From: Blastocatellia bacterium
Lineage (GTDB): Bacteria > Acidobacteriota > Blastocatellia > UBA7656
Reading direction: 5' to 3'
NCBI GenBank assembly: GCA_041497455.1
Contig: JBGQGO010000003.1
Span: 1 to 35,819, forward strand
DNA: 35,819 nt
Under the pieces are notes generated by a model, which ran no database searches, had not been told where the DNA came from, and saw only the letters and a program-made list of their open reading frames with translations. Shown here piece by piece: positions 1 through 35,819 of the stretch; positions within the stretch are counted from its first letter, which is position 1, and each line of letters starts with the position of its first letter. The position numbers and the translations under genes were made by a program.

Positions 1-2
1 CG

Positions 3-123
3 ATGCTCCTTCAATTTGGACTGCGACGGCAAGGTACTCCGCGACGCCGCTTTTTCTCTGCGAATCGGAAACAAAAGCGGCGTCGCGGAGTACCTTGCCG
101 CCGCAGTCCAAATGAAGGAGCAT
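3..123. repeat. Long near-perfect inverted repeat (REP/REPIN-like hairpin)
   Basis: Arm 3-54 (atgctccttcaatttggactgcgacggcaaggtactccgcgacgccgctttt) is the reverse complement of 73-123 with one mismatch and one 1-nt indel; 18-nt loop. Confidence 0.85.
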
Positions 124-125
124 TG

Positions 126-734
126 ATGGTCGGAAGTGGACAAAAACAGGCGACGGCAAAAACGGGCGCGAAAGCGGCGACGCTACATTCGATCGCGGCG
201 ATAATGCGCGAGCGGAGTTTTGCCGGCCGCTTCGATGTAGCCGGCGTCAGCTACAGATTCACCTACTCTCCGGCGAAGGCCGCAGTGGCCGACGGCAAGC
301 TTCAGCTCACCGGAGGCTTGAGCGTGGTTGGCGAACGCCCCAATGTCCGCGTTTCCCCGCGCGAGCTTCGCGACGTTCGAGCCACGCTGGTGGCAGCACA
401 GGGCGGAATCGGAACTGCGCCACCGCGCAAGAGGCTGCCGGCGGACATTTCGCCTGCACGCCCAGATTTACCGGTTGTCGAGAGCACCGGCTCGCTTTCG
501 TTTTGCGGCGTGCTCTACTTCAAGCTGATGCCGTTGGATGGCCGAGATCTTGGAGTGCCCGCGGACATGAGGCAGCTACAGTTGAACGTAAGGCTAGCGC
601 CGGTCAACGATGCTGAGCGCGGGCTGCAGGGGGCGCTCAGTTCAATAGTCGATGCTCTTTATGGGAAACAGGTTAATGGCGATGCGGCTGAGGGGGCGGT
701 CAGCGAGCTTAACAAGCTACTCGCCGGTAGTTGA
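126..734 (+). CDS. Hypothetical protein (~202 aa)
   Basis: The ORF track gives 3..734, but its first ~40 codons run through the inverted repeat. ATG at 126 follows a GAAGGAG Shine-Dalgarno at 114-120. No family recognised. Confidence 0.7.
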   Translation: MVGSGQKQATAKTGAKAATLHSIAAIMRERSFAGRFDVAGVSYRFTYSPAKAAVADGKLQLTGGLSVVGERPNVRVSPRELRDVRATLVAAQGGIGTAPPRKRLPADISPARPDLPVVESTGSLSFCGVLYFKLMPLDGRDLGVPADMRQLQLNVRLAPVNDAERGLQGALSSIVDALYGKQVNGDAAEGAVSELNKLLAGS

Positions 735-786
735 TCCGCGCGCTTGAATCCTGGGTCCTTTTGAAATCCTTCGAGAGAAGCGTCTC

Positions 787-816
787 TTGCGACCTCAAAA
801 AACCGGATGCTAGAAT
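787..816 (+). promoter_or_regulatory. Putative sigma70 promoter (likely the native tRNA-Met promoter)
   Basis: TTGCGA (787-792), 18-nt spacer, TAGAAT (811-816) with an extended -10 TG; ~55 bp upstream of the tRNA 5' fragment. Confidence 0.65.
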
Positions 817-869
817 GCTCGCAGTCCGAAAGTGATTTCAGGACTGAGGCAAGCGCGTTTGAGTCAGAT

Positions 870-913
870 ATGGCGGCGTAGCTCAGGTGGTTAGAGCGTG
901 GGATTCATAACCC
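870..913 (+). repeat. attL: 44-bp direct repeat containing a truncated 5' half of tRNA-Met (872-913)
   Basis: atggcggcgtagctcaggtggttagagcgtgggattcataaccc is identical to 34802-34845. Identity ends 3 nt after the anticodon loop; no T-arm or acceptor 3' strand follows. Confidence 0.93.
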
Positions 914-1029
914 TAGAGAATGCTCGTCCTTCCTTTTCTATCTAAACCCAAAACGCTCTATCGACTGCGATTTTGTGGCCAGCCGGATTGCAGTCAATCT
1001 CGATGAATTACCACCCTTTTCTACGAAGT

Positions 1030-1049
1030 CCTGCCACAAATATGCCACA
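1030..1049 (+). repeat. Putative integrase arm-type sites, left inner end
   Basis: cctgccacaaatatgccaca matches 34718-34737 at 19/20 positions; TGCCACA repeated at an 11-bp period; inverted GCCACAAA at 972-979. Confidence 0.7.
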
Positions 1050-1227
1050 CTACTTTGGAAGTTAAGATGAGCCCAACCCGGTGCTCCTATCTCTACCGTT
1101 GCACTACGTTTCTTCTCACTCTGACTCTGACTCTCTTGAGTCGCGACCTTTGCTGCGCGGCCGACAATGAGCCAGGACTCCAGAAAGAGCGGCTAATCAA
1201 GCCCGCCGGAACAGTCGCCAGGGCAGT

Positions 1228-2805
1228 TCACCTCGGTGCATCTGCACTGCAAGCTCCCACCGCGGGGAACTTGTGGCGCAGATCGATTACACCAGTGATA
1301 GACCCGTTGTCCAGCGTCACGGCCGCCAGTGGCGCGTAATGATGCTCGATCCCGTGTGGAGGTAATGCTTGTAGCTGTTCGATAGATTTACCAGAATCAC
1401 TCGGGTCATCAACGAACTCAGAAGGCCACTCGACGTCACCGGTGGACACCCGCGCCGGAATCAACCAGTAATCGCCGCTACGATATTGCGTCGCGTCCGC
1501 GCCCGCGGCCAGCTCAAACTGAATCATGACTCCGTCTTCCAAGTCGATCCAGACGTTCTCTTCGATTGTTATGGCCCCTTCTCGGAGTAACGTGTCTTCT
1601 GGTTGCTTATGGTCCCAGCGGCGCACTTTCAGATTTCTAACAGGCAGATCGTTGAATTTGGACCGCGGTTCATACACCGTCCCCGATGCGGTGCTGGGAT
1701 CAATCGTCAGAGTTTCGCCTTCGACCCTGGCGAGTCTGACCAAGGTTCCCGGCAAGCCGTTCAATTCAAGCGCGTCGTGGGTGATTTCAACCCAGTTGCC
1801 GGCCGCAAACCACCGTGAGAAGTCGCGCAAACCGCTGACGATCAAATGGTCTCCGTCTTTCCTCTTGAGTGCGGCGATGATCGTTCCGTTGTCGCGCGAC
1901 CATTTGAACGTCGCTGGGTGTTCTCGATTGGATCCCTTGGCATCCAGTGCCGGTCCGGACTGATGAATTTCTACTCTGTAAAGCTGATTCTCCATCCCGC
2001 GATAGCTGGCATCGGGCGAAGTGGTGCAAGCATCAGCTGCATCGGTCGTGGAATCCTCCTTTGCTTTAGCCCGAAGCTTGCCGCGATTCGCAGGTTGAAG
2101 GGCAGCTATCAAATCGGGCCAGGCGCCATCGAACGTCTTGCAGTCGGGAGCTGCCAGACGCACGTTGATGCCTCCCTGGGCTGCCGGAGGAGGAAACCCG
2201 ACTCTGACCTGCCATATCAGCTTCGTACGAGCTGCTGTATCCGCTCCACCCAGCGCCACTTCGCGGATTGACGAATCCTCCAGCGCGGTGATGTGGCGTT
2301 CCCAAACATCCAGGTAAAGAAGGTGGGTGCCATTCGCAAGGTTGCGTATCTGGTCTTCATCCGCACGCCGCAGGTCCGGCTGCTGCGAGTAGCGCCGATA
2401 AGCCTCGTTTTCGCAAAGCAAGCCATCAACGTAGTAATGACCACTGGCGATTCGCAGCGGGATCTGGCTGTTCTTTATCATATCCTCAAGCGTTTTCTTC
2501 TCGCAATCGAGCAGTTCATTTGGAGGGAAAAAGTTAATAGCACCGGACGTCGGCTTATTCGCCGCGATGATCGCAAAGCCGCAGTTTCTCTTAAGCAGTT
2601 CCGTTCTGTTGGCCTGGTCCCTGAATAAGTCATCCGGCCCGCCGTGCTGCCCTATGAGGTCGGCGGCCAGAGCTCGCAGATAATGCAGCAGGATCGCCGT
2701 CTGTTCATTTCCGTCGGCATCCACCTGTACCCGGCCTTGCTGCCAAACGACGCGGGTGAAATGTTTCAAAGGATCAAAAGTGACACGTGAAAGATCGCCG
2801 TTCAT
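1228..2805 (-). CDS. DUF6519-family eCIS protein (fibre-associated), 525 aa, no obvious C-terminal fibre region
   Basis: N-terminus MNGDLSRVTFDP..HF..V..QQGRVQVDADGNEQ; GHYYVDGLLCEN, YLDVWER, ENQLYRVEIH, FKWSRDNG, GDYWLIPAR and HHYAPLA motifs; position after the baseplate genes. Confidence 0.85.
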   Translation of the reverse strand: MNGDLSRVTFDPLKHFTRVVWQQGRVQVDADGNEQTAILLHYLRALAADLIGQHGGPDDLFRDQANRTELLKRNCGFAIIAANKPTSGAINFFPPNELLDCEKKTLEDMIKNSQIPLRIASGHYYVDGLLCENEAYRRYSQQPDLRRADEDQIRNLANGTHLLYLDVWERHITALEDSSIREVALGGADTAARTKLIWQVRVGFPPPAAQGGINVRLAAPDCKTFDGAWPDLIAALQPANRGKLRAKAKEDSTTDAADACTTSPDASYRGMENQLYRVEIHQSGPALDAKGSNREHPATFKWSRDNGTIIAALKRKDGDHLIVSGLRDFSRWFAAGNWVEITHDALELNGLPGTLVRLARVEGETLTIDPSTASGTVYEPRSKFNDLPVRNLKVRRWDHKQPEDTLLREGAITIEENVWIDLEDGVMIQFELAAGADATQYRSGDYWLIPARVSTGDVEWPSEFVDDPSDSGKSIEQLQALPPHGIEHHYAPLAAVTLDNGSITGVIDLRHKFPAVGACSADAPR

Positions 2806-2817
2806 TGTGCATTCCTC

Positions 2818-5424
2818 CTAGCTGCCGAAGATAATTCCCGCCTCTGATCCCGCGGGCATGAATTCGTCCAGCCGGGTGCGCAGATTGGCCGCCCGCTGGG
2901 GTTGAAACAGATCGTGAAAAACGCCCATCTCTGATTCATCACTGGCGCCGCTCGTAGTTTCAGGGGCGCAGGTTGCCGCCAGTTGACAGTAGTCGGGGCG
3001 TCCGTACCGTACGCTGTTGAATTGCGGCCGCACGCGCTGGCGTTCAACGTGCAGGGCCTGGTCTCGCTGATCAGCTTGTTCGGGTTTGTCGAAGGCCAGC
3101 TTGACTGCCGCTTCAACCAGATCGGGCTGGCAGTTGTAGCGGCGAGGCGTGCGCGAGTGGGCCGGCAAGTAACAAAACCGCACACAGCCTATTTGCCGGC
3201 GCGTTACAGTGACCGTCCCCGTGAAGATGCAATCCTCAGCCAGAGCCATGGCATTGGTCTCCACCTGCCCAATAACGGTGCTGCGGACTATGCGCAGCAC
3301 GGCATGAGCGCGCGGCCAATTTGGCGCGCCAAGCGCCTCGCGATCATCATTGGTGGCATCAATCACGCTGTCGCTGACGCTGATCTCGAGCGGTTCGCTG
3401 CGAACCTCGTCCTTGAAGACCTGAATGGAGCCAACAATACTGTGTTCGATGATCACCCGGCAGTCGGTCTTGTATAGCTCCAGACTTGGTTTGGCCGGGC
3501 GCTTGGGGTCGCAAGCGGGACCGATTCCCCACCCGGGCACTAGAGTGCAATGTCGAATTCGCACTTCCTCCACCGCGCCCTCGACCCGCATGCTTCGCCC
3601 GGTTACAAGAATCCCATCGAGAATGAAACAGCCACCGGACTTGCTCTTGACCGAAAGCCATTCTGGACGGTTCTTGTACTGCTCGTGCAGATAGATGATC
3701 GGACGTTTGCGGTCAGCCGCGCGGATTTGAAGGCTTTGACCTCGCTTAAGCTTGATGTCCAGCGGCTCAGAGTAAACACCGTTGTCGGTGATCTCGATTA
3801 TGGCGCTCCGCGGATTGTCCTTGCCCCACCGCTCGATCGCTTTTTCGATGCCCGAGAAAGCAGCGCCTTCGCCTACGCGGTAGAGGCGAATGAATTCGGC
3901 GAGCTCGTTTTTGTACGCCTGCTCGAGCAACAGCCGATTGAGACGGCCCAGTTCTTCGCGCCGTAGTCTTCCTTCAAGCAACCGGGCGACTAGTTGGGTA
4001 ACCTCATGGACGATCTCCGGGTCCAGAGTGATACCGGCAAAGCGTTTTTCATCGTAGAGCTTCTCGTCAAAAAGTTCCCGATTCAGATCTTCAATCAAAG
4101 CCGCAACCAGGGGCTTCCGCAAACTATCCGGCATTGAATCCGAGCCGTCGTAGTCTTTCAACAGTTGCTTCGTCTCGGGAGAGAGCCGTTCGCTAAGATA
4201 GCGATTCAGCGGGCCGACCGCGGCTTTCAACTGCTTTGCCAGGCCGGCTAGGTTCTTGAAATCCAGCTCGGTGAACAGGCCGGTCTGGCCAGGCTGCCGG
4301 AGCTGGCGATGGTATTCGCCGCCGCCAATATCCGCGCTGAAACCGTAGTAGTACGAAGCCCACACTCCGGCAGGCGATTCTTCAGGGTGAAACGCGATGC
4401 GGCCGAGAACCGGATCGACGGCGACGGAGCCTTGCGGCGTTCGGTAACGATTCCAATCGCTCAGGTCGGCTGGGACGATACGATCCAAAGAGATCGGCAT
4501 CGGCGTCTTGCCGCCGTTTTGACTGCCGATCAAGATTTGCATGCTCTTGCCTTCGCCGTAGTAACGACTCGCTTTTTGCTTACGCTCTTGTGCGGACTTG
4601 ATGTCTCGCTCGAAGGCCAGCCGCCGGATCGGCACCGGCAGGTTTGTCTCATCAGCAATGTGCGTCGGATCGGTTTCCGGCTGTGTGCGCGCGAAAAGCG
4701 GAGCGTCATTGCCCAGAAAACTGAAGGTGTAGGCGTGAGGCATCCCGTCTTCTTCAAGGCAAGCGGATTGGCCCACGGTAACCGGATACTCCTTCAGTCT
4801 CCAGACAAACAATCCGACATTTGGCAGATTGTACCGCCCCGTTCTGAAACGCGAGATTACACGACGTACTTCCACGGTGTGCGCCAGCTTGTCGAAGGGG
4901 CCGTCGAGCAAATCGAACGCATTCATTTTCCGCAGATCAACGATCCGGCCGCGCTCGAGGTGCGGGGAGTTGATGGCTTGAGTAAAGCTCAGTAGCCGGA
5001 AAAACTCGACCGCGCGCGACGGCCATGCGGCGGCGTCCAGCGCCACCTCTTCAAGCAGAGCAAGCGTTCCTCTGCGCCGGCGCGATTGAATCGTTCTGGC
5101 GACTTCGCGGCGCGGGATCAGGATTCGGTTGCGCAACAGTCCTTGGGCGCTAGCCGCCTCGCCCGGCTCGCCCGCTTCGTGAACCGGCTGGTAGCCGATA
5201 AGCTCGCTGATGTAGGGAACCACCCAATCCTGACAGGTTTCGATAAACCAGTTTTCATAAAGCTGCCGTATGTCGTCTTCGACCACGTTGACCTGCTCGG
5301 CGATCACGCGTAACAGGTCACGCAGCGGTCCTCCGAGCTCTTCGTCGCGCTGCCGATAAACAACCGGTAGCAACTGATAGAGCCGGTCGAGCGACTGAGG
5401 AGTTTCTTCACCGGTACCGTTCAT
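2818..5424 (-). CDS. eCIS baseplate wedge protein (Afp12/tail protein I-like)
   Basis: LYQLLPVVYRQRD, LYENWFIETCQDWVVPYI, RRRGTL and a C-terminal SEMGVFHDLFQPQR..NL..RLDEF.P.G motif; overlaps the upstream stop. Confidence 0.85.
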   Translation of the reverse strand: MNGTGEETPQSLDRLYQLLPVVYRQRDEELGGPLRDLLRVIAEQVNVVEDDIRQLYENWFIETCQDWVVPYISELIGYQPVHEAGEPGEAASAQGLLRNRILIPRREVARTIQSRRRRGTLALLEEVALDAAAWPSRAVEFFRLLSFTQAINSPHLERGRIVDLRKMNAFDLLDGPFDKLAHTVEVRRVISRFRTGRYNLPNVGLFVWRLKEYPVTVGQSACLEEDGMPHAYTFSFLGNDAPLFARTQPETDPTHIADETNLPVPIRRLAFERDIKSAQERKQKASRYYGEGKSMQILIGSQNGGKTPMPISLDRIVPADLSDWNRYRTPQGSVAVDPVLGRIAFHPEESPAGVWASYYYGFSADIGGGEYHRQLRQPGQTGLFTELDFKNLAGLAKQLKAAVGPLNRYLSERLSPETKQLLKDYDGSDSMPDSLRKPLVAALIEDLNRELFDEKLYDEKRFAGITLDPEIVHEVTQLVARLLEGRLRREELGRLNRLLLEQAYKNELAEFIRLYRVGEGAAFSGIEKAIERWGKDNPRSAIIEITDNGVYSEPLDIKLKRGQSLQIRAADRKRPIIYLHEQYKNRPEWLSVKSKSGGCFILDGILVTGRSMRVEGAVEEVRIRHCTLVPGWGIGPACDPKRPAKPSLELYKTDCRVIIEHSIVGSIQVFKDEVRSEPLEISVSDSVIDATNDDREALGAPNWPRAHAVLRIVRSTVIGQVETNAMALAEDCIFTGTVTVTRRQIGCVRFCYLPAHSRTPRRYNCQPDLVEAAVKLAFDKPEQADQRDQALHVERQRVRPQFNSVRYGRPDYCQLAATCAPETTSGASDESEMGVFHDLFQPQRAANLRTRLDEFMPAGSEAGIIFGS

Positions 5425-8400
5425 GCGACCTCCCCGAGAATCAAGGTGTCGGCTACTGCTGGACTGAGGAAGACCAGTCGAGCAGGCAAAATGTCGTCCT
5501 TCTTGTCGTTCATCCTCGCCAGATCGGCGTTGACTCGCGACTTCAATGTGAGGTTCGCTCCGAAGTTGGGATCTTCGAGCTTCGCTTCGTTCACTGAATC
5601 GAGCAAGTCGAGATCGACGTAATCCACGCCAGGCACTGACTGAATCACGCTCAGCACTTCGCTCTGGGTCACATCCTGACCGAGATCGCGGCTTTCAAAA
5701 CCGAACTTATCAAACAGCACGGCGCGAATCTTGGCATTGACGCTTTCCCACAGGTAATCGGGAAGCAATTTGACCTGGGCGCTGACGACCAGAAGCACCC
5801 GCTCGGACGTCTCTACTTGCAGCGGCTGAAGCGGGTCGCCGAAACGTTTCAGGGCGTCAATCAGGTTGAGATAGAGATCAGAAGTCACATCGATTGGAAT
5901 GTCTCCCACCCCAGAGATCGTTAGATGCACCACTTCACGAGCGCCATCCGAAAGGCGCCGGGCGCTGGCTTTGGCTATGCCGGCGAAGGTCCGCGCAAAG
6001 CAGGCGTAGTCCTGCACCGACACCAACCGATCAAGCGCGAGCACGCCGATTGGCGCATTGCGGCGAGCCTGATCGCGCGTCTCTTTGTCCGCCCCTCCGC
6101 TGGCAGGGAGCGGATTGATGACTCCTTTGACGCCGAGCGGTTTGGTCATCGGCAGCTTGATCTGTTCGGCTTTGACGTTGCCCGCTCTGCCTATGCCTGA
6201 ACGGTAGACCGCTTTGACGTTTTCGACCCCGGTCGGGAGACGGGCTCCCTGTTCGCCGTCGCCGAAGATCACCGTCGTCTTGCCTTCGTCGTCGGTCTTG
6301 GTGATGTACTTGCGATCGAGCCGATCCAGCACGAAGAGATTGTCGGCTTCGCGCCATCGCACGTCGTTGACGCGGACTTCGAGCGTCGTCTCGGCGCCCG
6401 ACGGAGTCGGCGCGGCAAGATATGTAAGCGGCGGCTGGCGCAGCGGGAATGGTTGCAGCGTCTTGCTGCCATCGCCGCTGCCGAGAACTTCGTTGCGCGT
6501 TTCGCCGTGCGTGGCGCGAACCACGTTACCGTAGATCTTCACGGTGCTGCGTCTGTATCGGTAGGCGGGAGGCTGCGCCGGATGGATGAACGTATGCAGC
6601 TTCTCGCCCTTCACCTCTACCGCCTCCTTGTCCACAAGGGTCTTCGCTTCGTGCGCGACCGCGGCCACCATGAAAAGCTCGCTGGCCTGGACACCGGTGT
6701 TGATCGCCTTTTGGGTCCGCGCGTCGAGAACGACGCGCTCACCTGAAATGATGGCCCAGCGGCCGGGTTCGAGGCTTGAATAAAACGCGTCGAGCTCAAT
6801 TACGGGATCGGGATCGTCCTGAGCGAAGCTTATGTCATCGGTGATGTCTGTCTCCGCGAGGGTGAGTTCCTCGCTTTGGGCAAAAACCAGCGTGTTAGTA
6901 ATGAGCGAGTTGGTTTTCAGCGACTGCTCGACCTCGGCTTTGCTCAGCCATTCACTATCCAGAGTCAGTACCGTCGCGACCGACGAGACGCCAAAGAAAC
7001 TAAGAGATGCGTTTCGAATCCCGTTGACCTTGTGAATGGTTCTCGTGAAATCGCCCTGACTGCCTGCAACCGAACCTACAACCGGACGCTCAATAGCAAT
7101 CGTGCCGCCCGCCTTGATTTGATCGTACTGGGCATCGAGCGCGACAAACACCAGCGCTTGCGAAGCAGTTGCCGGAAAGTGGGCATCTGCAAGAGCGGTC
7201 ACGTAGTCCGCGAGGGTCGGCGGTGACATTCTCGTCGAAATTATCGGGCCATCGGGATCGGGTGTTTCTCTAATGATTGTCGGGAGGTTGCGCCCGGCCA
7301 GGCCAGCCTTGATACGCAACGCCTGAAACTTGCTCAAGCCAGCGACCGCAGCGGTCTTCGGCGAGGTCGGCACAACCTGAATCGGGCTTGCGTTGGCCAG
7401 CACCGAATTTACAAACGGCGCCGCCTTTGGTTGAAGCGCGGCGTATGCCTGCGCGACGAACTCGGAGCGCGCCGAATGAATCTGGCCGACTCTACGATCA
7501 AGGTGCGCCTCGTTGCGCGGTTGTTTCGATTGCGGCTCCTTAAACGACTGGAACAGTTGAACGAAGGAGGGCGGTGCCGTATTCGCCGGCGGCGCAGGAA
7601 CGGTCTCGGTGGTCGGCACCGAGTTTATTAATGACTGCGTCTCTTCCAGCTCGTGCTTCATCCCGGACAGCCACGGAGAAATCTTCACGTAGCCGCGAGC
7701 GGAAGCGAAGGCATATTCCCCGGTCAAGTCCGGGATTAGCTCACTCAACTGCGCTGCAAGAGCCTGTCTCTTGCGATCCTCATCTTCGGTAAGCCCGGAC
7801 ACGTCGTTTTTCAGCTTCTCCAGCCGCGTAGTGACTCGCTGGACTATGACAGACTTGTCGGACAGGCCGAACGAGTCGAGTTCCAGATACTTGTTCGCAA
7901 TAGCGGTCAGGGCTTCGACAGCCTGAGCCGACACGGGCTTGACCGCCCCCAACCCGCCGAGGGACGGCGCCTGCCCCTGGAGACTCACTATTACCGTCGT
8001 CCGGTCGAGTTGTGGATCCGCCCTGACTTCCTCCGCGCGATACACGGCAGTCACAGCTTGAACTGTGTTTACCATCTCGAAGTCCAACAGCAGAACGTCA
8101 TTTGCCCGCAGGTTAGTCGCAACCCCCTTCAGAGCCACGGTCGGATTGGTGAGTTGCTCGGCAGTGTGGAAAACCTGCGAATGCGTCAGTCGCGGCTTCA
8201 TCAAATTCAACCCGGAATGGGCGATCAGCCTCTCCGCCGTCTCGAAGACCTGCGGCGTTTCATTGGGGCCGGGCAGGCTCTGCGCTTTGTTGCCGGCTTC
8301 GATAATCGTTGTCTCCTGAGTCGGCTCCAGCGTATAGGCCAGATAGACGCTGGCCGCAAGGCCGGGGCGCAGGCGATACCCCACCAGCCGCGCGAGATCG

Positions 8401-8735
8401 AGAATAGACCGGCGTTCGGTTGCTGTGCGCAGGTAACCTTCGGTGGCTATGCGTTCCTGATAAAACGTCAACACGTCAGCCACAGTCGCCCACGCATCGA
8501 GCAGGGCGATCGATGCGTCGCTGCTCTCACGCGAGGTCAATCCCGCGAGCGTCGGAAATTCGCTGCTCGACAGCCGGGCTTTCATCGTTTCCAGAAAACT
8601 GCCGTGCGTGCCGGCGCGATACGAAATGGCATTCAGCCCCGGGCGATTGAAGATCGCGACCGGAGTCAGAACTTCCACGCCCTTGCAGCAGTCACAGGTT
8701 TCTGGAGTTTGCGCCTTCTGTTTCATTTCTTTCAT
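5421..8735 (-). CDS. eCIS baseplate J-like protein (Afp11/gp6-like), 1104 aa
   Basis: NRPGL.AI.YR.GT, DVLTFYQERIA.EGYLRTATERRS, FGDGEQGARLPTG.ENV.A.YR.G.G and RLVSVQDY motifs. Confidence 0.9.
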   Translation of the reverse strand: MKEMKQKAQTPETCDCCKGVEVLTPVAIFNRPGLNAISYRAGTHGSFLETMKARLSSSEFPTLAGLTSRESSDASIALLDAWATVADVLTFYQERIATEGYLRTATERRSILDLARLVGYRLRPGLAASVYLAYTLEPTQETTIIEAGNKAQSLPGPNETPQVFETAERLIAHSGLNLMKPRLTHSQVFHTAEQLTNPTVALKGVATNLRANDVLLLDFEMVNTVQAVTAVYRAEEVRADPQLDRTTVIVSLQGQAPSLGGLGAVKPVSAQAVEALTAIANKYLELDSFGLSDKSVIVQRVTTRLEKLKNDVSGLTEDEDRKRQALAAQLSELIPDLTGEYAFASARGYVKISPWLSGMKHELEETQSLINSVPTTETVPAPPANTAPPSFVQLFQSFKEPQSKQPRNEAHLDRRVGQIHSARSEFVAQAYAALQPKAAPFVNSVLANASPIQVVPTSPKTAAVAGLSKFQALRIKAGLAGRNLPTIIRETPDPDGPIISTRMSPPTLADYVTALADAHFPATASQALVFVALDAQYDQIKAGGTIAIERPVVGSVAGSQGDFTRTIHKVNGIRNASLSFFGVSSVATVLTLDSEWLSKAEVEQSLKTNSLITNTLVFAQSEELTLAETDITDDISFAQDDPDPVIELDAFYSSLEPGRWAIISGERVVLDARTQKAINTGVQASELFMVAAVAHEAKTLVDKEAVEVKGEKLHTFIHPAQPPAYRYRRSTVKIYGNVVRATHGETRNEVLGSGDGSKTLQPFPLRQPPLTYLAAPTPSGAETTLEVRVNDVRWREADNLFVLDRLDRKYITKTDDEGKTTVIFGDGEQGARLPTGVENVKAVYRSGIGRAGNVKAEQIKLPMTKPLGVKGVINPLPASGGADKETRDQARRNAPIGVLALDRLVSVQDYACFARTFAGIAKASARRLSDGAREVVHLTISGVGDIPIDVTSDLYLNLIDALKRFGDPLQPLQVETSERVLLVVSAQVKLLPDYLWESVNAKIRAVLFDKFGFESRDLGQDVTQSEVLSVIQSVPGVDYVDLDLLDSVNEAKLEDPNFGANLTLKSRVNADLARMNDKKDDILPARLVFLSPAVADTLILGEVA

Positions 8736-11512
8736 CGCCCGCCCACCATCTTGAATTTGATCTTGCCGTTTTCGGGAGACTGCCGATCGTTGTCGAGCCG
8801 CGCGATTTCCATCGAGCCGACCTTCAAAACGCCGTCGGCCAGCTCCCTTCCCGCGGGTTCGCCAAAGCGCTGCAATTTGGTCGCCACGACGTTTTCGACT
8901 CCCGTCACCGATTGCGCGACCGCTGCCAGTTTGCTGACCATGATGCCTGCGCCGAAAGTGAGATTGTCGGGATGGAAAAAGCCCACGCGACCGTCGGCCA
9001 ACGAGCGATTGCTGAACAGATCAATCAACTCGGCCTTTACGTGACCCGACAGGTAGCCAGGTTTGACGCAGACCGTCAGCTCAATGTCGAGCGGAACATA
9101 AGTGGCATTATTCACTCTCACCTCGTGGCCGATCCGGCGGAAGGGGCGAAGCATGCATTCGATTTCGTCCAACAGTCTTTCATCAGCTTCGGCTTGCTCT
9201 TTTGGATCGACCGCCACGACTACTTCGTACCAGGACCCTGTCCACCGAAGAATTGCTGTTGCTCTTTGCACGCGCGGGTGGCGCGCGGCAATGGTGGCGT
9301 AATCTTCGGCGGTGATCGCGCGTTGCAGAGGTGACCGGAAGGCATAAGGCGCAAACAGTCTGACTCGGTCCGTTGTTTCGGGCTCGGCGCCGCCGGCCGC
9401 GGCTATTGGATTACGCGGTTGCAACGTGACCCCGCTGAGTGTGTTTTTGAGCACGATGTGCGAGATGGCCTCGGCTCCGGCGTTGCCTTCAGCGCCGTTG
9501 CCGACGCGGTAGCTGGCGACGAAATATTCGCCGGACTGTGGAGCGCGCCCCATCTCGCCGTCACCGAATCGCAAATGGGCTCGCTCCTGGTTGTCCATCT
9601 CGGCAACGTAATAAGTATCATCAGCGCCGCTGGCCAGCAGGTCATAGCGAGGTTGCCAGCCGATCACGGTAGCATCGCCGGCGAGCAAGCTCGTCAACGT
9701 GATTTGCGGCAATGCCTGTCGCGGGTCTTGCCGCAGCAGGCTTGTGGCGGATGTCTCTTTCTTTGGACAAGGATCTTCATCCTGATCCTCCGATGAGTCC
9801 GGCGTAGATGAATTCAAAGGCGGAAGCGGCTGGCCAAACGTCAATGGACCTTCTTTTAGACGGGGTCTGAAAAGGCCCGGTACGATGGCGACTTCAGGGA
9901 TGCAAGAGGTGCAAGAGCATTCGGCCAGCGTCTCGTGCGCCGGCACACTCCCAAGGTCTTCCGGGTCTTCATCATCCACGACACGGCGACCGATTGTCCG
10001 GCCGTGATCGGCCAGAATGATGTTGCCTCTGGCGATCGTGACGTCCTCGAGCCTTTCGCAGTCCGGCGCGTTGCCGATCGCTGACAGACAGAGCGCAAAT
10101 GGAAGCGAGTCGCCGGCCGCCCATTCGACTTCGACTACCGGCTGACCCGTGAGATGGTCTTTGTCGAGAGTGACTTTCGTCAGCAACACGGCGTGCCGAT
10201 GAGCCAGATCAACATCCGCGGCTTCTCCGGTGCCCGGGCTGATGATCTCCTCGAAGATCAGCACATCGCCGGCGCGCAGGTTCAATTTGCGTTTCGGCTC
10301 CGGGTGGCCGTCGTCACCGTGGGGTTCTTGATGCTCGTCTTCGTGATGGTTTTCCTCATAGCCGTGTTGATCCGGGCTGTCGTCATTGTGATGGTGTTGT
10401 TTTTCCTCAGATACGCGTTGATCCGGGTTGTCGTCGCCGCACTCGTCGGGCGGCGGCGGCGGCGGCTTGACCGGCCAGTACGCATCGACCAGAGTCGCGC
10501 TTGTTGCGCCGCGCGGCAGACAACACTCGAAATCGCCCCAGGTGTAGAAATGTATCTCGTTGTGCGCCTCAAACAGTGGTAGTTCGTCCGTTCCCATCGC
10601 CTCGAAGACTTCGTAGTTCTCGCGCTGCAGGTTGAGTTGGCGCAGGGTCTCGCGCGTCAGCATTCGCGCGGCTTCGGGGAGGGCCTTGTTGTGCAGCGTG
10701 ATGAAGGCAACCTCGTTCTTCTTAAGCGTGACGTCGCCTCCCTTCGTTTCAACAAAGACCCAGGCGCGGGCATTGCAGCCTTCGTGCATCAGGTAATCGA
10801 CAAGCCGCGCGTGACGGCGCACTGAAATTCGCTGCCGCGCTGTGTCCAGGTAGGCCTCCGTGGCGACCGCATCCTGATAGTAACTGAGGTGATCGCCCGC
10901 GTAAGCCAGCACCTCCACCAACGCTATGCCGAGATCCGGCACGTGACGTTCGCGCCAGTCCGGCATGACGAGTGAAAGGCGATCGAAGATTATTTGTCGA
11001 AAGCTCGAGTAGTCCTTTGCCAGATAGCTGATTTCGGGCTGAGGCAACTGCCTCGGCGGACACACGTGTACCGGCAAGCAGTCGAGATCGCTTTTGCAAC
11101 CGGACTTGAATGAAAAAACGATTTCAGCAAACCGCGGGTCGAAACCGCGCAAGGGGCGATCGGCCGGACGCCCGCGTTTATCCGTCTCGACAAAGCGCAG
11201 CGTGTAATCGGAAAAATCTCCAGGCTTATCCACCGTGATCTTGAGACAGTCATCAAGATCCTTGCCTGCCGTCCGGCATACGTCGATGTGCGTGGCTCTG
11301 ATTCCAATCACGCGCCGGCCGCCGGAGATAACGATGTTGTTCTTGCTGATTGGATCGGGAGCTTTGGCGAGGAAGTAGACGTGCAGCGTACGCTGATCTT
11401 CGCTGATCTCCACGTAGTCGATGCCATTAAGATCAGGATGACCCTTCGCGTTGCGATGATCGCGCACCAACTGCCGCCGCAAATCTTCCTCACAGTGTTC
11501 GGGAGTTTTCAT
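8732..11512 (-). CDS. eCIS baseplate J-like protein (Afp11/gp6-like), 926 aa
   Basis: LNGIDYVE, YLAKDYSSFR, LSYYQDAVATEAYLDTARQRISVRRHARLVDY, LRFGDG..G, YRVGNG..GN and RAITAEDY motifs. Confidence 0.9.
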   Translation of the reverse strand: MKTPEHCEEDLRRQLVRDHRNAKGHPDLNGIDYVEISEDQRTLHVYFLAKAPDPISKNNIVISGGRRVIGIRATHIDVCRTAGKDLDDCLKITVDKPGDFSDYTLRFVETDKRGRPADRPLRGFDPRFAEIVFSFKSGCKSDLDCLPVHVCPPRQLPQPEISYLAKDYSSFRQIIFDRLSLVMPDWRERHVPDLGIALVEVLAYAGDHLSYYQDAVATEAYLDTARQRISVRRHARLVDYLMHEGCNARAWVFVETKGGDVTLKKNEVAFITLHNKALPEAARMLTRETLRQLNLQRENYEVFEAMGTDELPLFEAHNEIHFYTWGDFECCLPRGATSATLVDAYWPVKPPPPPPDECGDDNPDQRVSEEKQHHHNDDSPDQHGYEENHHEDEHQEPHGDDGHPEPKRKLNLRAGDVLIFEEIISPGTGEAADVDLAHRHAVLLTKVTLDKDHLTGQPVVEVEWAAGDSLPFALCLSAIGNAPDCERLEDVTIARGNIILADHGRTIGRRVVDDEDPEDLGSVPAHETLAECSCTSCIPEVAIVPGLFRPRLKEGPLTFGQPLPPLNSSTPDSSEDQDEDPCPKKETSATSLLRQDPRQALPQITLTSLLAGDATVIGWQPRYDLLASGADDTYYVAEMDNQERAHLRFGDGEMGRAPQSGEYFVASYRVGNGAEGNAGAEAISHIVLKNTLSGVTLQPRNPIAAAGGAEPETTDRVRLFAPYAFRSPLQRAITAEDYATIAARHPRVQRATAILRWTGSWYEVVVAVDPKEQAEADERLLDEIECMLRPFRRIGHEVRVNNATYVPLDIELTVCVKPGYLSGHVKAELIDLFSNRSLADGRVGFFHPDNLTFGAGIMVSKLAAVAQSVTGVENVVATKLQRFGEPAGRELADGVLKVGSMEIARLDNDRQSPENGKIKFKMVGGR

Positions 11513-11530
11513 AACGGGTTCCTTCCGGCG

Positions 11531-11887
11531 CTACACCCTGCGCGAGAGCTCGGCTGTCCTGAGTTCATTCGTGCGCCGCACCAGATAGCTCAACTCGAGG
11601 CTGAGCGTAGACTCTTCAGCGGTGACTTCGAGCTTCTGCAATTCGATCAGGTCGCCAAGCCATCGCTGAATTGCCGCCTGAACCGCCCCTTGCAGCGTAC
11701 TCGCCAGCTCCTTGCTATTCGGCGCAAAAACCATTTTCAGCAGCCCGGAGCCGAAGTCAGGCCGATTGACCCGTTCGCCCGGGCTGGTGAAGAGCAATTG
11801 CTCGAGCATGTCTCGGATGTGATCGTCGTCGCCGGTCGTGGCTGTGCGCCCGCGACCGTCAAAATGAAACGGGAAGTCAATGTTCAT
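11531..11887 (-). CDS. GPW/gp25-family baseplate protein (Afp9-like), 118 aa
   Basis: MNIDFPF..HIRDMLEQLLFTSPGERVNRPDFGSGL. ATG at 11887 overlaps the previous stop (TGATG); the track ORF 11531..12211 is over-extended. Confidence 0.92.
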   Translation of the reverse strand: MNIDFPFHFDGRGRTATTGDDDHIRDMLEQLLFTSPGERVNRPDFGSGLLKMVFAPNSKELASTLQGAVQAAIQRWLGDLIELQKLEVTAEESTLSLELSYLVRRTNELRTAELSRRV

Positions 11888-12207
11888 CACGTCCCCTTCA
11901 CTCGCACTTGAGTAACGATAATGTTGAGCGGCGTCCCGGTTGGCACGCAAACGGACTGGCTGTCCTGCAACAGCACTGGCACGCTGCCCGCGCGCACGCG
12001 CGTGGCGGCGGTGACCCATTGCGCCGTGGCGCACGGCGGACTCGGCACGGTGGCAAGCGCGCAGCCGGCGATCACGTACTGGCTGGTCTGCGTCACGATC
12101 GGCTGTCCGCTTACGGTCACGCGCGGATTGGTCACGACCGGCTGCGCCTGCCCCGGCGGATGCGAGCACAACACGGTCGCGCCCAGATGCAATAGGAAGC
12201 CTGGCAT
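11887..12207 (-). CDS. PAAR-like (DUF4280-type) spike tip protein (Afp10-like)
   Basis: GATVLCSH, RVTVSGQP, GC...PC..AQW, RV...PVLL..S.SVC pattern; lies between the spike and gp25 genes. Confidence 0.8.
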   Translation of the reverse strand: MPGFLLHLGATVLCSHPPGQAQPVVTNPRVTVSGQPIVTQTSQYVIAGCALATVPSPPCATAQWVTAATRVRAGSVPVLLQDSQSVCVPTGTPLNIIVTQVRVKGT

Positions 12208-12705
12208 TCAAATCACCTCCAGCGCGCCGTTATTGATCGAAACCTGTGGTCCCGTGAGCTTGATGCTGCCGCCCATCCCGTTGTTGATCTCGATTCCGGT
12301 GGTGTCAATCTTGATCTTCATCCCCGTCTGCGTTTCGATGGTAATGCCGCCCGCTCCGGGCAGATCGTTGATCGTGATCGTAGCCGTGTCGGTCTTGAGA
12401 ACTTTCATCTCGGCAACCGCGGGTGAGACGGGCAGCTCACCCTGGGCCCAGAAGCCGCCGGCCCAGATCGGATACTCGGGATCGCCATGTTCAAACTCGA
12501 CCCAAACCGAAGCATCAGTCGGCGGAATCAAGAACAGACCGACACCGTTTCCGGTATAAGGCAGCGCGGGCATCGCCCAGCCGCTTTCGTTGTCGCCAAA
12601 AACGTCCGGCACTTTCACGCGCAGCCGGCCCAGCATCAAAGGGTCGCGGTTGTCAGTGACCTTGCCGCGAAACTTGCCGAAGAATGGTGGTCCTTGCCCG
12701 TTCAT
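12208..12705 (-). CDS. Gp5/VgrG OB-fold spike protein (baseplate assembly protein V)
   Basis: FFGKFRGKVTDNRDP..LGRLRVKVPDV, GWAMP and VWVEFEHGDPEYPIW.G motifs followed by a short beta-repeat. Confidence 0.92.
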   Translation of the reverse strand: MNGQGPPFFGKFRGKVTDNRDPLMLGRLRVKVPDVFGDNESGWAMPALPYTGNGVGLFLIPPTDASVWVEFEHGDPEYPIWAGGFWAQGELPVSPAVAEMKVLKTDTATITINDLPGAGGITIETQTGMKIKIDTTGIEINNGMGGSIKLTGPQVSINNGALEVI

Positions 12706-12721
12706 ATTCCGTTCGCTTCCT

Positions 12722-13846
12722 TCAACTGAATTGCGGCACGACCAGCGGCGTCAGCGACCCGTGCCCTTCGCGCGTCAGAGTGAAACTTTGTTTGTATTCG
12801 CCGCGCCGGATTCGATGCGTCACCTGCTTGACGTAGTAGTTGCCGTTGTAGCTCGCGCCCACGCCTCGCACGCCTACCAATCGCCGCGAGCGCAGCGCCT
12901 GTCCGTAACGCACCGCGTCGATCTCGCCGGTCGCGGTGATTGCGTCCGACGATTCGGACGTTGACGATAGCGCCCGAAGCAGGCCCTGACCTACATCGAG
13001 GTTGGCGGTGTCACGCGAAATGGAGCTCCGCAGCGCCGCCGCCGGACGCGACGCAAGCGGCGGACGCAACCCGCTTGGCGCCGGAATCGTTATCGGAGTC
13101 TTGGTGATCGGGTCGAGAATAGTGATCTTCGGCGCGACCGGCCCGAGCGCGTTGAAATGAAAATTGATCGGCGAGTCGAGGTTGGTCTGCGGCCCCATGT
13201 TCATCGACAGCGCGGGCTGCGGTAGTCCCAGCCGGTTATCAAGCCCCCAGTAAGCCTGGCTGATGCCCGGCGCCGGAGTCGGCTCAGTGTAAAAGACAAA
13301 TCCATTGCGTGTGGCCAACCGCCGGATGTAAACCAGGTCGGTCTCCTGTTGCGATGGCACTCGATTGATCTCGATCGGTACATCAGTCGTTGGTGTGACT
13401 TTCGGAACGAGGCCGAACTTTGTGTAGTTCGCGAGCAGCTTTGTGACGATAATCGAGTCCGGCTGGTTGGGATGCGTGTCGCTCTTTGGATCCAGATCGA
13501 GCCTAAGACTGATATCTTCGCCGGTGATTACCAGCGTCGATTCGCCGGGCCGGTTGCTCGGCACGACTTGATGGCTGGTGATGATGCCGTCAAGCAGCAC
13601 TTCCGGCAACACGCCCATCAACACCGCGATGACGATACGATTGGGCGGATCGAAATAGCCGTTTCGCAGCAGCCCGTAATCGAGCAGCGAGTCTTTCCCC
13701 AAGCTGAAAGTCATCTGAAACCCGTCGCGTTCGGTATCGTTGTTGCTCACCTCGAGACTGACGAACGACTCCATCACCTCATAGGGCGCGGGGCGCGGCA
13801 GGTTCGCGCCGATCAGCAGTTGTAGTTTTACCACAAGATCAGGCAC
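12722..13846 (-). CDS. Baseplate hub / late control D-like protein (gp27-like half of Afp8)
   Basis: QETDL.YIRRLA.RNGF and VGVRGVG..YNGNYYVKQVTH.I motifs; synteny between LysM and spike. Confidence 0.8.
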   Translation of the reverse strand: MPDLVVKLQLLIGANLPRPAPYEVMESFVSLEVSNNDTERDGFQMTFSLGKDSLLDYGLLRNGYFDPPNRIVIAVLMGVLPEVLLDGIITSHQVVPSNRPGESTLVITGEDISLRLDLDPKSDTHPNQPDSIIVTKLLANYTKFGLVPKVTPTTDVPIEINRVPSQQETDLVYIRRLATRNGFVFYTEPTPAPGISQAYWGLDNRLGLPQPALSMNMGPQTNLDSPINFHFNALGPVAPKITILDPITKTPITIPAPSGLRPPLASRPAAALRSSISRDTANLDVGQGLLRALSSTSESSDAITATGEIDAVRYGQALRSRRLVGVRGVGASYNGNYYVKQVTHRIRRGEYKQSFTLTREGHGSLTPLVVPQFS

Positions 13847-13850
13847 GTCA

Positions 13851-14144
13851 TTAACCTCCTGTCGGCATCGGAATCTTCAGCCGGCGCCCGATCTCTTCGG
13901 TCAATTCATCGGGCCGCATCGCGTCGTTTACATCACACACCTGCCAGAACTGCTCCGGATCCCCGAGGTACTTCGCCGTAACGTTGTCGAGCCGGTCGCC
14001 TTCTTCGACTTTGTGTTCGGCGATGATCACCGCCCCCGCCGAAGGCGGCAGAAAACGCCGCCGCAGATAGACGATCTCTCGTTGATCGGCGGTCACGTAT
14101 TTCACAATCTCGACGGAGTAGTAACGACTGGTTCGTGGAAACAT
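13851..14144 (-). CDS. LysM-domain baseplate protein
   Basis: HKVEEGDRLDNVTAKYLGDPEQFWQVCDVN...GRRLKIP. Confidence 0.88.
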   Translation of the reverse strand: MFPRTSRYYSVEIVKYVTADQREIVYLRRRFLPPSAGAVIIAEHKVEEGDRLDNVTAKYLGDPEQFWQVCDVNDAMRPDELTEEIGRRLKIPMPTGG

Positions 14145-14209
14145 CTTTTCACCTCAATGGTCGAACACATCGGAAGCGAGCGCGCCGCCGTGCGGCCCGC
14201 CGCTTCGCG

Positions 14210-14866
14210 CTAGAACAGCTTCATGGAAGCGCTCAGGTTCACTGCGCTGTTGGCTATATTGGCATTGGCCAGCACCTCTTTGGCGATGTGGTGCGCCAGG
14301 AAAAGCTGGTACCCCGGGTTAGTCACCTTCAAATCGAAGTAGCTGAGCACTTGCAACGTCAGATCTACTTTGGCGCGAATCGGATTTAGCAGCGTGTCGT
14401 AAGCCTCTTCGGTGATGCTGAGACTGGTGATCCGCACCGGCACCACCCGCGCCGGTCCCCAGAAGAACAGCGTCAGCGGAGCCTCTGGCGGAATGATTTC
14501 GAGAATGCCGGTCAGCGCCAGCGCCGTGTTGGCGATGGTCAGCGCGCTCCCGGGATAGAGCAGCATCTCGAGCGCCGCCAACGTCGGATGAATCCCCGAA
14601 ACGACAGCCAGCGGATTGCCCTGCTCGAGTTGATCCGTCGCGTCGATCTCGACGCTGAGCGTGATCGTCTCCTTGGGCGGGCCGGTGAGCCGAAACGCTT
14701 CCGAGCGGTCGGCGTTGTCGCCTCCTCCGCTTGACCGCGCATCAATTCGCCGCGTCAACGAGTCGGGGTTGTATTGAAACACCACGACACTGGCCAGCGG
14801 CTTGAGCGGGTCGAGCCCGATGATTGCGCCCTTGAGGAGACGCGGTGAATTTGGGAATGTGCTCAT
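14210..14866 (-). CDS. CIS tube-initiator protein (Afp7-like)
   Basis: VVFQYNPDSL.R, LFFWG..RVVPVRIT.LSITEEAYD..LNPIRAKV.L.L.VL motifs. Confidence 0.85.
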   Translation of the reverse strand: MSTFPNSPRLLKGAIIGLDPLKPLASVVVFQYNPDSLTRRIDARSSGGGDNADRSEAFRLTGPPKETITLSVEIDATDQLEQGNPLAVVSGIHPTLAALEMLLYPGSALTIANTALALTGILEIIPPEAPLTLFFWGPARVVPVRITSLSITEEAYDTLLNPIRAKVDLTLQVLSYFDLKVTNPGYQLFLAHHIAKEVLANANIANSAVNLSASMKLF

Positions 14867-15100
14867 TACTTTTCTCGCTTCGATCTGCGGGCGTTCCTTC
14901 GTCCCGCACAGTTCCTAGCTGTACTTTCGATCCTCGACTCGCAGCGCGGAGGTTGCTTGATCACCGGCTCCACATAAGTATCAACGGCTTCCGTCTAGCT
15001 CAGGTCACCTGGCTCTGCGCCGGTCTGCCCCCCATAGTTTGTTTCATCTCAATAGATTTGAAGTTGCGAGTTCATCAACCGTTTCATATGTTCCTCATCC

Positions 15101-18082
15101 CTATGGCGCGCCTGACGCGCCGAGCGGCTGCAACCGGAGGGCGACCGGCATCGTCCCAGTCTGGGGCTCGTTGGGGGAAACGCCAGGGGCAACGACGAGC
15201 TTGCGGACCTCGGGGAAGATGGCACGTGCGAAGGCCTGGGTCTCAGGCGTATCAATCTCGGCAAAGCCAGTGTTCAAAACGCGGATCGCACCACGCTGGA
15301 GGTCACGAGTGTCGAGAATCACCCGGCCGGTCGCGACTTCGACACTGATCCGGAGAATGACCTCGCCGCGCATAATAGGCCCGGTGCGATGGGACAGCGC
15401 GATCTGCCGAACCGCATCGAAATAGGCAGTGCGAGGAAGACCGCCGGCTTGTACCCGCGGCACCGCACCCTCGATGTCGAGGAACTCGGCGAACAGCGGA
15501 ACGCCACCAGGGCCAACGAAGTCAATGGGCGTCGCGCCGCGCAACATCACGGCCCCGGCATCGCTGCCGGTCGCCGGTCGTGAGGATACGTTAAACGAGC
15601 CTGAGCCGGTGATGCTGCCGCTCGCAGTTGACGACCAGTTTGCATTGAGTCTGAAAGTAAGGCGTAGTCCGCCCAGGAACTGAGTCGCGCCGTGCGTATC
15701 AGGCGCCGGTGGGTTCCTGCGGCGCGCAACCACCCAGGTGTTGAAGTCGAGCACTCGGCTGCCGCGGTCGGGCACGTTATTGCGCAATGGCGCTTGCCTG
15801 CGCTGTTCAGCCTGGATATCCGCCGACGGCGTGTTTGCGGGAAGTAGGGGTCCTAAGAGCGGTTGGAAAGTTGGCCTCTCGAGCGTAACGTCCCGCCCAC
15901 CGCCTGGCCGCGGCACTTGTATGCTCTGGACGAACAGACTCGACGGGATGTCGGGTAGAAACCGGAAAGCGCGGAAATTAGGCGCGTCTGTAAGCGAGAC
16001 CGGGTTCGCCCCGGGTGCGGCGGCTACCTTGGAGTTTGTGTTGAACCACGGCGGTTCGCTCAGGGGATCATTGCGCCGCGCCCCGTCCCGCAACGGCAGC
16101 GGGAAGCGGCGACGTTCCCGGCGGCCATCAACATGCGTGTTGATCCAGTTCTCCGCCATGACGGTCTGGACGAAACCGATCTCGAAGTTGGCAATGCTCG
16201 CGGGCGCTCCGGCAGCATCAACGGTGGCATCGACCACGAAGGGAGAATCAGGCTCGATGCCGACCGTGAGGGGATTGGAAGACGGTGAGGGAACCGCCGC
16301 CCCACTTGTGCCGGAGGAAAGCCCCAGCGAGGTGACGGTGAAATTCGGTGGCGTCTCCATCGTCGCCGGGCCTCGCTGTCCGGCGAGCGGGCCGGGCAAC
16401 GGCTGGTCGGCGCAGCGGGGAATGAAGCCGCTGAATGGATCGACAGGGTTCGGTCGCGAACGGACATCAAAGCTGGTGTTCAGCGGATCGAGCGAGATGC
16501 GGCATTCTGGAAACCCTGCAAGGTGGACGAGGTGCATCCCGGCGCGGTGCTGATCCTCGAAGTTCGACAATACGGGCCGCGAGAAATGATGAAAGGTGAG
16601 ATCGGTGATGCGGTTGGCGGCACAACCGATCGGATCTGTGGCGTCGGCAATTCTGCGCGAGATGACGATGGTATTGGCGCCAGTGCTCGCAGTGGTGCCT
16701 AGCTCAACAGAGGCGCTAAGGCTGGTCTCCGCGCCTTCGATCAGCACCGACGTCCGGGCAACGGCCTCTCCCAGCGTGCGCCAGCGGCCACAACTCCAGC
16801 GCGCGAAATAGGCGTCAGCGGCAAGCGGATAGTCGCCGTTTTCGAGCCGCTGCTTGGCCAAATTGCGGATCTGCGACATTGTCATTCCCGTGGCGTCGAC
16901 ACGCGGAGCCTGCTGCGGGGGATCGGCCTCGATCACGGCAACGCGATTGAGCGGCCGCGCTGCTGCGCCGACGCCGAATCTCTCGGTCGGCCCCTTCGAC
17001 ACCGCTTCGATCTGTTGCTCCTGGACGCCGAGGTTCACCATCTCGCGGATCATTCGGTTCAGCCGGTGGCAGCTCAGATTACGGTTGTACAGCGTGGCGT
17101 TCTGGGCGGTCCCCGGCCCCTCGATGCTGGCATAGGCGCGCAAGCGAAAGCTCGTCCCTGACGGCTGGCCGCTGACCAGGGTCCGCAACTGACCCAGGTC
17201 GGCAGGGTCGCTTAACACGTCCGAGTCGCTACAGAACTGGAAGACGTTGCCGTCTATGTCCTCACCATCTTCGTTGCAGGGCGGCGTCGGCGCAAGGTTG
17301 CCGAGACGCGTCGGGGTGCGTGGGCAGTGCGGCTCGCTGAGCGCGGTGGGATCGATGTTGACGTCTGGGACTGGAAGGCCGGGGCGCGTCGGTTGAGTGC
17401 TGCCCGAACCGGGACGGGTGATGAAGTCTTCTTCCTCCTGACGCTGGACGAGCCCGATTGCTGAAGGCTGTTGGGTATGTAGTTCAAAAGCATTACCCGT
17501 TACAATAGCGTTCGCAGCAGCCCGGGCTTCGTGTTCCGAGTTTTCACTAGGATGGGTCGTCCGCAATTCGCTTGTCCCTCCGCTAGCGTACGCCTGCTGT
17601 TGAACAACGTGTGCCAGCTCATGCCCAAGCAACTTACGCCCTTCGGTTGTCCAAGGCTGGTATTTCCCGTCTCCAACTACCACGTCACGCCCGACCGTGT
17701 ACGCCTGCGCATTAATAGCCTCTGCAGATTCTGCTGCAGGTGCGTCGGCATGAACCCGCACTTTGCTGAAGTCGTGCCCAAACCGTGGCTCCATGAAGGC
17801 GCGGGTGCCGCCATCGAGCGGTTGACCGGGCGAGCGCAGCACGTCGTGCACGATTGCCGGGACCTCAGGTTGAGCTCCGGTTTTTTCGCCTGCGCCCGCC
17901 GGGCTACGTTGCAGTGTCCGTCCCTTATTGCATTCATTACAGTTGCCGCCGCCGATGGTGTGGCTCCCACATGCACACTTCCGCTGCAACCTGCCGTCGC
18001 GCGCCGCGATGGAAAGCGGCGGCGAATTCTTTTGAATCGTTGATCCGCTGTGTCTGCTCACTAACATGCTTCTGACGTTCAT
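15101..18082 (-). CDS. DUF4157 cargo protein 5 (993 aa): Cys4 leader, DUF4157, OmpA-like domain, FAM78-like C-terminal region
   Basis: LQRKCACG..C..C; RFGHDFSKVRVH..AYTVG..HELAHVVQQ; OmpA-like AYASIEG..YNRNLSCHR..KGPTE..NRVA. Confidence 0.85.
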   Translation of the reverse strand: MNVRSMLVSRHSGSTIQKNSPPLSIAARDGRLQRKCACGSHTIGGGNCNECNKGRTLQRSPAGAGEKTGAQPEVPAIVHDVLRSPGQPLDGGTRAFMEPRFGHDFSKVRVHADAPAAESAEAINAQAYTVGRDVVVGDGKYQPWTTEGRKLLGHELAHVVQQQAYASGGTSELRTTHPSENSEHEARAAANAIVTGNAFELHTQQPSAIGLVQRQEEEDFITRPGSGSTQPTRPGLPVPDVNIDPTALSEPHCPRTPTRLGNLAPTPPCNEDGEDIDGNVFQFCSDSDVLSDPADLGQLRTLVSGQPSGTSFRLRAYASIEGPGTAQNATLYNRNLSCHRLNRMIREMVNLGVQEQQIEAVSKGPTERFGVGAAARPLNRVAVIEADPPQQAPRVDATGMTMSQIRNLAKQRLENGDYPLAADAYFARWSCGRWRTLGEAVARTSVLIEGAETSLSASVELGTTASTGANTIVISRRIADATDPIGCAANRITDLTFHHFSRPVLSNFEDQHRAGMHLVHLAGFPECRISLDPLNTSFDVRSRPNPVDPFSGFIPRCADQPLPGPLAGQRGPATMETPPNFTVTSLGLSSGTSGAAVPSPSSNPLTVGIEPDSPFVVDATVDAAGAPASIANFEIGFVQTVMAENWINTHVDGRRERRRFPLPLRDGARRNDPLSEPPWFNTNSKVAAAPGANPVSLTDAPNFRAFRFLPDIPSSLFVQSIQVPRPGGGRDVTLERPTFQPLLGPLLPANTPSADIQAEQRRQAPLRNNVPDRGSRVLDFNTWVVARRRNPPAPDTHGATQFLGGLRLTFRLNANWSSTASGSITGSGSFNVSSRPATGSDAGAVMLRGATPIDFVGPGGVPLFAEFLDIEGAVPRVQAGGLPRTAYFDAVRQIALSHRTGPIMRGEVILRISVEVATGRVILDTRDLQRGAIRVLNTGFAEIDTPETQAFARAIFPEVRKLVVAPGVSPNEPQTGTMPVALRLQPLGASGAP

Positions 18083-18123
18083 CCTATGCGCGCAATCGGC
18101 GGCGCGCGTTCAACCCGCTTGCA

Positions 18124-18831
18124 TCACATTACGCATCGATCCCCTCCGGCCAGGTGACCGATCACATTCGTCATACAATATGGATTCGTTATCGCCTCGA
18201 AGCTTCCCATCGAGCCGCAATGCTCCGAATTCATGACGTCCGGCGTGGGATGATCCATTTGAAAAAGCGGAGCGTGAAACAATTCATGAGTCAGGATTAG
18301 AGCCCGTAACACTGAATTGGTTCGCGCTGGGTCGATGGTCTTGGGACAGATCCTAATTCGCGTGTCCTCGAACCTCGCGTACGCAAAGTTGTTTCCCAGT
18401 TTGCAGATCTCATCATCGGGTCCGGCAAAGAAAAATGGCGGCACAGTCATATTTTGGTTCTCGATCATCAAGGCCCTGGCCCAGCTCACCAATGGGCAGA
18501 ATGAGCTATCTGTCGGAAGCGTTCCGAGCCATGAAACGAAGGGCCTCAAGTCGTGACCGAGGCGCGACTCCATCAAGGCGCGTGTGTTTGCATCGAGCGG
18601 CCGTCCCGACGAGCGCAAGGTCGCATGCACAATCGGCGGCGCTTCTCTTGGCGTAGTTTGTTCGCCGATGTGAGCCGAACGTTGGAGTGTCTGCTGCTTC
18701 TTGCTGCACTCTGCGCAATCGCCGCCGCCCACGGTGTGCTGGCCGCAGGCGCACTTGCGCTGCAACTGGCGGACGGCCGGTTGAAAGCGGCCGGTGCTGT
18801 TTTCTTTTTGATAGAAACCTGTCTGCCGCAT
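18124..18831 (-). CDS. Cargo protein 4 (~235 aa): Cys4 leader and truncated DUF4157 joined to an HEXXH metallopeptidase-like (M35/aspzincin-like) C-terminus
   Basis: Start MRQTG at 18831 aligns with the paralogue starts. DUF4157 similarity stops at RLGHDL; then IRICP..LILTHELFH..EAITNPY. Confidence 0.7.
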   Translation of the reverse strand: MRQTGFYQKENSTGRFQPAVRQLQRKCACGQHTVGGGDCAECSKKQQTLQRSAHIGEQTTPREAPPIVHATLRSSGRPLDANTRALMESRLGHDLRPFVSWLGTLPTDSSFCPLVSWARALMIENQNMTVPPFFFAGPDDEICKLGNNFAYARFEDTRIRICPKTIDPARTNSVLRALILTHELFHAPLFQMDHPTPDVMNSEHCGSMGSFEAITNPYCMTNVIGHLAGGDRCVM

Positions 18832-18959
18832 TTCTTGCCTTTGACGCCTCAGTCTATGTCTTCGACCGGTTAGCGCGGGCACTTCCATGCTTATAGTCGG
18901 CGCCCATACTCGGCGCTCCGTTGCTAATGGGATCGCCGCCAACGAGACTTTTTGATCCA

Positions 18960-19889
18960 CTAGCGCGGCCGAAGATTTACCCTTCCTGAAGCCTCGCAGT
19001 CGTAAACATATTCGCGGCGGGGACCCCCATCCACCCCGCGTTGTCTGGCTATAACGAAGTTGGGTACTCTAGCCAGACTCACGCCGATACTTGTGCCATC
19101 CGGATAGGTCACAAAACACAACCTGTTATCGCCCTGACACTGAATGTCGGCCATTGACGGGGCTCCACCCAACTCAGTGCTGTAGTAGAAGTCCGCAATC
19201 ACCTTGCTAAAGCTCTGCGGGTCTGATTCCCAACCTGCGCATGCATTGTTACTTTGACCGGGCGCCGGCTGTCTTTGCATGAGCTGCCCCGGAAGACCGG
19301 ACAACGCGAACTCATTTCGTCCGGCGGCCGGCCCGTTGCGTACGACGGTGGCGGCCACGGCATCCGCCTCTCGCTCATGAGTATCGCCCGGCTCGGAGAT
19401 CCGGAATGTCCGCAGTTCGGCGCTTTCTCCGGCTGATTGTTGCTGGACCACATGGGCCAACTCATGCGCCAGAAGCATTCGTCCCGAGTAGGTATGCGGA
19501 GCAAATTGACCGGCGTCGAATACGACTTCCCGGCCGACTGTATAAGCCAGCGCATTTGTCGCTCGCGCCGATTCGGCCGCCTTCGCGTCCGCATGCACGC
19601 GCACGCCACTGAAGTCGTGGCCAAAGCGCGGCTCCATGAAGTCGCGAGCGGCTGCGTCAAGAGGCTGCCCCGGCGAGCGGAGCACTTCGTGGACGATCGG
19701 CGGCACTTTGTTTGGCGTTTCACTGCTCGATGCCATGCGCTGCATGAGACCCTTCTTCCTCTCGCAGTCTGAACATCCGCCTCCCGCGATAGTGTGTTGC
19801 CCGCACGATGCGCACTTGCGTTGCAATACGCCTTTCATCGCAAGCGCCGGCTCGCGTGCTGTTGCTCGCATTGTCTCTCGATTGCTCAC
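18960..19889 (-). CDS. DUF4157 cargo protein 3 (309 aa) with a small Cys-containing C-terminal domain
   Basis: LQRKCASCGQHT, RFGHDFSGVRVH, HELAHVVQQ and EREADAVA motifs, then a unique ~100-aa tail. Confidence 0.88.
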   Translation of the reverse strand: MSNRETMRATAREPALAMKGVLQRKCASCGQHTIAGGGCSDCERKKGLMQRMASSSETPNKVPPIVHEVLRSPGQPLDAAARDFMEPRFGHDFSGVRVHADAKAAESARATNALAYTVGREVVFDAGQFAPHTYSGRMLLAHELAHVVQQQSAGESAELRTFRISEPGDTHEREADAVAATVVRNGPAAGRNEFALSGLPGQLMQRQPAPGQSNNACAGWESDPQSFSKVIADFYYSTELGGAPSMADIQCQGDNRLCFVTYPDGTSIGVSLARVPNFVIARQRGVDGGPRREYVYDCEASGRVNLRPR

Positions 19890-19912
19890 GAGGTTTTCCT
19901 TTTACGCATCTT

Positions 19913-21757
19913 TCACTGGATGTAGCTAAACGCCGGATAGTCCCGGACGAGTGCAGCATGCAACTCACTCGGCAGTGCGGAGACTCTCTCCGTCACCCGG
20001 ATGTTCCGCGCGGTCGAAAAATTAGTGGCATCGCGAAACGAGTGCTCGACGTCGATGCCTACGTGGTAGAGAGTGCGATAGTCGCGAATCAAATATATCT
20101 CGAAGCGCGCGCGAGAGATGACGCTGCGGGCGCCGAGACCGTACTCACGAGTGACGAGCGAGCGGAGCGGCGTTGGGGCGTCGGCGATCATCGTCAGGTC
20201 CGGCTCGCGTCGCGCGGTCGAGGTGCTGGCCTCATAGAAGGGATCGGTCGCCGAGCGGCTATCGACACTGTAGTTCCGCGGGCCGTTGTTCGTCGTAAGG
20301 GGATAGGTTCGCGCGCCGATCGTCACTGTGTCGGTCAGCCAACGGTTAGCGCCGCTCGCGTCGGTGACCTGGACCTCACGCCAGATGAACTGCAGCCATC
20401 GGGAATCCGCGGCGAGGCCGCCGCTGTAGGCCACTGCAAACGATACTGAGCTGGTCCCCCCGCCTGGCGTCGTATACTGGACGGCGGTCAGCGCGCTGAC
20501 CCGACCACCTTCAACTGTAGGTGGCGGTGTCGCGGGAGGAGTGCCGCTGCCGGGAACGGTCTGGAAACTGCCGCTTGGTGAGGCCGGGGGTGGCGCGTTG
20601 AGAAGGTAGAGGGCATAGGAAAGTTCGTCGCCGCTCATCTCGTTACGGATGTCATCCTCCAGCGCCCGGCCGAAGATCCGTTGGTAGGCCGCTTTTAGCT
20701 GCGTTGACAAAGCTGCGTTGCGGTTGAGTGGCAACAGAGTCGCGTAGACGGCCTCCTCGTCTGTTCCAATTTGGCCTGTCATCGCAGCCTCCAGCCGGCG
20801 GGCTGCGGCGTCGAATTGGGCCTGAGTGCTCGGAGGCCCTGTCGCTACCGCGCGACCGCTGGCCGGGTTGATACCCAGCAGCTCAAGAGCGAAGTCAAGC
20901 TCGCTGCCACTCATCTCATCCCGAATCTCCGTCTCCAGGTCGTGGCCATATCTGGTCTGGTAGGTGCTGCGAAGAGTGCGGATGGCGGCCGGATCGCGCT
21001 CAAGTTTCTGGAGCGTAACGTAGATCAACTCCTCATCCGTGCCCCAACGTGCCATCGCACTGTTCAGCGCCTCGGCCATCGCAGAAAAGTCCAACGTCGT
21101 GAGGGCGACCCGAGCAAGCACTGGTGACGCGAGCGCACCGCCCTGCTGCGCGACATGGGTGAGTTCATGCGCGAGCAGACGCCGCCCGACCGCTGTGTCG
21201 GGTGCGTACTGGCCGGCCCCAAATACAATGTTGCTGCCCACCGTGTAGGCCGCCGCGTTTACCGCTCGTGCGGAATCCGCGGCTTTGGTATCGGTATGGA
21301 TGCGCACCTGGCCGAAATCAACGGCACTAGCCGCAGGCTTCGCAGGCTTGGGTACGGGCGCTCGCGTGACGAATTCGGCGTTGCGCTCGGCCGCCTGCTC
21401 GAAGTCATCATCAGGAGTGCTGATGTCCAATGCTGTCGGCATCGGCTGGGCCGCGGACCGGTGGACGTTCACTTGTGTGAAGTCGTGCTCGAAGCGCGGC
21501 TCCATGAACGCGCGTGTTTCCAAATCGAGCGGCTGCCCGGAAGAGCGCAGCACTTCATGGACTATCGGCGGCACTTCGCCAGGCATTTGTTTGCTCGATG
21601 CGTTGCGCTGCATCAATCCCTTATTCTTAACGCACTCCGAACATTCGCTGCCGCCCACGGTGTGCTGGCCGCAGGCGCACTTGCGTTGCAGCATACCGCT
21701 CATCTGCAATGGTGCAGGCGGGGATACCATTGCTCGAATTGTCTCTCGACTGCTCAT
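19913..21757 (-). CDS. DUF4157 cargo protein 2 (614 aa) with two annexin-like repeats and a beta-rich C-terminus
   Basis: HELTHVAQQ; WGTDEELIY..YQTRYGHDLETEIRDEMSG and IGTDEEAVY..YQRIFGRALEDDIRNEMSG match the annexin repeat pattern. Confidence 0.88.
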   Translation of the reverse strand: MSSRETIRAMVSPPAPLQMSGMLQRKCACGQHTVGGSECSECVKNKGLMQRNASSKQMPGEVPPIVHEVLRSSGQPLDLETRAFMEPRFEHDFTQVNVHRSAAQPMPTALDISTPDDDFEQAAERNAEFVTRAPVPKPAKPAASAVDFGQVRIHTDTKAADSARAVNAAAYTVGSNIVFGAGQYAPDTAVGRRLLAHELTHVAQQGGALASPVLARVALTTLDFSAMAEALNSAMARWGTDEELIYVTLQKLERDPAAIRTLRSTYQTRYGHDLETEIRDEMSGSELDFALELLGINPASGRAVATGPPSTQAQFDAAARRLEAAMTGQIGTDEEAVYATLLPLNRNAALSTQLKAAYQRIFGRALEDDIRNEMSGDELSYALYLLNAPPPASPSGSFQTVPGSGTPPATPPPTVEGGRVSALTAVQYTTPGGGTSSVSFAVAYSGGLAADSRWLQFIWREVQVTDASGANRWLTDTVTIGARTYPLTTNNGPRNYSVDSRSATDPFYEASTSTARREPDLTMIADAPTPLRSLVTREYGLGARSVISRARFEIYLIRDYRTLYHVGIDVEHSFRDATNFSTARNIRVTERVSALPSELHAALVRDYPAFSYIQ

Positions 21758-21910
21758 CGGCTATTCCTTCACCAGTCGTCGCGTCACTAGCCCCTTCGTC
21801 ATAGCCCTCGCATCTCGGCTACCAGCTCCTTTCACAAGGTGCGGTGAGCTGTTACGCACTCATCGTTTGCCGTATTCGACTGCAATCCGGAGCGCTCCTG
21901 GTCTTCGTCC

Positions 21911-22252
21911 TCAACGGGAGATCAGGTCCTCCGTTCCCTCGAGTATCTCCAGTGCTCCCGCTTTGACAGCGGCATTCAGAATCGCGTTTGTCTCCTCATA
22001 TCTGTCTTCGGGAACGGTTAGATATATCCGAATCTGCCGTCCCGGAAATCCGGCTTGAGGTCGTTCGAGATGAAAGGGAATGCCTTTTGACGATAGCAGT
22101 CTGGCGATGTTGCGCTCATTCTCGGCTGAGTTGCGATAGTCTGCGATGGTCAAGCCCTTCTCAATCGTCTCTTGCCTAAGACTGGGCCCGTCATACGCAA
22201 GCAGTCGTCTGATGGCATCGTTTTGGCTATCTATCTCTTCATCCTCACTCAT
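21911..22252 (-). CDS. Small hypothetical protein (~113 aa); candidate immunity or accessory factor
   Basis: AGGAG Shine-Dalgarno before ATG at 22252; co-oriented between cargo genes 1 and 2. Confidence 0.65.
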   Translation of the reverse strand: MSEDEEIDSQNDAIRRLLAYDGPSLRQETIEKGLTIADYRNSAENERNIARLLSSKGIPFHLERPQAGFPGRQIRIYLTVPEDRYEETNAILNAAVKAGALEILEGTEDLISR

Positions 22253-22417
22253 CTGTACTCCTAGCAACCGGATTCCTCACTCACGGCACGTTGCCCGTGA
22301 AGCGCGCCGACAAAGCGCGCCGATCAATCTGAACTCCTCGTGAGAACAAGCGACTCGCTCGCCGGCGATGCGGCGCAACAACCCTCCTGTTTCAAACGCA
22401 CATCGCGGTCTTAACCC

Positions 22418-24193
22418 TCAGGGCCCGCACGACCTGTTGTGCCCCCTAAAGTTATCCGGGACCAGCCCGCCTTGTATGAAAGCTGGCGAGCCATCACCAT
22501 CCGGTTCCGTGACGTTGAGAGCGGTGCTTGTCGGGGTTACGGTTGAGGCACCGCCTGCTGCTGGTACTGCCACATTTGCCGCCCAGTTAATGTCCCAATC
22601 AATATGATGGAGGGATCTGACGCAGCCGCTTGCTTTGTGACGCACCGCAACCCAGGTACGGAACGTGTCTATCATAAACCCGCGCACGAGGGTCGCGGGC
22701 GAAGGCTGGCCCGCGCAGGCGGGGTTATCACTAAGATTAACGAAGGCAAAATCCCGCGGCTTATCGGGCCAGGTCAGGTTAACCGCGGCCCCATTAGCGG
22801 TGAAATCTACCAAGAGACCGGGCAACGACGATGTAACGAAGACGGGGTCATATTGGCCGCCCGAAAGCGAAAGGCCATCCTTGATCGGAAATGGCAAAGT
22901 GGTGCGGATCTTGATCCCGTTGGAGAAGGTATATTCCATAGCGTCGCTGAGCATATTCGAGGCGAAGCCAACCTGAAATTCCTGAGCTTTGGCGTTGCTC
23001 GGCGCGGCGATGGTGATGCGGGGATTGTAGTTTGCTTGAGCGGTGCCTAGCATCTGCAAGACATGTTTGCCGCCTACTACCAGGTCGCGGAGGTTCACCG
23101 ATGGATTTGCGCCCGTGGCGACTTGATTCGCCAGCGCGAAGGTGACGCCTTTGAACGGCGCATCACAAGTCGCCAACTTCGGGGCCGGAGCCGCCAGTGG
23201 TCCTTTGAGCGCCACGGGTCCAACGCCGGTAAGCAGAGTAGTGTCATGCTGGTCCAACAACCCCATAGTTTCCGGGCCCACTAAGCCATCAATCTTGAGT
23301 GCGCCGGCGTCGGTTTGGAACCGTTTCACCGCAGCCTCTGTCTCTGGGCCGAAGATACCATCCGCGCCCCCGAAGGGCAGGGGATAGCCCTGGTCGATTA
23401 GCGATTGTTGGATCAGCCGCACGTGCGTCCCCTGAGAGCCTTTGCTAATCAGTCGTTCGTCGTCGAACGCCGCTTCCAGCCTTTCGTTTCCTGAAAAGCG
23501 CGGTGCTTGTAAATCGTGCCCGTCGCCGATAGTGCGTTGAAGCTGCGCCGTCCGAGCAGCCCCCTCGTTCGACTGCTGAAGCGTGTGCGCCAATTCGTGC
23601 GCGATCACCTTACGCCCCGCACTGGACTCCGGCGCGTATTCTCCTGCGCCGAAGACGATGTGATCTCCGACGGTGTAAGCTTTAGCGTTGACAGCTCTGG
23701 CCGACTCCGCTGCGCGCCCATCGGCATGCACTCTCACGCGAGAGAAATCGTAACTCACAGGGGATTCTGCCCGGGCAGGGGCGCGCATCACGGTCTCTGC
23801 AATGTGATCTGCTTCCAACTCAAAGCGATCTACCGCTGGCCCGACTCTGAGCGCTGAAACGGCACCGTGCGAACGTTCGGAAGTCGCTGGAATGCGCGAG
23901 AAGTCGTGGCCAAAGCGCGGCTCCATGAAGGCGCGCGTTGCTCCGTCGAGTGGTTGACCGGGGGAGTGCAGTACATCATGCACGATCGGCGGCACGCCGC
24001 CGGGGCTTTCAGCTTCAAGTTCCGAGTTTCGAGTTCTGCGTTGCAACGATGAAAGTTTCTGGCCGCATTCGTCACACGAGCCGCCGGCGATCGTATGTTG
24101 CCCACAATCGCACTGGCGCTGAAGAATGCCGCCGGCTTGAGGCGGCGCCGCAGCCGATGCTTGATGCGTCTGAGATGCAGCTTGCCGATTCAT
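22418..24193 (-). CDS. DUF4157 cargo protein 1 (591 aa) with a peptidoglycan-binding domain and FAM78-like C-terminus
   Basis: LQRQCDCGQHT; HELAHTLQQ; PG_binding_1 pattern GSQGTHVRLIQQSL..DGIFGPETEAAVKRFQ..DGLVGPET. Confidence 0.88.
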   Translation of the reverse strand: MNRQAASQTHQASAAAPPQAGGILQRQCDCGQHTIAGGSCDECGQKLSSLQRRTRNSELEAESPGGVPPIVHDVLHSPGQPLDGATRAFMEPRFGHDFSRIPATSERSHGAVSALRVGPAVDRFELEADHIAETVMRAPARAESPVSYDFSRVRVHADGRAAESARAVNAKAYTVGDHIVFGAGEYAPESSAGRKVIAHELAHTLQQSNEGAARTAQLQRTIGDGHDLQAPRFSGNERLEAAFDDERLISKGSQGTHVRLIQQSLIDQGYPLPFGGADGIFGPETEAAVKRFQTDAGALKIDGLVGPETMGLLDQHDTTLLTGVGPVALKGPLAAPAPKLATCDAPFKGVTFALANQVATGANPSVNLRDLVVGGKHVLQMLGTAQANYNPRITIAAPSNAKAQEFQVGFASNMLSDAMEYTFSNGIKIRTTLPFPIKDGLSLSGGQYDPVFVTSSLPGLLVDFTANGAAVNLTWPDKPRDFAFVNLSDNPACAGQPSPATLVRGFMIDTFRTWVAVRHKASGCVRSLHHIDWDINWAANVAVPAAGGASTVTPTSTALNVTEPDGDGSPAFIQGGLVPDNFRGHNRSCGP

Positions 24194-24443
24194 TTCCCAA
24201 TGCCCCCATAGACCGCGCTCGCGATTTGTTGCCCCAACCTGCTCGGGTTGCTGTTACTCGCCAAATAAATATCCGGAGCATGCGTTGAAGCCATTGCGCC
24301 GCCCGCCATCAAACTGTCTGCCAATCCATCGACCCCGAGTAAGCGACTTAGCTCCGCCTCGACAGCCGCCTTCACCAGCGGACCGTGGTGGTGTTCGATG
24401 GGCAATCCATCCAAAACCAATCGTTCGATTTGAACATTGATCT

Positions 24444-24447
<4 letters not shown>
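24190..24447 (-). CDS. Small eCIS-associated hypothetical protein (85 aa)
   Basis: INVQIERLVLDG..AVEAELSRLL..LGQQIASAVY; overlaps both neighbouring genes. Confidence 0.8.
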
Positions 24448-26641
<2,194 letters not shown>

Positions 26642-26645
<4 letters not shown>

Positions 26646-27961
26646 GAGATTGTCACCTTCGGCCCGATGAATTGATTGAAGGTCGAGCTGGCGTTGTTCA
26701 AATCACGCTCCAGCGGGCTCTCCGCGCCATCCACCTGCGTGCGTACCAGATAATCACCGGCCGGTACGCCTTTGATTTCAAAATCGATCGTAGCTGTGTC
26801 CTGCTGGTTGTTGATGGGGTTACCCTGGTTGTCGACGGGGATGCCGTTATCCCTCGGCGCACTAAGGATGAAACTGCGCGGAGCCCGAGTCGCTGGCGGA
26901 TTGAATTCGTTCAACAACAGCGTCACTCGCTGAGACCTGCCGACTATCGGTTTGAAGTTCACGGAGATTTTCCGGGTCACTTGTTGTGTCACAGGATCAA
27001 CCGGTGTTATGAAACTCGGCAGCGCGGGTTGCGTGATGACCGGAGCGAGCACGAACGCCGCGACGTTCGATTCAAAGCCCCGATGCGGCGCGGGCGGCGT
27101 GCCCATCAAAAACTGCTGCTCGACTTGCAAGCCCTGCACGCCGGCGCGCAAGTCGGCGGGCAGCGTCAGTTTAATTTCAGTGTCGGCCACCGACGCGGGG
27201 ACTACCGGTGGCAGCAAGCTGCCACCGAGGCTGACCTGCGTCACATCGCCGGCCAGCGCCCTGCCGACGATGACGATGTTGCTTCCCGACGTAATCGGCC
27301 CGGCAGTCGGGCTGTCCGGCTTGATCTCCTGAATCACAGGCACGCGGAACGGCACCGTGTAAACATTGCGTTCGAGCACGGGGAACGAAGCGCTTGGAGT
27401 GTCATCTGCTTCGATCAACACGACTGTCCCCTGGTATGTGATCGAGAGGGTGTACTGCGTTTGAAAGAACACGGCCCAGAGTTTTGAAAGCTCTTCGAGC
27501 GAAAGCGAAGTCGGCGTGAACTTAACAAGCTCGAGGTCTTCGGCCAGGTTCGATTGCGCCAGAAAGGTCAGTGTGGGGCTGTTGATCGTCTCCCGAATCT
27601 GCTCTCGCGTCAGCACCGGGTGAGAGTGCAGCGCGCGAACCGTGCTGCCCAACAATCGCTGCGGCTCGAACTGCGCCTCACTGCCGTAAAAGGTCAGCAG
27701 GTAATGCAGGTCAAGCGCCGCTCGCGGTTTCTGAATCAGCCTGCCGTCGTCACTGCGCGTCGGCAGATCGGCGTTGCGCCACGCCGCATTCGGCGTGACC
27801 TGATACAAGTAGATGTTGACCCTGGTGCCGGGGACGGGAGCATTGGCGCCATCGGGACGAGTCGTCGTGACCGTCAAGCCGGACACATCTTGCTGCACGA
27901 CGCTCTGAAGAAATTGCGCGAGCGCGGCAGTCACAGTGGCGATGGCCAGATGGTTGCTCAC
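26642..27961 (-). CDS. DUF4255/Pvc16 (Afp16-like) cap protein with C-terminal Ig-like domains
   Basis: MSNHLAIATVTAAL, NIYLYQVTPNAAWRN, LDLHYLLT and LEELSKLW motifs; beta-rich C-terminal half. Confidence 0.9.
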
Positions 27962-28983
27962 CGGCTGCCCCCACTTCGCTGGCGCAGGTAGTCATCCAGG
28001 TTCATCACCTGCGGCGCATTGCGCTGCCTTTCGGGTCTGGCCGCCTTTGGCGGTGTGGCGCGGACTTCAATGCGGCCAATCGAAACGTTGATGATCGTTT
28101 CCGATGGGGGAACTTCAGCGCCGACTGCGTTGGGCGCGCTCGGCAATAGGTTTGACCGTGCCTTGTGAGTTGGCGGAAGCAAGAGCTCCGCGCCTGGCCG
28201 GGGAATCAAGGTGGTGAGCGGAGCCGGCGTTGACTGATCGTTTTCGATGGTCTCCGTGATTCGCTGAACGACCACTCGCTCTATCGCTGATGACGGCGCC
28301 GGCTGCTCGAGCACCGCCGACGGAGCCCGTTGGAAAGAAGGCGGCGAGCTTTGTCCAGGCGCGGAAAGTTTCTTTCTCGGCGGCGCGACCGCTTGCTGAG
28401 GCGATGAGCTGAGCGGCAACGCTGAGCTGATCTCGGCCGATCTCTTGACCGGCGCCGGCCGAAACTCCGAACGCGTAACGTCCCTGGATGTGGTCGAAGA
28501 AGTTGGCTTCGATGGTTCGAGCGGCTCATCGGCAGATGGTTGCAGCGGTTTGCCAACCAGAGGTCCGGCATTCGAGGTTGGTATTCTCGCCGGTGTAGGC
28601 AAGGCTTCGTCCGATGAATGCGGAATGCGCTGATTGCGGGGCGCAACAGGTTCCACACCGGTCGAGGATTCGACTGAACGGGCCGGCGTTTTGAGGCGTC
28701 GATCGTTCTCAAACAACGCAGCCTCAGACGGCTCTCGATCTCTTATGACGGGCGGTCGAAGTGTTGTGGTCTTCTCTGGCGAAGGATCGCCGAAGGCCGG
28801 AGGCTGTTCCGGCTCTTCGGTGAGTTGCTCACCGGCAACCGTTGCCCGCGCAAAGGGGTCCTCAAATTCCGGGGTCGAAGGCGCGAGAGCATGAGGGACC
28901 TCCGGTGTCGGCGCCAGGAGCGGCTGGACTGGCAGCAGGGGCCTAAAAGTTCGGACCACCAGATTGTCGAAATAGTCACTCAT
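27958..28983 (-). CDS. Pro/Ser-rich, likely disordered eCIS-associated protein (341 aa)
   Basis: Start MSDYFDNL at 28983 (ATGA overlap with the upstream stop); ordered-looking C-terminus INVSIGRIEVRA..LDDYLRQR. Confidence 0.78.
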   Translation of the reverse strand: MSDYFDNLVVRTFRPLLPVQPLLAPTPEVPHALAPSTPEFEDPFARATVAGEQLTEEPEQPPAFGDPSPEKTTTLRPPVIRDREPSEAALFENDRRLKTPARSVESSTGVEPVAPRNQRIPHSSDEALPTPARIPTSNAGPLVGKPLQPSADEPLEPSKPTSSTTSRDVTRSEFRPAPVKRSAEISSALPLSSSPQQAVAPPRKKLSAPGQSSPPSFQRAPSAVLEQPAPSSAIERVVVQRITETIENDQSTPAPLTTLIPRPGAELLLPPTHKARSNLLPSAPNAVGAEVPPSETIINVSIGRIEVRATPPKAARPERQRNAPQVMNLDDYLRQRSGGSR

Positions 28984-29780
28984 CCGACCAGCATCTCCAG
29001 ATAGCATTCCCTGCGCCAGGAACTCATATTGAGAATGTCTGATTCGCGCCATCCATAGGACGAAGCGAGCAAATGGATCTCGCGCAGCAGATGGATCGCC
29101 CGCGCATGCAGTTCGCTCCAGAGGTAAGAAACAATGTCGAAGCCCGCCTGCCATTGGTGCCGGCAACACGGGCATATCAAATCCACTTGCACATCAGCCT
29201 GGGGATCAGCCTGCGCAATTTGCTCGATCGCGGCGTCGATAATCTCCGCGGGCATTCCCGCGGTAAGAGCGGCGGATTCTGTTCGGCCTTGATGTCGAAT
29301 GCTCAGCACACACTGCTCAAATAACCTGCCGCGGATCTCGGCAGGGCTTGCGCACCCAGCCAGCGCGAGCAGATCAAGACTGTTGGGTAGACGAAGCCGC
29401 AGCTCATAACCTGATCGATCAAACGAGAGCATGGGCGCGGGCTCAGCGTTTGACGATGCGCGAATGTCCACCACGCTGAAGCTCATCTCAAGACGCTCGC
29501 CGCACACCGGACAGTCGGCCAAGCTAGTCAACTGCTCGCCAAATAGCCTCTCCCGCAACGCAATGAGACACGCATCGCGCTGACCTATGCTAAGCGCGGC
29601 CAGCGTTTCACGCGAAGCACCCGGGCAGGCTGCAGCCAACATCGTCAACGCCCTCTCCACGGGCGCTTGATGCTGTCCACGTTCCCACACGTCCAGCAAT
29701 TCCGCCGGAGACAACGACTCCACGGACCCAATCGCCCCGCGAGCGAGCGAAGATGAACTGGAAAAGCTGACCTCGTTCAT
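28980..29780 (-). CDS. eCIS-associated baseplate/chaperone-like protein with two CxxC motifs
   Basis: LLDVWERG, IGQRDA.L..LRE.LFG, CPVC, DPQAD, CPCC, EIHLLASSYGW.E.DIL.MS..RR..YL; follows the tube gene. Confidence 0.8.
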   Translation of the reverse strand: MNEVSFSSSSSLARGAIGSVESLSPAELLDVWERGQHQAPVERALTMLAAACPGASRETLAALSIGQRDACLIALRERLFGEQLTSLADCPVCGERLEMSFSVVDIRASSNAEPAPMLSFDRSGYELRLRLPNSLDLLALAGCASPAEIRGRLFEQCVLSIRHQGRTESAALTAGMPAEIIDAAIEQIAQADPQADVQVDLICPCCRHQWQAGFDIVSYLWSELHARAIHLLREIHLLASSYGWRESDILNMSSWRRECYLEMLVG

Positions 29781-29822
29781 CGTTCAATCTTCGATCATCA
29801 CTCGAATCTCTGAGCGCTCAGG

Positions 29823-30344
29823 CTAGGTCAAAGTCGGCTCAGAAGGTTCGACAACCTCTGTGTCGCGCTCCCAACCTTCGTTTTCCAGTTTGATAGTTTG
29901 GATCAGAACAGCATTGGCGTTGGCATCCAGATCGGCCTGAGCCTGATATTCGGACACCCAGCAGCGAAAGACCTTGTAGGCGATCACCTTTTGACCGGAT
30001 TCGTTGTACAGCTCGATGATGATGTCCTTGCGAAAATCCTTAAGGGACACCTCCTTGCCGAGACCGGAACTGAAGTCCCAGACCTTGCCCGCCCACTTCT
30101 CGAATTCCGGATCGTGAGTCACCCCGCGCTCGAGCGTGATGGCTTCATACTCGGAGCGGCCCGGCGACTTGCGGGTGCTGCTCGGATCGCCGCCCTCCCG
30201 GTGTTTTACGACTTCAGTAGTGCGCTTGAGCGCGCCGATCTTACTGACCCCCGCCACGAAACGTCCATCCCATTTGATCCTGAACTTGAAGTTCTTGTAT
30301 GGATCGAACCGTTGCGGCTGAATGTTGACGCTGAACTGTGCCAT
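29823..30344 (-). CDS. Tail tube protein (gp19/Afp1-like)
   Basis: RFDPYKNFKFRIKWDG, HREGGDPS..KSPGR, ITLERGVTHD.EFE.W and FRKDIIIE motifs. Confidence 0.96.
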   Translation of the reverse strand: MAQFSVNIQPQRFDPYKNFKFRIKWDGRFVAGVSKIGALKRTTEVVKHREGGDPSSTRKSPGRSEYEAITLERGVTHDPEFEKWAGKVWDFSSGLGKEVSLKDFRKDIIIELYNESGQKVIAYKVFRCWVSEYQAQADLDANANAVLIQTIKLENEGWERDTEVVEPSEPTLT

Positions 30345-30447
30345 AGCTGCTCCTCCGAACGCTTATTCGAATGATTGGCCTCTTCAGCCATGCCGAACCG
30401 GCGAGAGCTGAAGCCGATTAACCTGCCGTCCGCCTTTGTCTGAAACC

Positions 30448-32355
30448 TTACGTTTGAAGCTGTCCGGCGATCTGCTGGAGCTTGATGACCACAAACTCCG
30501 CGGGCTTGAGCGGCGCGAAGCCCACCAGAATATTCACGATGCCGCGATCGATGTCGTTCTGGGTGGTGGTCTCCTTGTCGCATTTGACGAAGTAAGCCTC
30601 GCGCGGTGTCGAGCCCTGAAACGCGCCCTGGCGGAAGAGCGAGTTCATGAACGCGCCGACGTTGAGCCTGATCTGCGCCCAGAGCGGTTCATCGTTCGGC
30701 TCGAAAACTACCCATTGAAGCGCGCGATATAGGCTTTCTTCGAGGAACAATGCGGTGCGCCGAACCGGAACATATTTCCATTCCGAAGCTAGTCGGTCAT
30801 CACCCACGCGCGTTCGCGCGCCCCAAAGCACGTGACCAGCGGCGGGCATGGTTCTCAGGCAGTTGATGCCCAGCGGATTAAGTTCTCCATTCTCCGCGTT
30901 CGTTAGAGGGACAACCAACCCGGCGATTCCGGCCAGCGTGGTATCCAGGCCTGCGGGCGCTTTCCAGACTCCGCGGGTCGCGTCCGTGCGCGAGAACATG
31001 CCGGCGACGATCCCGCAAGGGACGAATTCCTCGAGCTGATTCCCGTGCAGCGGATTCGCTTGCTTGACCCGCGGGAAGTATATCGCCGCGTTCTTGCTTG
31101 CCTTACCGGCGCCGGTTAGGATCCCGGTCTTAGCGGTCTCCTTTGTCCGCCACCCATCCGGCGGATCGACGATCATCATCGCGCGACGTTGCTCGCAGTA
31201 ATCAATCGCGTCATCAATCAGCCCCGTTTCGATCGAGCTCTCAGGCACGTGCGGTGGGATGCATAGCAGGTTGAACAGGTCGGCGTTATCAAGCGCGAAG
31301 AGCCCTTTCTTTGCGGCAGCCTTTCCTGAACCGGTGAAGGCTGTTCTGTCTAGCGTTTGTCCGTTCGAGGCCAGCTTATCGACCCCGGACGAGTGGGTGT
31401 CATCTCCGTCTTCAAAACCGTCAGTACCGGGAGCCAGGTTCGGGTGCGCGGTCGGGCGGGTAAAGGGAGCGGTTCCGGACGCGCGAATCAACAGAGATTC
31501 GTTCTTCAAGACCTTGTCGACGATGCGCGCGCTGTTCCTTGCCGTGAGATTGCGGAACGTTTCGGTTACACCGGTCTTGGTGTCGCGGACAGTGAGATTG
31601 AAAAGATCGGCCTTGGCGAACCCCGGCCCGAAGACCAGTGCGATGGTGGCGTCGTCCATAACGTCATCGTCAATACGTACGCGAAGGCTATTTCCCCATG
31701 TACCTTCGGCGGCTGCCTCCAGATTCAGCCCGTTTACCGACAGGCCGGCCTTTGTTATCGGAGCCGCGTTGTTGGCGGCTGCGGTTACCGCTCCAGCAAC
31801 CGCGCCCGCCACTGCAGCCTGCACACTCGCTGGAGTTGGCGCCGGAGTTGTCACTGCCGCCGCATCAGTGGCAGCTTTCGCCACGGCCGTCGCGGCTTGC
31901 AACGCTGCTGCGCTCGTGCCCCCTGCCGCCGCCACGGCCGCCGTCGCCGCCAGAGCGACCGTTGCCGCTGTCGCGCCGGCGGCTCCAGCCGCCGTATCAA
32001 CTGCCGACTTCACCGCTGTTGCCGCCGTCTGCGCTTGACCGGTTGCAGTAGTCAATTCCGTTTGGCGCTCCGCTTCGGTGGCGAACGTAGGGGTGAAGAG
32101 CCTCACGATGATCGCCTGGCTCCCGCCATTCCGATAGAAATCGCGCACTGCATAGCTCATAGTGCCCGGCACCCACAGCCCACCGAAGATGCGCTCAAAA
32201 TCACCATAGTTGTTAATCACCACCGGCTCATCGACCGGCCCGCGCAGAGCTCGACCGATGAAGGCCGTAATTGAAGTGGCAACTCCGGTGATGGTCCGCA
32301 CTCCACTGGGTATCTCCTCGATGTACACTCCTGGAAAGGTCAGCGCACTTGGCAT
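30448..32355 (-). CDS. Contractile tail sheath protein (Afp2/3/4-like) with an Ala-rich insertion
   Basis: PGVYIEE, RGVWKAPAG, LNPLGINCLR, WGART, WKYVPVRR, WVVFEPNDEPLW and APLKPAEFVVI motifs. Confidence 0.97.
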   Translation of the reverse strand: MPSALTFPGVYIEEIPSGVRTITGVATSITAFIGRALRGPVDEPVVINNYGDFERIFGGLWVPGTMSYAVRDFYRNGGSQAIIVRLFTPTFATEAERQTELTTATGQAQTAATAVKSAVDTAAGAAGATAATVALAATAAVAAAGGTSAAALQAATAVAKAATDAAAVTTPAPTPASVQAAVAGAVAGAVTAAANNAAPITKAGLSVNGLNLEAAAEGTWGNSLRVRIDDDVMDDATIALVFGPGFAKADLFNLTVRDTKTGVTETFRNLTARNSARIVDKVLKNESLLIRASGTAPFTRPTAHPNLAPGTDGFEDGDDTHSSGVDKLASNGQTLDRTAFTGSGKAAAKKGLFALDNADLFNLLCIPPHVPESSIETGLIDDAIDYCEQRRAMMIVDPPDGWRTKETAKTGILTGAGKASKNAAIYFPRVKQANPLHGNQLEEFVPCGIVAGMFSRTDATRGVWKAPAGLDTTLAGIAGLVVPLTNAENGELNPLGINCLRTMPAAGHVLWGARTRVGDDRLASEWKYVPVRRTALFLEESLYRALQWVVFEPNDEPLWAQIRLNVGAFMNSLFRQGAFQGSTPREAYFVKCDKETTTQNDIDRGIVNILVGFAPLKPAEFVVIKLQQIAGQLQT

Positions 32356-32456
32356 GATTTGTTTGCCTCCTATACGTTTGTCCGATCAGCGCTCAACTTC
32401 ACCGCGATGAGCAAGCGCGATCAACGACGAATGCGAATCGAACGATTTCTGACGAA

Positions 32457-32735
32457 TTACTTAGCGCCCTGCTCGAGCAGCGCGCGGATTTCCTCTTGTC
32501 TTTGACTATTGATCAGGTAGCGGACGCGGGAGTCAGGACCCTTGCGCTCGAGGATCAACCCCCTGGTCGCTAGCTCCGCAAGCGCCTCCCTGACTTTTGA
32601 AGTCCGGCTCTCAATCTTTCTCTCAAGCAGCCACCACTCGACGATCCCTTCCAGTGTGTCTTGCGCTTCGGGGTTGTCGATCAGGTAGCCCAAAACGTCC
32701 CGAGCGATCTCTGACTTTTCCGTTGTGCAAGCCAC
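32457..32735 (-). CDS. Small winged-helix-like hypothetical protein, first gene of the eCIS operon
   Basis: YLIDNPEAQDTLEGIVEWWLL..VREALAEL..RGLI..YLIN; helix-helix-wing pattern is inferred. Confidence 0.75.
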   Translation of the reverse strand: MACTTEKSEIARDVLGYLIDNPEAQDTLEGIVEWWLLERKIESRTSKVREALAELATRGLILERKGPDSRVRYLINSQRQEEIRALLEQGAK

Positions 32736-32768
32736 ACACTCACCCTCTTGTCGTAGCGCGCAATCAGC

Positions 32769-32784
32769 AGCAATCGGTGCGCCG
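32769..32784 (-). promoter_or_regulatory. Putative sigma54 (-24/-12) promoter of the eCIS operon
   Basis: Minus strand reads CGGCGCACCGATTGCT: GG-N10-GC with TTGCT, ~35 bp upstream of the first gene and next to a sigma54 activator gene. Confidence 0.72.
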
Positions 32785-32933
32785 CGGCTTAAGTGTTTTG
32801 TATGTCGTGTTGCGATGATGCGAGGTGGGTTCTTTTTGTCCGGGTAGTTTTGATTTGGAGGAGCGTCGGGGCCGATTGCCGCTCAAAATCTCGGTGGGAC
32901 AAAAATATCCGCGTCCCGCCGACAGTTGTCCGG

Positions 32934-34346
32934 CTACTGGGCCCCGGACCTAAAGCTTCGCCCATCGATACTGTGCTTGCGCATCAGTTGACGAAGAGCG
33001 CGCGGGTCCTTCTGCGCCGCCCGCGCGGCCTTGCTGATGTTTCCATCATGGGCGCGCAACAGGCTGTTGATGTAGGACCGCTCGAACTGCGCGATCATTC
33101 CGGCTTTCATCTCACGAAACGACGACGCCGCCGCGCGCGTTTGCGCTCGCGGCAGATAGATGTCTTTGGTGCCAATCACGCCTTGCTCGCACATCACGAC
33201 AGCTCGTTGGATCACGTGCTCGAGCTCGCGAATGTTTCCAGGCCATTCGTAAACCAGCAGCATCTGCATCACCTCTTCCGACAAGTCGGCAATTTGCTTG
33301 TCGAACTCTTCTGAGTATTTGGCGAGAAAGTGACGGGCGAGAAGCGGGATATCTTCGCGCCTCTCTCGTAGCGGGGGAAGCACCAGAGGAATCACGTTCA
33401 GGCGATAGTAAAGGTCTTGCCGCAGCCTGCCCATTATTACCGCCTCCTCCAGATCGACATTGGTTGCCGCCATGACTCGCACGTCAGCCTGGCGCATCTT
33501 CATTGAGCCCAGCGGCCGGTATTCCTTCTCTTGAAGGAAGCGCAGGAGCTTTACCTGCGCCAGCAGGGGAAGGCAATCAATTTCATCCATGAAAAGCGTG
33601 CCGCCGCCGGCTTCGTGAATCAAACCCAGCCGCGACGTGGCGGCGCCTGTGAACGCTTCGCGCTCGTGGCCGAACAATTCGTTCTCCACGAGGTCAAGGG
33701 GTATTGCCCCGCAGTTGACCGGCACGAATGGTTTGCTCGCGCGCGGACTCAGGTAGTGAATGGCCCTGGCGCAAAGTTCTTTTCCCGTACCAGTCTCGCC
33801 AAGGATCAAGATGCTCGCGTCGCTTCTGGCAACCGCGGGAAACTTGTTGACTTCGTAGAGGAACGCCGGGCTTTCGCCAACCAAACGCCTAAGCCCGAGT
33901 TTCTCCTTCAACGCGCGCACCGGCGAGGCTGCTCGCTGTGATTGCTCTAACAATCTCCACACGCGCGGAACTATATCGATGGCTTTGAATGGGCAAGTGA
34001 TGAAATCAGACGCTCCCTCTCGGAGCAGTTCCAGCATCACATCAGGCTCGCACGCATCGACCACGACGATTACCGGCACGTCTGAGGATTCCGCCCGTAT
34101 CGAGCGGAGCGTGCTGACGGTTTCGCCCAGCCGGCTGGACTGCAGAGTGAGGAATAGAAGTGATGGGTTCAACCGCGAGACGATTTTGAAGCGATCGTCC
34201 AGCTCTGCGCCGGCTTCCGCTGTGGCCACGGATTTGTGTTCAATCTTTACGGTCGAGCGCAATGTTGTCTCGAGGAGCTCGCGCACGGCATCAGACATGC
34301 CGTCTGCGGGGGAAAGGTCGAGCAATAGAATTGTAGCTGGCTTCAT
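32934..34346 (-). CDS. Sigma54-dependent enhancer-binding protein (NtrC/Fis family), ~470 aa, with an atypical receiver domain
   Basis: GETGTGKE, EAFTGA, LFMDEI, RQDLYYRL, WPGNIRELE and a C-terminal HTH. ATG at 34346 has an AGGAG Shine-Dalgarno; the track start at 34481 is probably too long. Confidence 0.93.
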   Translation of the reverse strand: MKPATILLLDLSPADGMSDAVRELLETTLRSTVKIEHKSVATAEAGAELDDRFKIVSRLNPSLLFLTLQSSRLGETVSTLRSIRAESSDVPVIVVVDACEPDVMLELLREGASDFITCPFKAIDIVPRVWRLLEQSQRAASPVRALKEKLGLRRLVGESPAFLYEVNKFPAVARSDASILILGETGTGKELCARAIHYLSPRASKPFVPVNCGAIPLDLVENELFGHEREAFTGAATSRLGLIHEAGGGTLFMDEIDCLPLLAQVKLLRFLQEKEYRPLGSMKMRQADVRVMAATNVDLEEAVIMGRLRQDLYYRLNVIPLVLPPLRERREDIPLLARHFLAKYSEEFDKQIADLSEEVMQMLLVYEWPGNIRELEHVIQRAVVMCEQGVIGTKDIYLPRAQTRAAASSFREMKAGMIAQFERSYINSLLRAHDGNISKAARAAQKDPRALRQLMRKHSIDGRSFRSGAQ

Positions 34347-34509
34347 ATCCTGCTCCTTCTGTAAGGCCGTTATCCAAAGTCGCTGCGGAACCTCATCTGA
34401 GGTCACCTTAGATGATACTTCCCATTCTCTATGACGCGAATTGCGTCCCGGATAATCCAAATAGAGTTGTAAGGAATTCAATTAAAACGACCGAAGAGCC
34501 GGTGAGGCC

Positions 34510-34700
34510 TGCCCTACAAGATGCCAAAGCACTTTGCGGATGCTGCAAGACCTCCGACCCGCCGGGCTCTCGATGAAGGCATCCCGGCTGAGGTCCCGGT
34601 TAGCGCGGTCAAAGAGGTGATCGGTCAAGGTGGACAGACCCACAACCATGCGTTATGTTTATGCGACGGATGAGGGCAAGCCTCGAGTGGAAGCGGCGTG
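34510..34700 (+). pseudogene. Degenerate tyrosine integrase C-terminal remnant
   Basis: Across two frameshifts: QDLRP (34546-34560; cf. HDLRH), RALDEGIP..VSAVKEVIGQ (34563-34628; cf. VKE.LGH), TTMRYVYATDEGKPRVEA (from 34642; cf. TTMRY.H, catalytic Tyr). Confidence 0.75.
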
Positions 34701-34717
34701 GCGTGGCAAAGAAAAAA

Positions 34718-34787
34718 CCTGCCACAAATCTGCCACAAACGCTCGAAAAGACAGCGTGAGGCGAGCCCACAAGTAGCACCACAAGTA
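34718..34787 (+). repeat. Putative integrase arm-type and accessory-factor sites, right inner end
   Basis: TGCCACAAA twice (34720, 34731) and CCACAAGTA twice (34767, 34779), just inside attR. Confidence 0.7.
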
Positions 34788-34801
34788 ACAGATGATAAAG
34801 G

Positions 34802-34845
34802 ATGGCGGCGTAGCTCAGGTGGTTAGAGCGTGGGATTCATAACCC
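34802..34845 (+). repeat. attR: 44-bp direct repeat overlapping the 5' half of the intact tRNA
   Basis: Identical to 870-913. Confidence 0.93.
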
Positions 34846-34880
34846 CAAGGTCAGTGGTTCAAGTCCACTCGCCGCTACCA
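34804..34880 (+). tRNA. tRNA-Met (CAT), probably elongator
   Basis: 77 nt; acceptor stem GGCGGCG/CGCCGCT, D-arm, anticodon CAT at 34838-34840, GTTCAAGTC T-loop, encoded CCA. G1:U72 rather than the initiator C1:A72 mismatch. Confidence 0.95.
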
Positions 34881-35393
34881 TCTTTCCCCTTACTTGACTA
34901 GAATCGCGGCAATCGTGAAATGGGAATCTTCTTGGCGGAGGCCGCTCCTCGAGCACCGCTCGCGCCTGGTGGTGACGGCCGACACGTCCAGACGTGCGCG
35001 CCATCACGGACATTGCCCCGGCAAAGCCTTATCCTTCCGCGCAGAGGCTGAAAGAGGCCTTGTTCGCCATTAGCGCTTTGATCCAGTGAACGAATCACTG
35101 TGGAACAGCAAGGGCAACCGATCCTCGAGGGCGTCGGCCGCTGCCGGCGGTTCCCAGTGAGTATCTAGCCAAGAAGTGAAGGGATACCGAGGCGGGGAGC
35201 GACGTCAAAATAGCCGCAGTCTAAAATCTGGTTCGCGGAATCCGACTTGTCTCCGTTTCAGTCTTGGAGACATTGAACCCTAACCGGCGCTCACTCAACA
35301 GCCGCCGTGTGGGCCAGTTACCGCTTCGCTTCTGGGTTCATCCATCTCTGCTCACAACCCCGCTCGTTCTGTGACAACAGAAAAGGAGGCTTT

Positions 35394-35819
35394 ATGGGCC
35401 ATTCGGCTTCTCCCATCTGGCAAGTAATGCAGTCGAAGGGTTACTCCCGCCGAGACTTCATCCGTTTCTGCAGCTTCGCCGCCGCGGTCGCCGGTATTCA
35501 CGCATCTGGTTTGACCTCGGTCGTTCGAGCCTTTGAGAAGAAAGGGCGCCCGCCTGTGGTTTGGCTTCATTTTCAGGAATGCACCTGTTGCAGTGAATCA
35601 TTCATCCGCTCTTCTCATCCGATCGTGGCGGACGTGCTACTCGACACTCTCTCGCTCGACTACACCGAAACACTGCAGGCGGCCGCCGGGTTTCAGGCGG
35701 AGAAATGCTTGCAAGACACAATCAAGAATTACCCCGGGGAGTACATTCTGCTGGTAGAAGGCTCGGTGCCTATGAAAGACGGCGGCGTGTATTGCATGAT
35801 CGCCGGGCGCTCAGCGGAA
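35394..35819 (+). CDS. hyaA: [NiFe]-hydrogenase small subunit, Tat-exported (partial; runs off the window)
   Basis: Absent from the ORF track because it has no stop. AGGAGG then ATG at 35394; translates MGHS..SRRDFIRFC..VVWLHFQECTCCSESFIRSSHP..SLDYTETLQAAAG..LLVEGSVP..GVYC. Confidence 0.93.
   Translation, partial: MGHSASPIWQVMQSKGYSRRDFIRFCSFAAAVAGIHASGLTSVVRAFEKKGRPPVVWLHFQECTCCSESFIRSSHPIVADVLLDTLSLDYTETLQAAAGFQAEKCLQDTIKNYPGEYILLVEGSVPMKDGGVYCMIAGRSAE

Follow-up and report, generated by a model that had tools for sequence, protein, structure and literature searches.

What kind of event places a whole eCIS between two copies of the 5' part of one tRNA gene, and does the element so formed still carry that eCIS from lineage to lineage? 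The question is raised by the window analysed here, a stretch of 35,819 nucleotides that makes up the whole of contig C3 in assembly G000, a 94%-complete Acidobacteriota MAG of 6.14 Mb and 919 contigs. The initial annotation saw in the repeated tRNA sequence both a concrete vehicle for transfer of the eCIS and the exact boundaries of that transfer. Our answer is a divided one. The stretch 870-34845 is very likely an integrative island of the 5'-tDNA-fragment class in an elongator-type tRNA-Met gene, but a fossil one: its integrase is only a broken stub, which makes it a fossil vehicle rather than a working one. The ends of the island and their surroundings are laid out as follows.

14-116, no strand: palindromic multi-copy repeat of ~100 bp at the left end of the contig, outside the island
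126-734, + strand: left-flank chromosomal gene with no Pfam/NCBIfam match
787-816, + strand: sigma70-like promoter sequence TTGCGA-N18-TAGAAT with a TG, 54 bp upstream of the orphan fragment
870-913, + strand: orphan tRNA-Met 5' fragment (attL core), 2 nt plus tRNA nt 1-42
914-1049, + strand: P' arm (conserved left terminus of the island), ending with TGCCACAAATATGCCACA (1032-1049)
34563-34753, + strand: frameshifted tyrosine integrase remnant, found by tblastn in three frames
34623-34801, + strand: P arm (conserved right terminus of the island), with TGGACA-N17-TATGTT (34631-34659) and TGCCACAAATCTGCCACA (34720-34737)
34802-34845, + strand: attR core, the second 44-bp copy, the putative island-supplied 5' part of the working tRNA gene
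34804-34880, + strand: intact elongator-like tRNA-Met(CAT), one of 4 CAT-anticodon tRNAs in G000
35307-35819, + strand: right flank, beginning of a gene for the small subunit of a hydrogenase or NADH-oxidoreductase (Oxidored_q6)

The repeat search of the window gave two 100%-identical 44-nt copies whose starts lie 33,932 bp apart, and no further copy exists in the assembly at ≤3 mismatches, so the bracketing of regulator, eCIS and cargo by identical repeats was correctly described. ARAGORN and Rfam agree on a single tRNA-Met(CAT) in the window. Each copy of the repeat consists of 2 nt of upstream sequence and tRNA nt 1-42, through the anticodon loop TTCATAA plus CCC; the intact gene stands at the right side and the 5' fragment (872-913, + strand) lies 33.9 kb upstream in the same orientation. 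This extent, from the tRNA 5' end to 3 nt past the loop, together with the conserved arms, bears out the reversed arrangement first proposed. In G000, and likewise in the relatives G010 and G006, the orphan fragment matches the intact gene at 100% identity.

All of the compared genomes are MAGs, the window is an entire MAG contig that extends beyond the repeats by 870 and 940 bp, and public contigs break at the repeat. These facts invite the suspicion that the repeat is an assembly artefact, or that part of the tRNA was duplicated by chance or segmentally without any recombination footprint, but we regard this as very improbable. The left junction, in which the flank is followed by the tRNA 5' fragment (h5) and P', recurs at 82-90% identity in the independent assembly G010, the link from the eCIS through P to h5 recurs in G006, and the right junction is present in many genomes. 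The duplicated part runs from tRNA nt 1 to 3 nt past the anticodon loop, as it does in 5 other genomes, and conserved arms and an integrase stub lie beside it. When the Logan contigs of four runs were compared with window positions 1-3000, a 1,441-nt contig of X1, a run possibly made from the source sample, bridged 884-2324, and the independent run X3 covered 582-898 and 1075-3000, with the P|h5 junction present as a loose end. These X1 and X3 contigs, the G010 junction and the G006 link together make misassembly of the repeat unlikely. Backing for the link 1050-1118 comes only from the window's own assembly and X1; run X2 has no cover at 1001-1200, a gap from which no inference is drawn. The contigs of all four runs break at the repeat, as k=31 unitigs cannot resolve 44 bp, and are therefore silent on excision and on occupied versus empty alleles.

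The flanks were used as queries for an empty site, the left and right flanks in turn and, across the family, the activator-to-stub junction. An empty attB with gene 126-734, tRNA-Met and the hydrogenase gene contiguous, as the initial annotation had proposed, was not found in 61 relatives and 53 family genomes, and in none of these is a homologue of gene 126-734 directly adjacent to the tRNA. DNA homologues of gene 126-734 are found in G010 (80%), G013 (74%) and G006 (66%), in each case on the same contig as tRNA-Met or the eCIS; the order in G013 is flank, PhoD, tRNA. On the other side, contig C3 continues into contig C204 of G000 through a 141-bp overlap, and the hydrogenase flank has matches only in G002, G052 and G044, never beside tRNA-Met there. 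The repeat at 14-116, which probably caused the contig break, matches at least 8 other G000 contigs on both strands (94-97% on one strand) and has many copies in G001, G010, G012, G003, G007 and G046. The GC content of the island, 59.5%, is within ~1.2 SD of the 5-kb windows of the genome and is thus no outlier, so that composition is uninformative either way.

The integrase lineage is nevertheless recognisable. PF00589 had no match among the 29 ORFs scanned in the window; the remnant at 34563-34753 corresponds to the last ~60 codons, residues ~305-365 (positions approximate), of a 366-aa homologue in G006 and includes the TTMRYV(Y/H)A motif. Intact integrases of this kind read into tRNA-Met in G006 (contig C114) and G016 and into tRNA-Thr in G029 and G020, and in all four the P arm overlaps the 3' end of the integrase gene. 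A search of genome contigs for related integrase loci returned 3 loci only, the query included, and the integrase survey therefore rests on the 61 relatives. Among these, 14 loci carry an integrase ≥54% identical to that of G006: in 7 of the 14 the layout is reversed, the integrase preceding a tRNA that is read from the same strand, whereas the polarity is canonical in 5, and the remaining 2 could not be placed in either group. At least three tRNA identities (Met, Thr, Lys) serve as targets and, judged from these layouts, the clade uses both polarities.

The ends of the orphan fragments locate the crossover. Orphans of the 5' type (n=6) end 3-6 nt past the anticodon loop, and because 3'-type orphans at the same tRNA (G013, G023) start 3 nt before the loop, the crossover is confined to GGA-TTCATAA-CCC, in keeping with the anticodon-loop crossover suggested at the outset. 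The P' arm aligns in 9 loci of 7 genomes, with similarity that stops exactly after the terminal motif, and G000 contains no other strong copy (nhmmer E=5.5e-36); the P arm, aligned in 15 loci, has its only G000 copy here (nhmmer E=1e-36). Both arms recur in relatives and each contains TGCCACA-N4-TGCCACA. A 20-mer considered as a minus-strand sigma54 promoter was rejected, as it consists of the integrase C-terminal coding tail and the arm motif, and a scan for TGGCAC-N5-TTGCW at ≤1 mismatch gave 0 sites.

These features suggest how the island would have formed. A tyrosine integrase would have joined an attP site of the structure P - tRNA nt 1-42 - P' to the chromosomal tRNA gene by a crossover within the 7-nt anticodon loop. 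The chromosomal 5' half of the gene and its old promoter would thereby have been displaced to the far left (870-913), leaving a working tRNA gene composed of an island-supplied 5' half and the chromosomal 3' half. The integrase gene would originally have lain at the right end of the island, reading towards the tRNA, and would later have been deleted to the frameshifted ~60-codon stub, leaving an island with a cargo of a sigma54-regulated eCIS and a variable array of eCIS_core toxins that today would be unable to move by itself.

Displacement of the promoter may explain why a stub is left at all. The hexamers at 787-816 are invariant between G000 and G010 while the surrounding spacer varies, and make this sequence a candidate for the original tRNA promoter. 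Within P, the TGGACA-N17-TATGTT block is kept in 15/15 aligned regions; the integrase remnants in G001, G002, G012 and G014 begin within ~10 bp of it, and the two hexamers are also found upstream of the tRNA in G013 and G018, where the rest of P is undetectable. All 11 exact matches to the pattern in 61 genomes are upstream of a tRNA and on its strand, a specificity that is partly circular because the pattern was derived from 5'-type examples. Codons of the integrase catalytic motif thus appear, from consensus scans and conservation, to serve as the tRNA promoter, and the stub probably survives because these codons now have this function.

A broader reading, which we put forward tentatively, is that one integrase clade of this acidobacterial family uses the anticodon loop in either polarity and, in the reversed one, leaves behind a stub-derived promoter on which expression of the host tRNA-Met depends. 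The P and P' arms would keep their orientation while the tRNA-derived core between them is flipped, being the tRNA 5' half in one form and the reverse-complemented 3' half in the other. If correct, this would account for the trimming of integrase remnants to a point just upstream of the -35-like hexamer and no further, and for the 5' side of the tRNA being a permanent, reusable slot in which sister species hold different toxin-delivery machines. A clade of dual polarity, a putative promoter made of integrase codons and the recurrence of the 5'-type layout all bear on the evolution of target use and on the persistence of fossil islands.

Between the arms there is one gene cluster, read from the minus strand.

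1119-34408, - strand: eCIS module common to G006 and G018, with a variable central cargo array (~15.1-23.9 kb)
1228-14866, - strand: baseplate/spike half of the eCIS (Pfam/NCBIfam matches)
1228-2805, - strand: DUF6519
2818-5424, - strand: 868-aa ORF, no family
5421-8735, - strand: TIGR02243 baseplate assembly protein
8732-11512, - strand: Baseplate_J
11531-12211, - strand: gp25
12208-12705, - strand: Phage_base_V spike
12722-13846 and 13851-14144, - strand: ORFs
14210-14866, - strand: CIS_tube
15101-24193, - strand: cargo array, four eCIS_core (DUF4157) proteins and one ORF
15101-18082, - strand: eCIS_core (DUF4157) cargo protein
18124-18960, - strand: ORF, no family
18960-19889, - strand: eCIS_core (DUF4157) cargo protein
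19913-21757, - strand: eCIS_core (DUF4157) cargo protein with annexin repeats
22418-24193, - strand: eCIS_core (DUF4157) cargo protein with PG_binding_1
24444-32355, - strand: sheath/tube half of the eCIS (Pfam matches)
24444-26645, - strand: AAA+ ATPase
26642-27961, - strand: Pvc16_N cap
27958-29175, - strand: ORF, no family
28980-29780, - strand: T4_baseplate-like ORF
29823-30344, - strand: gp19-type tube
30448-32355, - strand: sheath
32934-34481, - strand: sigma54-dependent activator (receiver, AAA+, HTH_8)

The interval thus consists of the eCIS gene set, four eCIS_core cargo proteins (E-values 7e-32 to 2e-33) and the activator, whose real start is probably an ATG near 34346 behind AAGGAG. 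The Afp/PVC-like core set (sheath, tube, gp25, Baseplate_J, spike, AAA+ ATPase and Pvc16-type cap) lies in one cluster. The eCIS is known here from its genes, and families of capsids, terminases and T6SS membrane complexes had no matches in the ORFs scanned. The 29 ORFs held no other Pfam-recognisable content, so the remark that the repeats enclose almost nothing else is accurate; ORFs 126-734, 2818-5424, 13851-14144, 18124-18960 and 27958-29175 gave no NCBIfam/Pfam match. Repeat families D1-D4 mark N-terminal domains shared by the cargo proteins, and alignment of the cargo array with G006 and G018 is confined to these domains.

It is in the comparison with these two relatives that the claims of a concrete vehicle and of exact boundaries fail. 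The shared module is 91.5-97% identical in G006 and 86-88% in G018. For the eCIS the values are 91.5-94.3% and 86-88%, against syntenic baselines of 78-85% (one 734-bp block at 91%) and 66-81%, and the shared limits of the block are ~1119/1130 to ~34360/34408, not 914-34801. No direct or inverted repeats of ≥9 nt were found at the ends of the block. Identity to G006 drops from 97% to 74% at ~34407, which indicates different histories for the eCIS and the P arm. The junction between the region upstream of the activator and the integrase stub (residue ~305-312) is common to G000, G006 and G018, and all three eCIS copies have the truncated integrase; it follows that the eCIS lay beside that integrase gene before the spread of the block began. 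On this comparison, the block probably spread horizontally after integrase loss. In G006 the same eCIS again adjoins the flank gene, but h5-P' is missing from its left side, where the junction is a truncated unrelated gene fragment, so that the eCIS may not have arrived inside the present att sites. G018 has the eCIS on the downstream side of the tRNA, within an island carrying another, intact integrase, and the rearranged right end of this eCIS has an 18-bp inverted tRNA 5' fragment after the integrase stub, a scar that could not be derived by a single inversion. The recent exchange between lineages would most likely have occurred by homologous recombination, or by the eCIS riding other integrase-bearing islands at the same tRNA.

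Spread after integrase truncation could instead mean that the island still moves. CIMEs are cis-mobilisable elements of the ICESt1/ICESt3 family of Streptococcus thermophilus, and a CIME-like island with intact att sites could be mobilised non-autonomously by a related integrase, supplied in trans or by a tandem element. This would leave the origin proposed above unaltered and differ only on present activity. The 44-bp cores are both perfect, the orphan fragment shows 100% identity between G000 and G010 against only 80% for the 869-bp left flank around it, and both arms retain TGCCACA-N4-TGCCACA; moreover, G006 has a predicted tandem junction, P-h5-P', right after the eCIS, and an intact integrase next to the tRNA on another contig. 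However, no integrase of the clade was found in the 94%-complete G000 assembly (best matches 22-37% identity over partial lengths), the limits of the shared block differ from the att sites, the left att site is missing in G006 and the right end of G018 is rearranged. No circle or empty-site junction was seen in the public contigs, whose k of 31 is shorter than the repeat. Present mobility of this kind therefore seems unlikely to us, and the island is better viewed as a fossil.

What the tRNA-Met slot holds in other relatives bears on the origin of the island and on whether the eCIS came with the island's own integrase. G010, the closest relative (baseline 88-93%), has only a 34%-identical sheath, located elsewhere, which speaks for horizontal exchange of the eCIS. 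It shows flank-h5-P'-cargo-P-tRNA on one contig over 19.8 kb, with a cargo of a TcA-like protein of 3,461 aa and a TcB-like protein (SpvB and TcdB middle domains). The same layout spans 7.5 kb on contig C13 of G015, and in G043 an integrase pseudogene and the tRNA are preceded at 36 kb by an orphan h5, the stretch between them encoding a TrwC relaxase and a TrwB coupling protein. This recurrence favours the island origin proposed above. The eCIS might have replaced an earlier cargo in an old, repeatedly used slot on the 5' side of tRNA-Met, by tandem integration followed by deletion between arms or by homologous or illegitimate recombination. Such replacement would fit the wholly different contents of G000 and G010, whose left junctions are 82-90% identical while their P arms are only ~71% identical and whose integrase remnants start at different residues (~305 and ~274-282); it would also fit the sharp identity break against G006, the gene fragment at the G006 left junction and the lack of terminal repeats on the block. 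Set against this is the activator/stub junction common to all three eCIS copies, which puts the eCIS beside that integrase before the spread, as expected for cargo adjacent to its own integrase. We think replacement possible but, on balance, the weaker account, and retain the fossil island with the eCIS as its cargo.

Among known systems, the closest counterpart of the fossil island is the 5'-fragment class of Islander (Hudson, Lau and Williams 2015, PMC4383910), in whose tabulation the reversed arrangement is already present as a minority class, with a 5' fragment in 159/3,919 islands, and the anticodon-centred site is class A. In the terms of that description, the island has an intact tDNA and a cognate end fragment on the same replicon and in the same orientation, with the 5' fragment upstream of the tDNA; its 33,932 bp lie within the 2-200 kb range, its crossover is at the anticodon-centred site A and its integrase lineage is that of the tyrosine integrases. 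It fails the filter that an island contain or overlap a tyrosine integrase ORF, because only the ~60-codon stub is left. It is also unlike the class as there described in that its clade works in either polarity and on at least three tRNA identities, and in having an eCIS as cargo; the 5'-type layout accounts for 7/14 loci of the clade against 4% in Islander.

With CIMEs, the island shares att sites at both ends, the absence of recombination and transfer genes between them and, as P-h5-P' in G006 suggests, a possible tandem arrangement at one site with an element that bears an integrase. In contrast, its mobilisation is only hypothetical, and host phylum, integrase clade and target all differ.

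As an eCIS, the cluster resembles Afp and PVC, as described in a review (PMC10598620), in its sheath, two tube proteins, gp25, Baseplate_J, spike, AAA+ ATPase, Pvc16 cap and eCIS_core (DUF4157) cargo proteins; it differs in being linked to a sigma54 activator, in its Acidobacteriota MAG host and in its position between mapped att sites of a tRNA island. A count of the words ‘integrase’, ‘genomic island’ and ‘tRNA’ in that review gives 0, and its example of mobility is the plasmid-borne Afp.

To our knowledge, horizontal spread of eCISs is widely assumed but has rarely been tied to a mapped integration site; for this eCIS-bearing island it is possible to name the att core, the two arms and the integrase lineage. 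What is new here is the integrase remnant, the conserved arms, the alternative cargo in the same slot and the spread after integrase loss. The case also carries a caution, that att repeats need not equal the present unit of transfer: the integrase was apparently dead before the eCIS block spread, and the shared limits of that block fall inside the repeats. Outside the window, the sister island of G010 places a Tc (ABC) toxin locus in the same flank-h5-P' ... P-tRNA slot. Since this slot holds a Tc toxin in the nearest relative, the 5' side of tRNA-Met is a ‘swap point’ at which whole toxin-delivery systems are exchanged among soil and sediment Acidobacteriota.

The repeats proposed in the initial annotation to bracket the island indeed do so, with an intact tRNA-Met on the right and an orphan 5' fragment on the left. 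A repeat search of the window gives two identical 44-nt copies, and ARAGORN and Rfam locate a single tRNA-Met(CAT), whose position defines each copy as 2 nt followed by tRNA nucleotides 1-42, ending 3 nt past the anticodon loop TTCATAA. No further copy within 3 mismatches occurs in the 6.14-Mb assembly (G000, a 94% complete MAG of 919 contigs, of which the window is contig C3 entire). All genomes compared are MAGs, and public contigs are unable to phase the 44-bp repeat.

Features of the window. All large ORFs between the repeats lie on the minus strand; protein sets are assigned by domain matches.
870-913: left repeat copy, the orphan 5' tRNA-Met fragment
914-1049: left arm, P'
34623-34801: right arm, P
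34802-34845: right repeat copy
34804-34880: intact tRNA-Met(CAT)
Minus strand, regulator: sigma54-dependent activator
Minus strand, sheath/tube set: AAA+ ATPase, Pvc16_N cap protein, gp19-type tube, sheath
Minus strand, baseplate/spike set: DUF6519, two large ORFs (one a TIGR02243 baseplate assembly protein), Baseplate_J, gp25, Phage_base_V spike, CIS_tube
Minus strand, cargo set: four eCIS_core (DUF4157) proteins, of which one bears annexin repeats and another a peptidoglycan-binding domain

The Phage_integrase domain was found in none of the 29 window ORFs scanned. Although the region beside the extracellular contractile injection system (eCIS), 32356-34480, encodes a sigma54-type activator, the window has no site matching TGGCAC-N5-TTGCW with at most 1 mismatch. 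The final 141 bases (35679-35819) are also the end of contig C204 of G000 in reverse orientation, an assembler k-mer overlap, and thus the hydrogenase flank continues on that contig. At the opposite contig end, a palindromic repeat of ~100 bp (14-116) looks like a MITE or REP-type element; it recurs, on both strands, in many relatives and on 8 or more further contigs of G000. Elsewhere in G000, an initiator-like tRNA (CAT) convergent with a tyrosine recombinase gene (424-aa frame; C280:3322-4071) looks like the start of a canonical island.

The island ends are conserved modules. In G010, the closest relative (baseline syntenic nucleotide identity 88-93%), a match to window 15-1049 at 82% identity spans the flank gene, spacer, orphan fragment and the 136 bp of P' beyond, and an intact tRNA-Met 19.8 kb rightward is preceded by a homologue of window 34630-34801, in P. 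The slot between them (G010:C5:122865-142786; loci L027 and L028) holds a TcA-like ORF of 3,461 aa and a TcB-like ORF, and nothing eCIS-like. P' also follows an orphan fragment in the relatives G006, G009, G015 and G029, and in G027 and G017 the fragment preceding it was read manually, from its anticodon loop, as the 5' half of tRNA-Thr(CGT). Among nine aligned P' copies, similarity holds up to TGCCACA-N4-TGCCACA, with divergence beyond; this motif, also found in P, has only two matches in the window, a number reached by 4 of 100 shuffles. Profile searches of G000 gave one match for P and, besides a weak match on contig C8 (E = 0.003), one for P'. G000, G010 and G006 have exactly the same orphan fragment (100% identity), and its promoter-like hexamers do not vary between G000 and G010 (window 787-913; L027:3780-3907), although these two genomes are only 80% identical over the 869-bp left flank. 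Possible causes of this conservation are gene conversion, a role as an att site and expression of a tRNA-half transcript. Just downstream of the G010 tRNA, profile search also detected a weak inverted remnant of P, pointing to a second fossil island on the canonical side.

The right arm, P, corresponds to the 3' end of an integrase gene. In G006, a member of the same genus, contig C114 has an open frame of 366 codons that encodes a Phage_integrase domain; it is co-directional with the tRNA and stops ~37 bp short of it. In G015 (C5) a related integrase gene overlaps P. Residues 305-321, 323-353 and 329-365 of the G006 integrase are matched by tblastn in three different frames at window 34563-34753, the remnant including a TTMRYV motif, and the TGCCACA motif of P codes for the C-terminal tail. 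No trans copy of the integrase was found in the whole G000 assembly, where the best matches are 22-37% identical over partial lengths.

The kind of island and its reversed polarity, first read as a 5'-fragment tRNA-Met island with crossover at the anticodon loop, are borne out. Six orphans of this 5' type end 3-6 nt past the loop, and for this tRNA the two orphans of the canonical 3' type (G013, G023) start 3 nt before it; since these ends and starts flank the loop, exchange is confined to an anticodon-centred site, GGA-TTCATAA-CCC. The first mismatch of the G015 5'-type orphan to the tRNA is the base directly after the loop, and from this base onwards the sequence agrees with the element side of that genome's own canonical-polarity junction, which indicates that the arms are fixed in orientation and the tRNA-derived core is flipped. 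Williams reportedly described a sublocation preference in 2002.

The island architecture recurs with integrases predicted to be live. Among 61 relatives, fourteen loci share 54% identity or more with the G006 integrase; these were placed against tRNA positions. The reversed layout, with the integrase preceding a tRNA on its own strand, accounts for seven, at tRNA-Met (G006, G009, G016, G027 and a partial copy in G029) or tRNA-Thr(CGT) (G029, G020). Five have canonical polarity: three convergent with tRNA-Met (G042, G023, G029), one with tRNA-Lys (G017), and one at a junction of P, reverse-complemented 3' half and P' (G015:C5). The other two (one at a contig end, G015:C5, and G025:C352) are without placement. 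In G043, from another family, an orphan fragment lies 36 kb upstream of an integrase pseudogene and tRNA-Met (C41:38139-74553; L063-L065), and this 5'-type island holds a TrwC relaxase, a TrwB-type coupling protein, an ORC/CDC6-like protein and an AAA_21/AbiEii-like ATPase. In G029 (C2:5587365-5647922; L059-L062), an orphan fragment with P' is separated by 60 kb from a P-tRNA pair, to which it is inverted; an integrase remnant precedes that tRNA and an intact integrase of the family converges on it from downstream, so that it has islands on both sides.

Because of the reversed polarity, the element must supply the tRNA promoter. The promoter scan gave a sole sigma70-like site upstream of the intact tRNA, TGGACA-N17-TATGTT (34631-34659), whose hexamers are codons for V-D-(I/R) and for the R-Y-V of the catalytic-tyrosine motif. 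All 15 aligned P regions retain this block, and four independently truncated remnants (G001, G002, G012, G014) start within ~10 bp of the first hexamer. P is not detectable by profile search at the 'unoccupied' tRNAs of G013 and G018, despite which TGGACA-N18-TATGTT and TGGACA-N18-TATTTT, respectively, lie upstream. Across the 61 genomes all 11 exact matches to the block pattern lie upstream of a tRNA on its strand, a specificity that is supportive but not independent, since the pattern was derived from such loci. The orphan fragment's own promoter-like site (787-816) differs, with hexamers invariant between G000 and G010. The promoter role of the stub, like the recombination roles, we infer from sequence. 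The side findings of the island study merit follow-up.

The further implication, that the island is a working vehicle giving exact boundaries for eCIS transfer, did not survive comparison. Among the 61 relatives and 53 family genomes, the close eCIS lineage is found in two, G006 and G018. Against a G006 baseline of 78-85% (91% in one 734-bp block), window 1119-14866 and 23901-34408 align collinearly at 91.5-94.3%, identity being 97% over 33902-34408 and then falling to 74%. G018 belongs to another genus and has a baseline of 66-81%; its matches to window 1130-14867 and 24407-34359 are 86-88% identical. The nearest relative, G010, has only a 34%-identical sheath, located elsewhere. The discordance of eCIS identity with these baselines argues for recent horizontal exchange of the eCIS between lineages. 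The cargo array (15101-24193) is the sole non-collinear eCIS part among the three genomes; because only its N-terminal eCIS_core domains align, toxin domains appear to have been swapped between these lineages.

The shared limits of the eCIS block lie inside the att-bounded interval, no terminal repeats were found at them, and the integrase is a frameshifted remnant. In G006 the flank gene is followed by a 480-bp piece of an unrelated, truncated gene, then by the eCIS, the P stub, an orphan fragment, P' and other cargo, with no fragment-P' pair on the left of the eCIS. In G018 the order is tRNA-Met, an intact integrase of 385 aa converging on it (47% identity to that of G006), a LytS/LytTR pair, eCIS, the first ~17 stub codons, an 18-bp inverted tRNA 5' end and housekeeping-type genes; no far-end 3' tRNA fragment was found in the G018 genome. 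The 18 bp (G018:C65 local 46621-46638; L076) are AT plus tRNA nucleotides 1-16, directly after the stub codons, an arrangement not derivable from a single inversion. The stub starts at residue ~305-312 in G000, G006 and G018 and at ~274-282 in G010; the start shared by the first three indicates that the eCIS was joined to a truncated integrase before reaching their lineages. The suggested check for an empty site found no truly empty one among the genomes searched. We conclude that the att sites record the entry of an ancestral element into the tRNA, not the latest travel of the eCIS.

Among the papers listed by a literature search, none deals with an eCIS island. In a 2023 eCIS review, the words integrase, genomic island and tRNA do not occur, and the mobility example is the plasmid-borne Afp (PMC10598620). 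Islander expects a 5' fragment upstream of the tDNA in its filters, and of the 3,919 islands in its Table 1, 3,760 carry a 3' fragment and 159 a 5' fragment (PMC4383910). By these counts the reversed arrangement is a documented minority class, and the island in the window is a further member of it.

Follow-up and report, generated by a model that had tools for sequence, protein, structure and literature searches.

Organization of the eCIS Locus

The window, i.e., the whole stretch of 35,819 nucleotides analyzed here, carries an eCIS operon of the Afp/PVC-like type, in which genes for the sheath, the tube, gp25, Baseplate_J, the spike, a Pvc16-like cap (Pvc16_N), and a Pvc15-like AAA+ ATPase were identified. 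The structural genes located with Pfam form one co-oriented cluster on the minus strand, from 8732 to 32355, in which the TIGR02243 baseplate protein was also matched (NCBIfam). An ORF scan showed that the minus strand from 15101 to 24193 is filled by five co-oriented ORFs, P5, P4, P3, P2, and P1, the frames of which are all open (Table 1). This array lies between the ATPase gene and orf85 upstream and a second tube-like gene downstream, and the Phage_base_V spike gene (12208–12705) is located two ORFs beyond the latter. These flanks, assigned with Pfam, are those described in the original prediction, which placed some 9 kb of co-oriented paralogs between the ATPase and the spike module.

Table 1. 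Coordinates and domain composition of the genes in and around the array.
Feature	Positions	Strand	Length	Matches (E-value) and remarks
Pvc15-like AAA+ ATPase	24444..26645	(-)		WHD + AAA; Pfam AAA 1.4e-25, WHD 3.5e-22
orf85	24190..24447	(-)	85 aa	Small conserved ORF; 4-nt overlaps with ATPase stop and P5 start
P5	22418-24193	(-)	591 aa	PF13699 9.5e-32, PG_binding_1 1.3e-12
P5 module A	23900-24124			
P5 insertion			54 aa	Between modules A and B
P5 module B	23573-23737			With HExxH
P5 PG_binding_1	23255-23431			
P5 terminal beta domain	22421-23221			
orf118	21911..22267	(-)	118 aa	Sixth ORF; orphan, acidic; between P5 and P4
P4	19913-21757	(-)	614 aa	PF13699 2e-33 in two stretches, Annexin 1.2e-18
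P4 module A	21479-21691			
P4 insertion			57 aa	Between modules A and B
P4 module B	21143-21307			
P4 annexin repeats	~20603-21079			Two repeats
P4 terminal beta domain	19916-20575			
P3	18960-19889	(-)	309 aa	PF13699 8.1e-31; modules A and B
P3 short CTD	18963-19412		~110 aa	Positions include linker
P2	18124-18960	(-)	278 aa	Later ATG at residue 44 fits family better
P2 module A	18547-18765			Joined directly to CTD
P2 zincin-like CTD	18127-18546			Own HELFH motif
P1	15101-18082	(-)	993 aa	PF13699 7.2e-32
P1 module A	17768-17989			
P1 module B	17597-17761			
P1 OmpA-like region	~16898-17230			Followed by Cys/His-rich middle
P1 P5-like beta domain	from ~16402			Followed by C-terminal extension
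Second tube-like gene	14210..14866	(-)		CIS_tube 3.8e-4, under curated cut-off

Orthologs of the ATPase, which is presumed to be the cargo loader, were present in 32 of the 60 relatives searched. No Pfam or NCBIfam family was matched by orf85, BLASTP matches to which were obtained at the loci of 10 out of 13 relatives, including locus L020, where the slot is empty. The tube-like gene is 97% identical in loci L007 and L008.

The cassette genes are closely spaced (23 nt from P4 to P3, −1 nt from P3 to P2, and 41 nt from P2 to P1), and 234 nt separate the array from the tube gene. Apart from the five cassette genes predicted, the array contains a sixth ORF, orf118, flanked by gaps of 150 and 153 nt. 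It matched no Pfam or NCBIfam family, its best Atlas score was 0.77, and no BLASTP match was found in the slots of the relatives: this ORF is possibly an accessory or immunity gene, or no gene at all. Scanning positions 14000–25000 for promoters and terminators yielded no signal (0 promoter-like sites vs. 2.9 expected; 12 terminator-like sites vs. 10.3 expected), and the sigma-54 −24/−12 pattern, with at most one mismatch, gave 0 matches in the whole window (3.3 expected).

The Shared N-Terminal Cassette

The paralogy of the five genes is clear from the N-terminal cassette they all carry, as originally predicted: the protein alignment contains 31 invariant columns, well above chance, including those forming LQRxCxCGxHT..G..C..C and PxIVH..L.S.G.PLD..R..ME.R..HD, and a direct repeat of 110 nt occurs in five copies, 71–77% identical to the reference copy. 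The DNA identity between the paralogs amounts to 66–87%. Two modules were distinguished in the cassette. Module A, which is hydrophilic and consists of about 75 residues, carries the Cys4 motif CxCGxHTxxGGxCxxC, followed by LQR and then by PxIVHxVLxSxGQPLD...MEPRFGHDF; it sits upstream of DUF4157 as defined in Pfam, and we have delimited it as a separate module. Module B corresponds to the zincin core of DUF4157, including HExxHxxQQ. The pairwise amino acid identities range from 55 to 72% in module A (10 pairs) and from 60 to 71% in module B (6 pairs, four genes).

The PF13699 family (eCIS_core; DUF4157, PVC-metallopeptidase) was matched by P1, P3, P4, and P5 with 106–115 bits, the cut-off being 22, and HExxH is present in each of them. 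The prediction that all five proteins carry DUF4157 holds for these four, but not for P2, a deletion variant without the HExxH core: no Pfam match was obtained here, and the remnant consists of the first part of the domain only (PLD...GHD).

A search with a 6-row alignment as the query showed that module A is conserved across phyla. The site following GHDF, at the junction between modules A and B, coincides with a homology breakpoint, with the 54–57-aa insertions of P4 and P5, and with the start of the P2 deletion. Two details are possibly new: the Cys4 module, which precedes the Pfam domain and is distributed across phyla, and the recombination/indel hot spot at "GHDF".

Turnover of the Array in Related Genomes

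In the nearest relative, the ATPase of which is 94% identical, the DNA is about 91% identical over positions 5313–14866 and 23901–27301 of the window, and no collinear DNA match was found across the intervening 9 kb (14867–23900). The breakpoints are at the start codon of the tube gene (14866/14867) and around residue 97 of P5, inside the first cassette: one complete array stands in place of another in loci whose flanks are about 91% identical. The slot of the other relatives accommodates anything from no cassette gene at all, as in the otherwise intact locus L020, to four or more, and the C-termini encoded there are different ones, including Aspzincin_M35, YkuD, Peptidase_M91, and DUF922. Arrays of 3–4 cassette genes are common in the bacterial family. 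A separate regex count of the cassettes missed 19 of the 61 loci, so that its numbers are lower bounds. An APOBEC-like gene was observed in the slot of one relative.

The hypervariability is also apparent from the distribution of the C-termini, which were found in 0, 0, 0, 0, and 2 of the 52 other genomes of the family. Those of P1, P2, P4, and P5 have conserved homologs elsewhere, mostly in proteins carrying PF13699. The polymorphic effector array announced in the original prediction is supported by these comparisons, in which the array content was clearly not invariant among relatives, the outcome that had been named as speaking against it. Judging from their sequences, with a constant N-terminus and C-termini differing between close relatives, the five proteins are putative polymorphic toxins in the sense of PMC3482391.

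Public contigs showed the part of the array from P3 to P5 to be stable across several samples, which places the turnover between species-level lineages. The contigs of run X7 do not cover 14969–17236 (the C-terminus of P1), while both flanks are covered; contigs of this kind cannot show absence. In run X3, the joints linking one paralogous cassette to another (with short sides of 21–35 letters) were set aside, as they are most likely to be repeats or to belong to other organisms.

Domain Content of the C-Terminal Regions

The C-termini, predicted to be all different, do mostly differ, except that P1 and P5 share a homologous beta domain: the terminal domain of P5 aligned with part of P1 in hhalign with a probability of 98.3% (E 1.9e-14), the P1 row having been removed. 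The 65 relatives of the P5 beta domain all have it at the C-terminus, and PF13699 was present in 20 of the 40 scanned proteins carrying it. Apart from PG-binding-type matches, NCBIfam gave nothing further for P5. The 23 homologs of P1 show 30–83% identity (43–83% in 22 of them), and 22 of the 23 carry PF13699. The P1 family profile matched 13 out of 13 OmpA/Pal-type PDB chains, weakly (best E 4.9e-4); PF00691 was found in one homolog, and the single sequence gave no Pfam match. The C-terminal domain of P1 searched as a single sequence matched nothing in the PDB.

The annexin repeats of P4 (PF00191) scored 67.4 bits, the cut-off being 25, in two stretches, and matched annexin XII in the PDB (E 3.3e-22). 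The family of the P4 terminal domain comprises 30 proteins, 19 of which carry PF13699; none of the 30 gave a hit (E ≤ 0.1) to any of the Pfam toxin families in the library searched, which may or may not include the Ntox3/Toxin_58 model, and a distant relationship to that annexin-linked toxin may exist. The AF2 models of the P5 and P4 terminal domains reached pLDDT values of 93.2 and 92.9, respectively. Neither domain matched a PDB structure at E ≤ 0.001 in Foldseek, and VIA-align (wide) returned generic beta-sandwich/Ig-like folds for both, with best Z values of 6.6 and 6.2 for the two models; no known toxin or enzyme fold was matched by the P4 or P5/P1 beta domains. A relationship between the P4 and P5 domains was considered and rejected: their profiles show no similarity (hhalign probability 0.2%), although both are beta-rich and have weak Foldseek rows in common. 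The P5/P1-type and P4-type domains, both well modeled and of no known fold, invariably accompany peptidoglycan-binding modules and annexin repeats, respectively, and either may carry a new effector activity. The recognizable parts of three payloads appear to be binding modules, and their role as toxins is putative.

Since three C-termini carry binding modules (OmpA-like, PG_binding_1, and annexin), the two modeled terminal domains are beta-sandwiches without any enzyme match, and four of the five genes retain an intact HExxH, the DUF4157 zincin itself might be the protease warhead, the variable C-termini serving as address labels to peptidoglycan (P1 and P5) or membranes (P4). The PVC-metallopeptidase is indeed described as sometimes able to act as a toxin domain (PMC3482391). 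We nevertheless consider this explanation unlikely: P2 has lost the zincin of DUF4157 and has kept a conserved C-terminus with an HExxH of its own, and the slots of the relatives contain clear enzyme C-termini (M35, YkuD, and M91). In addition, the toxicity of Cgo1 in E. coli is reported to be independent of the HExxH motifs (PMC8894135), and Cgo1/2 mutants lacking DUF4157 are reported to be still loaded (bioRxiv 10.64898/2026.05.27.728243).

The peptidoglycan-binding modules, present in two of the five proteins, would also suit proteins acting in the producer cell, either by opening or binding its own wall for particle release or as assembly chaperones; eCIS are described as being released by lysis (PMC8213781), and no holin or endolysin was recognized in the window with Pfam. 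A housekeeping function in release would hardly be exchanged as a block between operons with 91% identity, however, nor should it be missing from the otherwise intact L020. No export signal is visible in the hydrophilic N-termini and an annexin payload does not suit a role in release, which makes this possibility quite improbable.

No Pfam or PDB match was obtained with the short C-terminal domain of P3, which was found in none of the 52 other genomes of the family and in 1 of 400 other genomes of the phylum. When aligned with its own homologs, P2 shows the in-frame loss of some 169 residues, the HExxH core among them; the gap begins right after GHD. PF13699 is present in 14 of the 17 homologs of the P2 C-terminal domain, and a public contig of run X7 has 503 extra letters at 18545–18548, in the region of the junction between module A and this domain. 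The similarity of this domain to Aspzincin_M35 (PF14521) stayed below the cut-off (E 0.15, 13 bits vs. 30), the Atlas scores of 0.86–0.87 provide leads only, and the P2 family profile matched nothing in the PDB. The natural deletion in P2 suggests that module B may be dispensable.

This large internal deletion, along with the DNA identity of only 66–87% between the paralogs, might mean that the array is the decaying remnant of duplications with little present function. This is very improbable, given that all five frames are open and the deletion is in frame, while P1, P2, P4, and P5 have homologs elsewhere with conserved full-length C-termini; moreover, a public contig of 4320 nt spans P5, orf118, and P4 with 37 differences and 4 gaps.

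A Proposed Model for Cargo Loading and Exchange

It seems likely to us that the five genes encode three-part cargo proteins, composed of module A, module B, and a variable payload, which are loaded via the ATPase, injected, and exchanged by cassette recombination. The Cgo-type architecture, in which an NTD is followed by DUF4157 and a variable CTD in a protein encoded in the eCIS cluster, is present here, and by analogy with Cgo1 and Cgo2 of AlgoCIS, the five proteins would be cargo of the tube lumen. We infer the loading, injection, and payload action as follows. Module A, together with the N-terminal residues preceding it, would be the loading tag, which the Pvc15-like AAA+ ATPase would recognize and unfold, threading the cargo into the tube lumen; upon contraction, the cargo would be expelled into the target cell. 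Module B might be an accessory and dispensable part, involved in self-processing and release or in refolding. The payloads of P1 (OmpA-like) and P5 (PG_binding_1), with the same beta domain, would target the bacterial cell wall, that of P4, with its two annexin repeats and another beta domain, might target Ca2+/phospholipid membranes, and that of P2 is a second zincin-like domain. The array would turn over as the conserved cassettes recombine with one another, the A|B junction ('GHDF') being a hot spot for such events.

A further-reaching and more tentative proposal is that module A is a metal-binding loading tag used across phyla in a large eCIS lineage, the A|B junction being a built-in recombination/insertion site where whole payload sets are exchanged behind a fixed tag, and the P2 deletion showing that a cargo gene can persist without the zincin core. 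Such a tag would differ from those described so far, which are disordered and system-specific. According to the PROCIS preprint, loading sequences are disordered and lack conservation from one system to another, whereas module A is conserved across phyla; this module may therefore do something other than loading, or something beyond it.

The locus provides a base-resolved example of the exchange of eCIS cargo sets between otherwise nearly identical machines, and its short conserved N-terminal module is a possible portable loading tag for the many eCIS carrying it. The accepted view, in which DUF4157 proteins are polymorphic eCIS cargo, is left unchanged: exchangeable injected cargo is part of what was already known, and the completely different sets in close relatives fit it.

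Comparison with Known Systems

In AlgoCIS, Cgo1 and Cgo2 (NTD-DUF4157-CTD) are reported to fill the tube lumen and to leave it on contraction (PMC8894135), and their loading is said to require the NTD and the AAA+ protein Alg15, but not DUF4157 (bioRxiv 10.64898/2026.05.27.728243). The two systems resemble each other in having tandem genes in the eCIS cluster, an N-terminal tag, DUF4157 and a differing C-terminus, an AAA+ gene in the cluster, and one cargo with a second HExxH in the C-terminus, as in the family of P2. There are two genes in AlgoCIS and five here, and the payloads differ, as do the tags: a Cys4 module conserved across phyla in the present case, as against disordered, system-specific tags, those of Cgo being taken from the preprint's description.

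The concept of PVC-metallopeptidase polymorphic toxins was published by Zhang et al. (2012; PMC3482391), who describe an N-terminal zincin that stays constant while the CTD varies, several copies per genome, and recombination, as observed or proposed here. According to the same source, toxins of the PVC type are often without immunity genes, and its table lists forms linked to annexin (Ntox3) and OmpA (Tox-OmpA). While that class was defined by its domain architecture, the swap was mapped here to the base between nearly identical operons, and a separate module was delimited upstream of the zincin.

The analogy with Rhs/CDI arrays drawn in the original prediction was found to apply in part. Like Rhs/CDI (CdiA-CT) systems, the array combines a conserved N-terminal part with variable tips, is diverse among close relatives, and recombines at the border between the conserved and variable parts. 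It differs in that no Rhs/YD or filamentous-haemagglutinin repeats were found with Pfam in the five proteins, nor any PAAR parts, and no toxin gene is directly followed by a cognate immunity gene, the sole extra ORF in the array being orf118, which belongs to no family. All five copies are complete genes with a module A of their own rather than silent, promoter-less orphan tips, and delivery would be performed by a free phage-tail-like particle.

Lastly, DUF4157 is known in the N-terminal part of eCIS toxins (EATs), or adjoining them (Geller, 2021, PMC8213781; Danov, 2024, PMC11297309), and 983 of the 1130 DUF4157 EATs are reported to carry no other annotated domain (PMC11297309). The emphasis in these accounts is on toxins at the operon's 3' end (PMC8213781, PMC11297309), whereas the slot described here sits in the middle of the operon, with the ATPase on one side and the baseplate genes on the other.

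Organization of the operon and the array

The genome consists of 919 contigs, one of which is the window, and a minus-strand eCIS operon takes up nearly the whole of this contig (Pfam). On the ATPase side, a sigma-54 activator and a sheath are followed by a gp19 tube and a T4-baseplate-like gene, then by an unknown gene and a Pvc16_N cap. Next come the AAA+ ATPase, whose N-domain is a winged helix, an ORF of 85 aa (orf85) and the five cassette genes. Beyond the array lie a second tube-like gene and a VgrG-related one, then an OB-fold spike together with gp25 and Baseplate_J; a TIGR02243 baseplate protein, a further unknown gene and DUF6519 end the operon (Pfam, NCBIfam). The array is filled by five co-oriented ORFs transcribed in the order P5, P4, P3, P2, P1, and the packing is tight: the successive intergenic gaps in ATPase-orf85-P5-orf118-P4-P3-P2-P1-tube gene are -4, -4, 150, 153, 23, -1, 41, and 234 nt. 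A sigma-54 enhancer-binding response regulator is located directly upstream of the operon; the -24/-12 consensus TGGCAC-N5-TTGC was not matched with up to 1 mismatch anywhere in the window.

The orf85 gene, which shares 4 nt with the end of the ATPase gene and another 4 nt with the start of P5, belongs to no family found here. Ten of 13 relatives' loci have it, among them one with an empty slot (L020), and its product could serve the loader as a core adaptor. A 118-aa acidic ORF (orf118) lies between P5 and P4 in a lower-GC stretch; neither a family nor a relative was detected for it, the slots of related loci included. It might encode an accessory or immunity protein, or not be a gene.

Positions of the features discussed in the text
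Feature	Locus	Coordinates	Strand
Sigma-54 response regulator	window	32934-34481	-
AAA+ ATPase	window	24444-26645	-
orf85	window	24190-24447	-
Cassette array	window	15101-24193	-
orf118	window	21911-22267	-
P2 deletion site	window	18545-18548	
P1 Cys/His/Asp block	window	16600-16900	
Second tube-like gene	window	14210-14866	-
Collinear with L007, 91.2%	window	5313-14866	
Collinear with L007, 91.6%	window	23901-27301	
316-aa module A protein	L011	2526-3476	+
APOBEC-like ORF	L015	5687-6727	+
1008-aa protein	L010	11604-14630	-
144-aa P3 relative	L084	1477-1911	-
Second eCIS-like locus	L017	G000:C1:1-20000	

The shared cassette

The five co-oriented paralogues with a conserved N-terminal cassette in the original prediction are real: 31 columns of the five-protein alignment are invariant, all within the first 100-160 residues, and a 110-nt DNA repeat occurs in five copies (71-77% identity to the reference copy). 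Module A (LQRxCxCGxHT..G..C..C, LQR, PxIVH..L.S.G.PLD..R..ME.R..HDF) shows pairwise identities of 55-72% (10 pairs), and module B, the zincin core (VRVH...HExxHxxQQ), 60-71% (6 pairs). Since the PF13699 model begins only at 'PLD' (P1 residue 88), the curated domain covers neither the Cys4 motif nor PxIVH; the Cys4 motif is not described in the published DUF4157 passages considered. Insertions of 57 residues in P4 and 54 in P5 occur precisely at the A|B boundary.

Module A was sought with two patterns in one genome per species, which gave 587 stretches, 573 of them confirmed; the best 80, from 61 loci, were kept. Over residues 1-97 or 20-97, these best 80 of 573 share 51-78% identity with the query; their sources are Acidobacteriota, cyanobacteria, Chloroflexota, Nitrospira, Planctomycetota, Verrucomicrobiota, Gammaproteobacteria, and one Methanotrichaceae archaeon, the nearest named loci belonging to metagenome-assembled genomes labelled Acidobacteriota, Blastocatellia or Pyrinomonadaceae. 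The 61 loci hold at least 82 cassettes, a lower bound because the regular expression missed 19 loci; two to four copies are present in 23 of the 42 loci detected. The Cys4 motif occurs in 70 of these 82 cassettes, and the four Cys are kept in all 18 aligned cassettes of the window and its relatives. In 10/82, a long A|B-junction insertion places HExxH 99-144 residues past GHDF, versus the usual ~48. The genome of the window carries a second, divergent eCIS-like locus (ATPase 39% identical), with the order ATPase, 427-aa DUF4157 protein, then Pvc16-like, sheath and tube genes; a pattern search did not find the Cys4 motif in this 427-aa protein.

All five genes had been expected to carry DUF4157, which holds for P1, P3, P4, and P5 (strong PF13699 matches) but not for P2, where Pfam gave no match. 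Compared with five aligned homologues, P2 lacks ~169 residues, namely all of module B and a linker, from right after 'GHD', and a public contig of sequencing run X7, otherwise matching this stretch, has 503 additional letters at the deletion site. On these alignments, P2 is a deletion variant without module B. The deletion is in frame, and the C-terminus, which has 17 homologues (61-87% identity; 14/17 with PF13699, 287-407 aa long), still has a HELFH motif of its own as well as the conserved Cys and His residues. This HExxH motif makes the C-terminus putatively zincin-like; the aspzincin leads are weak. A 316-aa protein in the slot of a relative (L011) shows the Cys4 motif and a module A match, with neither HExxH nor any Pfam match; like P2, it may be a naturally occurring 'module A only' cargo.

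Variation of the array among relatives

The ATPase turned up in 32 of 60 relatives searched, and 13 loci were fetched from these 32. The comparison of related loci supports the polymorphic array originally predicted: in the nearest locus (L007, ATPase 94% identical), the array is replaced between ~91% identical flanks, and only short paralogous cassette matches (66-82%) occur between them. The unmatched stretch extends from the A|B junction of P5 (residue ~97) to the tube gene's start codon, so that the module A of the first gene belongs to the conserved backbone and everything behind it is exchanged. In the L007 slot there are four complete cassette genes together with a fragment of 109 aa and an ORF of 168 aa; its C-termini are unrelated to those of the window, since BLASTP matches stop by residue ~220. 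In the second nearest locus (L008, 85%), with three cassette genes and an M36 peptidase gene, the first gene is P5-like through the insertion and PG_binding_1 but has an Aspzincin_M35 end in place of the beta domain. Other loci contain one to three cassette genes, with C-termini including YkuD, Peptidase_M91 and DUF922, and non-cassette genes are found in relatives' slots as well (S8 subtilase, APOBEC-like and LGT-like). In L020, the ATPase, orf85 and tube gene follow in succession, with only ~100 nt at the array position.

The APOBEC-like deaminase ORF (346 aa, L015) lacks DUF4157 and is flanked by two cassette genes. A 1008-aa slot protein in L010, with two full DUF4157 domains, is either a fused double cargo or carries a C-terminal zincin 'toxin'; the gene ahead of it encodes an S8 subtilase that has P-domains and lacks the cassette.

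PF13699 is present in 44 of the 53 genomes of the bacterial family, the window's own among them. Because 14 of the 52 others carry three or four PF13699 genes within ~11 kb on one contig (hand count), a multi-gene array is usual in the family, and five cassette genes are the top of its range. In searches of these 53 genomes with the individual C-termini, those of P1, P2 and P3 and the terminal domain of P5 were found in 0/52 others, and that of P4 in 2/52 (best 37% identity); the P3 domain occurred in 1/400 other genomes of the phylum. That P3 relative is a stand-alone 144-aa ORF (40% identical), with no cassette and no eCIS genes visible nearby. Decay of the array is a less likely reading, also of the P2 deletion; four payload families have conserved full-length C-termini elsewhere (23 relatives of P1, 29 of P4, 17 of P2, and 65 representatives with the P5 domain).

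Payload domains

The C-termini had been predicted to differ, and no invariant columns occur there, but part of P1 is homologous to the P5 terminal domain (hhalign). P5 carries PG_binding_1, whose PDB relatives are endolysins and cell-wall enzymes, followed by a 267-aa domain, which is C-terminal in 65/65 representatives. Among 40 scanned proteins with this domain, 20 have PF13699 and 19 PG_binding_1 or OmpA; none has Rhs, PAAR or LXG. Its AF2 model is confident and all-beta (pLDDT 93.2, pTM 0.88), with no specific PDB match in structure searches. Since P1 has a weak yet consistent OmpA-like region (family profile), P1 and P5 would be two versions of a wall-binding module plus the same unknown domain. 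That the array proteins serve particle release from the producer, a role with which cell-wall binding might agree, is less likely than a role as cargo. In the middle of P1 (residues ~488-530), a block of Cys, His and Asp residues is invariant in 22 family members (C323, R327, D330, H334, H335, H348, H353, and C363, numbered within the C-terminal part) and may be a metal or active site.

P4 carries two annexin repeats close to eukaryotic annexins, then a 220-aa all-beta domain (model pLDDT 92.9), for which structure searches gave Ig-like matches and nothing more specific. Among 30 members of its family, 23 have annexin and 19 PF13699. DUF4157-annexin proteins with an all-beta 'Ntox3' domain appear in published passages (PMC3482391, table; PMC3894181); none of these 30 members matched a Pfam toxin family at E <= 0.1. 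The C-terminus of P3 gave no Pfam or PDB match, and for none of the five proteins did the searches point to an enzymatic or toxic activity.

Comparison with known systems

In the published sections considered, AlgoCIS tubes are filled with cargo of the same architecture (96% filled in the wild type, 93% empty in the double mutant), and the cargo leaves them upon contraction (PMC8894135); loading needs the N-terminal part and the AAA+ protein, not DUF4157 (10.64898/2026.05.27.728243). The best reading follows that work, and the array genes would encode cargo loaded and expelled as in AlgoCIS. The reverse assignment, with the zincin as warhead and the C-termini as address labels, is less likely; DUF4157 is dispensable for loading in AlgoCIS, which the natural deletion of module B in P2 matches. 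The kind is already known from polymorphic PVC-type toxins (2012), DUF4157 as eCIS marker (2021) and the Cgo cargo (2022, 2026). To the literature considered, this locus adds breakpoints mapped to the base, repeated change at the A|B junction, the conserved Cys4 module, and two confidently modelled putative payload domains without known fold.
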